Assembly (NCBI GenBank): GCA_963707955.1
Contig: OY970176.1
Span: forward strand, 832,001-896,000
Direction: 5' to 3'
From: Candidatus Bathyarchaeota archaeon
Lineage (GTDB): Archaea; Thermoproteota; Bathyarchaeia; Bathyarchaeales; Bathycorpusculaceae
DNA: 64,000 nucleotides
Part shown: positions 1-64,000 of the stretch, piece by piece
How the letters are laid out: each line of letters opens with the position of its first letter
How positions within the stretch are numbered: position 1 is the stretch's first letter
Program-made: the position numbers and the translations under genes
Notes under the pieces: model-generated
Seen by the model: only the letters and a program-made list of their open reading frames with translations
Told to the model about the DNA's origin: nothing
Databases searched by the model: none

Positions 1-174
1 TTCCGAGAGCTTGCAAATTCATACGCAAGCGGAAGCCTACACCCACAAGACCTCAAAAACTCAGTGGCTGAAGACCTGGCAGAAATTCTTGCACCAGTAA
101 GAAGGTACTTCGACTGCAATAGAGAAGCAACTGAGTGCCTGAACCTCGTGAGGAAAGCTGACGTTACAAGGTAG
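1..174 (+). CDS. tyrS: Tyrosyl-tRNA synthetase, C-terminal fragment (5' end outside window)
   Basis: Frame 1 reads ...SGSLHPQDLKNSVAEDLAEILAPVRRYF...*; LHPxDLK is the archaeal TyrRS C-terminal motif. Confidence 0.8.
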   Translation, partial: FRELANSYASGSLHPQDLKNSVAEDLAEILAPVRRYFDCNREATECLNLVRKADVTR

Positions 175-179
175 AAGCC

Positions 180-599
180 TTGTCCAAGCGCCTGAAAGAA
201 AGAGAAGAGAGAATTCAGCAAGTACTAGCGTGTCTGATAGAAGAATCGATAAAAGGAATTCTCATAATCGTAGAAGGAAGGAATGACGTTGAGACTCTGA
301 GACAACTGGGCGTGGAGGGAGAGATAATATCCGCAAAAACAGGCGGAAGGACACAACAGGATGTTATCTGTGAATTGGAGGAAAGTGGGGCTAAGGAAGT
401 GATTATGCTGCTGGACTTTGATAGGCGCGGCAGAGAATGGACAAGAGTGCTCAAGCAACGCTTGGAAAAGGCAAGGATAAAACCCAACCTCACATTTTGG
501 AATGATCTCATGCGGTTCGCAGGCAGAGAGGTCAAGGATGTTGAAGGGTTGGCCTCCTACACTCAAACGTTGAAGAAGAAAGCTGGCGAAATACCTTAA
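180..599 (+). CDS. Small TOPRIM-domain protein (UPF0292-like)
   Basis: IIVEGRND and LLDFDRRG toprim motifs. Confidence 0.85.
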   Translation: MSKRLKEREERIQQVLACLIEESIKGILIIVEGRNDVETLRQLGVEGEIISAKTGGRTQQDVICELEESGAKEVIMLLDFDRRGREWTRVLKQRLEKARIKPNLTFWNDLMRFAGREVKDVEGLASYTQTLKKKAGEIP

Positions 600-747
600 G
601 AATGAGAAAAGCTTAAAGACTATGATTTGTAATTCATAAGTGTAATAAATAGTGGATGTTAAGACAAGATCTCGTGGTTGAGAAGAAAAATCCTCAACCC
701 ACGTGATTAACCATAACCATTAACTCATCACTAGGAGGTGCACGATT

Positions 748-1893
748 ACGGGTTCGTCACAGACGTTTACTATAAAGTACGTTATAAACGCTAAATTCGA
801 AATAGAAGGCGTAGTTGAAAAGCCGGATGTCATCGGAGCGGTTTTCGGGCAGACGGAAGGACTTTTTGGGCCGGAGCTCGACCTTAGAGAACTTCAAAAG
901 TCAGGCAGAATCGGCAGAATAGAGATTGAACTTCACTCTAAACAGGATAAGACAACGGGCACTATAACCATTCCAACAAGCTTAGACAGAGTCTCCACGG
1001 CTCTGATCGCTTCAAGCATAGAGAGCATAAACAGAGTGGGGCCCTGCGCTTCAAAGGTTACCCTTGAAAAAATCGAGGACGTCAGAGAGGCGCGGAGAAA
1101 AATCATAATCGACAGAGCAAAAGAGATTCTTCACAAGTGGACGATTGAGTCTATGCCCTCGGTCGACGAAGTGTTCAAAGAAGTCGCGGAAACCTTGAAG
1201 CTCGGTAAGGTTGAGAAGTATGGGCCTGAAGAACTTCCCGCTGGACCTGGGCTTGAAAGCGCAAAGGAAATAGTCGTTGTTGAGGGCCGGGCAGACATCA
1301 TAAACCTGATGCGATGCGGACTGTTGAACACAGTGGCGTTGGAAGGGGCAAAGGTTCCTGAGGCAATAAAGACCCTCTGCAAGGAAAAAGAAGCCACAGC
1401 CCTCCTCGACGGGGACAGAGGCGGAGACTTAATTCTGAAGGAACTGCAGCAGGTAACAGACGTGAAATACATTGCTAGGGCGCCAAGGGGAAAAGAAGTT
1501 GAAGAATTGAACTGCAAAGAAATCTTTGACGCGTTGGAAGCCAAGGTTCCAATTCTGGAACAGTACAAGCCACCGAAGAAAGAAAAGCTGAAGACGGAGG
1601 TTCCCAAAGAAATAGTTGAAACGATAAAGACGCTTGAAGGCACTTTAGAGGCAGTTCTCTTAAACGACAAGCTCGAACAGATAGAACGATTGCCCGTAAA
1701 CCAGCTTGCCGAAAAACTTCAGCAGGCAGAAGGGGTGGACACGGTCGTCTTCGACGGCATCATAACGCAGAGGATCGTCGACGTTGCAAGCGAGAAGAAC
1801 ATAAAAAGAATCATTGCTTCACGTCTATCAGACGCTGTAAAACCATCGTTAACAGTTCAGCTGGTAACCTTCCCGGACGTTGCAGAAGGCTAA
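748..1893 (+). CDS. dnaG: DnaG-type primase / exosome-associated DnaG; probable non-AUG start at ACG 748 or ATT 745
   Basis: Conserved N-terminus KYVINAKFEIEGVVEKPDVIGAVFGQTEG is in frame upstream of the listed ORF; VVEGRAD and DGDRGG toprim motifs; SD GGAGGTG at 734-740. Confidence 0.92.
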   Translation, partial: TGSSQTFTIKYVINAKFEIEGVVEKPDVIGAVFGQTEGLFGPELDLRELQKSGRIGRIEIELHSKQDKTTGTITIPTSLDRVSTALIASSIESINRVGPCASKVTLEKIEDVREARRKIIIDRAKEILHKWTIESMPSVDEVFKEVAETLKLGKVEKYGPEELPAGPGLESAKEIVVVEGRADIINLMRCGLLNTVALEGAKVPEAIKTLCKEKEATALLDGDRGGDLILKELQQVTDVKYIARAPRGKEVEELNCKEIFDALEAKVPILEQYKPPKKEKLKTEVPKEIVETIKTLEGTLEAVLLNDKLEQIERLPVNQLAEKLQQAEGVDTVVFDGIITQRIVDVASEKNIKRIIASRLSDAVKPSLTVQLVTFPDVAEG

Positions 1894-4274
1894 CTTTCAA
1901 AGAAATCTGAGAGTTTTCTAGTCTCTTTTTCTCCCTTTTTCGACTGCAAAAGTTGCTCTTCTGATATGCCGAAGCTTTCAAGAATCCTGGTTGCAGCTGG
2001 CACAACCTGCTTCGACACGTAGTACTCCAAGTCCACTTCGTCATACGAAGCGAGCATGTACGGTTTGACCCTTTCATAGAGACGCCCCGTGCCAATAACG
2101 ACTACAAAGCCGATCTTGTCGCCAACGGCAAGTTCCCAGCCCTTTGCCCTAAGCATTTTGGCAGCCTCAACGTGAGAGGCCTTAACCTCATACTCTTCAG
2201 CAGGTTTGGTCAGCGTCTTCCAAATGATTAGATCTCGATAAGCAACACGCTTCTGCCTGAGCTCACAGATGAACTGCTGCACGAAATCGGCAGCCTTCTT
2301 GGGCGACTGTTCCTTCAAGATGATCTCTAAGACTTTTTCCTGCACCTTCTTTGCTATGGCCGCCCAATCTCCGCGTACAACTTCCATACCGACGATGTCA
2401 AGTCGCCCATCTGGTAAAAGACCAGCATACCGCTTCTTTGCTTCAGTAAAAAAAATGCGCACGTAGATCTCGTCCGGTTTGACTTCCAACCCCATTTTCT
2501 CCTTTATCTCTCTTGACAGTTTCTCCACCTTTTCTGGCTGATTCTCAACGAAAATGCTGTCAGTGTCACCGTAGACAACCTTCAACTTCTCTTCTCTGGC
2601 CATTTCGATCGCTGTCAGTATCGTGTGTCTTCCCCACGCAGCGGCTGCCTCAGCAACAGGCTTCACGTACCATCTGGCACCTATCCATCCAGCATACCCG
2701 TAGGAGGCGTTGGTTAAGATCTTCACGGCTTTCTGACGAGCGTCTAAGACACGATACTCCACACTTCCCGGCTTGAGCTTACTCATTTTCGGCCTGATTT
2801 CGTCTCGAACTTCAATCAGGTAAGACAGAACCTCTTTGTAGAAGCCGGGGGGCTCCCTTCGGAACCTATGATTGACTTCAGGAGCTTCGTACGCTCCGCC
2901 AGGAGGCAACGGATCCTTGGGCGACACGTAGGTGTCCGGTGAGAGGTTATAATTGATCATTAAGTTTGGGTACATCGATTTGAAGTCGAGGACAGCGATG
3001 TTTTCGTGCAGCCCTGGCTCTGGCTGAAGCACCAAACCGCCCGTGTAGGACCTGTAGGGCTGCTCAACCCTTCTAGGCACGAGCTCGCCGATCCTGTGAG
3101 TACGCTTTATGAGGAACCATTCCACACGAAAGCCCGCAGTTGCTGTTCCAACGTGGTCCAGCGGCAGACCTACGAGATTGGAAAGCTGCATGGCGAAGTC
3201 CAGAATTGCCTCTGCAATCCCCATAATACAACGGGTATTGTCTGCCGAAAACTTCGCCAAGATCACGCGTTTGTCTTCACTGTCCCAGAAGTCTGGGAAG
3301 TCTATGTCTTCGATGATCTTTCGGTTCTCAATTTTCATGATACCCAAGTAGTCGGCAAGATTGGCCAGAGTCTTGACCTTTACTTCTGGAAATTCCTCTG
3401 CATAGTCTGCAAGGTCCAGGTTTGCCCTTCCGGTCAGCGAAACGTGGCCGTACACGCTCGTGTGAGGTTCAGTCTGAGTCCTGTCAACATTCAAGTGTAA
3501 TCCGAGCTTCTTGCATCTCTCTTTGAGAAAAGGCCAGTCTTGCCCATTGTTGCCGTAGCCTACGATTATGTCTGGATCGAAGCTTCGAACGTACTCCGCA
3601 AAAGCCTCCAACACTGGCTTGTCGCTCTTGTCATCGCCGGCCAAGAACTGTTTATGTTCGCCCCTGTTGGTTGCGGCTGAAACAATTATCACGGGATTTC
3701 TGTCTGGTTTAGGCGAGCCTTCTCTGCTGTAGTAGATTGATGAAAAGCCTAGTATGCGCAGGGGCGGAGCTTCAACCTTTTCAAGAAGTTGCGGAAATGA
3801 TTTTGCTGAGTAAACCTTGCCAATTCGAGCCTTGCTTTTGTTAGGTTCGCCAACTACTTCTATTTCATGCCATCCGCATGGAACAACGTTGTTGTCTATC
3901 ATGTACCGCATAGTGTATCGAATGTCGTCTTCGAGACAGTCTTTGATGCCTTCGAGCTTTCGAAGAGCCTTCGCATAATCCAGCATAACATCAGGATTCT
4001 TGCAGTAAACCTTCACGGCCTTCACAGGTTTTCCAAAAAACTTTCGCTCAACAATTTCAAGCTTCGAAACGCATGGAAAACGACCTTGACCAATTTCGTT
4101 GACGACCTTCTCAGGGTCTGCTGCTTCTTCAATCACAGCGTAGAAGTACGAGACAAAGTTCCTGTCTATGACAAGCACTCTTTCTCCAGAAGAGGTCACA
4201 CCCCAGAGCCAGATTTCTGGAACGTCGTCCTTAACCTCGTAGTTCAAGTCTAAGAGCCAAAAAGTGACTTTCAT
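1890..4274 (-). CDS. polB: Family B DNA polymerase (PolB3-like) with degenerate 3'-5' exonuclease motifs
   Basis: DFKSMYP, KILTNASYGY, YGDTDS and KKRY motifs. Confidence 0.95.
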   Translation of the reverse strand: MKVTFWLLDLNYEVKDDVPEIWLWGVTSSGERVLVIDRNFVSYFYAVIEEAADPEKVVNEIGQGRFPCVSKLEIVERKFFGKPVKAVKVYCKNPDVMLDYAKALRKLEGIKDCLEDDIRYTMRYMIDNNVVPCGWHEIEVVGEPNKSKARIGKVYSAKSFPQLLEKVEAPPLRILGFSSIYYSREGSPKPDRNPVIIVSAATNRGEHKQFLAGDDKSDKPVLEAFAEYVRSFDPDIIVGYGNNGQDWPFLKERCKKLGLHLNVDRTQTEPHTSVYGHVSLTGRANLDLADYAEEFPEVKVKTLANLADYLGIMKIENRKIIEDIDFPDFWDSEDKRVILAKFSADNTRCIMGIAEAILDFAMQLSNLVGLPLDHVGTATAGFRVEWFLIKRTHRIGELVPRRVEQPYRSYTGGLVLQPEPGLHENIAVLDFKSMYPNLMINYNLSPDTYVSPKDPLPPGGAYEAPEVNHRFRREPPGFYKEVLSYLIEVRDEIRPKMSKLKPGSVEYRVLDARQKAVKILTNASYGYAGWIGARWYVKPVAEAAAAWGRHTILTAIEMAREEKLKVVYGDTDSIFVENQPEKVEKLSREIKEKMGLEVKPDEIYVRIFFTEAKKRYAGLLPDGRLDIVGMEVVRGDWAAIAKKVQEKVLEIILKEQSPKKAADFVQQFICELRQKRVAYRDLIIWKTLTKPAEEYEVKASHVEAAKMLRAKGWELAVGDKIGFVVVIGTGRLYERVKPYMLASYDEVDLEYYVSKQVVPAATRILESFGISEEQLLQSKKGEKETRKLSDFFES

Positions 4275-4389
4275 CGAAGATTCTCCAATCCTGGACTATC
4301 ATTAGTGGATGAAGACATGCTTTTAAATGCTTTAGATTCTGTGAAAATCCAAAAGATGAAGTATGTTTGAACGATTTCAAGAAGCTGGC

Positions 4390-6513
4390 TCACACATGCT
4401 TCTTGAGCAAGTCCACTACGTCGGGGTAGTCTATTCCCAAAGCTTTCACTTTCTCGACAGTGGGCACGCCGTTTGCGTTCCATCCTCGTCTTGCGTAAAC
4501 AGCGTCTTTCAGTCTTTCGTACTCCGTCTCTCTGTACTTCCTAAGGACAGCCATCTTCTCCTCGGTTGACTTACCCTGAGGGTTGTAACCGAGCTTTTCC
4601 TTAAGTTGCTCATCGTAGCGTTCTGCTCTGCTTTCGTACTCTTCCTTGGTTACTGGGCCCACAGCGCGGTAGGGTAACGTGTCATGCTGGCGGGTGCCGA
4701 AACCCATCTTCAGGCTGAGGATTCGTTGAAAGTTGTAGACCCTCTCGCTCATGAAGAGCAAATCGTCTCGAGTAGTCTTTATGCCCGTGACCGCTGAGAA
4801 AAACTTCGCATAGTTTTCGACGTGTGAAATGACCTTGGCGGGTTCTTTCGTTTCCTTGTTGTCCATTGGAACCACATCGTTCCACGGAAGTTTGCAGAGG
4901 CCGTTCAGGCCAAACCAAGTGCGGAACATGGGGAACCAGTGCAGGTTTTCAGCCTTCTGCTCAAAGGTGGGCATCAGGTTGTGCACCATGTCTAAGAATA
5001 TGAGCCAAGCTTCGTCATGCTGAGGACCTTTCAGGGTGAGCCCGTAGCCGCCCTGCTGGGCTAACGATTCCTTCGTCACATACTCGGAGAACTCTAACCC
5101 TTTTGATTCCATACCGATGTCTTGCAGAACCCTGGAGTCTACGCCGTATTTCTCTGCGAAAAGCCTCTTCATCCGTCTGATTCCCTGTCCAACTACGACG
5201 CCGAAGCCTACACCCTTCGCCATCTGATGAACCAACTCAAGAGCCGCTTCCTTGTTGCCGAACCTCAAGTCCAGACCCTCAGTCACTTTCTTGTCGATGA
5301 GTCCCATCTCGTAGCATTCCATTGCAAAGGCGGTGGCTGTGCCCACTGAAATTGTGTCCAAACCGTACGTGTCGCAGTAGAAGTTCATCTCAACAACATG
5401 GTCGGCATCGAATATTCCACAGTTGCTTCCTACACCGGCGATTGTTTCGTATTCTGGTCCGTTCACGAACACTTTCTGCCCTTTGTAGGGACCTGTTTTG
5501 AGCTCAAAGTCTTTGACGCCGTGGGCACATGACATTGCACAGCCCATCCAGCAACCGTCAAAGCCTTTGTGGAACTTCTTTCTGTAGACTTCTCGCCCCA
5601 ATTTCTCTGCTTCAGGGTTGCTGCCGAACCTGAAGTTGTTTATAGGAAGCAGGTCGAACTCGTTCATTATCAGCACGAGATGAGCCGTGCCCACGGAGGC
5701 CATTTCGTTTTGCGTGGGGTCAAGGTTTCTGATCTCCTGACTGTGAGCCGTGCCAACCTGCTTAACCATTTCCGGGTCAGCCGGACCGTTTGTGTCTACT
5801 GAAATTTTGCCAGAGTACTTGACAGCTATTGCCTTCACTCTCTTGTTCCTTAGGACGGTGCCTATTCCCCCTCTGCCAGCCTGTTTGAACCTGTGGATCT
5901 TGCGTACAGCGTCGTACCATGAGAGGTTAAGGCATCCAAATCGCGTGTGCTCAGCGCCTGGACCTGAAGAAACGATGGATATGCACCGGCCGTTGTCCCC
6001 GCCATATTTCTTGGCCAAATAGTCCGTAATCGCATAAGTCTCTGACGGTAGTTGTGAGGCATCTTCAATTTGGACTTTGCCTTCGTCACCGTCGATTAGA
6101 ACGATGACTTCAGACTTGGCTTTTCCTTGAATCTCAAGCGCGTCCCATCCCGCAAATTTCAAGTAGGGTCCAAAGTATCCGCCAACGTTCGAGTCGACAA
6201 CGGTGTCGGTCAACGGAGATATCGAAACCGCTATGCTCTTTCCACTGCCAGGATAGACAGGTGTTCCCCCTAACGGGCCGCATGCAATGCAGATTTCGTT
6301 TTCAGGGTCGTCCCATTTGACGATGCGGTCTCTGGGCAGGGCGTTCCAGAGAAGCCAGAGGTTGAAGCCGCGGCCGCCTATGAATTTTTCCTTCATCTCT
6401 TGGCTGACTGGTTTGCTTGCGACTTGCATGTTTGTGAGGTTTACGTACAAGGTTCTGTTGTTGTAGCCTCTTTCAACTTTGTTTAGCTCGTACCTGAACT
6501 CAGCGATGACCAA
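4390..6513 (-). CDS. Aldehyde:ferredoxin oxidoreductase family protein
   Basis: FIGGRG, GRGGIG, GCxxCxxxC, GPEYET, GLDTIS and YxxRGW motifs. Confidence 0.93.
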   Translation of the reverse strand: MVIAEFRYELNKVERGYNNRTLYVNLTNMQVASKPVSQEMKEKFIGGRGFNLWLLWNALPRDRIVKWDDPENEICIACGPLGGTPVYPGSGKSIAVSISPLTDTVVDSNVGGYFGPYLKFAGWDALEIQGKAKSEVIVLIDGDEGKVQIEDASQLPSETYAITDYLAKKYGGDNGRCISIVSSGPGAEHTRFGCLNLSWYDAVRKIHRFKQAGRGGIGTVLRNKRVKAIAVKYSGKISVDTNGPADPEMVKQVGTAHSQEIRNLDPTQNEMASVGTAHLVLIMNEFDLLPINNFRFGSNPEAEKLGREVYRKKFHKGFDGCWMGCAMSCAHGVKDFELKTGPYKGQKVFVNGPEYETIAGVGSNCGIFDADHVVEMNFYCDTYGLDTISVGTATAFAMECYEMGLIDKKVTEGLDLRFGNKEAALELVHQMAKGVGFGVVVGQGIRRMKRLFAEKYGVDSRVLQDIGMESKGLEFSEYVTKESLAQQGGYGLTLKGPQHDEAWLIFLDMVHNLMPTFEQKAENLHWFPMFRTWFGLNGLCKLPWNDVVPMDNKETKEPAKVISHVENYAKFFSAVTGIKTTRDDLLFMSERVYNFQRILSLKMGFGTRQHDTLPYRAVGPVTKEEYESRAERYDEQLKEKLGYNPQGKSTEEKMAVLRKYRETEYERLKDAVYARRGWNANGVPTVEKVKALGIDYPDVVDLLKKHV

Positions 6514-6722
6514 ACACGGCCACCTTTACACGATTTTGAAGCAAGAGCAACACGAGACGAACAAATAGCCTTTTCGACGTGAAATTATGAGTTAAGACCT
6601 CAATCCAAACCGATCGTCTGCCTCAAGGGACTAAAGCGTTCGACCTCGTATTGCTTGATTTACACCTTTAATAGACGAAGAGATTATTGGATGCTGAACA
6701 CGAAGCTTACAGGCTGAGAGTC

Positions 6723-7802
6723 TTGAGAATATTGGAAATAAACCGCAAGAAGCAGTATGTGAAGGTCATTCCAGAAACAGCGGATGATTTCTGGCACTTA
6801 TATAACGTTATTCGCAAGGATGACATGGTTTACGCTAGAACAACTCGAGAAATGAAGGCTGACGAGAAGTACGGGAGACCCAAGCGCGGAGAAAGAATCC
6901 CTGTTTTTCTGGGCGTCAGCGTTGAAAAGGTGGACTGGGACAGGTTCTTAGGCAGGCTTAGAGTTCACGGAATCATCCGCGATGCTCCTGAGGACGTTCC
7001 ATCAGGTGTGCACCACACGCTTAACGTCACGCTCAACACGCCGATGACGATCGTCAAAGAGGATTGGGCTGAGCATGAAATTGAGAGGTTACAGAGGGCG
7101 AGCAAAACGTCTGAGAAACCGATTATAATAATCTCGATAGACGACGAGGGCTATGCGATTGCTACAACGGCTCAGTACGGCGTTGAAGAGAGGGTTGAGC
7201 AGAGAATGAGGCTTCCTGGAAAGTTGGAGACTGAGAAAAGAGATGCGGCTACGAGTGTATACTTTAGGGGAGCACTCAACAGTCTGCGGGAGATCTGGAC
7301 GCAGACGCGTAGCCCTATAGCAGTCATCGGCGTCGGTTTCATAAAGAATGATTTTGCAAAGTTTATAGAGAACGAGGCTGCCGACTTGGCGAGGTCGGTG
7401 GTAGACGTGAAAAGTGTCAACAGCGACGGTGTTGCTGGAATATACGAGGCGTTGCGTGCAGGAATACTTTTGAAAGCGGTGAAGCATCTGCGGGTTTCTG
7501 AAGAAGCAAGCGTGGTGGAAGAAGTTTTGAAGAGGCTGGGAAAGGGCGAGTCAAACGTTACTTACGGTTTTGAAGAGGTTGAGAAGGCAGCGAAGCTTGG
7601 GGCTGTCGAAAAACTTGTTTTGGCAGATGCGGTGCTCCGTAGGGCTGACGAACAGAAGCGCTTGCTGGTCGAGGAGATCATGACGACCGTTGAACAGAAG
7701 GGTGGCGGTACCACCATGATCGTGAGCACTGAGCATGAAGCGGGGTTAAAACTGCTTGCTTTGAGCGGGATAGCCGCGCTTCTTCGCTACCCAGTTTTCT
7801 GA
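6723..7802 (+). CDS. pelA: Ribosome rescue factor Pelota
   Basis: DDFWHLYNVI, GRLRVHG, HHTLNV and GIAALLRY motifs; start could be 6687. Confidence 0.93.
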   Translation: MRILEINRKKQYVKVIPETADDFWHLYNVIRKDDMVYARTTREMKADEKYGRPKRGERIPVFLGVSVEKVDWDRFLGRLRVHGIIRDAPEDVPSGVHHTLNVTLNTPMTIVKEDWAEHEIERLQRASKTSEKPIIIISIDDEGYAIATTAQYGVEERVEQRMRLPGKLETEKRDAATSVYFRGALNSLREIWTQTRSPIAVIGVGFIKNDFAKFIENEAADLARSVVDVKSVNSDGVAGIYEALRAGILLKAVKHLRVSEEASVVEEVLKRLGKGESNVTYGFEEVEKAAKLGAVEKLVLADAVLRRADEQKRLLVEEIMTTVEQKGGGTTMIVSTEHEAGLKLLALSGIAALLRYPVF

Positions 7803-7917
7803 ACATCAAAAAACCAACCCTATATCCATTCTCGAATGCAAGAAGTCCGCGCTCGAATCAAAACTGTATTATATAAAGCCATGCTATATCAGTCGAATGA
7901 GTTTGAGATGAAAAAGA

Positions 7918-8487
7918 ATGCCGAAGACAAAACCCACAATACACATTCAAAACATCGTTGCGTCAGCAGCGCTTAACCAGAGGATAAACTTGGGAAAGAT
8001 AGTTCAGAAGTTCCCCTTTGCCGAGTACAGCCCCCGTGTGTTCCCAGGACTCGTTTTCCGGCTGAAGAAGCCGAAGACGGCTACTCTCATATTTGAAACG
8101 GGCAAGATGGTCTGCACAGGTGCGAAATCGGAGAAGGAAGCGATTCAAGCGGTGAACAAGGTTACTAAGGAGCTGCGAAGCCATGGGATACCGCTTCCAA
8201 ACAAGCCTGAGGTTAAAATCCAGAACATCGTTGCTTCTGCAGAGTTGAACGGAGAAATAGACTTGGAAAACGTTGTCTACAAGCTTCAAAAAGTGATGTA
8301 TGAGCCCGAGCAGTTTCCGGGAGCAGTTTACAGGATGGATGTCCCGAAGGTTGTGTTCCTCATATTCTCAGCTGGGAAGCTGGTGTGCGTGGGGGCAAAG
8401 CGGGAGGGGGACGTCTACGAAGCGGTCGGCAAGCTTCAGCAGATACTGGAGGAGAAGGAGCTCATTTTTTACCCGCCCGATGCGTGA
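7918..8487 (+). CDS. tbp: TATA-box binding protein, paralog 1
   Basis: Two IQNIVAS...FPG...LIF..GK.VC.GAK repeats. Confidence 0.95.
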   Translation: MPKTKPTIHIQNIVASAALNQRINLGKIVQKFPFAEYSPRVFPGLVFRLKKPKTATLIFETGKMVCTGAKSEKEAIQAVNKVTKELRSHGIPLPNKPEVKIQNIVASAELNGEIDLENVVYKLQKVMYEPEQFPGAVYRMDVPKVVFLIFSAGKLVCVGAKREGDVYEAVGKLQQILEEKELIFYPPDA

Positions 8488-8490
8488 AGC

Positions 8491-9201
8491 TTAAGAATGG
8501 CTTTTCAGTCGCCTGCGAACTGCAGGATTCTCTTTGACAAGCCTTCTCAGAACCATCTCGAAAGTCTCGCTTGGAGCAAGCTCCTGCTTTATGAAAACGC
8601 CTGTTCTGCCGATTTCGTCTCTTCTGAGAAGGGCATGAACGCGGTCCAGCACTGTTTCCACAGCTATGCCTAACGTTTTTGCAACGTGCTCCTCTCGGCC
8701 CACGACCGTGCTCTCTATGTGGCCTTTCTCCATCGGTTCGATGAGCATCAAGCGCTTGTCGACGCCGGGCGTTCGCAGACCTTTTCTGACGCTGCCAGAG
8801 TTGACTTCGCCGCCGAACCTGTAGAATTCTCTTTCAACCTTGCGGAGTCTCATCAGGGGAAACGTGACGCTGGTGCTCTCGTCGACCTCGATCGTGGCTT
8901 TCATGGCGTACGTAGGCGTGGCCTGAACGACCAAACGTCTGTTGACTGATATGCCTGCTTTTTCCAAGGTCGTTTCTACGGTAAAAGATGAAACTTGGGT
9001 TGGTATGAAGATGTCGATGTCGCTTTTCTCGGACACATCTCCTCTTGCGATGCTTCCGTGCACGAGGGTTTCCACATGGGCTTTTTCGATGGATTCCATC
9101 ATGCGGAGAGTTTTCTTCCTAAGCTGTTCAAGCAGAAGCCAACGGTCACCGGTGTAGACGACCATTCGAAGTTCTGGACGCCTTATGGGCTTCTTTGCCA
9201 T
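8491..9201 (-). CDS. Archaeal nucleotidyltransferase-domain protein (COG2413-like)
   Basis: HGSIARGDVSEKSDIDIF, GVDKRL and GRTGVF motifs. Confidence 0.85.
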   Translation of the reverse strand: MAKKPIRRPELRMVVYTGDRWLLLEQLRKKTLRMMESIEKAHVETLVHGSIARGDVSEKSDIDIFIPTQVSSFTVETTLEKAGISVNRRLVVQATPTYAMKATIEVDESTSVTFPLMRLRKVEREFYRFGGEVNSGSVRKGLRTPGVDKRLMLIEPMEKGHIESTVVGREEHVAKTLGIAVETVLDRVHALLRRDEIGRTGVFIKQELAPSETFEMVLRRLVKENPAVRRRLKSHS

Positions 9202-9568
9202 TCTTCGGCCTCTGAGATCCTGCGCCTGTTTTTGTGATGAGCCGTGGAGAGGTTAGTTGCCTGCTTTGGAGGCGTGTTTGTGGGTGGTCTACGAGTTTGC
9301 TTAGCGGGGTTTGGTTTTGCGGGTGGCAAGTGCGAGGCTTGTTAGAACGAGGAGCATGATCGTCTTCATGACTGAAACTTTTTTCAACTTTAAGCGAGTC
9401 GTGTTTTCACCAGAGCCGTACTTAGCCCCTGTGACGATATTAAAAGCTTGTGACACCGGGCATGCGAGAATGCGCGTTTGGTCGAGCGCGCCAAGCAGGG
9501 CTGTGACGGCGTTCAACAGGCTAGCATATACGTGGGTCCTGCCTCTATGTTCAGCGAGGAAGTTGACC

Positions 9569-10525
9569 GTGGCGGCAGGGAAAGTGGCAAGCGGGAAGGT
9601 CTGCGACGTTTGCGGTCGGCGGGAGGCGTTCTTTTTCAGACCGTACTCCGGCGTTAGCCTGTGCAGAAGATGCTTGACCGAGTCAGTTGAGGAGAAGGTG
9701 AGGGCGACGATCGTGAAGTATGGCATGTTTGAGTTTGACGACACCATTGCCGTTGCGGTTTCAGGTGGGAAGGACAGTGTCAGTCTCTTGCACGTTCTGG
9801 CAAGGTTGGAGAAGAAGCATCCTAGGGCTCGTCTCGTCGCGGTCACGGTGGACGAGGGGATCAGGGGTTATCGGGACGAGGCGTTGAAGATTGCTTCCGA
9901 AAACTGTGGGAAGCTAGGTGTGAAGCACGTTGTAGTGTCTTTCAAGGAGCTGTTCGGCTACACGTTGGACGAAATGGTCGGGCGCCTGAAACAGAAAGGT
10001 GCTGATAAGGAGACGCCGTGCGCCTGGTGCGGTGTCCTGAGGAGGAGGGCTTTGAACGTTGCGGCTAGGAGGCTTAAAGCGGACAAGCTTGCGACGGCTC
10101 ACACGTTGGATGATGAGGTGCAGACGATTCTACTGAACATTCTTCACGGTGACGTCCTGCGGATCGCGAGGGAGAAGCCGGTCACGGATGAAGTGCATCC
10201 GAAGCTAGTGCGGAGGATTAAGCCGTTCTGCGAGGTTCCTGAGAGGGAGAGTTCCTTGTACGCTTACGTTAGGGGAATCAGGTTTCAGAGCACGCCGTGT
10301 CCGTACGCTTCGGAAGCTTTGAGGAACGATGCGCGCTTGATGCTCAACAGGATGGAGGAGAAGCATGCAGGGATCAAGTTCACGGTCTTCAAGTCGATTG
10401 AGAAGATAAGGCCAGCCCTGGAAGACGTGGCAAGGAAGGAAGGCTTAGGCGTATGCAGCGAGTGCGGCGAGCCGACGACCGACAAGGTCTGCAGGACATG
10501 TCAGATGCTGAAACAGCTAGAATGA
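9569..10525 (+). CDS. tRNA 2-thiolation protein (TtuA/Ncs6/TIGR00269 family)
   Basis: N-terminal CxxC pairs, SGGKDS PP-loop, CxxCGVLRR, HTLDD and C-terminal CxxC..CxxC; start approximate. Confidence 0.9.
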   Translation: MAAGKVASGKVCDVCGRREAFFFRPYSGVSLCRRCLTESVEEKVRATIVKYGMFEFDDTIAVAVSGGKDSVSLLHVLARLEKKHPRARLVAVTVDEGIRGYRDEALKIASENCGKLGVKHVVVSFKELFGYTLDEMVGRLKQKGADKETPCAWCGVLRRRALNVAARRLKADKLATAHTLDDEVQTILLNILHGDVLRIAREKPVTDEVHPKLVRRIKPFCEVPERESSLYAYVRGIRFQSTPCPYASEALRNDARLMLNRMEEKHAGIKFTVFKSIEKIRPALEDVARKEGLGVCSECGEPTTDKVCRTCQMLKQLE

Positions 10526-10922
10526 CTGGGCGTTTGAAAAAGCGGACGCTACATCCCTGTATTCGCGTTTTGACCTCGTCTATTCCACCCTCCCTCTCCC
10601 CCCTAGGGTGGTAGTACTGCACGAAGGCGCTAGTGAAGGACCTACTGACTTTGCGCGGGCTTGAAGCCGAGCGCGTGTCGAGGGCTTAGCCGAGAGTCTC
10701 GGCAAGGGTAGTGACTGTTAATGCGCTGGTACTATGCTCATTGTTCTCTTTGTTTTTGAAGCAGTTTATCTCTATCGGCTTTGCTGATGGCTTGCTGTCG
10801 TTGAGAGTCGTTGATGCTCAGCGCCAGCTCTGGGGCAACTCTTTTTCTATTCCGTGATCTGAGCAAAGATGCGTGTGAAGGTGAGTTCGCTCTCGTAAAA
10901 AAGAAGAAGAAAAAAAGTGCCG

Positions 10923-11324
10923 CTATGGACGCATTGGTTGCATTATGGCGAATTGGTTTCCTTCAGGGTCCACGGCTATTGCGGTCCAACCTACCTGTGG
11001 GACTTCTTGTTTTGGAACGATGATTTTTCCGCCGAGCTTCTTGATCTTCTCGATGTATTCGTCGGCGGACTCGACTTGGATGTACATGATGGGCTTCATC
11101 TCTTTTGTTTCTTTCGTTTTCTTGTAGAGGCCTCCGTTGATTCCTGGTCGCAATGGTCTCATCTGCTTGTCCATCGGTACGGTTCCGAGAAGCCAGTATT
11201 CCATGCCGCTGCTCATCTGTTCGCTGCCTTTCTCGATTTTCCATCCGAAGACTCCTGAATAGGACTTCTTCATCTTCTCAGTGTCGTTTGCGGGAATTTC
11301 GAAATGAACAACTGTGTGGTCCAT
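10923..11324 (-). CDS. VOC/glyoxalase family protein
   Basis: VVHFEIPA, GINGG and DPEGN motifs; SD GAAGGTGA before ATG. Confidence 0.9.
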   Translation of the reverse strand: MDHTVVHFEIPANDTEKMKKSYSGVFGWKIEKGSEQMSSGMEYWLLGTVPMDKQMRPLRPGINGGLYKKTKETKEMKPIMYIQVESADEYIEKIKKLGGKIIVPKQEVPQVGWTAIAVDPEGNQFAIMQPMRP

Positions 11325-11466
11325 TCTTTCACCTTCATTTTTGACGAGAGAATGTCGTGGAGCGAAAATAATAAGCGTTGCTGCAGTGCCCCAGCAACAG
11401 CTCATGTTGAACGTCCGCGCACGGCTAAAGGTTTATAGGTTCTTTATAACTCTGCTTGACGCGAAC

Positions 11467-12360
11467 ATGACAGCCAAGATTTCAACCTTCGACCGGAAGC
11501 ATTTGCCGTTCGTAGCGGAGCTGATGAACGAGGAGTACGAAGGCTCTCCGGAGTTTATTCCTTTTGACGAGGAGAGATTTCTCTCGGAGACTCAGAGGCG
11601 ACATGTCAGAGTTCTGGTAGCCGAAGACGATGGACACGTGGTCGGCGTCATCGGAACCCATACAGATGACAGGGGAGAGGACATTCACTGGCTAGCCGCT
11701 CGCAAAGCCCCGGAAGGCAACGTCGTCAGGGACATGCTTGTGAACGAGGCTGAAAGGAACGCGAAGGGCGACTCGATCATGAGGATGATAGATGAAGGCA
11801 GCCCCGAAATCGAGGAGTGGGAGAGTCGAGGCTACGTGCTGGAACCGGGGTTTCAGCGCATGACGGCGGAGCTTCGCGATCCGACGCGTGTTCCCGAAGT
11901 TGATGAGGGAATAAGGCTCAGAACCTTGAGGCCCGGCGAGGAAGCCGAGTTTGTGGAGACTGTTAACGCGGGGTTCGGATGGGAGAGACTCGAAGTGGGA
12001 GACCTTGAAAGGTGGAAGACTGAGGACCCACCGTTCGACGAGGAATGGGTTCAGGTTGCAGAAGCCGCGGGCAAAATCGTTTCAGTGGTCGTGGCGAAAC
12101 CTGATACAGATTACAACAAGTACTTGCACTGCAGGATGGGCTATCTTGGGCCGGCAGCCACTCTTTCCGAGTTCAGGAATAAGCATCTTGCATCGGCGCT
12201 TACGGCTCGAGCTATGAACCTTCTGTTCGAAAAAGGAATGAACACGGTCAGGCTGGGAACCTCGGAGAAAAACGTGTCTTCTATCGCTCTGCTGAGAAGC
12301 CTGGGCTTTCACGTCGAAAACGTCAGAAAGATCTTGCGCAAAAAACTGAAGGACAACTGA
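11467..12360 (+). CDS. Tandem GNAT acetyltransferase (MshD-like)
   Basis: FRNKHLASAL motif A and N..SIALL..LGF motif. Confidence 0.8.
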   Translation: MTAKISTFDRKHLPFVAELMNEEYEGSPEFIPFDEERFLSETQRRHVRVLVAEDDGHVVGVIGTHTDDRGEDIHWLAARKAPEGNVVRDMLVNEAERNAKGDSIMRMIDEGSPEIEEWESRGYVLEPGFQRMTAELRDPTRVPEVDEGIRLRTLRPGEEAEFVETVNAGFGWERLEVGDLERWKTEDPPFDEEWVQVAEAAGKIVSVVVAKPDTDYNKYLHCRMGYLGPAATLSEFRNKHLASALTARAMNLLFEKGMNTVRLGTSEKNVSSIALLRSLGFHVENVRKILRKKLKDN

Positions 12361-12533
12361 CTGGAGACAAACCTGCAGAAGTCAGGAGTGACGAAGACCG
12401 TTCATTCTTAGAGAAGACCGAACAAGATAACAGACTTCTTTCGTGACTGTTCGGGAGGTATCGTCATTTGGCACGAAGTGCAAATCTCGGTGACCTCATT
12501 GTTCTTAAGTGCCTTCGGTTCTAGTTTTTCATC

Positions 12534-13004
12534 ATGAGCGTTGAAAGAGTCAATGCAAGCGATATCGAATCGGTTCTGCACGTCATCAACACGAGCAACA
12601 GCGATGCTTACAGAAGCTTGATCCCGCTGGAACAGTTCAAAGACCCAATTTTGACGTTGGAGGAACTGATGAGGGAATTTAGTAATATGAGGTTCTACGC
12701 TTACAAGTTAGGGAACAAGTTCGTCGGTGTTGCGGCGTTGCGAATCGATGAAGGCGAGACCGGGATAGTCAGGTGGGTTCACGTCCTTCCCGAACACAGG
12801 CGAAAAGGTGTCGGCTCCTCTTTAATGGAGCACGTCGAAAGCGAAGCCAAGTACTTGGGCCTGAAAAGACTGAGAGTCGTCTACGTTTGGGAGAGAGCGT
12901 ACTGGGCTAAAAACTTCTACGCAAAGCTGGGGTATCAGAAGAGAGACACGGTTACTCTGCCATGGGGAGACACAGCGCATATTTACGAACGGATTCTTCA
13001 TTAG
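12534..13004 (+). CDS. GNAT acetyltransferase
   Basis: VLPEHRRKGVGSSLM and FYAKLGY motifs. Confidence 0.88.
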   Translation: MSVERVNASDIESVLHVINTSNSDAYRSLIPLEQFKDPILTLEELMREFSNMRFYAYKLGNKFVGVAALRIDEGETGIVRWVHVLPEHRRKGVGSSLMEHVESEAKYLGLKRLRVVYVWERAYWAKNFYAKLGYQKRDTVTLPWGDTAHIYERILH

Positions 13005-13290
13005 GTGACGATCTGCCCCTTTCTCTTGAGTTGAAACAGCTATGTTTCTGACTTCCGTTATTTTGCTGATTCACACAGTGTCTGTTGACAAGAACAGGTA
13101 GTCCATCGCGCGCGCTAGGAGCCTGACCAGCCTAAGCGAAAAGGAGAGCTGGTGGAGATAACTGCCTGAAAAGTTGCCCTCGCTATCATGGCGCTCTTGA
13201 CTCAACATCCTTGACGTCTCCGACATACGAGAAGATTGAGGCCTAGCTTACTGGGCCAGGCTTCGCGAGGGTTATGCGGGTCAGGGCGGC

Positions 13291-13497
13291 TTATCTGTAG
13301 GCGGCTTCGCTCTTCATTTTGCGCAGGATCACTGATGCTTCGCTTGCAGTGTTCGCTGAAGCGAGCTTTCTTGCCTTCTGCACGACAACGGTGTGGCCGC
13401 AGTAGGGGCAGGTCCTGGTTTTCGTTTCAGCCTTCGCCAGCAAGAGACCGCCACATCTGGGGCAGACGACTACGAGGGTCGATGCCATGGGTTTCAC
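13291..13497 (-). CDS. Small Zn-ribbon protein (DUF1922-like)
   Basis: CPRCG...KTRTCPYCG. Confidence 0.7.
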   Translation of the reverse strand: MKPMASTLVVVCPRCGGLLLAKAETKTRTCPYCGHTVVVQKARKLASANTASEASVILRKMKSEAAYR

Positions 13498-13558
13498 TGA
13501 TCGAAAGCCTTTTCCACGTTGAACTAGATAACGCTATGCACAAGAGGGGGAACAGCGA

Positions 13559-13933
13559 GTGAGCAGTGAAGCAGAGAGCAAGCCGAAACCGGAGCCGAAC
13601 CTGCTTCAGCACGTGATACGCTATTTTAAGAATGATGGTTACAAGATAGAGCAGGACGAGACATCGCTTGAGGGTTTCAGCGGGATCTCTCAGAAGTTTG
13701 ACCTCATAATTCAGAAGGGCCAGATGGCGCAGGGCGTCTGGATAAGAGATTGGAACAGAACCATAGGCGTTAACGTTATCATAAACATTGACAAGGCTTC
13801 CTCAGACGTGGGGCTTTCGAGCCCGATAATCATAGGCGGAAAGTTCAGCGGCCACGCGAAGTCTTACGCGAACAGAAGAAAGATCACGCTGCTGACGAAG
13901 CAGCAGATAACGCTGAGGCACATGGTCAACTGA
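13559..13933 (+). CDS. Mrr-like restriction-endonuclease-fold protein
   Basis: GFSGISQKFDLII and FSGHAKSYA.RRKI.L patterns; catalytic D/ExK appears degenerate. Confidence 0.6.
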   Translation: MSSEAESKPKPEPNLLQHVIRYFKNDGYKIEQDETSLEGFSGISQKFDLIIQKGQMAQGVWIRDWNRTIGVNVIINIDKASSDVGLSSPIIIGGKFSGHAKSYANRRKITLLTKQQITLRHMVN

Positions 13934-14516
13934 GCTTCACGTATTCGTCCAGCAGGCCTTCTTTTTCGAGCTTGCCCAGCCAGTCGACCACGCCTACACG
14001 GCATTTACTAGGATGGCGGAGCAGGAACAGAATCTGCTTTACTGTCTCTTCCACGCTTTGGCCTGTAACGTTTAGTTCGCAGACTTTCCTCTTGCCAACT
14101 GCTTTCAGAGCGTCGAACAAGCAGACGTCCAACACTTCGGAGGCCAGGTTCTCGAAAAGCTTTCGACCTTGGAATCCGCAGTGTTCCATGAGTCCGCGCA
14201 GTTCCACGGGGTCGCGCCTCAGAACAAACACTCGTGTCACGAGTTCCTTGGGAACGACGTTGACGGCGTAGTGTCCGTCGATGACGACTTCTTTCTTGTC
14301 TGTTTTCTGGATGATGCTGCGGATTTTCTTTTTCATCCGTGGTTCGTCAACGATGATTGTGTTTCGCGTCTCGTCTTTTCCTGAGACAAGTTTGTCGCGC
14401 ACGGCCAGGTCTGTTAAGTTGACGTATAAAGCGTCGAGCTTAACCGTGAGCAGACGTGCCGTGGAGGTTTTGCCGACACACGGAGTTCCGGTCAGCAAAA
14501 TGACATGTTTAGGCAT
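13926..14516 (-). CDS. Archaeal adenylate kinase AK6/Fap7 family
   Basis: TGTPCVGKT, VIDGH and ENLASE motifs. Confidence 0.88.
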   Translation of the reverse strand: MPKHVILLTGTPCVGKTSTARLLTVKLDALYVNLTDLAVRDKLVSGKDETRNTIIVDEPRMKKKIRSIIQKTDKKEVVIDGHYAVNVVPKELVTRVFVLRRDPVELRGLMEHCGFQGRKLFENLASEVLDVCLFDALKAVGKRKVCELNVTGQSVEETVKQILFLLRHPSKCRVGVVDWLGKLEKEGLLDEYVKLS

Positions 14517-14852
14517 GATAAGGCGGTTCCTTCGCAGAGTAGTTGCAAACTCGGAAAGATAAGATGTTTCCCGTCAACTCAAATCGGTAAGCAGGCAGAT
14601 GTGCATGCACATGGTCTAAGGCGGGTTCATTCCAGAATCTGGAGGCGGCGGTACCTGTTGAACGGGTGCTGTCTGATTCTTAAATAAGTTGTGGACATCG
14701 CTGTCGATCGCACTTGGAACTGTTAGCTTTAACGGTTCAAGCTGAGGCTGTTCTCTTCCTCTTGAAGATGATGAATTCTGGACGTGTGTTTCCAAGTGAG
14801 GATGGCCTGGTTTCCAAAATTCTTATTGCACACTAGCGTTACAGTGTACACT

Positions 14853-15171
14853 GGGCTGGCGAGTTGGTGTGTGGCTTTCGAGCCTCGACGTGAGAGGCTT
14901 GAGGAAACTCCGCCCACAAGTAGAGTTGCAGCGTCCGCAAGGGCGCAAGGTGAGAACCTTGGCTCCAGAGCAGAAACGAAACGTCCGCTCAGCAGGTGAC
15001 GGTGATGCATGCTAAGTTGTTGAGGATGCTGAGTGCGAAGCGATGAAACGGCTGTCCTGCATGTGGAAAGGGCAAGCAGACGCTGATGAAGAGTCTACCG
15101 GAAGCGCGGGTAGCCCGATTAGCCGAATGCCACAAAGAACAAAAGGCGGGTTACGACCAACACACCAGCCC
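14853..15171 (+). ncRNA. rnpB: RNase P RNA
   Basis: CR-I GAGGAAACTCCGCCC (about 14901) pairs with CR-V AACAAAAGGCGGGTTAC (about 15138) as P4 with the bulged U; terminal P1 helix GGGCTGG/CCAGCCC; T6 tract follows. Confidence 0.93.
15147..15171 (+). repeat. att copy 1 (attL of element 1), equal to the rnpB 3' end
   Basis: CGGGTTACGACCAACACACCAGCCC; repeated with 1 mismatch at 21247 and 30470. Confidence 0.9.
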
Positions 15172-16073
15172 TTTTTTCCCGAATACCACAAAAAAATCCA
15201 AAGATTCAGAACGTCTTAATCCAAATGCTAAAAGACAACAAGAGCGACTACACAATTAACTTCACAAGAAAAGCCCTAACATTCCTAAGCCAGCACACAA
15301 ACCTAGCAGAACCAGAGGCAGTAAAGCTGTTCATAGCAACGCACAAAGCCTCCGACGGATACAAACGGAACCTCTGCATAGCTTACAACAAGTACTGCAA
15401 GTTCTACAACATCAATTGGAATATGCCCAAGTACCGAGAAGAAGCTAAGAACATCGCCCTACCCACCAAAGAAAAAATACAAATGCTCATCGCAAGCGCA
15501 GGCAGACTTCTCTCAATGAAACTACAGCTGAGCATGGAAACAGGACTCAGGCCCGTAGAAATTGCAAGACTCAAAGTCAAAGACATAGACCTAGAACACA
15601 GAACTGCAAATCCGATAACAGCCAAGAGAGGCAACCCAAGAACCGTACCAATGTCACAGGGCTTAACACTGAAAATCCAAGAATACATAACAGCGAAGAA
15701 CCTTACACCATCCGACTTATTGTTCAAAGGACAAGACTCGGACCACTACGGCAAACACTACCGCATAATGCGGAACGAATTAGCTGAAAAACTCAAGGAC
15801 CCATCAATCCGAACAATACGACTATACGACCTCAGACACTACTTCTGCACAAAGAAACTAAACGACATCGGAAACCCCTACACTGTAATGGTTCTAATGG
15901 GACACACAAAACTAACAACGACCCAACGATACATGCACCTACTCAACTTCAACGACGACGAATGGACATGCACAGGAGCAACGACAGCCAAAGAAGCAAC
16001 CAAACTCATAGAAAACGGATTCCAATACGTAACAACAATCGAAGGAATACAACTATTCAAAAAACGAAAATAA
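15147..16073 (+). CDS. Tyrosine integrase, Int(C) part; frame is open through the att site (first ATG 15225)
   Basis: TGLRPVE, TAKRG, LYDLRH, MGH and TQRY catalytic motifs; att reads RVTTNTPAL in frame. Confidence 0.92.
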   Translation, partial: RVTTNTPALFSRIPQKNPKIQNVLIQMLKDNKSDYTINFTRKALTFLSQHTNLAEPEAVKLFIATHKASDGYKRNLCIAYNKYCKFYNINWNMPKYREEAKNIALPTKEKIQMLIASAGRLLSMKLQLSMETGLRPVEIARLKVKDIDLEHRTANPITAKRGNPRTVPMSQGLTLKIQEYITAKNLTPSDLLFKGQDSDHYGKHYRIMRNELAEKLKDPSIRTIRLYDLRHYFCTKKLNDIGNPYTVMVLMGHTKLTTTQRYMHLLNFNDDEWTCTGATTAKEATKLIENGFQYVTTIEGIQLFKKRK

Positions 16074-16168
16074 AACACAAACAACCCCCTTTTTCTATCC
16101 AACATCATGCTTAACCATAGCGCGCGCTGACCAGAAAATAAAAAACACACACGCACGAAGCGCACGCG

Positions 16169-16429
16169 CTATTCTTTGGCTTGATATACTTCATACAGCA
16201 TGTATACACCGATCAATTCAAACAATAGGCAGAAGACAAATATTATTGGGACAATTTCCCACATATCACGGGCAATAATGTATAGGATGTTACTGTTATC
16301 ATTAAAGCTCCTCCAGTAATCCAGCTTACTTTGCAGCACAACATTCAGTCCGATTCCCACAAAACCGAGAAGCATTATAATTACCGCTAATACCGTCTTG
16401 ATTAGCGCGCCAATATTGATCTTCTTCAT
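16169..16429 (-). CDS. Small two-TM membrane protein (cargo)
   Basis: Two hydrophobic segments. Confidence 0.6.
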   Translation of the reverse strand: MKKINIGALIKTVLAVIIMLLGFVGIGLNVVLQSKLDYWRSFNDNSNILYIIARDMWEIVPIIFVFCLLFELIGVYMLYEVYQAKE

Positions 16430-16532
16430 TTTTCGTTAGCTCTGACGAATAGAAATAGCTATGAAATTAGGACTTAATAAACCAGCGATGCCCATGTCCT
16501 TTAACTAACAGTATCCCGAAAACAAAAACATA

Positions 16533-16582
16533 TTGGCTCGTGAGCCTTTCGGCTCACTCGCACGTTCCAGACGATACGCCAA
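16533..16582 (-). repeat. Structured 50-bp repeat, copy 1
   Basis: TTGGCTCGTGAGCCTTTCGGCTCACTCGCACGTTCCAGACGATACGCCAA on the + strand; 5 copies in window. Confidence 0.9.
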
Positions 16583-16674
16583 ATAAAACCGATACTCTCA
16601 GGACCAACATCAATGCGCACAGAGAAATGAATGCGGTTATGTATATGCGTTTACGTTAAAGACTTCACGCCGAG

Positions 16675-18006
16675 TCAAAAACGTGAGCTTTGGCTCGAAG
16701 CATCCATCAATCGGTCAATGCATGTTCTAGTTTTGTAAAGATGTACAATATTCGGAGTAACGCCTGCAAGTGCAACCTCCCATCCAACAGCTTCTTCCCT
16801 CAGCCATTTGCTCACTGAATTTCGATAATGCTTTGGAACGATAAAACAATCCCAAGCTTTTTGAGGAGCATTAATGTATTTCTCCGCCGCTCCTTCCAAT
16901 AGCATCTTTATGGCGCCTGCATTTGTTCGCAGAACGTCGCTTGTAGCGTACACTAATTTGGTTCTCCTAGTTGACCTCGCAATCAACTTTTCCACTTGAC
17001 GATTATATTCCTCAATCGAATTCTGCAGGCTAATGAGAGAGCCACCCTTAGAGGAAGCTTCTGAAACTATTTGCCCAAATATACTTCTCATTGCATTGGT
17101 TGTTCTCGAATCAAAGATGTCGCTGTATTCAGATATTGGCAAGTTCTCAGAATAAGCGATACGAAGTTTTCTCTCGATGAATTCAAGCACATAAGGGTCA
17201 AATGTTTTCAGAGATTCTGTTCTAAGTGGAGCCTCAAGATTCTCAATTTCCCCTATGTACCGACACCCTATATTTGTGGAGAAAGTTGAATTGAACGCTT
17301 TTGCCAGAAGGAATCTTGGAATCATAGCCAACCTATTGGCAAGAATATTAATGTATTCTCTCGGACTACCCTCGTTAGCTAACTTCACCAGTTGTCCTAC
17401 AAATTCTGCTGTGGGCCTTATGCTCGCGCAAAGACGAGTATAACTCGCATACCGATATACGGGAACATTAATCTTCTCCATCTCCTCGCGCTCTTTCTTC
17501 TCTTCTTCGTTTTCTGTCGCAAGAGAAAGCTTTTTGACAAGGTCAGTTCCACTTTTGTAGTCAACTCCAACGGATTCAGCAGTCTTCAATGCTAGCAAGT
17601 CCGACTGCGCACCAGCCAAGAGCAAATTTACATTATTATCAACGAGTTCTTGAATCACTTCCGACATTTGTTTTAAACACCCGAAGCAATCTACATCGAT
17701 AAAGGGCACAAGCCTTCCCTTCTGTGCCAGCGCAACCACCTCTTCAAACGTCAACCCTGTCTCATCTCTAAAACGGTCAACTTTCTCAATTTTCGGCAAA
17801 CCAACAACTAACGTGTCGTATAGAGGTAGCAAACTGGTCGTCGGGACACATTGCACATCAGGCAAGAACACGCTAGTACCCTTCGGAGGCTCAAAACCAA
17901 TAATGTCCTTGACCCGCAAATTGGAGTAATCTTGTTTTTTCAGATGCTCATCGGAGTAGCTTAAGACATCTTCAATGTATCTAGTCCCTCTCTCAGCAGA
18001 AGACAT
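16675..18006 (-). CDS. Hypothetical protein, 443 aa (cargo)
   Basis: Long ORF with no recognised motif. Confidence 0.75.
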   Translation of the reverse strand: MSSAERGTRYIEDVLSYSDEHLKKQDYSNLRVKDIIGFEPPKGTSVFLPDVQCVPTTSLLPLYDTLVVGLPKIEKVDRFRDETGLTFEEVVALAQKGRLVPFIDVDCFGCLKQMSEVIQELVDNNVNLLLAGAQSDLLALKTAESVGVDYKSGTDLVKKLSLATENEEEKKEREEMEKINVPVYRYASYTRLCASIRPTAEFVGQLVKLANEGSPREYINILANRLAMIPRFLLAKAFNSTFSTNIGCRYIGEIENLEAPLRTESLKTFDPYVLEFIERKLRIAYSENLPISEYSDIFDSRTTNAMRSIFGQIVSEASSKGGSLISLQNSIEEYNRQVEKLIARSTRRTKLVYATSDVLRTNAGAIKMLLEGAAEKYINAPQKAWDCFIVPKHYRNSVSKWLREEAVGWEVALAGVTPNIVHLYKTRTCIDRLMDASSQSSRF

Positions 18007-18108
18007 TTCAAGTCATCAATAGTAAATGGACATCCAAGATTTAACTGCTTTCGCACATGCTTGCCACGGAAGCCTTAGCGCGCGCTATTGGCAACATCTA
18101 GACCGCAT

Positions 18109-18324
18109 CTAATTCGGTACAATGCCCTTCCGCTTCAATCTAGGACACTCGAAGGCAACATGCTCACCGCCGCCTTTAACAATAGAGCCAAACTCAATCA
18201 TTGAACAAGACGGCGCACCCATAACCCAAACACCGTCGCACACCTTCCCATCATAAGGGCAAATCGCTTCAGGACGCAGATTCTTAAGTAGCTTACGCTC
18301 GCTAGACAAAACAATCACCTCCAC
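18109..18324 (-). CDS. Small Cys-rich protein
   Basis: SD GGAGGTGA; CPYDGKVC...C...CPR. Confidence 0.55.
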   Translation of the reverse strand: MEVIVLSSERKLLKNLRPEAICPYDGKVCDGVWVMGAPSCSMIEFGSIVKGGGEHVAFECPRLKRKGIVPN

Positions 18325-18329
18325 CGCAG

Positions 18330-19521
18330 CTAATCAGTCTTAACCCCTCCACTCTTGTCAACATAATTGGGCTTACCTAACTGGTCAAATTCAGGCTCAA
18401 GCCAAGCAGGTCTATAACCAATCATCCCAGTATCCTTAACATTATAATGCGTACCAATCTGAAACACACTTTCCATATCTTCATCACAGATAGCGCAGAT
18501 TAGCGAGTTCGCCAAAATATGAAACTACAGAAGCATGCTTTAGGCCGACCTGAACCAAGCAGTGATGAAGTTCGTACCACAGCGTCCCGTAAATGGACTC
18601 TCTCTTGTCCTTCACACTAACCAGAATCTTGTCAATTTCATAATTTCGCATTTCCCGACCACGAAAACCAGAACATGCCAAGCAATCCTCCTTACTATGA
18701 AAATCGCATAAACGGCACATGTCGTAACCGTTTTTGACATAAGAAACCGTATGAAAATGCGGGCTATACTCTTGACGAGTGTGCGACTCATTCACACGCC
18801 ACCCATGCGGAATAATCACGCCTCCAACAACCCCCCTAATAGCCAGCGCATCCAAAGCCATAGCCTTCAGCTTCGGAATAGGAATGTTGAAACAATTCGG
18901 CAAAAAGGAAACGATAGTATGTTCGGGACAAAACAGGCCATGCTTCTCAGCAGTCTTGATCCGAGCCTCAATAGAACGTGCCGCACGACACGCAAAACCA
19001 TTCAAACAACACTTCGGGCATAACGGACTATGACACCACCAATGCTTGTGCCTAATCAAAATCTTGTCAGTAGCATCCTCACCACGAAACATCTTACCCT
19101 TATGCCCTTCCACATTTTTGCAAGCCGAATACCCATGATGAGAAGCACAAAAATTAGGATTAGTAACAGCACCAAAAGTGGCAGGCACATAAGCAGGAAA
19201 AGGCGCATGCTCATAAGGCAAATAATGATGCGGATTATCCCCCAACCGACGATTTATCCGTAATCGATTCTCTAAAAAACGAGCTGCACGCGACCTCTCT
19301 GCATCAGTAACCTTAACCTTAGACCCAGAAGGTAAGTCATTCTCAACAGCCTTCCAATGTTCCGCCTCTTCAGCGACCTTGTAATTATTGAATCGCAAAT
19401 ATTCAGGACAGTTGAAGCATCTCATCATAATACTAAACAATACAAATTTGCGGTGAGGGCATGGAACACTATCCCAAAAACCACAAAAGAAAGGACGACC
19501 CCGTGTAGTCACATTATCCAT
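18330..19521 (-). pseudogene. HUH rolling-circle replication initiator (Rep), frameshifted near the C-terminus
   Basis: EHTIVS, GGVIIPHGWR, SPHFH and TLWYELHH motifs; C-terminal CAIC continues in another frame (18330-18515). Confidence 0.75.
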
Positions 19522-19649
19522 ATTTTAAACACCGAGAACAACCTTGCATCAAAAAGGTTCAAATTTTCCAACGATTTTGCGACAAGAATGGCAAACACAA
19601 TAAAACCCATAAATTCTAGAATTACGGTAAATACAGAACTGGAATTAAC

Positions 19650-20264
19650 ATGGATAGAAAAGTGAACAAATACTTTGTTACAATTCCCATATTCGACTCG
19701 CAAACGGCAAAGCTACTTGCACCAGAGACAAACTGGAAAATCCTAGAAGCCCTGAGAGATGTTGGAATGGAAGGTTTGTCGGCTGAAGAAATCTCGGAAA
19801 AAATCAAAGTGCCGATATCTTCTGTCTACAACATCTTGAGAACTTTGGAAGCAACTGGTTGGGTACAGAGCACTATGAAACGACCGCCTTGGGGTCGCCC
19901 CTCAAAGAAAATTAAACAACGCTTTGGCGGAAAACCGACAAGAGTTTTCATAGAAACCGTTCCGTGGGGTTTGAATGAACTTGATTATGATTTTATTGAT
20001 AGCCTTATTCCCGTTCTGAAAGATATGAAAAACAACGTGGATGAGCTCAGGGAAAAATGGTTGTCAATTTTGGAAAAGATAGTTTTGACGTACCAAGCAA
20101 ACAACCTGAAGAAATTCTTTCCCCAAGAACCGATAGACAGTGAATGCGGACATAGTCGCGAAGGATTAGAGTTCCTCCGCGCCATCAGCACTGAATTAGT
20201 TTGGGAAATATTGAATGGCAAAGACTTCGATGCGCTGGCAAGAAAACACAAATTCATGAAGTAA
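19650..20264 (+). CDS. Winged-helix (ArsR-like) transcriptional regulator
   Basis: WKILEAL...SAEEISEKIKVPISSVYNILRTLEATGWV. Confidence 0.8.
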   Translation: MDRKVNKYFVTIPIFDSQTAKLLAPETNWKILEALRDVGMEGLSAEEISEKIKVPISSVYNILRTLEATGWVQSTMKRPPWGRPSKKIKQRFGGKPTRVFIETVPWGLNELDYDFIDSLIPVLKDMKNNVDELREKWLSILEKIVLTYQANNLKKFFPQEPIDSECGHSREGLEFLRAISTELVWEILNGKDFDALARKHKFMK

Positions 20265-20448
20265 TCGCGCGAGTCTCAGTCTCACCAGAAGCAACGCATC
20301 CAACGGGTACGCAAATGAACGATAAACGAAGAAATAATAGGAACACGCTCAATGAATGGACCCATTGCTAATCGCTAGTTACGACTCAAATGAGTGAAGA
20401 ACGCGAGAACGATCTCCTCGGCGCGCGCGATGCAAACTCCTCAAAAGT

Positions 20449-20661
20449 CTAAGAGTCTTGACCTCGAAGATAATTCCTTCCAAAATAGAACCCAGCAAGA
20501 CTGATGACTAGAAAGAAAATCCCAAGTAACAGAACATATTTGCCTTGATCCGCAAAATCAGATTCCCGCATGGTCATCATGCCCCATCCCAAGAGAACTG
20601 AACCAAAACCTGCAACAAGCAGGCCCAACAGTATCAGCTTTATCAAAGTGCCACCTATCAC
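20449..20661 (-). CDS. Small membrane protein
   Basis: SD GGAGG; two TM segments. Confidence 0.55.
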   Translation of the reverse strand: MIGGTLIKLILLGLLVAGFGSVLLGWGMMTMRESDFADQGKYVLLLGIFFLVISLAGFYFGRNYLRGQDS

Positions 20662-20790
20662 TGTGCTGTCCTCCCAACCTGTTCGGTCTTCCCCTCAATC
20701 CATACTTACACCAATCAAGAAGAACATCAGAGGTTGAATTTTAGACTTTCGTCTCAACAAGCGCGTGCCGAAAAAACCAGTCCGCTCATG

Positions 20791-21010
20791 TCCTCGGAGA
20801 CATAAGCCTTCCCCTCATTTGAAAAAGAGGAAAAGTTAGAAGGCATCTCATACGGAAGCCAATCTTAAAACTATGCATGAGCTTCCTATTAGCATCTTGT
20901 TGTGAAGGCATATTGTCTCCTCGTCCCCAAACGACGAAAAGATGAAGGTTCATGAAATAGAAATCGGAGATGCGGAAATGAAAACCCTTAAACGAACCCA
21001 AGAAGAAATT
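20791..21010. repeat. Conserved element right-end block, copy A
   Basis: Closely similar to 30123-30340, near-identical over the first about 140 bp. Confidence 0.85.
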
Positions 21011-21072
21011 CGATACGCCCAATTATGGGCAGAAATAGAGGTCCCAAAAAGTCTAAAAGGAGTAGAAGGCCA

Positions 21073-21271
21073 ATGAGCAAAGAAAGTCAGAACCCAAGCC
21101 AGCCGCCAGCCAGCGAGCGAGTAAGCCAGCAGGCCAGTCAGCCTCATGCCATAGCCCTCAACGGTGAAAAACAAAGCCCGAATCAACCAGTAAACAATAA
21201 ACAAACACAAAAAACAGAAGATAAAGAAAATTATAATGGATTAGGACGGGTTACGACCAACACGCCAGCCC
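21073..21271 (+). CDS. Int(N): N-terminal fragment of the split integrase of element 1
   Basis: AGGAG SD and ATG 21073; frame runs into att as GRVTTNTPAL, the same frame as Int(C) at 15147. Confidence 0.65.
21247..21271 (+). repeat. att copy 2 (junction of elements 1 and 2)
   Basis: CGGGTTACGACCAACACGCCAGCCC. Confidence 0.9.
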
Positions 21272-21338
21272 TTTACACCTGTACACCGCCCTTTTGCAGA
21301 AATCGACATCAAAACGCGGTTCTGAGAGGTGAAGACTG

Positions 21339-22286
21339 ATGACGTACAGAAACACCTCAATCAGACCCGTAATAACACCAACCACACTCGAAAAACAATT
21401 AATCCCTAACAATACATCAATCCTGAACGTACTAATTCAAATGAAAAACGACAACAAGAGCGACTACACAATAAACTTCACCAGAAAAGCACTGAACCTC
21501 CTGGCAAAACATACGAGCCTCGCGGAACCTGAAGCAGTGAAGCACTTCATAGCACAACACCGAGTGTCAGACGGATACAAAAGAAACCTCTGCATAGCTT
21601 ACAACAAATACTGCAAATACTACAAAATAGAATGGCAAATGCCACAGTATCTCGAAGAAGCCAAGAATATCAAACTACCAACAAGAGAAAAACTACTCAT
21701 GTTAGTAGCCAAAACCAAAGTCCCATTGTCAATCAAACTGAGGCTGAGTATGGAAACAGGATTACGGCCCGTCGAACTATGCAGACTAAGAGTTAACGAC
21801 TTGGATTTAGACCACAGAACAGTCAACCCAACAACCGCCAAGAAAGGTAATCCGAGAACACTGCCAATTTCGCAATCACTCACAGAATCATTAATTGAAT
21901 GGATAGGCAAGAAACGACTAAAACCAACCGACAAAATATTCAAAGGAAAAGCCGACGATTACGGCAAACACTATCGAATCATGCGAAACAAACTTGCAGA
22001 AGACATTAAAGACCCATCAATACGCATGATCAGGCTATACGACTTCAGACACTATTTTTGCACCAAGAAACTAAACGACATCGGAAATCCTTACACTGTA
22101 ATGGTCTTGATGGGACACAAAAAACTTGAAACCACGCAAAGATACATGCCCCTACTGAATCTAAACGACGATGAATGGACATGCACAGGAGCAACAACTG
22201 CGCAAGAAGCTATGAAACTAATAGAAGCAGGCTATCAATATGTCACAACAATCGAAGGAATACAGCTGTTCAAAAGAAGAAAATAG
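21339..22286 (+). CDS. Tyrosine integrase, paralog 2
   Basis: Same R-K-YxxR-H-Y motifs as integrase 1; own SD GAGGTGA. Confidence 0.92.
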   Translation: MTYRNTSIRPVITPTTLEKQLIPNNTSILNVLIQMKNDNKSDYTINFTRKALNLLAKHTSLAEPEAVKHFIAQHRVSDGYKRNLCIAYNKYCKYYKIEWQMPQYLEEAKNIKLPTREKLLMLVAKTKVPLSIKLRLSMETGLRPVELCRLRVNDLDLDHRTVNPTTAKKGNPRTLPISQSLTESLIEWIGKKRLKPTDKIFKGKADDYGKHYRIMRNKLAEDIKDPSIRMIRLYDFRHYFCTKKLNDIGNPYTVMVLMGHKKLETTQRYMPLLNLNDDEWTCTGATTAQEAMKLIEAGYQYVTTIEGIQLFKRRK

Positions 22287-22383
22287 ACACAAATGACACC
22301 TCTTTTTTTCTTTCACCAGTCAATCAGTAACTTATCGCGCACGCCAAGGAAAAAGAAGGGAATTGATAGAAGATGAGGTGATT

Positions 22384-22699
22384 CTATTTGGCTTTTTTAA
22401 GCATTGCTACAACTTCTTTGTTCTTCAGGACAATCTTGGTTTCCATTGTGTTGAATGAGAGCCATTCCATCAATTTTGGCTCCATTTGCAGTTTTTGCAT
22501 AGCATCAAAGTCGCCTTCTAAGACCATATAGACTAGGTGCTCTGGGAAGTCAGTCCATGAGACCGAGCATCTTTACTCCATGCTTCTTCGTCAAACTCTC
22601 CATCTTATCAAAGAGTTCCAGAGTACTCTTTCGGTGTTTCTCACTGAACGCAGGGCAATTCTCAGGGGCATGCTTGTTTATCCACATGAATACTGGCAT
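22384..22699 (-). pseudogene. Small protein with a +1 frameshift
   Basis: MPVFMWINKHAPENCP...VKMLG continues as SWTDFPEHLVY...MLKKAK* after removing 1 nt; span is 316 nt. Confidence 0.65.
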
Positions 22700-22807
22700 T
22701 TTGATACACTCAGATAATCTGCTCCGTTCTTTTGGAAATATAAGCCTTTGCAGAGTGACCACAATGCAAACATCAAAAACCTCTCTTTTATTCAAGCAAA
22801 ATTCGTC

Positions 22808-22857
22808 TTGGCTCGTGAGCCTTTCGGCTCACTCGCACGTTCCAGACGATTCGCCAC
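22808..22857 (-). repeat. Structured 50-bp repeat, copy 2
   Basis: Two substitutions versus copy 1. Confidence 0.9.
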
Positions 22858-23245
22858 GAAGACTAATACCTTTCGTTTCTGCTTGGAACATTCCACGACA
22901 AGTTCGAGTATTAATATAAGTCGCTCTCTACGCACTATGCGTTCAGCGGCAGAAGGAGTGCTCTTTTATTTGAATGAGGAAGAGCTGAAGAAAATCTGGT
23001 GGAACATCCTTCAGAAGAAAGGATGTTCAATCCAAGAAGTTGAAATAGGATCTAGGAGATATTTGACGACAAATTACAGGCGAACAGAGCCTGTAGGCTC
23101 AAGTGAAGCGCGCGCGCTAAAGACCTGAACGAATTTATCCCAGACATATCAAGCTGAATTACTAGCTGAACGTTTTGCTATCGCCCATGGAAGTTGGTTG
23201 GGGCAAAGTCTTATGAAAAACCCCGAGGCTGACTAAAACTCAAGC

Positions 23246-24502
23246 TTAGCACTTAGGAATCTGTTCGTACAAACCCAACGTTTTTGCAGCGATCTTATCC
23301 CAAGTAAACTCGTTCAGAACCCTCTTTCTACCGTTCTTTCCAAGCCACTTTTTCTTGTCAGCATTTTCCAAAACGCTGTTTATTCCCCATGCTATGTCCG
23401 ACGGATTATTAGGATCTATGTGATAACCACATTGCTCATCTCCGCAACAGACAACGATTTCACGCATCCCACTTATACCCGCAGCTCCAACAACAACAGG
23501 TCGTTCCATCGCCATGGCTTCAAGAACAACTATTCCGAAGGGCTCATAGAAACTTGGGAAAACTGCAACGTCACATGCAGCATAATGAAGAATACGTTCT
23601 TCCTCGGGAATGAATTCGAACCTGAACTTCACGAAATCACTCATCTTCGTAGCTTTCACCAGATTCATCAAGTATTCCTGCAAGTCGCCAAGACCAACGA
23701 TAACAAGCTTCGCCTTAGGATTCTTCTGCAAAACATGCGGCAAAGCCATAATCAGTTTATCAACACCTTTCATACCGGCGAGTCGACCTATAAAAAGAAT
23801 CATTTCCTCATCGTCCTTCACGTCATACATAGCTCTGATCTTTTTGACTTGATCAGGAGTCACCGTGCTCGGATTGTACTTGTCAGGGTCGACACCGTTA
23901 TAGGAAACCTGGATTTTCTCCTTCGGAAAACCAAGTCCAACCAACTCATCCTTCATAGCATAAGAAACTGTCACGATAAGGTCGGCCACTCGAGCGGCGT
24001 GAAGTTCAATGTTGCTGAGAGTGACCGAACCGTTCCCAAGAGTTCTTCCCTTTTCGGTTGAATGAACATGAAAAGCGAATGGCATTCCAACCTCCCTTTT
24101 CACAGTCATCCCTCCTATGGCAGAAAGCCAGTCATGAGCGACCACTATGTCATACTTGATATCTTCTTTCCTGATCAGTTCATTAACCAGCTTCGACGCA
24201 CTCAAATAATTATAGACAAAAATTTTAGAGAAAAATTGTATTCCTTTCCCCATTCCCCACTTCCTTATGTCTTCTGCAACAACGTCAGGCAGAGAATCGG
24301 AAATGTCAATGGGCAACGGACGGTGAATCTCGATACCGCGCCAAATCTCCCGTGTCGGCAAGCTACCGGCGTCATCATTCATCGTAAACACAGTCACATC
24401 ATTGTCGTCCAAAACAAACTTCCGAGTAATCTCCGCAGCGTAGGTGCCTAATCCCCCAACAATCTTAGGAGGGTATTCCCAAACAAGAACCGCCAACTTC
24501 AT
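23246..24502 (-). CDS. GT4 glycosyltransferase (glycogen-synthase-like), copy A
   Basis: WEYPPKIVGGLG, AHDW and YEPFGIVVLEAM motifs. Confidence 0.92.
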   Translation of the reverse strand: MKLAVLVWEYPPKIVGGLGTYAAEITRKFVLDDNDVTVFTMNDDAGSLPTREIWRGIEIHRPLPIDISDSLPDVVAEDIRKWGMGKGIQFFSKIFVYNYLSASKLVNELIRKEDIKYDIVVAHDWLSAIGGMTVKREVGMPFAFHVHSTEKGRTLGNGSVTLSNIELHAARVADLIVTVSYAMKDELVGLGFPKEKIQVSYNGVDPDKYNPSTVTPDQVKKIRAMYDVKDDEEMILFIGRLAGMKGVDKLIMALPHVLQKNPKAKLVIVGLGDLQEYLMNLVKATKMSDFVKFRFEFIPEEERILHYAACDVAVFPSFYEPFGIVVLEAMAMERPVVVGAAGISGMREIVVCCGDEQCGYHIDPNNPSDIAWGINSVLENADKKKWLGKNGRKRVLNEFTWDKIAAKTLGLYEQIPKC

Positions 24503-24726
24503 TTTTTCACCATCGCGAGTCGATCGATGGCTTCTAACTGATACAAAACTTTACCTTATTTACTTTCCTCACTCAACATACACCTGTTCTGACGATCATA
24601 AAGCAGATTTCATTTCCTAGCGCGCGCGCAATTGCTATAGCGTACGTATAAGAAAAGTTAAGAATAAGTTAAGAATCACTCCGCGCGCAGAATATCCTAC
24701 CAACAGCTTGACCGCGATAGTAGCGC

Positions 24727-24765
24727 GCTCGCTCGCTCGCTCGCACGTTCCAGACGATACGCCAA
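24727..24765 (-). repeat. 50-bp repeat, copy 3 (partial; hairpin replaced by (GCTC)n)
   Basis: CTCGCACGTTCCAGACGATACGCCAA retained. Confidence 0.8.
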
Positions 24766-24856
24766 AACAGACATTCTCAATTAATTCGCGTTTTTCAAAT
24801 TATACAAAAAGTCTTTTATTCGAGACTACTCGTAACCTTCAAACTGAGGACCGATA

Positions 24857-25330
24857 ATGAAAACTCTGGTACTTTATTACACCCGAACTGGAAACACGAA
24901 ATTCGTCGCCGAAACTATTGCGGCAGAACTTGGAGCTGACATGGAAGAAGTCATAGACTTGAAGAAACGCCAAGGCACACTCGGCTGGCTATCAGCTGGC
25001 AGAGACGCCATGGGTGCAAAAGAAACCGAAATTGCCCAAACAAAAAGAATTCCAACTGACTACGACCTCATAATCATCGGACAACCCGTCTGGGCTCGAA
25101 ATCCGACGCCAGCAATCAGAACATACCTGAACAAGAATGACTTGTCGGGGAAGAAAGTGGCGTTGTTCCTCTCCGATATCAATCTGGGTCAAACCGTCGA
25201 GAAGACCAAAGCGTTAATGTCGAACTCCACCTTAGTCGGCGAGTTAGTCTTATCAGCGAAAGAATTAGAGAACAAGGAAGAGACAAAAAAGAAAATCGCT
25301 GAATGGTGCAACACACTCCAAATAGTGTAA
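24857..25330 (+). CDS. Flavodoxin-like protein
   Basis: YYTRTGNT, YDLIIIGQPVW and GKKVALF motifs. Confidence 0.88.
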   Translation: MKTLVLYYTRTGNTKFVAETIAAELGADMEEVIDLKKRQGTLGWLSAGRDAMGAKETEIAQTKRIPTDYDLIIIGQPVWARNPTPAIRTYLNKNDLSGKKVALFLSDINLGQTVEKTKALMSNSTLVGELVLSAKELENKEETKKKIAEWCNTLQIV

Positions 25331-25408
25331 TATGCTCAGTGCGCGCGCGCTCAAAAAACCGACACAGATCGCTCGATAAAACTCTAGCTCCACACACTGA
25401 AACTACTG

Positions 25409-25912
25409 TCAGATTATCTCTTTTGCCATGGTTATTCGTTCTGGTTTGTATCCAGTTCTGCTGTAAAGCTTTATTGCAGAGTCATTTGTCGCTGATACCG
25501 AAAGAGCAATTCTGGAATGCCCCTTCCTTCTACAATAATCTTCCGCCTTTTCCAAAAGCAACTTCCCGATTCCCTTGCCTCTGAATTCCTCTTCAACAAA
25601 AATGTCATAAATATAACCGAAGGTCAGCTTAGTAATCTGGCCTCTGATTTGTCCAACGATCAAGTGTCCAACGTACTTATGATGTTCATCCTCTGCGACA
25701 AAGACCTCGGTATTTTCTTCCTTCAAGATATTCTCATAATCTTCAATCACATTCATGTTCCATTTCTCTCTATCGAGAAGCTTTTTCTGCGTTTCAGGGA
25801 TGTATTCCCACGAGTTTTCAACAAACATTTTCTTCACTAAGGATATGTCAGTTGCTTTTGCTTTCCTTAATTGAATGTTCATCAACATCATCCTTTTCGC
25901 GCCAGATGTCAA
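25409..25912 (-). CDS. GNAT acetyltransferase, copy A
   Basis: VEEEFRGKGIGKLL and N.SAIKLY..TGY motifs; start uncertain. Confidence 0.88.
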   Translation of the reverse strand: MTSGAKRMMLMNIQLRKAKATDISLVKKMFVENSWEYIPETQKKLLDREKWNMNVIEDYENILKEENTEVFVAEDEHHKYVGHLIVGQIRGQITKLTFGYIYDIFVEEEFRGKGIGKLLLEKAEDYCRRKGHSRIALSVSATNDSAIKLYSRTGYKPERITMAKEII

Positions 25913-25952
25913 GTTCGATTCAAGTCTCCTTTAATATTTTGTGTAGCGCGCG

Positions 25953-26043
25953 TGACAGCGAAAGAAGCAACCAAACTTGTAGAAGCAGGATTCCAACACG
26001 TCACAACAATCGAAGGAATACAACTATTCAAAAACGCAAGTAA
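25953..26043 (+). pseudogene. Integrase 3'-end remnant
   Basis: TAKEATKLVEAGFQHVTTIEGIQLFK matches the C-termini of both integrases. Confidence 0.88.
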
Positions 26044-26115
26044 CCAACAACCTCCCTCCTTTTTTAATGTGGAAAACATATTTACTCATGAGAGTAGCGT
26101 GCGCGGGTAATACTC

Positions 26116-26565
26116 ATGAATGAGGATGATTTGTCATTCCAAATATGCAAGCTGCCTGAAGATTCCAAGTCTGTAGAAGAAGGCTTTCGAACAATTCGAG
26201 ACGGTCTCAGGAGAAATATTACTGACAAAACCAGCAACGTCGAACCACCAAGAACAATCGCGATATTGATCCGAGACAAAAGGAACTGCATCGTGGGAGG
26301 AGTAATAGGTTATGCCATGGGAGGATGGCTACTTGTCGATCTTCTATGGGTCGAGGAATCACTCAGGAACAAGGGCTACGGCACCAAACTTCTCAAAATG
26401 GTTGAAAACGAAGCAGCAAAGCTCGGATGCAAATACGCTCACCTAGAAACTTTCAGCTTTGAAGCACGACCATTCTACGAGAAGCACGGCTACACACTTT
26501 TTGCAACGCTTGGCAATTACCCAGAAGGGCACAGTAAACATTTCCTAAAGAAAAAACTGGCATGA
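26116..26565 (+). CDS. GNAT acetyltransferase
   Basis: LWVEESLRNKGYG and TFSFEARPFYEKHGY motifs. Confidence 0.9.
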   Translation: MNEDDLSFQICKLPEDSKSVEEGFRTIRDGLRRNITDKTSNVEPPRTIAILIRDKRNCIVGGVIGYAMGGWLLVDLLWVEESLRNKGYGTKLLKMVENEAAKLGCKYAHLETFSFEARPFYEKHGYTLFATLGNYPEGHSKHFLKKKLA

Positions 26566-26598
26566 GAGTGCACTTGTTCTATATACTGTCGATCGATA

Positions 26599-26645
26599 GC
26601 TCGTGAGCCTTCCGGCTCACTCGAACGTTCCAGACGATACGCCAA
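26599..26645 (-). repeat. Structured 50-bp repeat, copy 4
   Basis: Loop variant GGAA on the minus strand. Confidence 0.88.
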
Positions 26646-26765
26646 AGCCAAAACACAAAGCGCGCGCTTGAAGCACCAAGATCCAAAACCTGTAAGCGGA
26701 GCCTCTTCTAGAATTCGAAAATTATTAAAGCACTATTACGCATATCATACCTTCTGGGAACATAA

Positions 26766-26858
26766 ATGCCGAAAAAAGAAAAACCGTTAACTAAGAAAGA
26801 GCGAGACGAGAAAAGGAAGAAACATAAGGAAAAGCAAAGCAAAACACAGACTTCTTAA
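26766..26858 (+). CDS. 30-aa basic microprotein
   Basis: MPKKEKPLTKKERDEKRKKHKEKQSKTQTS; paralog at 36761-36853. Confidence 0.6.
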   Translation: MPKKEKPLTKKERDEKRKKHKEKQSKTQTS

Positions 26859-27230
26859 GCCCCAAGAAAGAACTTTGCAAAACTCTTTTTCTCTTTTTAC
26901 CATAAAGTTGGCTTCTTTAATGAAATGAAAGAAAGACGCGTCAGCTTTGGATATTATTGGCTTCCTCCATTAATGCGAAAGAAATATGTTTTAGCTTGTT
27001 TATTTATCGTTAATTTGTAGCTGAGATTTATGCCGAGTGTAATGAAACGTAAACAAAAGAATACTCAAATCGCACAACAGAAAAAGATAGAACGGGATAA
27101 AGAAGCGAAAAAGAAACAGTTGAGACAGCAACTTCCTGCCAAGGGCAAGAAACGTTAAAGCCACTAAAGGAGCTATGGTAACCATCTAGAGCGCGCGCCT
27201 AGAAGACAACAATACAGCGCGCGCTGCTTA

Positions 27231-27752
27231 TCATCCGAACAGGTCCAAGAAGGGGGTAAGCAAATGTTTCGTAACGAAGTTTTCATTCACCAACTCGCCA
27301 TCTTCAGCATTTAGACCGTTACAGGAAGGAATTAGCTTAAGCGTGAAGGAGTTCGGACTGACTCTCTCAAAGTCGAACGGGTACAATCTGCAGCGAGCTG
27401 GCCTAGAATTGTAAATCGGACACTCGTAAGACCCTCTCCTTGGACTGGATTTTAGGAGAATACACCATCCATCTTTGTTGTTTTTCAAGTTTCCAACCAT
27501 CATAGGCAAGCGCTTGAACTTCGGATCCACTGTTGTCTCCAAAAAGTCTTCCAATCTGTGTCCCGTTTTTTTTGCCCGCTCCATATCGCTCTTGATGAGT
27601 ATTGGTCCCCCAAGTTTGCAGCAGAAGACTGCACATCGTTTACACCTGAAACGAAGATCATCATGATAAAAAGTCATCCTCAAAATTCGTTTAGCTTTGG
27701 GATCCAAGATGACTTCTGCAATGTTTTCGTTCAAGTTCTTGCCCTTGCCCAA
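27231..27752 (-). CDS. YkgJ-family Cys-cluster protein
   Basis: FRCKRCAVFCC and CPIYNSRPARCRLYPF motifs. Confidence 0.85.
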   Translation of the reverse strand: MGKGKNLNENIAEVILDPKAKRILRMTFYHDDLRFRCKRCAVFCCKLGGPILIKSDMERAKKTGHRLEDFLETTVDPKFKRLPMMVGNLKNNKDGWCILLKSSPRRGSYECPIYNSRPARCRLYPFDFERVSPNSFTLKLIPSCNGLNAEDGELVNENFVTKHLLTPFLDLFG

Positions 27753-27834
27753 ACAGCTCGCTTTTTGGAGTGTTTAAAGCTTATGTTCTAGCGGGCGCAA
27801 ATAACGACAATCCTTTTTTCCCACAAAAACCATC

Positions 27835-27880
27835 TTGGCTCGTGAGCCTTTCGGCTCACTCGCACGTTCCAGACGATACG
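27835..27880 (-). repeat. Structured 50-bp repeat, copy 5
   Basis: 46-bp identity to copy 1. Confidence 0.9.
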
Positions 27881-27939
27881 TTCAAAGAACCGACACAGAT
27901 CGCTCGATAAAACTCTAGCTCCACACACTGAAACTACTG

Positions 27940-28431
27940 TCAGATTATCTCTTTTGCCATGGTTATTCGTTCTGGTTTGTATCCAGTTCTGCTGTAAAGC
28001 TTTATTGCGGAGTCATTTGTCGCTGATACCGAAAGAGCAATTCTGGAATGCCCCTTCCTTCTACAATAATCTTCCGCCTTTTCCAAAAGCAACTTTCCGA
28101 CTCCCTTGCCTCTGAATTCCTCTTCAACAAATATATCGAAAACATAACCGAAGTTCAGCCCAGTAATCTGGCCTCTGGTTTGTCCAACGATCAAGTGTCC
28201 AACATACTTATGGTGTTCATCCTCTGCGATAAAGACCTCACTATTTTCTTCCTTCAAGATATTCTCATAATCCTCAATCACATGCATATTCCATTTCTCT
28301 CTATCGAGAAGCTTCTTCTGCGTTTCAGGGATATATTCCCACCCTGTTTCAACAGCCATTTTCTTCACTAATGGCATGTCAGTTGCTTTTGCTTTCCTTA
28401 AGTGAATGTTCATCATCATCATCATCATCAC
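27940..28431 (-). CDS. GNAT acetyltransferase, copy B (duplicate of 25409-25912)
   Basis: Near-identical protein; (ATG)6 tract at start. Confidence 0.88.
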   Translation of the reverse strand: MMMMMMMNIHLRKAKATDMPLVKKMAVETGWEYIPETQKKLLDREKWNMHVIEDYENILKEENSEVFIAEDEHHKYVGHLIVGQTRGQITGLNFGYVFDIFVEEEFRGKGVGKLLLEKAEDYCRRKGHSRIALSVSATNDSAIKLYSRTGYKPERITMAKEII

Positions 28432-28548
28432 CTTTTCGCGCCAGATGTCAAGTTTGATTCAAGTCTCCTTTAATATTTTGTGTAGCGCGCGAAACATCAA
28501 ACGCTGAAAACTAAAATAATAAAAAAATGGAAACTAACCGCGCGCGCG

Positions 28549-28591
28549 AACAACAATCGAAGGAATACAACTATTCAGAAAACGCAAATAG
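28549..28591 (+). pseudogene. Integrase 3'-end remnant
   Basis: TTIEGIQLFRKRK* followed by the same C/T-rich terminator-like tract as integrase 1. Confidence 0.85.
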
Positions 28592-28645
28592 CCACAACCC
28601 CCATTTTTTTATTTCGAAATAGAAGGAAAGAAACTGCCTGAGAAA

Positions 28646-29005
28646 TTGAGACTGTTGAAATTTGACGAAAAAGAATACTACAGCAGACTATCTGAAAAGC
28701 AACTAGAGGAAGCGATAGAAAAAGACTTGAACACCGTTTTGACCCAGAACCTGTTTGAGCTAAAAACATTCATCAATTACGATCTAAAACTAGGCAAGCA
28801 TGAAAATGATGCTGTATTCTGGAATTTTGTTGGAAACCCCCTTTATAGAATGCTTGAAAAAAGCATTGTAGAGAACTGCCGCAATAGTGAAAGATACAGA
28901 AAGAAGCTCATTTATAGAATGGATAACCTCATAAATGAACTTAGACCAGACTGGGCGCTTTTCATGGAAAGAGAAGAAAGAAGAAAGAAGCAACCCAAGA
29001 AATAG
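28646..29005 (+). CDS. Hypothetical protein
   Basis: 119-aa ORF. Confidence 0.55.
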   Translation: MRLLKFDEKEYYSRLSEKQLEEAIEKDLNTVLTQNLFELKTFINYDLKLGKHENDAVFWNFVGNPLYRMLEKSIVENCRNSERYRKKLIYRMDNLINELRPDWALFMEREERRKKQPKK

Positions 29006-29081
29006 TCTTTCAAGAAATCGTATTCTTCCTCAAGATAGCATCAAAAATTTTACCGTACAGTTTTGTCAGTAACGCGCGCGC

Positions 29082-29133
29082 GAATGGCAAAGACTTCGAT
29101 GAACTGGCAAGAAGACACAAATTCATGAAGTAA
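29082..29133 (+). pseudogene. 3' remnant of the element-1 HTH regulator
   Basis: NGKDFDELARRHKFMK* matches 20213-20264. Confidence 0.85.
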
Positions 29134-29149
29134 GCCCGTAGCGGGCGCG

Positions 29150-30019
29150 CTAGATCGCAACCGTTGCCGAGTAAATTTCAGATGCTATTTCGATTGCTTT
29201 TTCCCACTCTCTCTTTCTGAGGTTCTCCACCGCTTCTGTTACCAGTGCACATGTCTTCTTGCGTATATCGTCATTGCTTGTTCTTCTTTCCACAACATTG
29301 CGGGCAATGCATACAGATTCAATTGCTACTTTCGCCAAGACAAACTTGTCGATGTCATATCTTTCAGATACCACCGCGCTCAGATTGAAATCTGATAGAT
29401 GCCTTTTGATTCGAGGAATTCCAGATGCCAAAACGTAAGCAAAGACAACAACAAGAATATAGTAAGCTGCAACTACCAAGGAATTCTGCAAAAGAGTAAG
29501 TGTGGGAATTGCTGATACATTCGGAAATCCCTGAGCAGAATAGAGCCAAATTCCGTAAACAATAGGCACGAAGACTCCGACTACGCATGAGAAAATTCCG
29601 ACACCGCGCGCATTTATCAGATTTATCAATCGCCAACTATAGTCAATTAACCCTTGATCCCCACTTTCATTCACAAAGAGGTTTATTATGTGCACACTAG
29701 ATGTGTTCTTCTTCACATCCTCTGCCATTTGCTGATTCATCTTCTTCGTGTGCGAATCTACAAACTCAGCCACTAGTTCTACGCACTGGTCGCGTACTCC
29801 CAGCCTCCCTTTCTGTGCCCAAATCTTGCCGTATATTGTTCTAACGTACCCTTGATAGATAACAAAGCCAACAGGTATCACAGACGCAATTATGAAGGTT
29901 ATCGCCCGAGTGTCGAACGTACTGGTTTTTCCGACCATTATTAAAAACAACAGAATAAAAAAGAAGGCAAAAAAACCTGGAATGGAATAATACAGCAAAG
30001 TCTCGTTCTCAGTCTTCAC
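29150..30019 (-). CDS. Hypothetical membrane protein
   Basis: 289 aa with about 4 hydrophobic segments. Confidence 0.7.
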   Translation of the reverse strand: MKTENETLLYYSIPGFFAFFFILLFLIMVGKTSTFDTRAITFIIASVIPVGFVIYQGYVRTIYGKIWAQKGRLGVRDQCVELVAEFVDSHTKKMNQQMAEDVKKNTSSVHIINLFVNESGDQGLIDYSWRLINLINARGVGIFSCVVGVFVPIVYGIWLYSAQGFPNVSAIPTLTLLQNSLVVAAYYILVVVFAYVLASGIPRIKRHLSDFNLSAVVSERYDIDKFVLAKVAIESVCIARNVVERRTSNDDIRKKTCALVTEAVENLRKREWEKAIEIASEIYSATVAI

Positions 30020-30122
30020 ATCCCTTCACTACCAAGGTGCTATTCTTGTTGCCTGATTACTTAAAACAGTGCCGAAAAAGAGTGGCTACATCAATCAGCC
30101 AAGATAGAGTCAGGCGCTCCTC

Positions 30123-30340
30123 TCCTCGGAGACATAAGCCTTCCCCTCATTTGAAAAAGAGGAAAAGTTAGAAAGCATCTCATACGGAAGCCAATCTTAA
30201 AACTATGCGGAAGCTTCCTATTAGCATCTTGTTATGAAGGCATATTGTCTCCTCGTCCACAAAAACGACGGAATCATGAAGGTCAATGAAAGAATATCGG
30301 AGATATGAAGATGAGAACCCTTAAAAGAACCCCAGAAAAA
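30123..30340. repeat. Conserved element right-end block, copy B
   Basis: Closely similar to 20791-21010. Confidence 0.85.
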
Positions 30341-30469
30341 ATAGGAGACGGGAAGCTAGGGCAGAAATCGAGCTCCCAAAATTTTTAGGAGACGAAAAAT
30401 GATGAGCCAAGAAAAGACGGAACCACAAACACAGAAGACAACAATTTCAAAGATTACTAAGGCTATAGA

Positions 30470-30493
30470 CGGGTTACGACCAACACGCCAGCC
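30470..30493 (+). repeat. att copy 3
   Basis: CGGGTTACGACCAACACGCCAGCC. Confidence 0.9.
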
Positions 30494-30589
30494 TTTTCTC
30501 AGAACCCGCCTCCTGATATCAACACACAGAACGGAAAACTCATAGAATACATGCTATATCTACAAAGAGCAGGATTCAGCGAAGCTTAG
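30470..30589 (+). pseudogene. Probable 5' remnant of a third Int(C)
   Basis: RVTTNTPAF...GKLIEYMLYLQRAGFSEA* in the att frame; resembles integrase N-terminal helices. Confidence 0.5.
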
Positions 30590-31163
30590 AGTCAGATTGA
30601 TGAGTATTGAAGGCCACTGTTCAGACAGATATTTCAATCAGATATTTGGTTTAATTCCTGAATTGATTAGACCTGAGTACAGGAAGACTTTCAAGGCTTA
30701 TGATGGAATAAACAATGTTTTCAATTTGGCTTATGAAATGCTGTCATGGAAAGTGCATCATGCGTTGATAAAGGCTAAGCTTGAACCGTATCTGGGTTTT
30801 CTGCACAGTATGGCAGAAGGAAAACCGAGTTTAATCTGCGATTTTCAAGAACTGTATCGCTATCTTATGGATGATTTCGTTATTCAGTACTGTCGGAGAC
30901 TTCAGAAGAAAGATTTCATAATGAAGTATGAGGATTTTTCAACGAACCGAAAGGGAAAGAGAGAATACCTCAACGATTCTCTAACACACAGTCTGATTAG
31001 AAGTTTGAACGAATACTTCCAGAGCAAAGTTGAGATTCCACGAATTAGAATGGGAAAGGAACAGGAAATTGAGACGTTAATCAATGAAGAGACTCTACTA
31101 TTTGCAATGTACTTGAGGAATGAGAAACAGACATGGATTCCCAGAATTGCAAATCTAAACTAA
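30582..31163 (+). pseudogene. cas1: Solo Cas1, C-terminal catalytic domain only
   Basis: LMSIEGH, NNVFNLAYEML, LEPYLGFLH and SLICDFQELYR motifs; N-terminal domain absent. Confidence 0.88.
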
Positions 31164-31234
31164 ACTCCTTGAGCGCGCGCTATTCTACCGAAAGTAATAA
31201 ATCCTATAATAGAAAAATACAGCGAGTGATAAAA

Positions 31235-31963
31235 ATGAACAGCAGAATCGTTTTGCTCAGTTTGACCGCAACATTCTTGTTGTTTGCACTGGTCGTGGCA
31301 GCATCAGCTCAAACGAGGACAGTAGGCGTTAGTGTGGGCAACACCTTTACGTACGGTGTCACCGCTAGCTGGAGTTCAAACGACACGACTGCTACACCTC
31401 CTTCCTACATAGTAGATGCCAACAATACACAATCGGGAGAGCTTTCCATTACAGCCATTTCTGGCACAAACGTAACTGTACAAACGACAACCCTTTACAA
31501 GAACTCGACCGAAACAACCTCGGGCGGCTGGGTAGACGTAAACACTGGAAACGGTGAGAACCTAACGAATTTCGTCATTTCAGCCAACCTAGCCGCAGGC
31601 GATTCAATTTACAATTCTTCGTCATACAATACTATAAACGAGACCGTGACTAGAACTTACTCCAGCGGTGTCAGAAACACAAACCACTTAAACATGACCT
31701 ACTCACTTGAAGGACTTAATTACACTATTAACTATTACTGGGACAAGCCGACAGGCGTCATCGTTGAGCTGCTGACGCAAACCACCAATCAGACAGCCCA
31801 ATACACAACAACGTGGTCAGAAGACCTCCAAATCACCAGTTCAAATGTCTGGACAGTGCCCGAGTTTCCCACGTGGACCTCAACACTGCTCATATTCATC
31901 GCGGTCACATCAGCCACCATTGTCATCGCTAGACAAAAACAACCCAAAAGACCCTTACGCTAA
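31235..31963 (+). CDS. Exported Thr/Asn-rich protein with PEF-CTERM-like sorting signal
   Basis: Signal peptide; VPEFP followed by a TM helix and basic tail. Confidence 0.8.
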   Translation: MNSRIVLLSLTATFLLFALVVAASAQTRTVGVSVGNTFTYGVTASWSSNDTTATPPSYIVDANNTQSGELSITAISGTNVTVQTTTLYKNSTETTSGGWVDVNTGNGENLTNFVISANLAAGDSIYNSSSYNTINETVTRTYSSGVRNTNHLNMTYSLEGLNYTINYYWDKPTGVIVELLTQTTNQTAQYTTTWSEDLQITSSNVWTVPEFPTWTSTLLIFIAVTSATIVIARQKQPKRPLR

Positions 31964-32091
31964 ACCCCCCTCTTTTTTAGAGCGCGTCGTCACAATTTGG
32001 GCTTGGGATAAAACTTTACCCCAAAACCCAAACCCATTATTAGTTTATATGCGCATTGATTCAAAAACGGTGCTGAGAGAACAGTTAAAAA

Positions 32092-32301
32092 ATGACTAAA
32101 CAAAAGAGTCAAAAGAAAGTTGTTGGCAGAAAAGGGCTAATCCTTCTTGGAATCATGGGTATCGTAGGGCTGATCCTTCTTGCTTTTGGAGTGTTCTCGA
32201 TATTCGAGAGATCCATACTTCTAGGTGTAATCTCATTGGTTCTAGGGTTCTTCGTATACTTTATATTTATACTCATAGAAAGAAAGTTGAAGCTTCTCTA
32301 A
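32092..32301 (+). CDS. Small membrane protein
   Basis: Two TM segments. Confidence 0.6.
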   Translation: MTKQKSQKKVVGRKGLILLGIMGIVGLILLAFGVFSIFERSILLGVISLVLGFFVYFIFILIERKLKLL

Positions 32302-32495
32302 AAGGTTCAGCTTTAATGATTAATGGATTTCTTACCACATCGAAAAGAAGCCTGGTCTTACCTTATTATGTTGAGCGCGCGCGGATACGGTGTTACCAGC
32401 GTGTTACGAAATGTTTTTCGGGCGCTAGTTGTGATAAGCTAAAATTCTAGTCTCTGCTCTAGACATGCACGCAGGCTAGGCAAAAGGGGTTTCTG

Positions 32496-33275
32496 TTGTC
32501 GTCTCGACGAAGTCTTGAAAGACTGAAAAGAAAAGCACCGCAACTGCTGGTTCTAGCCATCGTTGCCGTCGTGGTTGGAGTCATTTTGTTGGGTACTTTG
32601 GAAGACACTTTGATCGAGGGAGGCACTTTCAGAGGCACGCCGCTTGATGTACTGTTGAACGCTGTCGTCATGCTTACGCATAACGTTACGGCAACCGTTT
32701 CGTCTTGGGGTTATGCTGGAATCTTCCTGTTGATGCTACTTGAGTCGAGTTCTCTGCCCATTCCAAGCGAAGTGGTACTTCCGTTCTCAGGCTACCTCGT
32801 TTCTCTGGGCCAGCTTAATTTGTGGTTAACCATTTTGGTTTCAACTCTTGCAGGAATATCTGGCTCGTTGGTTGATTACTACATTGGAAAGAAGGGAATG
32901 AACCTGCTCGCCCATCGGAAAGCTCTGGGCCAGCTACTTTTCAATGAAGCACGCTTGGAAACGGCCGAGAGGTGGTTCAGTAAATATGGAGCTCCCACGG
33001 TGCTTCTGAGCCGCATGGTTCCAGGGTTTAGGACACTTGTGTCGTTTCCAGCAGGGGCAGTAAAGATGCCGCTGGCAAAATTCATCGCATACACGATTGC
33101 TGGGTGTCTATGCTGGAACGCCCTCCTAACTTACATCGGCGTGTACGTGGGCGCTAACTGGCCAGAGGTCGCTGGGGTATCACATTACTTAATCATAGGA
33201 CTTTTGGCGGCGATCCTAGCGGCGTTCATCGTGTTCTTGATCAGGAGAAAAAAAGGAGCGCAGGTTCGGGTTTGA
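32496..33275 (+). CDS. DedA family membrane protein
   Basis: LESSSLPIPSEVVLPFSG and SRMVPGFRTLVSFPAG motifs. Confidence 0.9.
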   Translation: MSSRRSLERLKRKAPQLLVLAIVAVVVGVILLGTLEDTLIEGGTFRGTPLDVLLNAVVMLTHNVTATVSSWGYAGIFLLMLLESSSLPIPSEVVLPFSGYLVSLGQLNLWLTILVSTLAGISGSLVDYYIGKKGMNLLAHRKALGQLLFNEARLETAERWFSKYGAPTVLLSRMVPGFRTLVSFPAGAVKMPLAKFIAYTIAGCLCWNALLTYIGVYVGANWPEVAGVSHYLIIGLLAAILAAFIVFLIRRKKGAQVRV

Positions 33276-33458
33276 CGGGTTAAGTTTCACGCTGCTTTGA
33301 ACACGTAAGATTCTTAAGAAGCTGATGTTCAGTACGTAACTTCAAGGAAGATGTCCCGCAAAAAGATATCGTGGGCGCGCGCTATTCTTTTTTTTGAAAC
33401 TGATTTCAGACAAATCTTTTATAATGGTTGCACTCTTCTGAAGAGGCAGGGTGAAAAC

Positions 33459-33824
33459 ATGGGAAGTTTATGGCTGGGAGCTTTCGTTGGCTTTCTCATA
33501 ACACTGGGTCTTGGGTGGCTGTTTCCAGGACTTGGACACCTCATAGGCGGGTTCATTGGTGGGTTAGTGGCAGGGCTCATAGCTCGAGGGATAGGAAAAG
33601 GAGCGTTAGCCGGTTTCCTCGCGGGAATATTCGGCGGGATCATCATCGCAGTACTAGTAGCAGCAGGTTTAACGGTGGCAGGTGGAGTAACGGGTGGGGT
33701 GCAAGGCGGAGTTTTTGGGTTCCTGTCAGGACTAGCCCTTGGAATCGCAGTGATTATCGTGGCTGCCTTCGGCGCAATCGCCTCAACGATAGGCGGACTC
33801 ATAGGCGGATTGCTCACAAGATAG
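33459..33824 (+). CDS. Gly-rich membrane protein (DUF5518-like)
   Basis: GGFIGGLVAG...GALAGFLAG pattern; SD GGGTGA. Confidence 0.7.
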   Translation: MGSLWLGAFVGFLITLGLGWLFPGLGHLIGGFIGGLVAGLIARGIGKGALAGFLAGIFGGIIIAVLVAAGLTVAGGVTGGVQGGVFGFLSGLALGIAVIIVAAFGAIASTIGGLIGGLLTR

Positions 33825-33860
33825 AAAATTCCCCATTTTATCTGTTCAGAAGAGCGCGTT

Positions 33861-34115
33861 TATTCACCTATTATTCATGTTGGAACAGCACAATCAAGAT
33901 GCACTCTAATGGAGATCAACGAAAAGACAGGCATCAGGACCAGGACAACTACCGAAAAGCCAAACGTTCTCATGACAAGGGACCCAGCGTGTGTCAAACT
34001 CGCTTTTCCACAACCTTTGGTTGTCGAACTTCATGACGAGATTCCTGCACTAGGCCGATTCATTCTGCGGGAAGGTTTGACAGTCGCAGGTGGAACTATC
34101 GTTACAATGTCCTAA
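33861..34115 (+). pseudogene. Remnant of an EF-1alpha-like GTPase domain III
   Basis: YSPIIHVGTAQSRC...PLVVE..EIPALGRFILREG.TVAGG. Confidence 0.7.
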
Positions 34116-34349
34116 AAGTAGGCTGCTGTCTGCCCGCGTGGTCAGCTAACCCGCTTCTAGACACTGGCTGATTGTTCAAACCAGCATCCTGAAGAGGACA
34201 ACTTGAGGAACGTTCTGCGAAAGAAAAAGTAGCTTATTCCACAAACTTCACTGAACGACCCGCGCGCGCGAGTTAGCGCGCGCTAAGATTATGCCAGAAT
34301 AAGACTAAGCGCGCTAGTTCGAAGTCTATGTCTATTGTTGAGAAGGAAA

Positions 34350-34508
34350 TCAGTCTTTCTTCTTTTCTTCTCCCTCAACCCCTTCCTTTATTCCCTTTCC
34401 AACACCCTTCACAACTCCAAAGCCTTTCTTAAGGCCTTTACCGATGGCTTCTCCGGTTTTCTCTGCAGCCTCTTCAGCTTTGCCTTTCTTTTCCTTTTTT
34501 TCAGGAAT
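34350..34508 (-). CDS. 52-aa Lys/Glu/Gly-rich small protein, probable ATT start
   Basis: GGAGGTGAAAGA-ATT; (M)PEKKEKKGKAEEAAEKTGEAIGKGLKKGFGVVKGVGKGIKEGVEGEEKKKD. Confidence 0.6.
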   Translation of the reverse strand: MPEKKEKKGKAEEAAEKTGEAIGKGLKKGFGVVKGVGKGIKEGVEGEEKKKD

Positions 34509-34669
34509 TCTTTCACCTCCAATCTAAAGATGCGTCTCAACTAGCTCATTTAATTCTTTTGCCACGGTGGATCCTCAGGAAAAACACGGTGCCGATTACT
34601 CAGATAATAGTCTAAATTCCCATTTATAAATATCTCAAGATCCTTTCCGGAGGCGCGCGGCGTCTGACT

Positions 34670-34963
34670 TCACGCAAATAGAAATCCCAGCGCGAGGCCG
34701 ATCAGGAATGCAACGGAAGAATAAGGTAAGACGTTGAGCCATCCGCTTCCGACATCGTAGAGCTTGGGCAAAAACTTCATGGCCTCATCGAAAAGGTCGG
34801 TGAAGGTCAAGCTCAGGATCCCGGTCGCGACGAGGACTATGATGAGTGCGACAATGGCTATCAGAAGTTTCAAACCTTTCTTGACTATAACACCTACCAG
34901 CAAGCCTATGATAAATGGCAGGACAACCGGGATTAGCCAAGCGATCTCAGGTGGAATCGACAT
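34670..34963 (-). CDS. Small membrane protein (FUN14-like)
   Basis: IIGLLVGVIVKKGLKLL pattern. Confidence 0.65.
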   Translation of the reverse strand: MSIPPEIAWLIPVVLPFIIGLLVGVIVKKGLKLLIAIVALIIVLVATGILSLTFTDLFDEAMKFLPKLYDVGSGWLNVLPYSSVAFLIGLALGFLFA

Positions 34964-35118
34964 AGTTTTCCCAAAATTTTGGCTCTTTTTATCTACAAGT
35001 GACTTCAGAAACTTTTATATATAAAATTTTTGTCGCAGCCCGCACAGACCATTTCTACATTCAAAACGATTATTTCCTCAACTCCATGTCCTTCCTGCGC
35101 TCTCGGAAAACCATCAAT

Positions 35119-35355
35119 CTAGGTTTTGCGTCTCCACAAGTGAAGTCGACCAGAACTGATGGCCACGTGCTTGTTCTCCAAGAGTCCTCGTTTCCTTGCT
35201 TGCACAAGATATTTTGTCATGGTCCCAACGCCTAAACAGGCGTTCTTGGCAAGGTTTCTAGAATTTATCCAGAAACCACGCGGCATTTCATTAATCGCCT
35301 TTTCTGCCCTACTCATTTTCGTGATGTTCGTCAAAACACCGCTGCTCCTGTTCAA
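35119..35355 (-). CDS. Small putative winged-helix protein
   Basis: SRNLAKNACLGVGTMTKYL..A.KRGLLE. Confidence 0.45.
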   Translation of the reverse strand: MNRSSGVLTNITKMSRAEKAINEMPRGFWINSRNLAKNACLGVGTMTKYLVQARKRGLLENKHVAISSGRLHLWRRKT

Positions 35356-35509
35356 AAGCTACTACAGCATTCGTCGTAGCTTCTACTGACTTAAGAAGGT
35401 AGCGACGATCCCGCGTGCTACTTGCGCCTTCTGAAGACCGCGCGCGGCGCGCGTTTTTCTTTCGAAACTCTTATCTTTGGTTTTGCTGATACTGAAATAG
35501 GATCAGGCA

Positions 35510-35710
35510 ATGGTGTTGTGTCCTAGGTGTGGAAACGAAGCATTAGATTCATCGACGGAGTGGGAATTTGCTGATTTCCACGTCAGGCTTTTTGTTTGCT
35601 CCAAATGCAAGAAGACATTCAAGGCATATTATCGAAAGGGAAGGTTAAGTCATACCATACCCAAACGTTCTGGACAAACCTTTCATTCAGGGTCAGCGCA
35701 CGCGCGCTAG
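35510..35710 (+). CDS. Small Zn-ribbon protein
   Basis: CPRCG...CSKCKKTF. Confidence 0.65.
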   Translation: MVLCPRCGNEALDSSTEWEFADFHVRLFVCSKCKKTFKAYYRKGRLSHTIPKRSGQTFHSGSAHAR

Positions 35711-35834
35711 TCAAGAAACAGAAAGAGAAGGAGCGGGTTAAATTGTCAGAAAAGGGGTTACTCTCTTTGTCGAGCCAAGCTGGCTCCGGCAAGAGACTAA
35801 AAAGTGAACAATAGAATTCGAAAGAGGTGAAAGA

Positions 35835-35987
35835 ATGGAAAAAAGAAAGTTGGACCTGGTCTTCATCGATAAGAATGGAAAGGTGTATCCGATAGATGAT
35901 GTTTCCCGAGCAGAATTAGCTGAGGGTCTTGAAAAGATCTCCAAAGAAATCGCAAAGAGACTGCTATTGGTGAAAGAACAAAGGTAA
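35835..35987 (+). CDS. 50-aa hypothetical protein
   Basis: SD GAGGTGAAAGA-ATG; MEKRKLDLVFIDKNGKVYPIDD... Confidence 0.55.
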   Translation: MEKRKLDLVFIDKNGKVYPIDDVSRAELAEGLEKISKEIAKRLLLVKEQR

Positions 35988-36149
35988 AACCCACAGTATT
36001 CTCTTTTTTCCAGTTCCCGGAAGCTACCCTCCGCTTCCATCTTATGCTCCCAGTGCGCGCTAGTTCATATTTCTGCTTCATAAAAAACTTATGCCGCCCA
36101 CAGCAAAAGTGTGAGGTTGCCCCAGATGAGGAAGCGGAGATGATGTGGA

Positions 36150-36623
36150 TTGTATGAGAACATTCTAGTTGTGGACGACGACGCAGATGTGAGAAAGAGC
36201 CTTTCTATGATACTATCCAATGAGGGATACTCAGTTGAAGCAGTGGAGAATGGTAAACAAGCGACGAAGATTATCGAAAAATTACGTTTTGACGTAGCCC
36301 TGATTGACATTAAGCTACCTGACATGGAGGGAACTGAGCTCCTTCAAAGGCTGAAGAAAGACCAGCCCCACATGGTTAAGATAATCATCACGGGTTTTCC
36401 GACGTTGGAGAATGCTATGGAGACAGTTAACGAGGGTGCCGATGGATACATTTTGAAACCTTTCGACGTGCAGAAATTGCTGGAGATGATCAGAAAGCAT
36501 CTGAAAAAGGAAACTGCTGAACATGTCAGCAATTGGATGGAATTTGACCAAGATAGAGCACGTATATCTGGGTCTGATCGAAACAATGATGTTAAGCGCA
36601 AATCTTTTTTTGAACCACAATAG
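36150..36623 (+). CDS. Response regulator receiver protein
   Basis: ILVVDDD, DIKLPDMEG, IITG and YILKPF motifs. Confidence 0.92.
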   Translation: MYENILVVDDDADVRKSLSMILSNEGYSVEAVENGKQATKIIEKLRFDVALIDIKLPDMEGTELLQRLKKDQPHMVKIIITGFPTLENAMETVNEGADGYILKPFDVQKLLEMIRKHLKKETAEHVSNWMEFDQDRARISGSDRNNDVKRKSFFEPQ

Positions 36624-36760
36624 ACCGAAAAAGCCAATAGACCTATCTGTCTATTGGCGAAAGAATCCCGAATTAAGAAAGAAGCGCTAAACTCTTTTGA
36701 ACGGCAAGTATAAAAGATTGAAGGCGCGCGCTGAGAATGATTAGCGCGCAACGATTGAGA

Positions 36761-36853
36761 CTACTTCTTCAATCGTTTCTCCTTGTGCTTTCTTCTTTTC
36801 TCTTCTCTTTCCTTTTTTGTCATTGGTTTCTTTTTAGTGGCTCCAGTGCTCAA
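36761..36853 (-). CDS. 30-aa basic microprotein
   Basis: (M)STGATKKKPMTKKEREEKRRKHKEKRLKK; SD GGTGA; paralog of 26766-26858. Confidence 0.6.
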   Translation of the reverse strand: MSTGATKKKPMTKKEREEKRRKHKEKRLKK

Positions 36854-37609
36854 TGCAATCACCACGCTCATATAGTCAGAATAGGGAATTAAGTTTTTGC
36901 GCGCGCCCTGGCCAATGCGAGTGCTTCTTCTAGTCTCCTTACTTTCTTAACGTTGCTCTTTCCATGTTTCCATGTTCTTCGACTTTTCATTCTTTTCAAG
37001 AATCGTTCTTTTTTCGCCTGCTTCTTCTTGGATCGTTTCAAACAAATCTTCCTTCTCAGAATCAAATAGTAACAACAAACAAGCATTATAACCTTCACCT
37101 GAATAATCCGACAAAATCTAAGACTTAATGAGAAAGAAGTTCATTAGAGTATTGAGAGTCTGTTTATGAGCAGGCGCAGACGGTTTGACAGACTTGAATG
37201 TCGGGGTTTGCATTTACAAAAGCAGCACGTACTGCTGGAGACAGTGCCCGTACAACATCTGGAAGAAGGAAGAATACTAAATCTCGCGGTGAGCGAACGC
37301 AACGATTTTGCTCTCTTACACACGCCCTTGCACCAACGTCTTAGCCTGCTTAGACTGTCCTATGGAAACCAAGGCAAACCGATTCTATATTATATACGTG
37401 GTTTTCTCAACTTTCCATAGGACAGCTCAATGGTCAAAGCAGTGCGAAGAGCGGTTGCTTCTTCGCTGCAGGGGGCTGAGTTGCGTTCTCATCGGCTACA
37501 CACTCGAATAGCCTTCGCCCTCCCGCGCGCGTCTTTCTTGATGAGCATGACCATTCCGACTGAATGTGCTCTTTCCATCCTCTTCAACTATCGAACAGCT
37601 TAGCGCGCA

Positions 37610-37696
37610 CTATCTTACTCTCTTCCTGTTTCTCCGAAGCAAGCGTTTGTTTGGGAGTTTTGGTTTCTTCACACGTTTTGCATCCGTTGCAGCCAA
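37610..37696 (-). CDS. 28-aa basic microprotein
   Basis: SD GGAGG, TTG start; AATDAKRVKKPKLPNKRLLRRNRKRVR. Confidence 0.4.
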   Translation of the reverse strand: MAATDAKRVKKPKLPNKRLLRRNRKRVR

Positions 37697-37851
37697 GACT
37701 AGACCCTCCAAATAGTTTTGCTTCTCGTTTCTCTTAAAGCTAGTGTACAGCGCGCCCTAATGATAGTGGAGACGACTTACAGATTTAGCGCGCTGGATCG
37801 ATAGGCATGCGGAACATGCTAGAAATCAGCTATTAACCCGAAAATCTTGCA

Positions 37852-38040
37852 TTAGCGTTTAGCGCGCGCGCTTAGCTTCCTTACCCATTCTATTTTAGTA
37901 GAGTAAACTTCACGCAATTGTGGAGAAGTAATGGGTTTCCATTCTTGAGCCACTGCAAGCATTCGACTTTTGGATTTACTATTCTTGCCTTTTCGTTTGG
38001 GTTTTTCTTTCCTTATCGGTTTATAATGTTCAGGTTTCAT
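37852..38040 (-). CDS. Small basic protein
   Basis: 62-aa Lys-rich ORF ending in a (GC)n tract. Confidence 0.4.
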   Translation of the reverse strand: MKPEHYKPIRKEKPKRKGKNSKSKSRMLAVAQEWKPITSPQLREVYSTKIEWVRKLSARAKR

Positions 38041-38506
38041 GTTCGATCTCTGCTAGTTCAAGCTTAGATACCTAACATATATAGAAGTTTTGTCACTTTT
38101 TTGATTTAGCGCGCTTTTACCAAAGGGTTGATACAGGCTATTTCCATGAATGAAACAAACCCGCGGGCGTGTCATCTATTTTTTGAGCTTTACGACGGGC
38201 AGATGTAGATTGGTTTTCCCTGTGTTCTCGGTTTCACGTGATTGTGCCTTGAGGAAGATCGCTTGGCCGCTTTTTATGTCCAAAACATCTGTCTTTCCTG
38301 AAGATGTCAGTTTTAGTTTGGCACCTTAGCGCGCGCGAATCTGGGACAAGGGAGCCGCACGAAAATATCCTCACGATGCTCTGTTGGTTAATCGGTTTAT
38401 AAGGAGGTTTGCGCATTATGGGGCAGTAGCGTTCTGTTGTTGAAGGACGAGAAGAACACAGCAACGTTGCACGTTACAATGAATGATGAAAAGGGGTGAT
38501 TTGGAA

Positions 38507-38794
38507 ATGGCGGAAGGATCGGCAATTGTTTTCATTGGAAGTAAACCACCAATGGACTATGTTCTAGCAGTTATGACAAGAATATCTGCTGGCAATGCTA
38601 AGGAAGTAGTTTTGAAAGCAAGAGGACAGGCGATCACTACAGCTGTTGATGTGGCTGAAATAACCAGAAATCGCTTCCTAAAAGACCTAAAAGTGGGCAG
38701 GATAGCTATCGGAACAGAGGAGATGCCGGCAAGAGAGGGCGAGAACAGGTCACGGATGGTTTCAACAATAGAAATAAGCCTTGCAAAAGAGTAG
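38507..38794 (+). CDS. albA: Alba DNA/RNA-binding protein
   Basis: [27 protein letters not shown] and VSTIEI motifs. Confidence 0.92.
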
Positions 38795-38864
38795 GAGAAC
38801 CCTCGAGAAACACACGCGCAATTATGGTGAGTGGCTATTAAGAAACGGGTAACGATGAAGAACA

Positions 38865-40115
38865 ATGAAGCTTGCTGTTCTGGTCTACGAGTATCCCCCG
38901 AAGATCGTCGGTGGGTTGGGAACTTACTCGGCTGAAATAACTCGCCAGTTTGTTCTCATGGACAATGACGTTACAGTTTTCACGATGAATGATGATGCTG
39001 GTAGTTTGCCAACGCGGGAGATTTGGCATGGTATCGAAATTCATCGGCCCCAGCACATCGACATTTCTGACTCGTTGCCCGATGTAGTTGCAGAAGACAT
39101 AAAGAAATGGGGTAGTGGGGGACAGTGGTTCTCAAAAATCCTCGTGTACAATTATCTGAGCGCTGCAAAACTCGTTAATGAGTTGATAAGAAAAGAAGGC
39201 ATCAAGTTCGACCTTATCGTTGCTCATGACTGGCTTTCAGCTATAGGCGGAATGACTGTCAAGAAAGAGGCAGGATTGCCTTTTGCGTTCCACGTTCACT
39301 CAACAGAAAAAGGAAGAACGCTTGGAAAAGGCTCGGTTACAGTGAGCAACATTGAACTCCACAGCGCCAAGGCGGCTGATCTTATTGTGACAGTTTCTTA
39401 TGCAATGAAAGATGAGCTAATAGGCCTCGGATTTCCGAAAGAGAAAATCCAAGTTGCCTACAACGGGGTCGACCCAAAGAAATACGATCCCGCAAAAGTG
39501 ACATCTGAGCAGATCAAGAAAGTCAGAGCGATGTATGGTATCAAAGACGATGAGTACATGATTCTTTTCATAGGCAGACTCGTTGGCATCAAAGGCGTTG
39601 ACAAGCTTATCCTGGCGTTGCCCCACATTCTGCCGAAAAATCCAAAGGCGAAGCTTGTAATTGTGGGTCTAGGCGACTCGCAAGAATACCTGATGAATTT
39701 GGTTAAAGCCGCGAAAATGAGCGATTTTGTGAAGTTCCGTTTCGAGTTCATCCCAGAAGAGGAACGTATCCTTCACTACGCAGCATGTGATGTCGCAGTT
39801 TTCCCAAGCTTCTATGAACCCTTCGGAATAGTGGTTCTGGAGGCAATGAGTATGGCGCGACCAGTTGTCATCGGTGCTGCAGGCATCAGCGGTATGCGGG
39901 AGATAGTCGTGTATAACGGTGAAGAACAGTGCGGTTATCACATAGATCCGAGCAACCCGTCAGACATAGCTTGGGGCATAAACTGCGTCTTGGAAAACGA
40001 TGAGAAAAGAAAGTGGCTGGGCAGAAACGGAAGAAAGCGAGTTCTGAACGAGTTCACTTGGGACAAGATAGCTGAAAAGACACTGGGGCTTTATGAACAG
40101 ATCATCAAACGCTAG
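38865..40115 (+). CDS. GT4 glycosyltransferase, copy B
   Basis: Close paralog of 23246-24502. Confidence 0.92.
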   Translation: MKLAVLVYEYPPKIVGGLGTYSAEITRQFVLMDNDVTVFTMNDDAGSLPTREIWHGIEIHRPQHIDISDSLPDVVAEDIKKWGSGGQWFSKILVYNYLSAAKLVNELIRKEGIKFDLIVAHDWLSAIGGMTVKKEAGLPFAFHVHSTEKGRTLGKGSVTVSNIELHSAKAADLIVTVSYAMKDELIGLGFPKEKIQVAYNGVDPKKYDPAKVTSEQIKKVRAMYGIKDDEYMILFIGRLVGIKGVDKLILALPHILPKNPKAKLVIVGLGDSQEYLMNLVKAAKMSDFVKFRFEFIPEEERILHYAACDVAVFPSFYEPFGIVVLEAMSMARPVVIGAAGISGMREIVVYNGEEQCGYHIDPSNPSDIAWGINCVLENDEKRKWLGRNGRKRVLNEFTWDKIAEKTLGLYEQIIKR

Positions 40116-40184
40116 GCTTGACGCGCAGTGGTCCGACGTTTAACCCAGAGTTTTTCGGTGAATTCGTGACAATTGTTTGAAGTT

Positions 40185-40745
40185 TTATTCGTAGAATATG
40201 AGGTTTTGTTCTTCTAAGCTTGCGTGAAGCTTGTGCACTGCGTCATAAACGTCCTGTTCTTTCTTCGCTCCTGTGCAGACAAGGTTTCCGCTTGCGAATA
40301 TCAGTATGACTACTTTAGGTTCGTCCATCCTGTAGATCAATCCTGGAAACTGCTCCGGTTCATACATGGTTTTTACAAGCTTGCTAACTGCCTGTTCCAA
40401 GTCTACTTTTCCGCCTAAGCTTACGGAGGCAACGATGTTCTGAATCTTCAACTCCGGTTTGCTGATGATGATTATTCCACTCTTTTTCAACTCTTTAACA
40501 ACTGTCAATACAGCCCTGCGGGCTTCTTTTTCCGATTTCGCTCCCGTGCAAACCATTTTTCCAGAATTGAAAATCAGCGTGGCTGTCTTCGGTCGTTTGA
40601 GCCTATACACCAGTCCTGGAAACTGTTCTGGACGATATTCTACTCCTGGATAACTCTTCACGATAGCGTTCAAGTCAATTCTCTGGTTTAAGGTAGCAGA
40701 AGCGACAACGTTTTGAATTTTTATTATGGCTTTAGTCTTCGGCAT
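40185..40745 (-). CDS. tbp: TATA-box binding protein, paralog 2
   Basis: Two canonical TBP repeats with PEQFPGL. Confidence 0.95.
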   Translation of the reverse strand: MPKTKAIIKIQNVVASATLNQRIDLNAIVKSYPGVEYRPEQFPGLVYRLKRPKTATLIFNSGKMVCTGAKSEKEARRAVLTVVKELKKSGIIIISKPELKIQNIVASVSLGGKVDLEQAVSKLVKTMYEPEQFPGLIYRMDEPKVVILIFASGNLVCTGAKKEQDVYDAVHKLHASLEEQNLIFYE

Positions 40746-41464
40746 TAAAGACCACTCCTAATAGTGCGCGCGCATTCGATGACGCTTAAGCTTCCGCTTC
40801 TCCCCAGTCGCAACTGCCGTTCACCGCTGAACCAGGTTACTTTGCCATTTTTGATGTCAACCACGTCGCCCTTATGCACCATGCTGATCTGGTGGTTCCA
40901 TAAGCTCATTTTCATTGAACCAGTTTCGTCTTTGATAAGTGCGTTTGATATACAAGCCGTCGTTCCATATCTCGTGTAGACGATTTTAGATTCTGGAATC
41001 TCGAGCACCTCTGCTTTGACGCTGACTTTCTTCATTCCGACTTTCAAGTCACCAATCTTTGAGGTTACACCCTCGAAATTCTTGAATGAGGAAACTCTGG
41101 CCAAAATTGCTTTTGTGATGCTTTCAAGCTGATTCTCTCCCTGCAAGATGGCAATCGAAATCGGAAATTGAGCTATAACCTTCCCCGCGCGCTTCCGACC
41201 ATGGGTAAAGAGAAAAATCGCTGAATTCTTCGTCCTCACACGACATTTTACAGCCAACTGCCCACATTCTGACCCGTCGTAATTCCAAGCTTCGACAATG
41301 CGATCAAAGAATTCACTCGAATCAACCTTATGCAGCACCGCGATTCTGGCAAGGCTCTCCAGAATCCTTCCATCCTTGTACGAAGGCCTGCCGTTAAGAG
41401 GCCTGCCTCTACCTCTCCAAATCTGCTTAGCCATCAAACTTGTTTCCACTCTGCTTTTTTTCAC
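40745..41464 (-). CDS. Protein with a C-terminal SSB/RPA-type OB fold
   Basis: KIGDLKVGMKKV...IKDETGSMKMSLWN...GDVVDIKNG. Confidence 0.8.
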   Translation of the reverse strand: MKKSRVETSLMAKQIWRGRGRPLNGRPSYKDGRILESLARIAVLHKVDSSEFFDRIVEAWNYDGSECGQLAVKCRVRTKNSAIFLFTHGRKRAGKVIAQFPISIAILQGENQLESITKAILARVSSFKNFEGVTSKIGDLKVGMKKVSVKAEVLEIPESKIVYTRYGTTACISNALIKDETGSMKMSLWNHQISMVHKGDVVDIKNGKVTWFSGERQLRLGRSGSLSVIECARTIRSGL

Positions 41465-41809
41465 TCAACAAATCCATCATTAAAATAATAGATCTGGAAT
41501 GTGCATCTCAATATTGTCAACATCGCTTATATAGCTTAGCTGCTAGGCCTACCCTTCTAATGTTATTGAAGTCGTCTGAGGTACGCCCTCACGTTTAGCG
41601 CGTTCTAGCTGAGCACTTCGACTCTTGCTCCTATTCCTTGTCCAAGTGTGCCTTTGTGGAATTTTGCTGTGACAACGCGCGCGCTGTAGAAAGAAACATG
41701 CAAGGATTTCAGGTGTCCATAGAAGTTTATTAGTAGAATTGACTGACAGTAAATATGGATGTGATGGTTTATATTTGAAGGTGAGAGAACTGAGATTTTC
41801 TGGGCAGGA

Positions 41810-42004
41810 TTGTTTCTGTTTGGAGGCACCATCTTTGGTTTGTTTACCACCATTTGGTATACTCTTCTCAATCCACCTGATTGGACCTACATAACACCTT
41901 GGACTTTCGGATTTGCAGTTTTCCTGATCATTGGATTTTACATGATGATGACTGGTGTGAAAAAGGAAAAACAGAAAGAAACACAACCTTTGAAAGAGCA
42001 GTAA
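41810..42004 (+). CDS. Small membrane protein
   Basis: Hydrophobic segments; start may be upstream. Confidence 0.5.
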   Translation: MFLFGGTIFGLFTTIWYTLLNPPDWTYITPWTFGFAVFLIIGFYMMMTGVKKEKQKETQPLKEQ

Positions 42005-42170
42005 TGGAAAAGTTAGGTTCCATCGTTAGAATTCTATCGTTGAATTTCCATCTTTGGAATTTCTGAATGTGAGAGCATGATATAATAATTGTTCTAGGAC
42101 TCGTCGTCGTTTGGTTGGATAAAACTTTACCGGCAAGAGAAAAAAGAGAAGAAAAAGGGGAAAAAGGTGC

Positions 42171-42413
42171 CTACCAGTATTTCTTGGTCGCGAATGCTGC
42201 TATTGTAGGTCCTATGATTATTGCAACCGCTACCAGCGCAGCTGCCTTCTCCAAGTCCCCGCTAATGCCGAAGACTGCTATTCCCCAGTTGGCAATTCCA
42301 AGCGCTAGCACAGCTAGGATTATGGCGATGATTATGCCTATGATGCTTATCAATAGCTCTTTTCCAGTCGAAGCTGCTTTTTCAGCCACTTGTTCAGCTT
42401 TTTTTTCAGCCAT
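42171..42413 (-). CDS. Small membrane protein
   Basis: MAEKKAEQ followed by two TM segments. Confidence 0.6.
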   Translation of the reverse strand: MAEKKAEQVAEKAASTGKELLISIIGIIIAIILAVLALGIANWGIAVFGISGDLEKAAALVAVAIIIGPTIAAFATKKYW

Positions 42414-42591
42414 ATAAGTCACAGCCTTGTATCTTTCGGTCAGCACATAAAACACTTGCTGTTCTAACTCGTCCGCTTGTCAATCGGCATCAAATTTTTC
42501 CGTGATTAGGTTTGGATTTGAGATGAAACTTTACCCCAACCAACTTCTGAACTGAAATTATATGGTTTTATTAAGATGCTTCTTTTCTTCC

Positions 42592-42912
42592 TTAAGGCGT
42601 CTCAGCCTTTTGTTGTTGTTGTGTTGGGGTTTGCTGTTTTGTTTTGATTTCTTTGATGAGGTTTTCGAGTTCTTGGAGGTCTGCGTCTATTTTTGCTTCT
42701 TCGTAGGTTTTGCCGATGCCGTTGATGACTTGGCTGATGTATGCTGCTAGGCGCGACCAGTTCTGTTTGGTTTCGACTTTAGCTGGGTGCGTGTCGATGG
42801 CTTTTTGTTGGGCCTGTTCGGCGAGGGCCTTGAGTTCAAGGATGAGTTCGAACCTCACTTTTCGCATGTCGACGTTGTATTTGTCCGCGGCGAAGCAGAG
42901 TCTTCTCTGCAT
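42592..42912 (-). CDS. Hypothetical helical protein
   Basis: Coiled-coil-like ORF; start uncertain. Confidence 0.45.
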   Translation of the reverse strand: MQRRLCFAADKYNVDMRKVRFELILELKALAEQAQQKAIDTHPAKVETKQNWSRLAAYISQVINGIGKTYEEAKIDADLQELENLIKEIKTKQQTPTQQQQKAETP

Positions 42913-43233
42913 GTGTCCGAACGAGGTGCTGTGTTCCATACCCCTCCTCGGTTTCAACGTATCATGCATATTTGGATCCAAATATGTAACATCCTCCAGC
43001 GCGCAGGACTGGTCGAGTGTTAAGCAGGGCAGTTCGAAGCAATAATGGACACGGTCCCTTTGATGGGTGAGGTGATGAGTTCGAGAAGAGAATGGCATTG
43101 CGGTGGAACGCCTGAGCTAATTCATCGATGGACGTCTTCTCAAGGAATGTTGCAGTAAGGGCTCTTCTGTTTCCACTGGTGTTACAACCAGCAGCAATCC
43201 TTCTGGAATGGCGTGCGTAGTTTTGGTTTGCGT

Positions 43234-46200
43234 TCATTGATCCTGCTTAGGCTGAGCAGTTGGTGTTTTTTGCAGGGTTGGACTTTGTTTGAGGAGGTGT
43301 TTAGTGCGCCGATGTTTGATGTGGAATGCGAGCACGATGCCTGCCGCTGAAAGGGTTATGATCAGGACTATCAAGATGGGGATTACGTATGGAGCCATAG
43401 AGTAGGGGATAAGAACTTGCCCCAGAAGTGGAAGATGCCACACGACAAATACTGCGCGCGCGGATTGCGCGTCTAACTCTGTCACTTGCGAATTGTCAAG
43501 CCGGATTTCACCGTACCCGTACAACGTCCCGACTTTCGAGTTTAAGAGTGAAAAGAAAGATCCTTGTGTGCGATCCTCGTCGTCTATCTCGGTGACCGTG
43601 CTGTTGTTTAGCCAAAAGTGAGCGGTGCCCAAATTCTGTATCCAGATCATCGTGCTGTTCGTCAGTCGAACGTAAGAGGTGCTCTCGAAGATTTCGATGT
43701 AGTCGCCGGTGCTGTTGACCAGCTGAATCGTTGTGTTGCCAGGGTTAGCATAGATCTGATTAGCGTAGACCTCGTCGATGACCGAGTCGCTTGCATAAAT
43801 CGCTGTGGTGTTCAGTGCGTAGACGAAGTTTTTGACGACGTCGCGTTCTGTGGCTTCTGGACCGATTGCGTGTTGAAACGTGCTTATTGAACTGTTGCTG
43901 AGGACGAGGCTGGAGTTGTCGTAGAGGTAAACTCCGCTGTTTGCCGATCCCGCTGGGTTGCCATTCCACGAAAGATTAGAATTACTCATTGCTATCTCTG
44001 CTTCGTCGTAGGCCGCTATGACGTGGTAGTAGATGGCTTCAGGTTCGACGGGATAGTAGTAGTCTATGTTTGTGGGTGCGAGAAGCATTATGTTGCTGTC
44101 GCTTATGTTCAGCTTGCCCGTGCCCTGAACGATTATTTGTCTGGTTCTCCAGTAATAGGTGGTGTGGACAACTGGCTCCAACACGTCTGGTTCTTCGCTG
44201 ATATTCCAGTTTGAAACGAATGTGCAGTTTCTGATGAACACTTGGGCTTGGTCGGATATTATTAGCCTCCCCGCTATGTTGAACTCACAGTTGTCGATCA
44301 GCAACGTTTGACCGCCGTTGACGATCAAGTCACCACTGTAATTCGTCACGTTCGGAAACTGCAAGGCATAGCTGAGATATACATACGTGTTCGCCGTATC
44401 TGTCCAGTTTTCGAAAGGCCACGACACATTGTTCAGCAGAACCGTGAAGCTTCCATTCCAAAGATTCTGAACAATGGCGTTCGGCAAAGTCATTCTGCAG
44501 AAACCGCTCGTGGCTTCTGGACCGGATTCTGGACCTGGAAAGTTGAGGTTGACTGTTCGGTTGGCCACGTCGACTTGCACGTTCAAAAGCGTAGAGTTCC
44601 TTATGACTTCAGCGTTCAGGGCGGTTCCGTTCCAAGTGCCAACGTCAAGAACGGTGATCGGCGCTACGAGCGGATAGTGATCCGTGTTGTTGGCATCGAA
44701 CAAGTACTGTGTGTCGCCTATTCCGTCGCTGCTGGTGACGTTTTGGTAGACGCCGCTGAACAGGTCTGTGCCGTTGTAGTTTTTCCAGTAGTTTCCGCCA
44801 GATGGATAGCCGAGGTCCCAGGTGTTGTTTCCGTCACAGGTTGTCACCGGGTTCGCTGATAGAAAATTGTTGTGATAAATCACGTTGTTTTGACCTGGTG
44901 CTATGCTGATGGTTTCCAGCGTGTTCTCTACTATCGTATTATTAGTAGGCCCAATCAGGTCGGGCAATCCGAACAGAGAAATGTCGAGACCGTTGCCGTC
45001 GAAGATGTTATCGCTCACTGTGTTCTGTTGAGAAATTTTCTGTGGACCGCTTGCGCCGAATATCTCCAGTCCCACGTTTTGACGGGAAATGTTGTTCAGC
45101 ATCATTACGTTTTGGATTCCATAGACCATTTGTATTCCAAAATAGCTGTTGTCATCGATCACGTTTCCAATGATGGCATTACCCATCAAATCGTGTCCAA
45201 ACGAGCCTAGGTCTATTCCTCTGAGCTGGTTTCCGATGATGAAATTGTCGCTTACGACGTTGCCGTCGCCATAGCCCCATACTCCGTCTCCGTTGCCAGT
45301 GATGTTGTTCTGCGTGATACTGCAGCCTGAAACATCGTCCAGAAACACTCCTTCGCCAGATTGCTGAATCGTGTATCCGTTCTGAATCGTGAAGCCGCTT
45401 ACGGTGACGTTGTTTCGCATTATGTGTATTACCGTTTCTTGACCGCCGCCATCCAAGACTGTGGCCATGTTTTCGCCCATCAGTGCAACAGATTTGTTGA
45501 CGACAGGGTTTTCAAAGTAGGTTCCAGACTCAACGAATATAGTGTCTCCGTCACCTGTTTCGGATGCGTTGATCGCATCCTGTATTGCAGAATAGGCCAA
45601 GCCTGTTTTGATGTTGTGAACCGGGAGAAAACTCCATGGATGCACAAGCGGATAGTTATCTGTGTTGTTGACTCCTATGACATAAGGTGTGTCTGCAATG
45701 CCGTCGCCGCCAGTTTCATTCTGATATGGGCCCTTGTACACGTCTACGGTGTTTAAGTCGCTCCAGTAGTTGCCGCCCGCTGGATAACCGTCATCCCAAG
45801 TGTTTGACGACTCTTCGATGTGCCCTATTTGATACGTGTTGCCTATGATGTTGTGGTGGAATATCACGTTACTCGAAGCGGAAACAAGCCAGAAGCCGTC
45901 GAAGTTGTTTGTTATGTTGTTTTTGAAAATGCTGTTGTAACTTGAAAAACCAAGATAGATGCCCATGCCTTTGTTTGCCGTCACAGTGTTTCCAGAAACG
46001 CTGCTAAAGTTCGAAGAGCTTAACGCGATACCGTCCGAACCATTTTTCGTCACGTTGTTTCTGGAAAGCGTATTGTTGGAAGAGTCGAAAAGGTCTATTC
46101 CGTCATTAGCGTTTGATTTTACGTCGTTTTCAGAAATGAGGTTATAGTCGGAAGAGGAGTAGAGCACGATGCCAGCGCTGTTGTTCATCAAGGTGTTTTC

Positions 46201-46593
46201 AGAAATCGTGTCGCCTGAAGAGCCGTTAAGTTCGATGCCATTATTGAAACCAGTGATAGTCATGTTTCTTACTGTTACACTGTGCGGACCAGAGATGTTC
46301 ACTCCATCATCAGGCCCTGAACCATGGAGGACGTAGCCTGCTCCATCAAGCACAATGCTGTTCCTCTGCACAACGATTGATTCTTCGCTGATGTTGTCCG
46401 TGAACGTGTATGTGATGTTGTCAACCGTTGAAATCGGCGCTGTTGACGGGGTTATGCTTCCGTCCGCATTTACGTAGATGGTTCCAATTTCATCTGCATT
46501 GGCAGGTTGAATCTTAAGTGCCAATGTCAACGCGCTCATAACCAACAAGATCAACAGCGCGGCTGAAACAATCTTGCGAGACAATCGAAACAT
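43234..46593 (-). CDS. Large surface protein with NosD/CASH parallel beta-helix repeats
   Basis: Signal peptide, repeated N.I..N..GI.L, two GYP.GGNYW...DGI.DT.Y blocks, C-terminal TM. Confidence 0.9.
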   Translation of the reverse strand: MFRLSRKIVSAALLILLVMSALTLALKIQPANADEIGTIYVNADGSITPSTAPISTVDNITYTFTDNISEESIVVQRNSIVLDGAGYVLHGSGPDDGVNISGPHSVTVRNMTITGFNNGIELNGSSGDTISENTLMNNSAGIVLYSSSDYNLISENDVKSNANDGIDLFDSSNNTLSRNNVTKNGSDGIALSSSNFSSVSGNTVTANKGMGIYLGFSSYNSIFKNNITNNFDGFWLVSASSNVIFHHNIIGNTYQIGHIEESSNTWDDGYPAGGNYWSDLNTVDVYKGPYQNETGGDGIADTPYVIGVNNTDNYPLVHPWSFLPVHNIKTGLAYSAIQDAINASETGDGDTIFVESGTYFENPVVNKSVALMGENMATVLDGGGQETVIHIMRNNVTVSGFTIQNGYTIQQSGEGVFLDDVSGCSITQNNITGNGDGVWGYGDGNVVSDNFIIGNQLRGIDLGSFGHDLMGNAIIGNVIDDNSYFGIQMVYGIQNVMMLNNISRQNVGLEIFGASGPQKISQQNTVSDNIFDGNGLDISLFGLPDLIGPTNNTIVENTLETISIAPGQNNVIYHNNFLSANPVTTCDGNNTWDLGYPSGGNYWKNYNGTDLFSGVYQNVTSSDGIGDTQYLFDANNTDHYPLVAPITVLDVGTWNGTALNAEVIRNSTLLNVQVDVANRTVNLNFPGPESGPEATSGFCRMTLPNAIVQNLWNGSFTVLLNNVSWPFENWTDTANTYVYLSYALQFPNVTNYSGDLIVNGGQTLLIDNCEFNIAGRLIISDQAQVFIRNCTFVSNWNISEEPDVLEPVVHTTYYWRTRQIIVQGTGKLNISDSNIMLLAPTNIDYYYPVEPEAIYYHVIAAYDEAEIAMSNSNLSWNGNPAGSANSGVYLYDNSSLVLSNSSISTFQHAIGPEATERDVVKNFVYALNTTAIYASDSVIDEVYANQIYANPGNTTIQLVNSTGDYIEIFESTSYVRLTNSTMIWIQNLGTAHFWLNNSTVTEIDDEDRTQGSFFSLLNSKVGTLYGYGEIRLDNSQVTELDAQSARAVFVVWHLPLLGQVLIPYSMAPYVIPILIVLIITLSAAGIVLAFHIKHRRTKHLLKQSPTLQKTPTAQPKQDQ

Positions 46594-46803
46594 CCTTTCT
46601 CAAGATTCATATTCAACGTTCAAGGATAAAAGAGTTATTAGCTATCGGATTTGTTAGTTGAGTTACCTGTTTTCTTGACTGTTCAAGCCGATCTGTCCGC
46701 TGGAAAGAAGTGAAGACGGCAATAGAAACAAGGAGAGCCTCTGTCCCAAAGCGCGCACGGCAAGCGACCAGACGCGTTTGAACGGGGAAAAAGGGGGGAG
46801 GCG

Positions 46804-48137
46804 CTACCAGTCTGTATTGCCACTCGTAGTATATCGTTGCGGTGCTGTTGGTGTCCACGTTTATGACCCATGAAAGACCGGAGCCGATTCTGGTGGCATT
46901 GGGTGTGGAAGTTACTAGGTCGTAGCCGTTGATGTCTTGTTGGATGAGAATCTGGACGTTTATCTGCTTGTAGTTTTGGATTGTTATGTTTATTCCTTGG
47001 TCCTCGTATCTGCTTTGCGATATCGATTTCGTCACTGTTGAGGCGACTTTGATGTCGTAGGCGTAGTTGACTATGGCGATGCTTTCTCCGTTAACGGGCG
47101 TGTAGCCGATGCTGTCTTCGCCCATCCACTGTTCGCCTCGATAGAACTCTATGGTTCCAGAGGCAAGCGGCTCGTTGAGGGTGTTGTTCAAGTGGTACCG
47201 GTTCTGCACTTCGCCGCCTGACCAGAAGTATTCCTGTCGAAGTTTCACGGTGCCTTCGAACAGAGGCAACTTGACAGTGGTACCCGCTTCGAAAGACACC
47301 TTCGCGCCATAAGTGTATTCATGGTATTCGTCCGTTGTAGTCGACGTGAAATCGATTGAAGGAGAGCTGACCGTGGCCATCATCGGTACCGCATAAAAGG
47401 CTTGAAGGGCTGGGCTGTCGTACACTAGGTGGGGGCCGCCGCTTACGAGCACTAGGGTGAAGTTGCTCCAGCTTTCCACGTTTTCCAGCGTTGCCCAGCA
47501 TTGCAGATAGGATGTTTGAAGGTCGACGAAGTATGTGGGCTTCCACGTTGGTCCGCGCATCAGGTAAGAGACGTTCATCTGATAGTCTCCTGCCGGCGAG
47601 TCTGTCGTGACTTGTACGAGTATTTTTGGTCCCTGGACCTGAACTACTTCGTTTAGAATGATCATGGTGATTGTTGATGTTGGAATCATGAGCGTTTCGT
47701 TGTTGACCTGTAGAAGCAGTGTGGTGTCCCAGACTGATGAACGTGCCCGTGTAGTTGCCGTCTTCTGTGCATACCGTTATCACGTCGCCCCTGTCGATTA
47801 TCGGTTGATTCTCATCGCTCGTGACGATTTTGACAACGTTGATTCCTGAAACTGTGAGCGTGTCGGTTAACGCGCCCGACGGAAGATAGAACTGAACGGA
47901 GCTGGTGTCGTTCTCAAGCGTAATGGCCTGTTCAAACGTTACGAAAGTGACGCCGTTTCCGTAAACTGTGACCTTGTCTGCCGCATCTTCGGGAGTCTGA
48001 AATGCTATGCCGTTCGTCGGTCCCAAGTTCGTGAACCTCATGGCTGCAAAGGCAAATCCGGCTGCGGAAACTGCCAGAATGCATAGTAGCGCCATCAATT
48101 TCTTTGCGGAAAAACGCATAGGATTCTTCATTTTCAA
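46804..48137 (-). pseudogene. DUF4139-like exported protein, frameshifted
   Basis: KVTVYGNG N-terminal part and SYLMRGPTWKPTY C-terminal part in different frames; +1 nt near 47733. Confidence 0.75.
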
Positions 48138-48313
48138 AGCCTTCGTGAATCCTCTGTAGGTATCTGGATCGACGCGGTATTTTATACCAATGTGTGGTAC
48201 TGGTCAGTCTAGAAATTAGTACGGTCAAAGACGAGCGCTAGGTTGTTCCGAGAATATGTTAGGCGCGCCATTGAGTGTAGATATTATAAGCTGAACGCTG
48301 TTACAAGCTAAAG

Positions 48314-48529
48314 ATGACTTTAATGTCTGTTCCTTCGGCAAGTGAACGGGCTACTGCCTATGTCATCATCGCAATCGGATTCCTTGTCGTCGGACTGTGC
48401 AGTTTGCTGCTTGGGAATGTGCCAGTTGCAGCTGGGCTTCTGGTGGCTTCGCTTATGTCGTTGCTCGCCTCGCTGTTCTATTTAACGAAAGAGCATAGAG
48501 AGAAGCCGCCAAGTGATGGTCACAGCTGA
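48314..48529 (+). CDS. Small membrane protein
   Basis: Two TM segments. Confidence 0.55.
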   Translation: MTLMSVPSASERATAYVIIAIGFLVVGLCSLLLGNVPVAAGLLVASLMSLLASLFYLTKEHREKPPSDGHS

Positions 48530-48815
48530 CCCAGCACGAGCGCGCATGCTTGTTCCTAAATTCCGTTGAAGAGAGGTGCATGGCGTTTTCCGATGGTTGA
48601 TGGTTGCTGTCGCGGTTCGAGTGGGTTCTCGCTTGCTCACACCCTCCCCCCGGGTATCCTATATGATCCAAATATGATTGAAGAGCAGAATGAGCAGCAC
48701 TGCGTTGAGTTGGATGGGCTTGGACTGAAGTCGCAAAGGATATATGGATATCGGTTATTGGATATCGGAAAGCAGGGCGCTACGGAGTTGTCTGCGTTAT
48801 TTGTGGGTGACTGAT

Positions 48816-49802
48816 GTGGTTGAGGGTCTTGTGATCGAGACGAGGGGGCTTAGGAAGACTTTCGTTTCTAAGGAGAGAGGTGGAAAGAGGCAGGTTGAAG
48901 CGGTTAAGGGTATAGACCTGGCTGTGAGGAGGGGGGAGATTTTTGGTTTTCTCGGTCCGAACGGTGCTGGTAAGTCTACGACGCAGAGGATGCTTTCCAC
49001 TCTTCTGTGTCCTTCTGGTGGAGAGGCGAAGATATTGGGGTATGACTTGGCGGAGGAGCAGGAGGAGATTAGGCGGAACGTCGGGTACGTGAGTCAGGCC
49101 GGCGGGGCAGACTTGGCTTCTACGGGTCTTGAGAATCTGGTCTTGCAGGCTCAGCTGTACGGTTTAGACGTTTTGACCGCGAAGAAGTACGCGGCCGAGT
49201 TTGCGGGGCGGTTTCAGATGAACTCGTTTGTTAATAGGCCTGCTTCGTCTTATTCGGGTGGTCAGAAACGCCGTTTGGACGTTGCGCTCGGGATGATTCA
49301 TCATCCGCGGCTGCTTCTGCTGGATGAGCCGACGTCGGGTCTTGACCCGCAGAGCAGGGCGTACCTGTGGGAGCAGATTAGGAAGCTGAAGGCTGAGGGG
49401 GTGACCGTTTTCTTGACGACTCAGTACATGGATGAGGCTGACAAGCTTTGTGACAGGATAGCGATCATAGATAACGGGGTGATCATCGTGACTGGGACGC
49501 CGGAGGAGTTGAAGGGCAACGTCGGCGGCGACACGATCGTGTTTGGTTTTCCCATGGAGGAGGTTGCCCGCAAGGCCGAAGCTGTGTTGACGATGAACAC
49601 TCAGCTGGAGAAGATTCACGCCGTGAACAGTTCCGTTTTTCTGTATGCTAAGGACGGGGAGAGAATGATGCCTGACCTTCTCAGGTCGCTTGATGCAAAA
49701 CGCTTAGACGTGCAAAGCATCATGTTGTCCAGGCCGAGTCTGGATGACGTTTTCTTGAAGTACACGGGCCGTTCACTGAGGGAGGATGAGAGGGGAAGAT
49801 GA
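48816..49802 (+). CDS. ABC transporter ATPase (DrrA-like)
   Basis: GPNGAGKS, YSGGQ and LLDEPT motifs. Confidence 0.93.
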   Translation: MVEGLVIETRGLRKTFVSKERGGKRQVEAVKGIDLAVRRGEIFGFLGPNGAGKSTTQRMLSTLLCPSGGEAKILGYDLAEEQEEIRRNVGYVSQAGGADLASTGLENLVLQAQLYGLDVLTAKKYAAEFAGRFQMNSFVNRPASSYSGGQKRRLDVALGMIHHPRLLLLDEPTSGLDPQSRAYLWEQIRKLKAEGVTVFLTTQYMDEADKLCDRIAIIDNGVIIVTGTPEELKGNVGGDTIVFGFPMEEVARKAEAVLTMNTQLEKIHAVNSSVFLYAKDGERMMPDLLRSLDAKRLDVQSIMLSRPSLDDVFLKYTGRSLREDERGR

Positions 49803-50572
49803 AAATGAAAATGAAGTTGTTACGCGATACTTGGTTGATGTTTGTGCGCAACGTGCAGCACACGGTTCGCAACCCGGTTTTTGTTTTTGCGAGCATGTTT
49901 CAGCCGCTTCTTTATCTGCTCTTGTTCATGCCGCTTCTGAACAATCTCGGCGGTGCTTCAGGGTTACCAGTAGGGCAGACGGTTGACGTGTTCATCCCGG
50001 GCCTTTTGGTTATGCAGGCGCTGTTCGGTTCAGCGTTCGTGGGGTTCTCGCTTATCGATGACATCAGGTCGGGTGTTATAGAGCGTTTTTTGGTGACTCC
50101 TGTGGGGCGGTCAGCGATCCTGTTGGGCAGGATTCTTAGGGACGGTGTTGTTCTTCTTCTCCGATGCGTCCTGATAACGCTTGTCGCGATCCCGTTTGGA
50201 TTGAGCGTGAACGACGGCGGATTTTTGCTGTCTCTGGTGCTGTACGCTTTGATCGGAGTTTCGATGGCTTCCATGTCGTACGGTTTTGCTCTTATTTACA
50301 AGGTTGAAGACCCTTTGGCTCCGACTTTGAACACGATAGCGCTGCCCGTTTCTCTGCTGTCAGGAATCATCCTTCCTCTTGCGCTTGCTCCTTGGTGGCT
50401 TCGAGACATCGCGAAGGGTAATCCGTTCTCGTACGGAGTTGATGCTGCACGCGCGTTGTTTGCGGGCAACTTTCAGAACGTCGAAATCTTCGAGGGCTTC
50501 GCCATCATCAGCGTGCTTGCAATCGTCATATTCCTTTTGGCGTTGAGGCAGCTCAACAAAATGACGTCATGA
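49799..50572 (+). CDS. ABC-2 type permease (DrrB-like)
   Basis: About six TMs; NPFSYGVDAAR motif. Confidence 0.9.
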   Translation: MKMKMKLLRDTWLMFVRNVQHTVRNPVFVFASMFQPLLYLLLFMPLLNNLGGASGLPVGQTVDVFIPGLLVMQALFGSAFVGFSLIDDIRSGVIERFLVTPVGRSAILLGRILRDGVVLLLRCVLITLVAIPFGLSVNDGGFLLSLVLYALIGVSMASMSYGFALIYKVEDPLAPTLNTIALPVSLLSGIILPLALAPWWLRDIAKGNPFSYGVDAARALFAGNFQNVEIFEGFAIISVLAIVIFLLALRQLNKMTS

Positions 50573-50651
50573 CTGCAAGCCGCATACTTTGCAGTTCTTC
50601 GGTACCGGTGCGTTATTGGCGCGCGCGCTCAATTTGTCACAATCGCATGTC

Positions 50652-51737
50652 TTAGCGCGAGTATTTGAAGCTGAAGCCTTTCTGAACTTTCTTAACTGTG
50701 GCTGTCAAGAGCTTGACGGAATTGACAACGTCATTGACGTCCAAGACTTCGTACGAGTGGGCATATCTCGTTGGAATTGAGATCACGCCGCTGGGAACAC
50801 CTTCCCTCGTCAAATGAATCGTTGCCGCGTCAGTAGAACCCTGAGGCAAGACTTCCATTTGATATGGAATTTTCTCCTCCTCTGCGGTCGAAACCAGAAG
50901 TTCCCTCACTTTTGGATGAGAGATCAAACCCAGAGCTCCACCTGCTTTATCCATGACTTTTATGGCTGGACCCGCGCCAACTTTGGTGACTTGATCTTTT
51001 TCGGCGATGCCGGGAATGTCTCCGGCAAGTGTTATGTCAACGGCTATGGCCATGTCGGGAGCGATCTTGTATGCTGCGACTTGTGCTCCACGGCAACCGA
51101 CTTCTTCTTGGACGTCTGCTACGCCGTAAACGTTTGCTTCAAGTTTCTCTCTTGCAAGTTTCTTCATGGTTTCTATGATCACGCACACGCCGACTCGATC
51201 GTCAAACGCCTTGCTGGCAAGTATGTTTCCCGATCCGAGAGCTTTGAATGGGCGTTCGAAAGTGACTGAGTCTCCGATGTGGATGCCTAGCTTCTCGGCT
51301 TCTTTCCTGTTCTTAGCTCCTACGTCGATGAAGAACGCCTTTGGGTCGGGCATTTTATTCGCTTCTTCCGGTGTTTCGGATGGCTTGCAGCAGGTCAAGC
51401 CGCTTACCGGACCTTTCTTGCAATGGACGGTGACAGACTGGGAGAATAAAGATCTTGGAGACACTCCGCCGATTCTTTCGAAGTGTAGAAAGCCCTTCTC
51501 ATCGATGTGCTTGATGAGAAGCCCGACCTCGTCCATGTGCCCGGCAAGCATGATCTTTGGGCCGTCCTTCACACTGGCTTTTTTCAGGGATATCACGTTG
51601 CCGAAATTGTCTGTCTCGACCGAGTCGACATATCGTTCAAGCTCGTGGTAGATTAGCTTTCCAACATCCATCTCGTACCCAGAGACTCCTGATGCTTCGG
51701 TCAGACGTTTCAGAAGACCCTTTATTTCGTTCTCCAA
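50652..51737 (-). CDS. M42 aminopeptidase (TET-like)
   Basis: GHMDEVG, FDDRVG, QEEVG, GSTDA and TRYAHS motifs. Confidence 0.93.
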   Translation of the reverse strand: MENEIKGLLKRLTEASGVSGYEMDVGKLIYHELERYVDSVETDNFGNVISLKKASVKDGPKIMLAGHMDEVGLLIKHIDEKGFLHFERIGGVSPRSLFSQSVTVHCKKGPVSGLTCCKPSETPEEANKMPDPKAFFIDVGAKNRKEAEKLGIHIGDSVTFERPFKALGSGNILASKAFDDRVGVCVIIETMKKLAREKLEANVYGVADVQEEVGCRGAQVAAYKIAPDMAIAVDITLAGDIPGIAEKDQVTKVGAGPAIKVMDKAGGALGLISHPKVRELLVSTAEEEKIPYQMEVLPQGSTDAATIHLTREGVPSGVISIPTRYAHSYEVLDVNDVVNSVKLLTATVKKVQKGFSFKYSR

Positions 51738-52227
51738 GCCAATTCAACTCGCAACAGGTGCGCTGATAGCGTGCACTATGCTGTCGATTCAATAAAAGAT
51801 TTTTCCAGATCTGCATGCGCTGAGTGTTACGACCAACAAGCTGGCGCGCGCTACGCGGTAAATTTACAGAGTTGAGGAGTAGTCTTCTGAGTTTAGTTCG
51901 GCGTCTTGCCGCTTGAATAGTTCGCCTTTTTTCTTGTTTTCAGCGTGCGTTCCCGTACCTGGATAAAGTGTAAAAGCCGTTGTCTCACCCTTTCCTTACA
52001 AACTTTATAACTTACAATATTTGTAAGGATTTTCTTGACAAAGTTCTGCGATTTGCCAAGAGGCGTCGGCCCCTCTAGTGCGCGCGTTTTTCAGAAAGTT
52101 AATGTTGTATGCCAACTGATGGGTAAATGCGTTAAATTTCTGAATGAGTTGAGGCTTGGCAGGTTTTAAATATTTTTAATGCAGTATGCCATAAAATGGA
52201 TAACTACGTTAAAAAAGTGAAAAGCCT

Positions 52228-53055
52228 ATGGTGAACAAAACGGAAGCACTCTACAATGCTCTTCTCCCCACGAAAATTGCAGGCTTTGACGACATTATGC
52301 AAGTAGCGTCAACCGTAATTGAAGGCCCTGCAAACCGCAAATACGTCTATCGCAAGTACGTTAAAAGACTGATTGAAGCTCACAAGTTTCTGGCAATCCG
52401 GAAGGGTCTGTATGCCGTTCTGTCTCCGCTGGAAAAAGCAGAAAAGTACGAACCAGATAAACTTCTAATCGCCTCCAAAATCAGAAAAGAATACTACTTG
52501 GGCTTCCACACCGCCTAGGAATACTACGGCTGCGCTTACTCTGCTTTCAATGAAGCTTACATATGCGTCAACTCGAAAGTCAACTCGAAAGACAGGTTCG
52601 ATCTTTTCAGGTACAAACGGTTCATCTTCAAACCGTTATTCGTCAAAGACACGACATCACAGGTCGTTGAGAAACGGTACGGAAGCAGCCTTCTGAGAGT
52701 CAGTGGCAAGGAAAGGACGTTCACCGAATGCATCGACAGAGTTCAATATGTCGGAGGCTGGGAAGAATGCGTAAAAAGTCTGGAAAATCTCCGCGGACTC
52801 GACGTTGAAAAACTGATCAGCCTAACCCTTCAGCAAGGGAAGAGGAGTCTTCTCAGACGGATCGGCTTCATCGTGGATCTTCTGAGAAAGAGATCACCGT
52901 TCTATGAACACGTCACCGATACTATGCTGAGCAAAATAGACATTGAAACCAGAGGTCCACCGCAATACTTGGTCCGTGGAAAAAAAGGCAGCCTAAACAG
53001 AAGATGGAACCTGTACATTCCAGAAGCTTTGGATGAACAACTTAGAGGCATCTGA
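52228..53055 (+). pseudogene. AbiEi-like type IV TA antitoxin with an internal TAG at 52516-52518
   Basis: IRKGLY, GFHTA*EYYG, KERTFTECIDR, GGWEE and RRWNL in one frame. Confidence 0.8.
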
Positions 53056-53349
53056 GTGAAAAGGAAATACGATTTTGATGCGTTAACGCTGCAATACGGG
53101 TTCAGCGCCAAAGAAATAGAAAAAGTATGCCGAATCTCGGATCTGCTAGAGGACATCTCAGCTGTGAAATTCCTCTCAGACCGCCTATCACTTTACGGCG
53201 GAACAGCTCTCACATTCATCTACTCACCAGAAACACTGCGATTGTCCATAGACCTCGACTTCAACTATCGACACACAGACAATGCAGACTGGGGAGAGAT
53301 CCGAAAGGAAATCGACAAACGGCTGAAAGATCTAGCGCGCGCGCAATAG
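53056..53349 (+). pseudogene. AbiEii-like nucleotidyltransferase toxin, truncated
   Basis: IEKV, YGGTAL and RLSIDLDF motifs; ends in a (GC)n tract after about 93 aa. Confidence 0.82.
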
Positions 53350-53493
53350 GTTACGGCCAACACGCTAGCCCCTTGAAGAAACTTGTCTAGAGGATATTTG
53401 TCTTTGTAGAATGCGTAATCAGAGCTTTAGAGTGTTTGTAGTAAGAGTTAAGTGTAACTTATGTGTCATTTTGTTATGGATAAGGGATACTTC

Positions 53494-53688
53494 ATGAGCG
53501 TAACGAAAACCCGAAGAGTTGGCGGTTCGCTGGTCGTGACAATACCCAAGAAACTCATCGATAGTAAGAAAATCAAGGAAGGAGAGTTGGTGGAGATAAG
53601 CGTAAGGAAGGTAAAGATGGATGGGTTCGGAGCATTTAGAATGCTGAAACCGTTCACGGCGGAAGACGAGTTGAACGCGCATGACTAG
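53494..53688 (+). CDS. AbrB/MazE-type antitoxin (VapB-like)
   Basis: KTRRVGGSLVVTIPK...IKEGELVEI. Confidence 0.85.
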   Translation: MSVTKTRRVGGSLVVTIPKKLIDSKKIKEGELVEISVRKVKMDGFGAFRMLKPFTAEDELNAHD

Positions 53689-54088
53689 AGAATATGTAGT
53701 TGACGCGTATGCTTGGATAGAGTATCTGATTGGAAGCGACGTCGGCGCAAGAGTCAAGGTTGTACTTGAGGATGAGAATAATGGGATTTACACGAGCGCT
53801 GTGACGCTTGGAGAGGTGATAAGCAAGATTGCTCGTGAAGAGCAGGACGTGTGTACTGCGTATCGCATTTTGCTCAGTAACTCAGATGTCATTGACGTAG
53901 ATGAGGAGTTGTCGAAGCAAACAGGAATAATTCACGCTGAAATGCGAAAGAGCAAGAAAGATTTCGGACTGGCCGACGCATTCGTTTTGGCCACGGCAAG
54001 AAAACTTGGAACAAGAATCCTGACAGGTGACCCACACTTCCAAGGCATCAAAGAAGCGACGCTAGTGATAAAAAAGCCTGTTAGTTAA
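53681..54088 (+). CDS. vapC: PIN-domain toxin (VapC-like)
   Basis: VVDAYAWIEY, GLADAF and ILTGDPHF motifs; overlaps the antitoxin gene. Confidence 0.9.
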   Translation: MTREYVVDAYAWIEYLIGSDVGARVKVVLEDENNGIYTSAVTLGEVISKIAREEQDVCTAYRILLSNSDVIDVDEELSKQTGIIHAEMRKSKKDFGLADAFVLATARKLGTRILTGDPHFQGIKEATLVIKKPVS

Positions 54089-54307
54089 TCTTCTATGACT
54101 CCTCCTGCGACGGGAGAGCAGATATCTCATAGTATCTAGGCATATCTCCTCGGTTAATAGGCAAAGGCGAAATCTACTAGGTAAGACATTCGGAACGGAT
54201 TTTCTATCAAGCAGAGCCCTGATTCAGGTATCGACTATGGGGTAAGCAAAGTCTTATACAATCTGGGTTAAGACTAACTGTCTCCGAGACTAGCGCGCGG
54301 GTTGTGC

Positions 54308-55051
54308 ATGGTCGAGTATGAGCATAGAGGCAAGACTTCGAAACCGTTTGTGACTTTTTGGGGATCACTTACGAGCAAGGAAGGAGGAAAGGAGAGGGCA
54401 CGCATTGTGCTGGAACCCGTAAATGAATACTGCAAGCAGGCAAAGAAGATACTGGAAATAGGTTGCGGAATTGGAGAGGTCTTGGTCAATCTTCCCGATA
54501 GATACGCTGTCTACGGTTTGGACGTCGAAAGAGACTACATTGAGGTTTGCAGAAGGAGAATGCCAAGGGGCGAGTTTTTTGTTTTCAGCATGCACAACTT
54601 CAAGGTTGATGAGAAGTTTGATGTCATTTTCTCTGCTAACGATGCTGTCAACTTTCTGAAGGATTTTGCCCAGTAGAAATCAACGTTCAAGGCGGTGTAT
54701 GAACATCTTAAAAGGGATGGGCTGTTCATCTTTGATGTGTATACTCCGAAGATGCTGAGGGATACGGTTCGTTGGTTGGAAAAGTATAACAGGTCCACTT
54801 CATCGGTCAGGGAATTTGCCAAAGGATTCTACTATGACAAGGAGATTGTGAAGGGCAACACGCTGACTTGGGATTCCAGAGTCTTTGAAGAACTCCCAAA
54901 TGGACTTTACAGGCTTCACAAGTACAAGTTTAAAGAAACGATGTACCCGGTTGCAAAGATGAAATCCGCCCTGTCCGAGTATTTCGAGATCGTTGAAGCC
55001 GATTTGAGAGAAGAAGGCAGAAAGATTCTATTTGTCTGCAGAAAAAATTAA
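54308..55051 (+). pseudogene. Class I SAM-dependent methyltransferase with an internal TAG at 54674-54676
   Basis: ILEIGCGIG, FDVIF and HLKRDGLFIFD in one frame. Confidence 0.8.
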
Positions 55052-55394
55052 AAGCGCACGCTTCTTCAAAGCGCAGAATCAGCTCTAACGTCACTCTAGG
55101 CGGCATGCCTGATGTGTATAGAATTATATCGCGACACATAAAGCGAATTGTACAATGGGCTGGTCACTGATTGGCAAGAAAACACATTGTCAGGGTTGTT
55201 TTGAGTTCACAACACAAGGAAATGCTAGACGATATTGCCAGAAATTGGGCAGAGTCAAAGTGAGACTCTGCTTGTAGCCTTCCTAGAATACGCGAAAAGT
55301 CTAAGCCTAGTACCTGAAAAAGTCCATGAAAAAAGAAGAGAATCTAGCTATCAAAGCGGAAAAATGATTCAATTTCAGTTGTCGAAAAGAATTT

Positions 55395-56678
55395 ATGATA
55401 AGAAAAGAACATAGGATTGGAATGGGCACCACCAAGAAGGATGCACTCACTAGTGATTTGCGCGATGCTATTGCCAAAGAACTACTGGATTCCCTATATA
55501 TAGGATTTGAGTTAAGCAAAAAGGTGTACTTCATACTTGACACCTCTGATAGAGATGCCGAGTTTCTTCAAGATTATATATTGGCCGAGATTCGAGCTCG
55601 ATTGGGAGAACCCTTTGTTGTAGATTTTGCAGAAGTGGGATCTGGAATTACACTCGTGCAGGATCTTCTCACCATGATTTTTCTGAGGTCCGAATTCCCC
55701 TTTGCTTTACTAAACACAAAGAAGAAAGGGACTCATATCAGAATATTCCAAGTTTTCTTGGAGAAAACTAATCAGCCCCTTCTAGAGATTGCTCAACGAT
55801 TCCTTGAATGCAAACGCTTGAATAATCGCCAAAGAAAGAAGTTGAACGTTGACTCCGATCTTTCTGATTTAAGAAATGCTGTTGACTTCTTCACAGAAGG
55901 AGTATGTTCGTATTTTCAATCCTCGAAGAGAATGCCTGTTTTCTATTTCAAGAATCTTAAGCTTGATAAAGATGAGCTGAAAGCGGACGCAACAACCAGA
56001 TTTCTTGAAGGAGTACAGAGAGAAATTCCATGTGTCTTTGTTATGAAGGTCGAAAGAGACTCTGAATATCTGTTACTCTATGTTGAGGATTGTTCCAACA
56101 TAACCAGAATTCCTGCCTTACGTTCCGAGAACCTGAAGGACTCTGTTTCTCGTATATGTGAATCCTCGCAATCTGCAAACAAGCCAAGATTTACCGAAGA
56201 GGGACTGTGTGAATTTTGCAGTGCAATGTCTCATATTCACGGAAAGACTCTTTCTGCGTCAGCACTGACAAAAGCTTTGCTTGATGCTGAGGGCAACGCA
56301 AGGTTGAATAAATCTGAAACGATTTCGGCCGAAACAGTCAGAGAACTCTTTTCAGTTGCCACCGTTAACGCAGCACGTCCGAAACCGAGAGAGCCCAGAG
56401 TTGGTCTCTCACCATATTTTGCCACTGAAGTCGAGCGTCTTACTAGGCAGTGCAAAATCTTTGGACTGGATCCACATTATGCCCTACCTTGGAATTTCAA
56501 GAAAGTTATGTACTATATCAGTTCCGGGTCCCTGAGATACTGCCAAGATAGTGACACATTTGAGACTTTGAGATACATTGGACACCAGTATTGGCTCGAC
56601 TTGGATTCTGCACTTCGTTTGATGGGTTATAGGTATGCCGGAGAAGGAAAGTGGGTTTTTTCGCCGCAGAGAGAGTGA
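55395..56678 (+). CDS. Hypothetical protein, possibly a degenerate AAA+ fold
   Basis: 427 aa; RFTEEGL...ETISAETVREL resembles an AAA+ lid; no Walker A seen. Confidence 0.7.
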   Translation: MIRKEHRIGMGTTKKDALTSDLRDAIAKELLDSLYIGFELSKKVYFILDTSDRDAEFLQDYILAEIRARLGEPFVVDFAEVGSGITLVQDLLTMIFLRSEFPFALLNTKKKGTHIRIFQVFLEKTNQPLLEIAQRFLECKRLNNRQRKKLNVDSDLSDLRNAVDFFTEGVCSYFQSSKRMPVFYFKNLKLDKDELKADATTRFLEGVQREIPCVFVMKVERDSEYLLLYVEDCSNITRIPALRSENLKDSVSRICESSQSANKPRFTEEGLCEFCSAMSHIHGKTLSASALTKALLDAEGNARLNKSETISAETVRELFSVATVNAARPKPREPRVGLSPYFATEVERLTRQCKIFGLDPHYALPWNFKKVMYYISSGSLRYCQDSDTFETLRYIGHQYWLDLDSALRLMGYRYAGEGKWVFSPQRE

Positions 56679-56684
56679 CATATC

Positions 56685-58334
56685 CTATAGTGTTTTGAAC
56701 AGAATCGTAAATCTTGCTTTTCTCAAGCTGTTGCTAGCCATGTCCTTATCATGAGTCAGGAGTGTCGCGTCGTAGAGTTCGGCAATATCTATAATCATTC
56801 TGTCAATCGAATTGAAGCTGGAGGTTTCCTTGATCTCGGACCCAGTAGGATTTCGACCAACTTCACTTAATTCAATCCTACCCGTGGAATTAAGACCCAC
56901 CAACATTTGATATTCTTGTCTTGCCAGTCTACTTACTAATCGTTTCTCTTCTTTCTTATCCCATGAGGACATTTCAGAAAGAACAGCAATCGGAATGAAG
57001 ACTTTGATCCGCCGTGTTTTAAGCTCTGGAATCCATTTGCATAGCGCCGAGAAGTCGAGTCCTGCTAGCGATGACGTATCAAGTACAAGCGAATACAGAG
57101 TGTCTGCTAGGAAATTTATCAAATGGTTTGCGTTGGTTCCGCAGAACGGACATGTCGCTCTCCTTATCGTGACCGCTGTGTTGCCAATGGGCATGGTCGT
57201 CTCAACCACAAGCAGAGGCAACTTGCTACCACAGTTAGTGCATTTGAAGAAGAGAGTTGGAAGCATTTCTGACACGGTTTTTTCGAGATCTTTCTTGGAA
57301 ATGAAATATTCCTGCCTGTCTTGGACTGAACGGTTGAGAGATTTCTGCATGATTTTAACTAGCTTTCCCGGTTCCAAAGGAAACATGCTCAGGAGGTATT
57401 TCTCTGCCTCTGAAGTGAGAGGATAACTTGCAGACGTCAAGTGCTCATCAAGTTTTACATCGGATAAGGCCTTAGTCTTGGCAGAATCAACGTAACTTTT
57501 CCTTGCATCTGTAATGAACTCTCCTATGTCTCTCTCCAGCAAAAGAGGAAGTTCGAGGTTTTCAAAAGCGGCGCTTTTTGGATGTAATATTCGGTTAAAG
57601 CCATCGATTTTACCCGACTCGATAGAGAGGAAGAAACTGGACAAGTCCATCACTGAACTCAAGAGTTTAGCCATCTGAACTTTATTGTCCTCATTAATGT
57701 AAGTGATCAGATCATCAAACAAGATTTCGCAATGATCAGCAATCAAGACCGGATAAAACTGCTTCTGAAAGAAGGCATAATAGAAGCGCAAAAGGTTCGC
57801 AAGCACGTCAATCTCAATCCAGACATCTTTGATATTGGGCATCCAACTTTCGCCATGTTTCACTAGGTTTCCATTCAACCATTCTCTCAACTTCTCAGGG
57901 TTCCGACTGACCCTTGTGAAAACCGTTGCAATTACACTGGACGCACCAGTTAGTTGTCTCAGATCAGGAAGACCATTTGGCTTAGCAACAAATTCCAGAA
58001 AGGCATCTACACAACCGTTCAGCATGAGAGAGTTAAGAATCTGAGAATATAATTGAAAGGGCACTCTGGCGAAAATGAAATCAACCTCGAGACAACGCAT
58101 CTGCGACTCACTGAAAATCCTGTTTCGAACAAAAGCCAATAGATGCGTCTTCCCTGATTGATGCGGACCGTATATCACAATCTGGGCTCTCGAATTCACC
58201 TTCAGAATAGCTGTTATTAACCCTTCAATCCTTTTCTTCAATTCACCCCTTTCAAAATATAGTAGTGCGTCAAGGAGCGGGTTTGGAACAAGATTCTTTC
58301 GCACAAGAAATTCTTCGTAGAGCAATCGCTTCAC
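56685..58334 (-). CDS. P-loop ATPase-Zn ribbon-PIN fusion protein
   Basis: GPHQSGKT; CTNC...CPFC; LVLDTS...VLSEM...IDRMII...LLTHD. Confidence 0.85.
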   Translation of the reverse strand: MKRLLYEEFLVRKNLVPNPLLDALLYFERGELKKRIEGLITAILKVNSRAQIVIYGPHQSGKTHLLAFVRNRIFSESQMRCLEVDFIFARVPFQLYSQILNSLMLNGCVDAFLEFVAKPNGLPDLRQLTGASSVIATVFTRVSRNPEKLREWLNGNLVKHGESWMPNIKDVWIEIDVLANLLRFYYAFFQKQFYPVLIADHCEILFDDLITYINEDNKVQMAKLLSSVMDLSSFFLSIESGKIDGFNRILHPKSAAFENLELPLLLERDIGEFITDARKSYVDSAKTKALSDVKLDEHLTSASYPLTSEAEKYLLSMFPLEPGKLVKIMQKSLNRSVQDRQEYFISKKDLEKTVSEMLPTLFFKCTNCGSKLPLLVVETTMPIGNTAVTIRRATCPFCGTNANHLINFLADTLYSLVLDTSSLAGLDFSALCKWIPELKTRRIKVFIPIAVLSEMSSWDKKEEKRLVSRLARQEYQMLVGLNSTGRIELSEVGRNPTGSEIKETSSFNSIDRMIIDIAELYDATLLTHDKDMASNSLRKARFTILFKTL

Positions 58335-58389
58335 TAGTTAATCTTTTCTACTGAATCTGTTTATAATGATTGGGGCAAGGTCGATTGCA

Positions 58390-59862
58390 ATGGAGTCATT
58401 AGGTATCAAGTATATACCCAAGGAATATGTCAAAGTTGGCGATCGTCTTTCGATAGATAGTAGAGCAATAAAAGGGAAGAACATAATACTGAGTCATTCC
58501 GCAGAGAGAATCGAATTTGATTCCATCATATTCTTGGGAAAAGTTGTTGAACACACTCCGACAGTTGACTATTTCGGGTTCAATGTATGGTTAGATACAA
58601 GCTACCCCTTCGTCGTTCTAGTTCCTGGAAGAAGAGGCACTGGAAAGAGCTACACTCTAGGCATTCTGTCTGAAGGATTGGCGTTAAATAAAGACGAAAG
58701 TCCAATCACCACAAAAGAAACTAGTCATTCAGTTGTAATCATTGACACGCTTGGACAGTTCTGGCAGATGAAATACAAACCCAATGCAAATGATTATGAG
58801 GGTAAGAAACAGTTAGAGGATTTGAATGATTGGGGATTAAAGCCAGTCGCTTTGAGCAACATTCAGGTTTTTACTCCAAAGGGCATGAAAATTGGAGAAT
58901 CATGGAAAGAGCTTTCTATCCGATTCTGTGAAGTTGAAGTTGGTGAACTTGCTGGGTTTCTAGACGTAGATTTGTATCTTGATCGAATGGGGCAACTACT
59001 GCTGCATATCTATGAAAGAGTGGACGAAGGTGGGTACCAAAGCGCTCACATTGACGAAAAGACAAATGAAGTTGTTAAGGGAGCATTCATTCCAATTTCG
59101 AAAGATTTTGATATAGATGACCTGATAGGTTGCATAGATTCTGATCATGAGATAATCTCGAAGACAACGGGATTTGAGGTTCAAACTCGTCGAGCCCTGA
59201 GAAATCGTCTGATGATAATGCGTAAATGGAAGATCTTCTCGGACAAAGGAACCGCGATAAACGAGATCGTCAAAGAAGGGACACTCACGGTTGTTGATTT
59301 GGAAGGCGCAGATCAGGATTTGAGGAACCTTGTCACTGCTGTATTGACAAGGAAGATATTTCAGGCAAGATCAGAGGCCCGAAGACAGGAGAAACTTGCA
59401 GAGACTGAAGGAGCTGATACTTTCTTTAAGAAATCCCCAATATTGACACCAATGTGGTTAGTCATTGACGAAGCGCATGAGTATTGCCCTTCCACAGGGC
59501 GGACAGCAGCAAAAGAGCCACTGATTCGATTTGCGAAGGAAGGCAGAAGCATCGGATTAGGTTTGATAATGGCAACGCAACAACCTTCTGCTCTGTCTGA
59601 GAAGATCTCTTCCCAGACGGAGGTATTGATCAGTCATGCACTGGCATTTGCAAGTGACATTCAGTCACTCGAAAATCGACTTGTCAACAAGAAAGTAGAT
59701 ACATTTCAGGGCAGAAACCAATCTCACTCATTTGAAGATCAGATTCGCCTTATCTCTCCAGGCACAGCATTTGTTTCCATTGTGAACGTGTCTTCCGTTT
59801 TTCTGCTAATGCTTAGGCCGAGACTGACTATGCATGGAGGAAAGGCGCCCAAAATGGGTTGA
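58390..59862 (+). CDS. HerA/FtsK-family ATPase
   Basis: GRRGTGKS, VIDEAH and KEGRSIGLGLIMATQQP motifs. Confidence 0.9.
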   Translation: MESLGIKYIPKEYVKVGDRLSIDSRAIKGKNIILSHSAERIEFDSIIFLGKVVEHTPTVDYFGFNVWLDTSYPFVVLVPGRRGTGKSYTLGILSEGLALNKDESPITTKETSHSVVIIDTLGQFWQMKYKPNANDYEGKKQLEDLNDWGLKPVALSNIQVFTPKGMKIGESWKELSIRFCEVEVGELAGFLDVDLYLDRMGQLLLHIYERVDEGGYQSAHIDEKTNEVVKGAFIPISKDFDIDDLIGCIDSDHEIISKTTGFEVQTRRALRNRLMIMRKWKIFSDKGTAINEIVKEGTLTVVDLEGADQDLRNLVTAVLTRKIFQARSEARRQEKLAETEGADTFFKKSPILTPMWLVIDEAHEYCPSTGRTAAKEPLIRFAKEGRSIGLGLIMATQQPSALSEKISSQTEVLISHALAFASDIQSLENRLVNKKVDTFQGRNQSHSFEDQIRLISPGTAFVSIVNVSSVFLLMLRPRLTMHGGKAPKMG

Positions 59863-60332
59863 TATTAGTGCCAATTATCGATGCTGATCAGATAAGGATA
59901 TGGACGGAAGATATTCCGGGAAAGTTTGCAGAACTATTGCGGATTTCTGACCCATTGAATGTCTACATATCTTCTCCATGGATAAGTGAATTTGAGCATC
60001 CGTTAATAAATCTCAGAAGGATTCTAGCCAAAAAGAAAGCCAGTACTATAATACTGACGAGACCGCCACAGAACCTTGCCTCAAAACGATTTCTCGCAAG
60101 ACTTAAGAATGAAACTCCTACAAGGATTTATGTTAACAGGCGTCTTCACGCCAAACTATACATAATTGAAGGACCCAAGCAAAAATACGTGGTTATCGGC
60201 TCATCCAATTTTACGCAGGAAGCACGTTTCAATGTTGAATTCGCCGTAGTAATCGTGGGAAGTGATATCATGACAAAAAGAGTAATATACAGTTTCCTCG
60301 CATACCTGAAACCAGCATGCGCGATTTGGTGA
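59859..60332 (+). CDS. Single-domain PLD-family nuclease (DpdK-like)
   Basis: ISSPWIS, LHAKLYI and GSSNFT motifs. Confidence 0.85.
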   Translation: MILVPIIDADQIRIWTEDIPGKFAELLRISDPLNVYISSPWISEFEHPLINLRRILAKKKASTIILTRPPQNLASKRFLARLKNETPTRIYVNRRLHAKLYIIEGPKQKYVVIGSSNFTQEARFNVEFAVVIVGSDIMTKRVIYSFLAYLKPACAIW

Positions 60333-61516
60333 CTGATTTGCAGTGTTCTGACTATGGTTTGAAGCGTCCATCTTTTCAATTAGATCCAGAAATGGACAGC
60401 GAGATATTTGTGGGCAGAGAGGACGTAAAGAAACGTTTGGAGGATCGCCTTAAACGCGCAATTGTAACTGGCACGAGTCTTCATACCTTTATATACGGCG
60501 ATTATGGATCAGGCAAGACTCATACTCTGAACTATGTCTACAGGTTCTTGAATAAGCAGGATCTCAATGTCTTGCCTATACTTGTTCGTCAGCCTAGGAT
60601 TACGCAGAAATCCGACCCATCTGACTTGTATGCGAGCATTGTTTCGGCAGTCTCAATTTCCGAGATTTTCACCTTGTTTGTTAGGGTACACGACTCCGTT
60701 CAGACCAAACTTAAAGATATAACCGACTTGTACAAACGCGTAGAAGTACTGCGAGGAGTGGTTGAGAATAGAGATTTGTCATTCATCATAAACAATTATG
60801 TTACGAACAGACCGATCGAAGATTATGCCGTGGTCAAGTGGCTTTCGGGCGAAAAGATGGCGGCTAGAGAGAAGGCCGTTTTGAATGTTGTCACGGACAA
60901 CTCTGATCCTTATGTAGCTATCCAGACACTTTTAGCTCTCGTTAAGCTATTTAACAAGATAGGGAAAAAATACGTTTTGTTAATGCTTGACGAGATGGAA
61001 TCTTTGCAAATGATAAGCAGCGAGAAAAAACAAATGCCTTTTGAGGAATTCCTACGGATCCTCACGAGCGAAGATAAAGGACTTGGGGTCCTGTTGGCTC
61101 ACACTACGAAACAAGCCCTAGAAGATGTGACGCCGATGTTTAAAAGCAACACGGCAATAGGTACAAGAATTGGCTATCCGCAGAATTACATTTATCTCAA
61201 ACAATTTGAAGACATGGAATCAATGAAGACCTTTGCGCGGCAGCTCATCAGCGCGTTGAGGGACCCAAAAATCGACGTAAAAGCTCTGGCAAAGAAAAAT
61301 CAGAGCAATACAAACGAACACCTAGCTCTTGATTTCTATCCCTTTACAGAGGAAGCAATTGAAGCAATACACCAATTATCTCAGGGTAGTGGCATGATAA
61401 AACTGTTACTGCCGCGGGACATTCAAAAAGTCATGACGGATAGTCTGGGGGATGCGATGATTCAAAACAGGGCTTTCGTCGATCAAGAAATTGTCTCAAA
61501 GATCATGTCAACCTGA
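60317..61516 (+). CDS. AAA+ ATPase (BrxD/DUF2791-like)
   Basis: FVGRE, GDYGSGKT, LMLDEME, YPFTEEAI and LPRD motifs. Confidence 0.85.
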   Translation: MRDLVTDLQCSDYGLKRPSFQLDPEMDSEIFVGREDVKKRLEDRLKRAIVTGTSLHTFIYGDYGSGKTHTLNYVYRFLNKQDLNVLPILVRQPRITQKSDPSDLYASIVSAVSISEIFTLFVRVHDSVQTKLKDITDLYKRVEVLRGVVENRDLSFIINNYVTNRPIEDYAVVKWLSGEKMAAREKAVLNVVTDNSDPYVAIQTLLALVKLFNKIGKKYVLLMLDEMESLQMISSEKKQMPFEEFLRILTSEDKGLGVLLAHTTKQALEDVTPMFKSNTAIGTRIGYPQNYIYLKQFEDMESMKTFARQLISALRDPKIDVKALAKKNQSNTNEHLALDFYPFTEEAIEAIHQLSQGSGMIKLLLPRDIQKVMTDSLGDAMIQNRAFVDQEIVSKIMST

Positions 61517-61530
61517 TTTGAATTGAACCG

Positions 61531-62649
61531 TTAAGCTCGGATGTATCTTCTTCCTGGAATACGCGTAGAGAAATCGAATTTCCTAACCTTTGCTAGTTGC
61601 ACAATCTTTTCCCCATACTCAGCATAGCTCAGACTCTTCGAAAAATCAAGAGAAGAAGCAAGTATCGAAAAGTACAGATCCTCATATGGTATCATGATTA
61701 GTCCAATGTATTTGTAGAATGCTGTGAAGTGAGAGAATTGTCTTTCGAATTCTTCATCAGTCAAGGCGACTAGTCCCTTTCCGTAATTCTCTGCTAGAAG
61801 GATTCCAAGGTTGTTTTCCTTGTCATCGAGGAGTTTTGATACTGCTTTGTCGTCTAACGAGGTCAATTGTTTCTTGAAATCCTTGGCGAGATCACTTAGG
61901 CTAAACTCAGAGCGTTCCTTCATAACAAAACCTGTATCCCTAAGAAAGTGCAATCTGGGGTAAATCTGGCTCTCTCTATGGATTTTGCCATATCCACCTT
62001 CCTTCTCGCTTTTTGCAAATCTGGCTTTCTCTGCTGCATAGAAATTGCGTCTGGTCGAATTTAATTCAATTTGGGCCTTTCTCTCATACCACTTGCTTAC
62101 AGCTGCAAAATATCGATCCTGCAAATCTGATTCAGTGACACTGTCATCCATACACTGAATAAGAGGAATTGTCCCATCCGGGTCTGACGATAGAAGAGCA
62201 TTTGCAAAGACAAATTGCTCGGACCGTGGTAACTTTGCAACTAATCCCCTAGTCCTAAGCATCTCCTCTTTTTTCTGAGGGTCAAGAAATAGAGGTTTTC
62301 CTTTGTCATCTGAGTATCTACCCGCAAGATGCCATCCGTACTTACGCCAAATGTTTATCTCTGGTTTGATAAAACCTAGATTTTGCGCTAACAAGACATG
62401 GCCCATTGCGATAGAATCCTTGCTTGCGACAACGGTCTTGTCGCCAATACCGCTCCCTGACACGGAAAGATTCGTTTCAGGATCCTCATTCCACTTGTAC
62501 TCTTCCCTGTATTTCCTGACAGTTTCCTTGTATTTTGCGACCAATTGAGATGTAAAAATGTAACTCGATGGAAATGTCAGCAGCACAATTACCTTTATGA
62601 AGCCCAACCTTTTCAGCGGTAGACTGAGATTTATGAAACGCTCGATCAT
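61531..62649 (-). CDS. Hypothetical protein of the defence-like island
   Basis: About 372-aa ORF with possible winged-helix segments; start uncertain. Confidence 0.7.
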   Translation of the reverse strand: MIERFINLSLPLKRLGFIKVIVLLTFPSSYIFTSQLVAKYKETVRKYREEYKWNEDPETNLSVSGSGIGDKTVVASKDSIAMGHVLLAQNLGFIKPEINIWRKYGWHLAGRYSDDKGKPLFLDPQKKEEMLRTRGLVAKLPRSEQFVFANALLSSDPDGTIPLIQCMDDSVTESDLQDRYFAAVSKWYERKAQIELNSTRRNFYAAEKARFAKSEKEGGYGKIHRESQIYPRLHFLRDTGFVMKERSEFSLSDLAKDFKKQLTSLDDKAVSKLLDDKENNLGILLAENYGKGLVALTDEEFERQFSHFTAFYKYIGLIMIPYEDLYFSILASSLDFSKSLSYAEYGEKIVQLAKVRKFDFSTRIPGRRYIRA

Positions 62650-62745
62650 CAAGATACACTGTACAGTGAAAGATACATATAAAAAAGAGTGTTTGAGAAC
62701 TAGCAATAATGAGAGTTCAGTAATGTTACCCCTTTGCTTGAGTTC

Positions 62746-64000
62746 TTAAGGTATGTATTTCAAAAGACCTGCCTCGGGCGGGGTTGCTTTTTCAATGATA
62801 TTACACAAATCCCCATAGCCTTTGCTCCTGATGATCGTGAACCGATCGTCCCAGAGGTTATGAAGTGCTTTTCGATACTTCTCTCCTGCAATTACAACTA
62901 TTTTATCATGTTCTTTGAGTAATTCTCCCAACTTCTTTTCGACAGCGGGTTGGATATCTAGAACATCTTGTTCATTGCTGAGGATTTTTTCGTAACCACC
63001 AATGATGTCGTTCGGCAAGAGCAAGCCGTATTTTGCAGAGATGATTACGTAGTTGAACCCCATTGCTTGACAATATCTCCTAACACACTTGAACAATCGG
63101 CCTTGGTACATCTCTTGGGCAGTTGTTCTGACGTTAATACGGTAACCGAGTTTCCTTTTGCTACACTCCGTTACGACGAGAACGTTGTCGCCTTTCTTCA
63201 AAGACGAAAGCTCTGTTCCGGGTTTTTTTTCTCTCCAGTTCATGAATGCAGCCCATAGTTTCGGGTTCTTGAAGACACTGTGAAAAACATATGTATTGTG
63301 AAAACCTCGACGGCGATTACGGTTATTTCCCCTGAATATCACCACCTCGATGCCGGCTTGTCTGCATATTGGGCAACCGCATGATTTCCAGGGCTTATCT
63401 TCCAAGGTTCTGCGGTAAAAAGGTAACAACTCAGGACTCTCGCCTATGGCTTTGTTGAATCTAAACAAGACCAACATTACTTCATCAATACTTGCTTCAT
63501 TTCCATCATACAACCTCAGAGTCTTCAAACTCTCTTGCTCGAGGTTTTTCAACCGGGGAAGAGCAAAACCGGCAGGCAGTTTCTTCGCTCTCTGTGCCCT
63601 CAATTTATTCGTGAAAGGAATCCTTATCGCCGTATAACCTTTCCCTTCAGGATTCAGATAGTTAAGTTGAGACATGGGGGCAGACAACCAAGCCTTACGA
63701 AGATATGAAGCTGAGTCAAATCCAACTCTAACCCCCAAATTCTCCAGTTCCTGGAAGCGCGGAAACAAAGCAGTTCTTGCTAAACCGAAAAAGTGAAGAT
63801 AAGTGGGCATTTTCTTTGAGTGGCTTATCTCAACGAGCAGCTCATCTATCAACTTCGCTATGAATGGAGTCAACGATCGTGAAAGACCGCCAAACGCTAA
63901 GTGTGAAGCACCCATGCCAACGTAGTTCTTGTACATCTTGATGTAGTCTGAGATATCCCAACCTTGAATGGCCACTACAAGTTGAAAATCATCGATGTAT
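62746..64000 (-). CDS. dpdA: DpdA-like DNA transglycosylase (TGT fold) with a C-terminal DUF6884-like domain; 5' end outside window
   Basis: AIQGW, LHFFGLAR, FDSASYLRKAW, YTAIRIP, PWKSCGCPIC and FRGNNRNRRRGFHN motifs; C-terminal ECSKRK...MYQGRLF...IISAKYGLL. Confidence 0.82.
   Translation of the reverse strand, partial: YIDDFQLVVAIQGWDISDYIKMYKNYVGMGASHLAFGGLSRSLTPFIAKLIDELLVEISHSKKMPTYLHFFGLARTALFPRFQELENLGVRVGFDSASYLRKAWLSAPMSQLNYLNPEGKGYTAIRIPFTNKLRAQRAKKLPAGFALPRLKNLEQESLKTLRLYDGNEASIDEVMLVLFRFNKAIGESPELLPFYRRTLEDKPWKSCGCPICRQAGIEVVIFRGNNRNRRRGFHNTYVFHSVFKNPKLWAAFMNWREKKPGTELSSLKKGDNVLVVTECSKRKLGYRINVRTTAQEMYQGRLFKCVRRYCQAMGFNYVIISAKYGLLLPNDIIGGYEKILSNEQDVLDIQPAVEKKLGELLKEHDKIVVIAGEKYRKALHNLWDDRFTIIRSKGYGDLCNIIEKATPPEAGLLKYIP

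Follow-up and report, generated by a model that had tools for sequence, protein, structure and literature searches.

Why do short alternating GC palindromes stand at so many gene and fragment junctions in this part of a Bathyarchaeia genome? For the window, that is, the whole 64-kb stretch of DNA analysed here, a preliminary description had proposed an undescribed end-joining pathway with a palindromic filler, a minimal mobile-element footprint or a cassette-shuffling site. Among these three mechanisms the mobile-element footprint fits best. The tracts match the outermost letters of a family of insertion sequences (IS) and MITEs whose terminal hexamer is GCGCGC, and they are therefore most likely scars from such elements where DNA was inserted, removed or rearranged.

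Abundance and placement of the GC tracts

All listed positions indeed carry GC tracts. The octamer GCGCGCGC has 33 overlapping matches in the window, whereas 100 dinucleotide shuffles gave 0.59 on average and 4 at most, and with 464 copies it is the most frequent octamer of the whole 2.35-Mb genome (G000). The proposed genome-wide count by class revealed a large excess in intergenic DNA (400 observed; 5.7, 18.8 and 72.4 expected under Markov orders 1, 2 and 3), and coding DNA holds 50 copies (22, 14.5 and 9.6 expected). The tracts had been taken as a trait of the accessory region, but the feature is genome-wide. Alternating-GC runs of at least 8 nt number 455 in the genome, 392 of them (86%) intergenic. 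By length there are 510 runs of 6 nt, 186 of 7, 267 of 8, 130 of 9, 56 of 10 and 2 of 11, and none in the whole genome is longer than 11 nt.

Within the window, 29 maximal runs of at least 8 nt lie between 13001 and 55400 and none in 1–13000 or 55401–64000, consistent with the scarcity reported for 1–13 kb and 55.4–64 kb.

13107–54298, unstranded: zone with all long tracts of the window; 55 runs of at least 6 nt between 13001 and 55400

The interval 16118–54300 has 54 runs of at least 6 nt and 28 of at least 8 nt; 22 of these 28 are wholly intergenic in a crude gene set, which agrees with the mainly intergenic placement described before. As to the recurrent tract sequence given there, the window has just two exact copies of the 12-mer TAGCGCGCGCTA (18076 and 34274 regions), and the genome has 19; the actual preference of the flanks is for A at position −1 (72%) and T at position +1 (70%). 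We found no fixed distance between tracts and gene ends. A tract lies within the last 33 nt of 8 of the 232 window ORFs of at least 60 aa, and the tract-encoded tails LARAQ, SARAKR and ARARAKT are present as reported. A single tract forms a weak hairpin (−4.1 kcal/mol, z 0.06).

An assembly artefact was ruled out: Logan contigs of two other samples (X2 and X3) span window tracts with 0–1 differences, and independent genomes of the genus carry tracts too.

25341, 28485–28548, 29073, 32375, 33375, 34261–34314 and 35439–35706: tracts crossed by X2/X3 contigs

Tracts at junctions where intact copies have none

The window contains an RNA gene and two intact integrase genes.

14859–15165, plus strand: archaeal RNase P RNA gene
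15225–16073, plus strand: tyrosine integrase gene 1, intact; the integrase "tails" are compared with it
21339–22286, plus strand: intact tyrosine integrase gene 2

The 3' end of the RNase P RNA (15127–15174) recurs at 21227–21274, 30450–30497 and 53327–53374, and these repeats resemble att sites of elements integrated in tandem, of which the accessory region would be composed. At base level, the tract adjoins the start of homology to an intact copy that has ordinary sequence at that point at six window junctions (24723–24728, 25341–25350, 25946–25952, 28539–28548, 29073–29082 and 53335–53344), in agreement with the claim that tracts sit at breakpoints whose intact counterparts are tract-free. 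Tracts at module and gene edges are as follows (all unstranded).

24723–24728: GCGCGC adjoining a truncated copy of hairpin repeat D4; absent from the preliminary description
25341–25350: (GC)5 flanking GNAT module A on the left; in copy B (from 27879) the D4 repeat stands there instead of a tract
25946–25952: GCGCGCG linking GNAT module A to integrase tail A (25954–26068); no tract at the homologous position in intact integrase 1
28485–28491: GCGCGCG flanking GNAT module B on the right, as in copy A; the sequence beyond is unlike copy A
28539–28548: (CG)5 adjoining the shorter integrase tail B (28550–28615)
29073–29082: (CG)5 adjoining a 3' fragment of a winged-helix (TrmB/IclR-like) gene; the intact gene (19650–20264) has no tract at that position

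Further sites, likewise unstranded, were compared with paralogs or with other samples and strains.

27172–27830: 659-bp segment with tracts 27191–27198 and 27217–27224; replaced by the nine letters ACGCGCGCT in a contig of run X4
37862–38114: module of ~240 bp between (GC)5 (37862–37871) and GCGCGC (38109–38114)
40155–40156: tract-free site TTTTT/CGGTG; a contig of run X4 has an extra 7-nt GCGCGCG, a pure tract insertion polymorphism
51844–52086: segment between tracts 51844–51851 and 52080–52086; an unrelated 1.1-kb segment stands here in relative L001
53335–53344: (GC)5 between the truncated AbiEii gene (53056–53349) and the last att repeat

The ~240-bp module has paralogs at 1418611–1418853 and 1662715–1662955 of G000, and contigs of four runs diverge exactly at 37872, the inner edge of its (GC)5. 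At the AbiEii site, L001 shares the left flank, with (GC)4 next to it, and has a further 170 bp of AbiEii; the tract is thus common to both strains and the DNA beside it has been lost. A de novo tract was found in the closest genus-mate, G007, which we used for synteny and alignment: a 1.1-kb ancestral segment is deleted there with GCGCGCGC at the junction, whereas G000 and G001, in which the segment is not deleted, are tract-free at both of its boundaries (it is partly present in G003). The claim that the tract is added during joining rather than pre-existing therefore holds for the six window junctions, the G007 deletion and the X4 insertion and replacement, but not for tracts that pre-exist in both strains, as at AbiEii.

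Tract density per 10 kb is 0.46 in DNA aligned to G007 and 4.0 in G000-specific gaps (8.7-fold), and the 12 intergenic tracts that fall in aligned blocks show lower identity than the sequence flanking them (0.77 versus 0.87). Because they are dense in strain-specific DNA, fall below flank identity and keep no fixed distance to genes, the tracts fit the pattern of neutral scars within variable DNA. The ends of low-copy homology lie within 3 bp of a tract of at least 8 nt in 54 of 859 cases (2.4 expected, ~20 times chance). Nevertheless, 47 of the 60 G000/G007 synteny junctions have no tract, nor have about 17 of the about 24 clean indels among them in a by-eye tally. Likewise, among 451 low-copy paralogous segments 64 end at a tract on one side (6.6 expected) and 375 have no tract at their ends. 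GC filler is thus not a general signature of joining, and an undescribed end-joining pathway is superfluous.

Insertion sequences and MITEs ending in GCGCGC

The ~1.1-kb IS5/IS1182-like insertion sequences have GCGCGC as their outermost six letters on either side, and so do at least three MITE families. MITE-A has 22 copies, bounded by GCGCGC-ATGCTTGTTCC...GGAACACGCTA-GCGCGC.

G000 389080–390160: insertion sequence with the same ends as MITE-A; DDE_Tnp_1 (70 bits), DUF772
G000 1671430–1672560: insertion sequence with the same ends as MITE-A; DDE_Tnp_1 (70 bits), DUF772
48539–48700 of the window, plus strand: truncated copy of the ~200-bp MITE family A; end GCGCGC-ATGCTTGTTCCTAAATTCC, hexamer 48540–48545

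Insertion sequences in G003, G006 and G009 have these ends too. The transposase is a DDE enzyme with a distant relationship to the IS5/IS1182 families; its best NCBIfam match is IS1182, under the family cut-off. A related IS in G017 (another family of the same order) ends in GTGC/CGTGC, and that genome has a single AGCGCGCGCT copy. At four of five polymorphic MITE sites the MITE-less allele has a tract or near-tract; the empty allele of one MITE-B insertion has none there. Compared with the two hexamers that flank an inserted element, the tract of the empty site lacks 2–5 nt, a figure that varies between sites, and target sequence was lost upon insertion in at least one case. Tracts of 8–10 nt adjoin some element ends, and a TIR-like motif adjoins only 18 of the 455 long tracts. 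No target duplication was found at solo tracts, where flanking direct repeats of 2–6 nt are at chance level.

Ku–LigD end joining and phyletic spread

The genome has an end-joining operon for Ku, a LigD primase-polymerase and a ligase-phosphoesterase. AGCGCGCGCT occurs in 7–92 copies in all ten genus-mates, whereas 28 of the 30 remaining genomes, from the same family or order, have 0–1 copies; Ku was found in 7 of the 10 and 2 of the 30. The operon and the tract excess are thus essentially restricted to one genus; the two Ku-bearing genomes outside the genus carry 0–1 tracts. This co-occurrence is in effect one phylogenetic event. Outside the genus, neither Ku-bearing genome matched the transposase, none of five transposase-bearing genomes matched Ku, and none of these seven shows a tract excess. 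The transposase query had no match in five of the ten genus-mates, including tract-rich G004 and G008, all as draft genomes.

Origin of the tracts

It is quite plausible, though by no means assured, that solo tracts are by-products of this transposon family: remnants of the two element ends that excision or deletion left behind and that end joining fused. When an element leaves, or goes with neighbouring DNA, a few terminal bases per end would remain. Because the termini are GC palindromes, the two remnants could pair in several registers, and host Ku–LigD end joining would seal them into a stereotyped (GC)3–5 scar. Its ceiling would be two hexamers, consistent with the observed limit of 11 nt. 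An element may also insert with deletion, and its subsequent loss would put a tract at a deletion or fusion junction, which would explain truncated genes fused to tracts. Such scars would be neutral, building up in non-coding, strain-specific, mobile DNA until eroded by mutation.

Several points speak against this origin. IS4/IS5/IS1182-type transposases are not known to leave terminal bases at the donor site, and solo tracts lack target duplications. (GC)4 outnumbers (GC)3, a bias that simple slippage of one hexamer on the other would not produce. With so few tracts beside a TIR-like motif, hundreds of losses must be set against a few dozen surviving elements, and the transposase went undetected in half of the draft genus-mates. 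Several sites keep the tract where DNA on one or both sides is lost, which argues against plain resection, since this would take the tract first. Tract-bounded gene cassettes are left unaccounted for, and one of them, a CRS1/YhbY segment, looks as if the tract-bounded unit itself were mobile. Finally, a palindromic target cut midway would mimic a terminal inverted repeat, so that the sequence would fit a target site as well.

In that alternative, which we regard as rather unlikely, the (GC)4 palindrome has some other cause, an IS or MITE inserts at its midpoint and duplicates a few letters, the GCGCGC halves on either side are pseudo-ends, and solo tracts are unoccupied or precisely vacated targets. 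It draws on the palindrome targeting described for some IS1182-family members in the consulted part of PMC5678879, on the arithmetic of a 4-bp duplication in (GC)4 (6 + 6 − 4 = 8), on the outer A/T preference common to MITE flanks and solo tracts, on the 8–10-nt tracts at element ends and on the four tract-bearing MITE-less alleles. However, it gives no account of how about 450 tracts originated, and the tracts are not conserved, arise where intact paralogs or orthologs have none, and are missing from the empty MITE-B allele; moreover, the empty-site shortfall varies instead of reflecting a fixed duplication. The cassettes themselves might point to an active site, in which the tract is a minimal recombination or transposition site (reactive joined ends, or a sequence cut and religated by a tract-specific enzyme) and the DNA between tracts moves. 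The 585-bp CRS1/YhbY segment is 100% identical at two G000 loci and tract-bounded in four of five contexts in three genomes, and its homology in G001, G003 and G007 begins and ends at the same boundaries. Twelve of the 451 low-copy segments are tract-ended on both sides (0.025 expected), inter-tract segments were exchanged between G000 and L001, and tracts are kept while flanks change. We still hold such a site to be unlikely: no candidate enzyme was found, known site-specific recombinases need a longer site than 8–10 bp with unconserved flanks, the cassettes lack the subterminal repeats bound by DDE transposases, most tract-bounded intervals lack a second copy, and repeated indels at hot spots could imitate cassette mobility.

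Transposons might also be irrelevant, with Ku–LigD repair of any double-strand break adding alternating GC filler. We consider this improbable. The largely genus-restricted operon and the tracts at deletion junctions and at one pure insertion would suit it, but most inter-strain junctions and clean indels are tract-free, the Ku-bearing genomes outside the genus have 0–1 tracts, and only by chance would the filler equal the 6-nt ends that are constant across all IS/MITE families; we know of no polymerase that writes stereotyped (GC)n. Least of all do we favour a word enriched by methylation-biased repair or selected as a regulatory, structural or Z-DNA motif, which appears very improbable. The intergenic bias, the clustering in strain-specific DNA, the identity below that of the flanks, the variable position relative to genes and the weak hairpin all oppose it, it leaves the breakpoint coincidence unexplained, and no m5C methyltransferase was found in the genome, although there are eight N4/N6-methyltransferase matches of unassigned specificity. 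In its favour, the octamer is top-ranking, palindromic and lineage-specific, like HIP1 of cyanobacteria (PMC4390886, PMC5861425, in part).

Comparison with known systems

HIP1, as far as the consulted portions of these papers go, also lies within genes, is conserved and quasi-periodic, and is linked to orphan methyltransferases, whereas the GC tracts are intergenic, clustered, unconserved and linked to transposon ends; neither paper mentions GCGCGC (PMC4390886, PMC5861425). IS1272 of the IS1182 family targets palindromes by "inverted-repeat-replacing" transposition, and the available text of PMC5678879 recalls our elements in the distantly related transposase, ends entangled with a palindrome, the absence of a regular duplication and the loss of target in at least one case. 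Its targets there are varied stem-loops of 21–85 bp with no common sequence, unlike the one fixed 6–10-bp GC word with hundreds of element-free copies found here. "Del-IS-Del" insertion of IS5/IS1182 elements, with deletion and without target duplication (bioRxiv 10.1101/2024.06.02.596822, in part), would account for an element end against a truncated gene. There the IS remains at the junction, whereas here only the GC tract is left, so that a second step, element loss, must be assumed.

REP/BIME sequences with their RAYT transposases are likewise intergenic palindromes in hundreds of copies. REPs are 20–40-nt hairpins, unlike the weakly folding GC tract, and no Y1 transposase was found in the genome. 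Integron cassettes resemble the tract-bounded modules in being gene-sized, split by a repeated palindromic site and found in different contexts. The attC sites are imperfect repeats of 57–141 bp, served by an integrase of their own next to the array, whereas the tract is an 8–10-bp site scattered genome-wide and the window integrases are associated with att repeats that derive from the RNase P RNA gene.

We know of no footprints of DDE_Tnp_1 (IS5/IS1182-like) transposases, in contrast to Tc1/mariner. Unlike the footprints of Tc1/mariner elements and Stowaway MITEs, the tracts occur in an archaeal host, are pure GC palindromes without visible target duplication and often mark deletion or fusion junctions instead of simple empty sites. 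Those footprints share with the proposed scars end joining as the sealing step and accumulation in non-coding DNA. Like the tracts, these eukaryotic traces of cut-and-paste excision are short, stereotyped insertions of element terminal bases at former sites (PMC4561436, in part).

Alternating-GC tracts are abundant and mainly intergenic

G000, the source genome, is a single contig of 2,346,764 bp (47.9% G+C) that contains the window at 832001-896000. The window encodes archaeal genes, including a family-B polymerase, eRF1, TBP and an aldehyde:ferredoxin oxidoreductase, and a conserved peptidase has its closest public relatives in records with the title Bathyarchaeia MAGs. Every position at which the preliminary description had placed a GC tract indeed carries one. 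Dinucleotide shuffles of the window predict 0.59 copies of the octamer GCGCGCGC, of which 33 (overlapping) are present, and alternating-GC runs of at least 8 nt number 29 at 13001-55400 and none at 1-13000 or 55401-64000. Genome-wide, GCGCGCGC is the most frequent octamer (464 copies). Maximal runs of at least 6 nt number 1151, with lengths of 6 (510), 7 (186), 8 (267), 9 (130), 10 (56) and 11 nt (2) and none longer. By our own crude gene annotation, which spans 79.6% of G000, 392 of the 455 runs of at least 8 nt are fully intergenic, 49 are coding and 14 lie across a boundary. The genome-wide excess over a Markov expectation, which had been put forward as a check, was clear in intergenic DNA at orders 1, 2 and 3 (400 copies of GCGCGCGC against 5.7, 18.8 and 72.4 expected); 50 coding copies were observed against 22, 14.5 and 9.6.

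Around the 231 exact (GC)4 tracts, A stands at -1 in 72%, T at +1 in 70%, T at -2 in 43% and A at +2 in 38%, with no flank conservation beyond 2 nt, and the left and right flanks of tracts vary independently. Direct repeats flanking solo tracts (those without an adjoining element), sought as target duplications, were not above chance. Tract density is patchy along G000 and peaks in lower-GC stretches.

Tracts are real DNA enriched in strain-specific regions

Contigs assembled from sequencing runs of other samples (X2 and X3) span many window tracts with 0-1 differences, and tracts also occur in independent genomes of the genus, often at orthologous positions. G007, the closest genus-mate (~92% identical), retains 24 of the 30 G000 tracts of at least 7 nt in the first 400 kb compared, each with no more than one change. 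The tracts are therefore real DNA. In the comparison of window contigs, low-coverage parts in runs X4 and X5 and joints at likeness 90 were used only with explicit contig letters.

Tract identity was 0.77 against 0.87 in the flanks for the 12 intergenic tracts that, together with 8 coding ones, fell in aligned G000/G007 blocks; with the tract less conserved than its flanks in this small sample, no selection on it is visible. Over the 790 kb taken into the density comparison with G007, tracts of at least 8 nt occurred at 0.46 per 10 kb of aligned DNA and at 4.0 per 10 kb of G000-specific gaps (8.7-fold), or at 0.21 and 1.16 per kb, respectively, when intergenic DNA alone was considered.

The tract-rich zone essentially coincides with an apparent array of integrated elements

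Window 14859-15165: archaeal RNase P RNA gene, its 3' end the apparent integration site of the element array

The 3' end of this gene (~48 nt, 15127-15174) is repeated at 21227-21274, 30450-30497 and 53327-53374, and tyrosine integrase genes, assigned by a Pfam Phage_integrase scan only, follow the first two copies, those at 15127-15174 and 21227-21274. tRNA genes were considered as integration sites in the window and none was found; it is the RNase P RNA gene that seems to have served tandem integrase-bearing elements in this way. The repeats delimit an accessory region of ~38 kb. The tract-rich zone (13.1-54.3 kb) is essentially this array, which agrees with tract accumulation in mobile, strain-specific DNA.

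Other repeats were also observed. A hairpin repeat (GTGAGCC-TTTC-GGCTCAC, 7-bp stem, then CACGTTCCAGACGATACG; fold -9.9 kcal/mol, z -2.7) lies near element borders at window 16509-16578, 22784-22853, 26572-26641 and 27811-27880, with a truncated copy at ~24729-24760. A second dispersed repeat of ~190 nt (…CCCTAGGG…GACGGGGT.AAAACGCGAATACAGGGATGT), whose ends lack a GC tract and which has no Rfam match, is found at window 10544-10727 and at ~20 or more other places in G000 (for example 1402853-1403013 and 1454549-1454759), mostly shared with G007. The ORF at window 30597-31163, directly after an att repeat, matches Cas1 only over the C-terminal half of the profile (positions 151-279); it is possibly what remains of a CRISPR adaptation module or a casposon. 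Two GT4 glycosyltransferase genes in inverted orientation, 76-77% identical to each other (window 23240-24506 and 38861-40121), enclose ~14.4 kb of tract-rich DNA. Self-comparison of G000 also revealed a tandem duplication of 5,996 bp at 99.95% identity (2096997-2108976).

Tracts lie at a subset of rearrangement breakpoints

In the self-comparison of G000, a tract of at least 6 nt stood no more than 3 bp from 270 of 2648 distinct homology ends, against 17 expected. Without multi-copy repeats, 54 of 859 ends are this close to a tract of at least 8 nt (2.4 expected), as are 51 of the 461 intergenic low-copy ends (5.6 expected). Among 451 low-copy segments, 64 have a tract at one end (6.6 expected), 12 at both ends (0.025 expected) and 375 at neither. 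The association between tracts and rearrangement is partial: only 13 of 60 synteny junctions between G000 and G007 have a tract within 12 bp.

The preliminary description had also held that the tract is added during joining, and several sites agree with this. At six window junctions, a tract abuts a gene or repeat fragment where the intact paralog shows ordinary sequence. In G007 a 1.1-kb segment is missing, and GCGCGCGC stands precisely at the junction. This segment is contiguous in G000 and G001 and partial in G003 (both genus-mates) and is therefore ancestral, and its undeleted alleles in G000 and G001 have a tract at neither boundary. In G000 the segment contains a solo element end (..TTTCAGCAACACGCAT-GCGCGC) 153 bp in from its edge, and GCGCGC is also found at the corresponding place in G001; the 306-aa ORF within the segment has no Pfam match and is not recognisable as a transposase. 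One contig of run X4, from another sample, carries an extra GCGCGCG at a tract-free window site, after 40155, and in another X4 contig window 27172-27830 is replaced by ACGCGCGCT. At the AbiEii site, in contrast, the tract is old and common to the window and a relative: the window carries (GC)5, and the relative carries (GC)4 together with a further 170 bp of the gene. A second site resembles this case, with a shared tract and DNA that differs on one side.

An IS and MITE family ends in GCGCGC

Window 48539-48700: MITE-A, one truncated copy
G000 389080-390160: insertion sequence (IS) copy 1, ~1.1 kb, same ends, DDE_Tnp_1/DUF772 transposase in two broken frames
G000 1671430-1672560: IS copy 2, ~1.1 kb, same ends, DDE_Tnp_1/DUF772 transposase in two broken frames

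Among dispersed repeats that have tract ends, the most numerous is a MITE of ~200 bp (MITE-A; 22 copies of at least 120 bp among 25 matches), with the ends (T)A-GCGCGC-ATGCTTGTTCCTRAATTC ... GAATTCAGGAACACGCTA-GCGCGC. Further miniature families have a like design, with GCGCGC-TAGCGTGTTGCTAAATTC and GCGCGC-TGGCTTGTCCCTAAATT, and the IS shares with MITE-A, MITE-B and MITE-C the terminal inverted repeats GCGCGC-(A/T)(T/A)GC(G/T)TGTTCCTRAATTC and variants. The transposase of the two G000 IS copies matches PF01609 DDE_Tnp_1 (70 bits) and PF05598 DUF772 (42 bits); its best NCBIfam matches, IS1182 (73 bits, cut-off 270) and IS5_4 (61 bits, cut-off 140), are all below cut-off, and no IS630/Tc1-type transposase (PF13358) was matched in G000. 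Intact transposase frames of 329-349 aa are present in the genus-mates G003, G006 and G009, where the related IS is bounded by (C)GCGCGC. In G017, which belongs to another family of the same order and holds one AGCGCGCGCT, the related IS ends in CGTGC.

By eye, the hexamer at MITE ends is nearly always exactly 6 nt, whereas solo tracts are 6-11 nt; this constancy points to inheritance of the hexamer with the element. TA stands on both sides of one IS, and beside MITE-A copies it was counted by eye at ~12 of 20 left and ~3 of 16 right ends. At 1558996-1560759 in G000, a MITE-C pair in the same orientation flanks 1.4 kb with a MEDS-domain gene and a zinc-finger ORF; G007 carries only one MITE at this locus, a difference that suggests that the two MITE-C copies have recombined.

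Sites without the MITE usually carry a tract

Five MITE presence/absence polymorphisms were found at orthologous sites between G000 and G001 or G007.

Alleles with and without a MITE at orthologous sites
Site 1: MITE-B in G007; G000 without MITE, CGCGCGCGC
Site 2: MITE-A in G001; G000 without MITE, GCGCGCGC
Site 3: MITE-A in G007; G000 without MITE, GCGGGCG
Site 4: MITE-A plus 400 bp in G000; G007 without MITE, CGCGCGC-TAG
Site 5: MITE-B in G007; G000 without MITE, AAGGAGGTGC, no tract

Four of the five alleles without a MITE thus carry a tract or near-tract, whose length falls a variable 2-5 nt short of the sum of the two flanking hexamers. This evidence consists of end states in different genomes, with polarity set for one deletion and for no excision. 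A paired-TIR regular expression, which gave 15 pairs in G000 and 0 in contig C1 of G007, was too strict, and flank BLAST was used instead; it placed 9 of 102 repeat copies in the same G007 contig, most of them common to both genomes or of the tract-less second repeat family.

Some tract-bounded segments occur in several contexts

A 585-bp segment with a CRS1/YhbY-domain gene is 100% identical at G000 715099-715683 and 1421017-1421601. Both loci have (CG)3.5-4 on either side of it, as do the copies in G007 and G001; the DNA beyond takes three or four forms on the left and three on the right. The tract boundaries recur in four contexts of three genomes, and only the G003 copy lacks tracts. A ~240-bp module of the window (37872-38108) behaves like it. 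These arrangements suggest that tract-bounded units themselves move or are exchanged.

An end-joining operon and the spread of tracts

G000 957178-960144: complete Ku/LigD-type end-joining operon (LigD primase-polymerase, Ku, and ATP-dependent ligase with LigD phosphoesterase domain)

G000 has 114 copies of AGCGCGCGCT and all 10 genus-mates have 7-92, against 0-1 in 28 of 30 genomes sampled elsewhere in the family and order (5 and 9 in the other two); the reversed control word has 0-4 copies. Ku was detected in 7 of 10 genus-mates, the genomes of the other three being 65-89% complete, and in 2 of the 30 others; the transposase query matches in 5 of 10 and 5 of 30. None of the 30 genomes outside the genus has Ku and transposase together, and none of those bearing either shows a tract excess. 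The Ku and transposase patterns are confounded by kinship and draft-genome incompleteness and serve as consistency checks only, and because of kinship the co-occurrence of Ku, transposase and tracts is in effect a single observation.

Origin of the tracts

In the simplest account, whose steps we infer from sequence comparison, solo tracts represent terminal bases of the IS/MITE family that were joined and left behind upon excision or deletion of an element, the end remnants being sealed by end joining. The letters of the scars, (GC)3-5 and never more than 11 nt, match the terminal hexamer GCGCGC. Ends with palindromic GC termini would be self-complementary and able to pair in two-nucleotide steps, in keeping with the even-length classes and with a maximum of twice six. 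If an insertion is coupled to a deletion and the element is later lost, a tract could remain at deletion and fusion junctions; such coupling is reported for an IS5/IS1182 element in a preprint (bioRxiv 10.1101/2024.06.02.596822). Several points nevertheless weigh against an excision scar: there is no target duplication, solo tracts greatly outnumber surviving elements, tracts persist beside lost flanks, and an element end and a bisected palindromic target look alike in sequence. Bisection of palindromic targets is reported for some IS1182 members (PMC5678879).

Other origins fit the tracts less well. A promoter or terminator element was rejected, as tract density is 0.65-1.07 per kb across all four intergenic classes and no preferred distance to gene starts or stops was found. 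Microsatellite slippage was likewise rejected by tract lengths that peak at 8 and end at 11 nt, and a longer repeat or MITE hidden at every tract by flanks unconserved past 2 nt and by a TIR-like motif adjoining only 18 of the 455 long tracts. A filler added by non-homologous end joining (NHEJ) at every repaired break would draw on the Ku and LigD present in G000, yet the small share of tract-bearing synteny junctions (13/60) and the 375 of 451 low-copy segments that are tract-free at both ends speak against it, and the general, new end-joining pathway considered in the preliminary description is not upheld. What survives of that interpretation is the mobile-element footprint: the tracts are probably mobile-element scars, formed with the use of end joining. 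Its third option, a cassette site, would make (GC)4-5 a live minimal recombination site, in which joined IS ends are usable by the transposase or Ku-LigD and the DNA between tracts is a mobile cassette, of which the 585-bp CRS1/YhbY segment would be an instance; we consider this option unlikely. Were it true, it would amount to integron-like gene shuffling in Bathyarchaeia from transposon termini and archaeal end joining, and true mobility of tract-bounded cassettes would open a new route by which genes are shuffled. Integron attC sites are far longer than the GC tract.

Prokaryotic insertion sequences are usually thought to be traceless when lost. If the scar reading is true, one uncultured archaeal genus holds hundreds of legible scars that mark element sites, deletions and fusions, and past rearrangements in accessory regions and integrated elements can be read from sequence. 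It would also tie the rare archaeal Ku-LigD end joining to a visible genomic outcome, make scar formation after MITE excision a simple in vivo assay of archaeal NHEJ, and, for annotation, explain many truncated genes and short ORFs with Ala-Arg tails. For Bathyarchaeia, the literature searched yielded nothing on GC tracts, MITEs or NHEJ.

Comparison with known systems

Like HIP1-like sequences, the GC tract is the most abundant palindromic octamer of its genome. Unlike them, which are conserved and occur in coding and non-coding DNA alike, the tracts are largely intergenic (392/455), less conserved than their flanks (identity 0.77 against 0.87) and 8.7-fold denser in strain-specific DNA. No m5C methyltransferase (PF00145) was matched in G000; it has eight PF01555 methyltransferase matches, whose specificity is not readable from sequence. 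REP/RAYT systems have a stable hairpin of 20-40 nt, whereas a single tract folds weakly (-4.1 kcal/mol, z 0.06), and a Y1/RAYT transposase (PF01797) found no match in G000. The transposon footprint and the palindrome-associated IS, by comparison, are of a known kind, and the tracts described here are probably a variant of it in an uncultured archaeal genus.

Follow-up and report, generated by a model that had tools for sequence, protein, structure and literature searches.

A Dpd-like gene island carrying HerA and PLD nuclease genes in a bathyarchaeal genome

Relation to Dpd, BRC and HerA/FtsK capture systems

In the bacterial Dpd system (dpdA-dpdK), DpdC (DUF328/PF03883) turns preQ0-DNA into ADG-DNA, and the SF2 helicases are DpdE, DpdF and DpdJ. 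Here we describe a 20.8-kb island (G000 887063-907866), the left 8.9 kb of which (positions 55063..64000) lie within the analysed 64,000-nt stretch of Candidatus Bathyarchaeota DNA (hereafter the window; in its numbering the island extends from 55063 to ~75866, the end being extrapolated). The island has several features in common with the Dpd system of Salmonella enterica serovar Montevideo, as far as this is presented in PMC10164549: the DpdA family itself (including its zinc site and catalytic aspartates), a domain related to DpdC, a nuclease of the PLD family, an ATPase encoded next to DpdA, linked preQ0 genes and an extent of ~20 kb. Unlike the bacterial system, it encodes DpdA and the DpdC-like domain as one polypeptide, has a BrxD-like AAA+ ATPase in place of the ParB-like DpdB, contains another transglycosylase as well as a tandem winged-helix protein, and possesses a restriction arm composed of HerA, a 157-aa PLD protein, an AAA+ ATPase and a winged-helix protein. 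A first-pass annotation of the window (made from the sequence alone) had seen neither an SF2 helicase nor DpdB, and this holds across the whole island, among whose ORFs we found no ParB-like/DpdB match (Pfam, PADLOC, NCBIfam) and no SF2 helicase family; the PLD protein scored 21.4 bits against the DpdK equivalog NF041068 (cut-off 100).

The BREX-related capture system (BRC), as described in PMC12839542, likewise combines a HerA/FtsK translocase, an ORC/Cdc6-type AAA+ ATPase and a TGT homologue with a BrxA-like multi-winged-helix protein and a further NTPase, and its authors propose deazaguanine self-marking without DpdB or DpdC. It uses PglZ as effector and further contains DUF6079, DUF4007, GNAT and a STAND NTPase; Pfam detected no member of these families among the island ORFs, and the island differs from the BRC so described by its PLD nuclease, its preQ0 genes and a TGT that is a bona fide DpdA bearing a DpdC-like domain. 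[quoted passage not shown] Our literature search recovered no publication describing a system of the island type, which we regard as a previously undescribed variant of the bacterial Dpd system. On balance, we favour the interpretation that the island encodes a single modification-restriction system of Dpd type with two arms, the restriction arm being new, in which a mark on the cell's own DNA (7-deazaguanine for guanine) is most likely coupled to HerA and PLD proteins that would destroy unmarked foreign DNA.

Extent, origin and gene content of the island

The host is an archaeon, as the first-pass annotation had proposed, and the cluster does run off the window, being ~2.4 times longer than its window-visible part. 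The match to the DNA of the closest relative (G007) breaks off at G000 887062 and resumes at ~907867; at this site G007 lacks the island DNA and carries a type II R-M cassette. The site is a hotspot, occupied by unrelated defence genes in the relative. The G+C content of the island (42.7%) lies below that of the genome (47.9%), with 0 of ~465 same-size genome windows as low, and a search of 40 relatives found the DpdA::DUF6884 fusion in none. Taken together, the missing fusion in relatives, the identity break and the low G+C content establish that the island was acquired horizontally and is foreign to its host genome.

This foreign origin, together with an 11-bp repeat (AGCGCACGCTT) situated at, or within ~40 bp of, each island edge (E 0.43, hence possibly due to chance), would also suit mobile-element cargo, in which deazaguanine would guard against other restriction enzymes, as it does in viruses, instead of serving as a self-mark; phage DpdA and preQ0 genes are indeed described as keeping DNA safe from restriction (PMC6884629). 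We consider this improbable, as Pfam detected no viral family among the island ORFs, integrase and capsid included, PHROG matches amounted to 0 for nine island proteins and three from other loci, and the modification genes of the close family are always accompanied by nuclease/motor genes. Moreover, the island DpdA is of the bacterial-chromosome type, for which low insertion rates are described (bioRxiv 10.1101/2023.04.13.536721).

Within the window, the seven tightly packed ORFs reported at first pass are all present (neighbours overlap by up to 16 nt or lie up to 39 nt apart), and their identities were upheld in 7/7 cases by Pfam, PADLOC, NCBIfam and motif reading (Table 1). The described lack of lesions is borne out by orthologues of equal length elsewhere, and that of long (GC)n tracts by the absence of any (GC)5 or tandem repeat in 55000-64000.

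Table 1. Features of the island, with separate cargo listed last. Unprefixed positions refer to the window; those prefixed L002 are obtained by subtracting 52999 from the window position.
Feature	Position	Strand	Length or basis
u427, possible AAA+-like fold without P-loop	55395-56678	+	427 aa
P-loop ATPase, zinc ribbon and PIN nuclease domain	56685-58334	-	549 aa
HerA/FtsK-type ATPase (motor), HerA498	58366-59862	+	498 aa
Single-HKD PLD-family nuclease, PLD157	59859-60332	+	157 aa
BrxD-like (ORC/Cdc6-type) AAA+ ATPase, restriction arm	60317-61516	+	399 aa
u391, predicted tandem winged-helix DNA-binding protein	61531-62706	-	391 aa
DpdA::DUF6884 fusion	62746 to past 64000; whole gene L002:9747-11492	-	581-aa ORF
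DUF6884 (DpdC/YaaA-related) domain, C-terminal in fusion	62851-63168	-	PF21818
DpdA domain of fusion	63268 to past window end	-	NF041059, PADLOC, 7ui4 alignment
RHH-like ORF	L002:11591-11722	-	43 aa
Second BrxD-like AAA+ ATPase	L002:11825-13006	+	
Second transglycosylase, ArcTGT-like, without PUA domain	L002:13003 to ~14083	+	
u284, tandem winged-helix protein	L002:14087-14941	+	
QueE	L002:15087-15725	-	
QueC	L002:15722-16471	-	
QueD	L002:16508-16900	-	
FolE2, split in record	L002:16882-17675	-	
DUF6364 protein	L002:17679-18008	-	
Unknown ORFs, separate cargo	L002:18178-19619 and L003:6-1523		
Third TGT paralogue, separate cargo	L003:1632-2774		

HerA matched DUF87 (49 bits, cut-off 23, E 8.8e-13) and HerA_C in Pfam, as well as the mad8 and HerA models of PADLOC, and its Walker A (GRRGTGKS) and Walker B (DEAHE) motifs are intact and invariant among homologues. 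The PLD gene, which shares its first 4 nt with the end of the HerA gene, encodes a PLDc_2 protein (35 bits, cut-off 27; Pfam) in which H97, K99, G114, S115 and N117 (HxK...GSxN) are invariant in 16/16 homologues; the Asp of the motif is not fixed, PLD157 having E there. The restriction-arm BrxD-like ATPase (BrxC_BrxD, E 1.1e-18; Pfam) has intact Walker A and B motifs. The ATPase-PIN protein, a candidate abortive back-up in the first-pass annotation, has GPHQSGKT as its Walker A motif, a zinc ribbon (CxxC...CxxC) and a PIN domain (E 2.6e-5; Pfam), and is a frequent cluster member, with full-length homologues in eight loci. Neither u427 nor u391 belongs to a Pfam, PADLOC or NCBIfam family; seven full-length homologues of u427 adjoin HerA, and its AAA_16/AAA_22-like Atlas structure rows (TM 0.43-0.50) may serve as a lead. 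The predicted structure of u391 (pLDDT 84, pTM 0.86) aligned in VIA-align with the FokI recognition domain (Z 9.6), N.BspD6I (Z 9.2), the ORC/Cdc6 winged helix (Z ~9) and BrxA (Z 8.2), and the model of u284 (pLDDT 85) matched a SelB C-terminal fragment in Foldseek (E 3.8e-4); these predicted folds give middling matches for both proteins.

The DpdA::DUF6884 fusion and the preQ0 genes

The full fusion (573 aa in its record form, as against the 581-aa ORF) scored 331.4 bits with the NCBIfam DpdA equivalog NF041059 (cut-off 200; profile positions 1-404/406) and 290 bits with the PADLOC DpdA model, the window piece alone attaining 183.9 bits with NF041059. Its alignment with S. Montevideo DpdA (7ui4, E 1e-58) runs from end to end, and 7ui4 is its sole PDB match at E <= 0.01; none of the tRNA TGT chains in the PDB matched at that threshold. 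A point against is that in this alignment Q176 replaces H181 of S. Montevideo DpdA, the position at which tRNA TGTs carry Q. The fusion residues D97, D132 and D259 (the catalytic general acid/base, base-binding and nucleophilic aspartates, respectively) align with D95, D130 and D256 of 7ui4, of which D95 and D256 are reported as essential to S. Montevideo DpdA activity (PMC10164549). These three aspartates, together with the zinc ligands C371, C373, C376 and H398, are invariant in 31/31 family members. Furthermore, the fusion is placed inside a 39-row DpdA clade (SH-aLRT 99), separate from seven ArcTGTs (SH-aLRT 100), and therefore groups with DpdA and not with the tRNA-modifying enzymes. The DpdA-like call made at first pass can accordingly be sharpened: by NF041059 score, PDB match and clade, the last gene of the window classifies as a true DpdA, for which insertion of preQ0 into DNA is predicted.

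The first-pass annotation had seen no DpdC in the window, which has to be revised, since the DpdC-related DUF6884 domain (PF21818 at 59 bits, cut-off 30; CSKRK and ISAKYG motifs) is present there, fused to DpdA. DUF6884, a distant YaaA relative according to the Pfam authors (PMC11701544), matched three PADLOC DpdC models (E 1.2e-6 to 0.004) and PDC-M57A (E 2.7e-15), but the DpdC alignments cover profile positions ~41-104 of 310-319, i.e. just the N-terminal third, so DpdC-like chemistry is not assured. Among the matches listed, PF03883 occurred in 6/120 members of the fusion family, and in all six bacterial relatives tested the DpdC-like part is fused to the opposite side of DpdA.

Past the window end, the island brings a preQ0 pathway of its own, complete with QueE, QueC, QueD and FolE2, so that preQ0 need not come from a housekeeping archaeosine pathway, the source suggested at first pass. 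The frameshift of the second TGT in the record (L002 13892) and that of FolE2 are both contradicted by short-read contigs (the reading of the FolE2 split as an assembly error being based on one run, possibly the source sample). The 43-aa RHH-like ORF is conserved in eight loci.

As the island QueC is the only strong QueC match in the genome (QueC was detected in 7/40 relatives), the tRNA archaeosine of the host probably draws on it too. This, and the fact that the second TGT scores best with the ArcTGT model (147 bits), would fit TGT-family and preQ0 genes that serve tRNA archaeosine synthesis and merely adjoin unrelated nuclease genes. Such an explanation is nevertheless very improbable: a separate full-length ArcTGT (575 bits) lies 1.07 Mb from the island, an ArcTGT is present in 30/31 genomes of the order, the second TGT falls under the 350-bit cut-off and lacks the PUA and C-terminal domains, and the fusion, besides going undetected in the 40 relatives, is below the listing threshold of every tRNA TGT model.

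Linkage of the two arms and a proposed mechanism

The co-occurrence of HerA-PLD genes with the DpdA fusion extends to other genomes. A HerA-seeded scan yielded 17 loci at >= 54% identity, nine of which contain the fusion, while in the other eight the contigs end <= 1.8 kb past the HerA block; among close HerA loci with enough flank the fusion is consequently found in 9/9, its linkage being retained in spite of varying gene order and orientation. In the DpdA-seeded set (80 loci) both arms occur in L017 and L030. The system has preQ0 genes next to it in L115 and L126, and QueE in L119, and the gap between u391 and the fusion measures 39-61 nt, on one strand, in both G000 and L114.

This linkage and close spacing argue against two independent, adjacent systems, namely a 7-deazaguanine modification module (restriction-less or separately restricted) beside a mark-blind HerA/FtsK capture system (HerA, ORC/Cdc6-like ATPase, winged-helix protein and nuclease). 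We judge that arrangement unlikely, albeit by no means negligible. Neighbourhoods of HerA/FtsK, Orc/Cdc6, wHTH and nuclease genes are known free-standing (PMC10853773, in the examples given there), and the hotspot nature of the site would also suit it. Moreover, two 14-kb contigs without DpdA (L130 and L131) hold a HerA-PLD-BrxD trio with a distant HerA (42-44% identity), which indicates that the trio can exist alone, and in L119 and L126 the modification genes are 78-85% conserved as compared to 48-61% for the HerA arm, pointing to different histories of the arms.

The fusion, for its part, is also found with other partner sets, and the two arms are separable: it adjoins UvrD and PD-(D/E)XK in six loci (L021, L022, L023, L024, L031, L034) and PLD with DEAD-box helicases in three (L019, L074, L087), while beside it in L018 and L029 we recognised no module of nuclease and motor. 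The archaeal UvrD loci (Methanoregula, Methanosarcina and Methanobacterium MAGs/genomes; L021-L034) have the same fusion family (34-50% identity), and L022, L024, L025 and L027 share the TGT, winged-helix and BrxD-like trio with the island, but UvrD and PD-(D/E)XK stand where the island has HerA498 and PLD157, some loci having an additional, different and longer HerA (605-659 aa). That other archaea hold other nuclease/motor sets in the same position fits module swapping, and agrees with the different restriction module envisaged at first pass.

Within each arm, conservation of the winged-helix protein falls clearly below that of the arm's ATPase and enzymes (L114, L119 and L126); in L114 u391 and u284 show 62% and 65% identity, the others 78-91% (except DUF6364, 72%). 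In the closer loci u391 is the fastest-evolving restriction-arm member, and we count this low conservation of the winged-helix proteins in favour of a possible recognition role.

Under the favoured reading of one two-armed system, we infer the following biochemical steps, the window part corresponding to the restriction arm and most of the modification arm lying past the window end. FolE2, QueD, QueE and QueC would convert GTP to preQ0, which the DpdA domain would exchange for guanine in double-stranded DNA; once inserted, the base may be converted by the fused DUF6884 domain, with the amide dADG as the most likely product. The modification-arm BrxD-like ATPase could act as the ATP-driven helper in place of the missing DpdB, and u284 may provide site recognition; the second transglycosylase would cooperate, as a partner subunit or at a second site, and the small RHH-like protein is a putative regulator. 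Unmarked DNA would be read by the candidate pair of the restriction-arm BrxD-like ATPase and the FokI/BrxA-like u391, and the HerA ring would feed it by translocation to a dimeric single-HKD PLD nuclease, with the ATPase-zinc-ribbon-PIN protein and u427 as possible accessory or second-line parts.

More tentatively, the observations may be joined into a reading in which some archaea keep a sparse 7-deazaguanine mark on their chromosome: two transglycosylases (one fused to its own finishing enzyme) would write it, an ORC/Cdc6-type AAA+ ATPase would load them and a fast-evolving winged-helix protein would aim them, while a paralogous AAA+/winged-helix pair would read the absence of the mark and license the HerA ring to deliver DNA to the PLD nuclease. 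If this is true, HerA-driven restriction keyed to a deazapurine mark would have its first example here, and one modification hub would be swapping at least three engines (HerA-PLD, UvrD-PD-(D/E)XK, and PLD with SF2 helicases).

Gene content of the island and its precursor genes

The host genome (G000) is a single contig of 2.35 Mb (the window being C1:832001-896000), in which the seven ORFs of the first-pass annotation were all found where it had placed them (with spacings ranging from a 16-nt overlap to 39 nt), and the identities proposed for them were borne out by family scans and direct reading of motifs. As it had stated, these genes are free of lesions (orthologues of matching length are found elsewhere), and the interval 55000-64000 contains neither (GC)5 tracts nor tandem repeats. 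The cluster does continue past the window, since further genes were found beyond 64 kb; we distinguish a HerA arm (u427 to u391, where u427, u391 and u284 are proteins of no known family) and a modification arm (the DpdA gene, hereafter the fusion, together with the second BrxD-like ATPase, the second TGT, u284 and the preQ0 genes).

Features of the island and its borders (G000, genome studied; G007, genome of its closest relative; L002 position = window position - 52999)
Feature	Position	Size	Characteristics
Repeated segment	G000 886244-887062	~820 bp	Repeated at G000 2245753-2246567
AbiEii-like fragment, PIN (VapC-like) gene, truncated methyltransferase	window 53056-54676		Left of the island; common to G007
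u427	in window	427 aa	Without family match
ATPase-PIN protein	in window	549 aa	Walker A, CxxC...CxxC zinc ribbon, PIN domain
HerA (HerA498)	in window	498 aa	Walker A and Walker B intact
PLD	in window	157 aa	Single-HKD; start overlaps HerA stop
BrxD-like AAA+ ATPase	in window	399 aa	Window gene
u391	in window	391 aa	Without family match
DpdA gene (fusion)	L002:9747-11492	581 aa (573 aa in record form)	Last window ORF, continues past window end
DUF6884 part of the fusion	window 62851-63168	140 residues	C-terminal; PF21818
43-aa ORF	beyond window	43 aa	On the fusion's strand; 8 loci conserve it upstream of the fusion
Second BrxD-like ATPase	beyond window	393 aa	Divergent from the fusion
Second TGT	beyond window		Best model ArcTGT, 147 bits (cut-off 350); without C-terminal and PUA domains
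u284	beyond window	284 aa	Without known family
QueE, QueC, QueD, FolE2, DUF6364 protein	after u284		Opposite strand
Four ORFs	L002:18178-19619 and L003:6-1523		No assigned function; upstream of TGT380
TGT380	L003:1632-2774	380 aa	Third TGT paralogue, very divergent; PF01702, 72 bits
MBL/beta-CASP nuclease, then NurA-HerA-Mre11-Rad50 operon	past island		Conserved genome resumes

Two genes look damaged as recorded: a frameshift follows the CxCxxC motif of the second TGT, and FolE2 is divided between two ORFs. At L002:13892 one base is missing in three short-read runs of one study (depths 31.1/31.1, 6.88/6.88 and 5.3/5.3), and contigs of run X1 (which may be the source sample) carry an extra C behind L002:17442 and a T>C change at 17436, in the FolE2 region. 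Orthologues of the second TGT measure 342-356 aa, and two related loci (L115 and L126) have FolE2 as one uninterrupted reading frame. We take both lesions to be assembly errors, contradicted as they are by the short-read contigs and the intact orthologues; further frameshifts in this assembly may likewise be artefacts.

The QueC of the island (207 bits) is the sole strong QueC of the genome (next match 42 bits), and QueC was detected in just 7 of 40 relatives. A separate ArcTGT is present in the genome (538 aa, 575 bits vs TIGR00432) and in 30 of the 31 genomes of the order. Because QueC is sole and rare while ArcTGT is near-universal, we argue that the system brought its own precursor pathway instead of using a resident one, which makes the first-pass suggestion that preQ0 may be drawn from the archaeosine pathway unnecessary. 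TGT380 and the four ORFs upstream of it were considered as members of the system and rejected; as their homologues are missing from all 104 related loci, we treat them as separate cargo. The TGT380 type has just 5 other protein clusters among 5.8 billion proteins.

DpdA and its fusion to a DpdC-like domain

The possibility that the DpdA-like protein groups with tRNA-modifying enzymes was examined, and the evidence points to DpdA. Against the NCBIfam DpdA equivalog, whose cut-off is 200, the fusion reaches 331 bits, and against the PADLOC DpdA model 290 bits; its residues 8-405 align to the DNA-guanine transglycosylase of S. Montevideo (7ui4), the sole PDB match at E <= 0.01. In the latter enzyme, D95, D130 and D256 are described as the general acid/base, the base-binding Asp and the nucleophile (PMC10164549); they correspond to D97, D132 and D259 in the fusion, where a Cys3His zinc site is also present (zinc ligands and the three Asp being invariant in 31/31 family members) and where Q176 occupies the position of H181. 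A 57-row tree places this domain within a 39-row DpdA clade (SH-aLRT 99) together with bacterial and other archaeal DpdAs, and seven ArcTGTs fall apart from it. The named close homologues of the protein were traced to assemblies of Bathyarchaeia, Nitrososphaeria, methanogens and Aenigmatarchaeota; with the ArcTGT of the genome and the NurA-HerA-Mre11-Rad50 operon past the island, they identify the host as an archaeon.

The first-pass annotation saw no DpdC, which proved wrong: the C-terminal part of the same gene is DUF6884, a DpdC-related domain that also matches three PADLOC DpdC models. DUF6884 is described by the Pfam authors as a distant YaaA relative with CxxxK and LSAxxG motifs (PMC11701544), both of which are found in the fusion (CSKRK and ISAKYG), and DpdC is assigned in PMC12839542 to DUF328/PF03883. 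The arrangement of DpdA followed by DUF6884 (~570 aa) is the form of nearly all among the best 120 of 3379 matches, and is common in archaea. The closest bacterial DpdA genes to the archaeal family (L033, L038, L049, L058, L064, L082 and 12 more) are single ORFs of 670-805 aa. In all 18 of the 18 bacterial relatives translated, 264-378 residues precede the DpdA domain in one open frame, and this N-terminal part matches PADLOC DpdC models (E 1e-8 to 1e-13) and the DUF6884-like PDC-M57A in 6/6 scanned; the term 'PDC-M57' was absent from the literature searched. The bacterial DpdC-like::DpdA order is thus the reverse of the archaeal one, and we regard the joining of the two domains in both orders as strong evidence for joint action.

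Distribution, partner modules and foreign origin

The association was surveyed by two independent scans. In the first (fusion-family seed, 185,579 species genomes), 499 loci were detected, of which 80 were retrieved and compared with the island proteins. Among these 80, 7 loci (Aenigmatarchaeota, Bathyarchaeia, Methanoregula and Methanobacteriota) have the second BrxD-like ATPase, the second TGT and u284 adjoining the fusion, 3 further loci have a weaker BrxD-like match next to it, and the HerA-PLD-BrxD-u391 block adjoins it in 2 (L017 and L030, both Bathyarchaeia). The second scan (HerA498-only seed, metagenome contigs) yielded 24 loci, 17 of them with a HerA of >=54% identity. PLD and the BrxD-like ATPase each occur in 15 of these 17 close loci (the remaining two contigs stop inside HerA), u391 in 13 and the fusion in 9, two of the latter being only distantly related (29-30% identity). 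The 8 contigs without the fusion end <=1.8 kb past the HerA block, and because they end so soon there is no clear counter-example among the 17. One locus (L114) carries the complete set in the gene order of the island, L115 and L126 also possess the preQ0 operon, and 8 loci contain the ATPase-zinc-ribbon-PIN protein. Where the HerA is more distant (42-44%; L130 and L131), PLD and BrxD accompany it on 14-kb contigs that are devoid of u391 and DpdA. The co-occurrence of the HerA genes with DpdA elsewhere is therefore reproduced in both scans, and a dozen or more archaeal contigs keep the predicted system.

Alternative partners of the fusion came to light when further archaeal loci were scanned with Pfam. 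UvrD and PD-(D/E)XK lie directly upstream of the fusion in L021, L022, L023, L024, L031 and L034 (and are expected in L025 and L027, from similarity to L024), and a longer HerA (605-659 aa) lies near it in L021, L022, L023, L028 and L032. PLD and large DEAD-box helicases are found beside it in L019, L074 and L087 (a Bathyarchaeia MAG, Caldivirga and Vulcanisaeta), sets that resemble the restriction part of bacterial Dpd, and in L018 and L029 the neighbourhood of the fusion yielded no recognisable nuclease/motor module. Such a pattern, in which nuclease/motor modules are exchanged around one modification hub, would be expected of a modification-restriction system. Other neighbours include a YhhQ-family (Vut_1) transporter adjoining the fusion in Vulcanisaeta (L087:7349-7942) and OGG- or AGOG-like DNA glycosylases after it in two archaea (L022:11756-12661 and L017:11728-12696).

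The fusion was not found in any of 40 relatives, a set drawn from the genus (10), the family (14) and the order (16) that includes 23 genomes of >=90% completeness and <=5% contamination. The 90-95% DNA identity with G007 stops at G000 887062 (window 55062) and restarts at ~907867, at the MBL gene. In G007 the same flanks appear to enclose other genes (L113, G007:C14:4000-18000, where the join of two contigs is inferred), namely a GHKL/MORC-like ATPase, an N6/N4 methylase with an MvaI/BcnI endonuclease, and a ParA-like ATPase; as these are different defence genes, we regard the chromosomal site as a variable defence hotspot. The G+C content of the island is 42.7% vs 47.9% for the genome, and 0 of ~465 island-sized genome windows are as low. 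Taken together, these observations mark the island as foreign DNA.

A direct-repeat search recovered the 11-mer AGCGCACGCTT at, or <=~40 bp from, both island edges (E 0.43, which could be chance). No tRNA genes that could serve as an integration site were found in the window or L002, nor integrase or viral families in the island, and no PHROGs match was obtained for any of 12 proteins, 9 of the island plus 3 of other loci. The scarcity of (GC)n tracts was rejected as a sign of foreign DNA, since 29% of island-sized genome windows hold equally few. In the window, 27 distinct (GC)4-5 tracts lie between 13108 and 53344 (vs 0.59 expected by chance; ~3.5x the genome density of 0.19/kb) and zero in 53345-64000.

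Proposed mechanism and relation to known systems

Two of the proteins of no known family have models rich in winged helices. The AlphaFold model of u391 (pLDDT 84, pTM 0.86) is a winged-helix array, for which VIA-align gave middling Z scores against the FokI recognition domain (9.6 over 185 residues), N.BspD6I (9.2) and BrxA 7zge (8.2; 176/199 residues), its last winged helix resembling those of ORC/Cdc6 (Z about 9, also middling); Foldseek returned nothing below E 0.06. The u284 model (pLDDT 85) is a tandem winged-helix protein too, with Foldseek matches to a SelB C-terminal fragment (E 3.8e-4), followed by RPC62, FokI and SspB. Homology between u391 and u284 went undetected by hhalign (probability 1.5%), and a PDB profile search with the three family-less proteins gave just weak winged-helix hints (E 0.07 or worse). 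In L114, L119 and L126, conservation of u391 and of u284 is clearly below that of the ATPase and enzymes in their respective arms (in L114, 62% and 65% identity vs 78-91% for the other proteins and 72% for DUF6364), which would fit a role in target recognition. The third protein, u427, is weakly AAA+ ATPase-like in the Atlas (TM 0.43-0.50), and its family consensus contains no P-loop.

We propose that both arms follow one logic, in which an ORC/Cdc6-type (BrxD-like) AAA+ ATPase and a multi-winged-helix DNA reader would be combined with an enzyme. The DpdA::DpdC-like fusion and the second TGT, supplied by the preQ0 pathway, would fill the enzyme role in the modification arm; HerA and the small PLD would do so in the other, where by analogy with other HerA-nuclease pairs a HerA ring would feed DNA to a PLD dimer. 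Prediction of the HerA-PLD complex scored 0.01, which speaks neither for nor against binding. The AAA+ ATPase of the modification arm would be the obvious candidate for the role of DpdB; in Salmonella, insertion is reported to require ATP hydrolysis by DpdB (PMC10164549). The ATPase-zinc-ribbon-PIN protein may, by analogy, be a second-line effector, as proposed for PIN domains in BREX-like systems (PMC12839542).

The island system may be alike in working to bacterial Dpd, yet it fails membership on DpdB and SF2 helicases (the absence of which had been noted in the first pass) and on a DpdK-grade PLD. Membership of MADS was rejected, as HerA alone matches mad8 and the other MADS proteins are unmatched. 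The closest printed relative, as described in PMC12839542, is BRC, in which HerA/FtsK and an ORC/Cdc6 ATPase are combined with a BrxA-like protein, a TGT and an NTPase; the BRC-defining PglZ, DUF6079, DUF4007 and STAND NTPase named there are all missing from the island, and BRC is said in that source to be without any DpdC homologue, whereas the island has a DpdC-like domain. The HerA and Orc/Cdc6 capture systems, as presented in PMC10853773, have REase nucleases and no modification genes. In the literature searched, we found no description of DpdA::DUF6884 or of an archaeal DpdA with HerA and PLD, though the supplementary tables of PMC12839542 and PMC10853773 might list such loci. The earlier interpretation is largely right, yet incomplete, and we propose that the island system is a new variant of the Dpd-type modification-restriction kind.

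In the accounts of PMC10164549 and PMC6884629, demonstrations of 7-deazaguanine in cellular DNA to date concern bacteria and viruses; a conserved, preQ0-self-sufficient archaeal system would carry this chemistry to archaeal chromosomes. It would furthermore offer a compact predicted writer, in which DpdA and a DpdC-like domain share one polypeptide and the poorly understood DpdB is dispensed with, give DUF6884, as well as BrxD-like ATPases outside BREX, a role that can be tested, and may represent a natural experiment in the wiring of one DNA mark to differing restriction engines.
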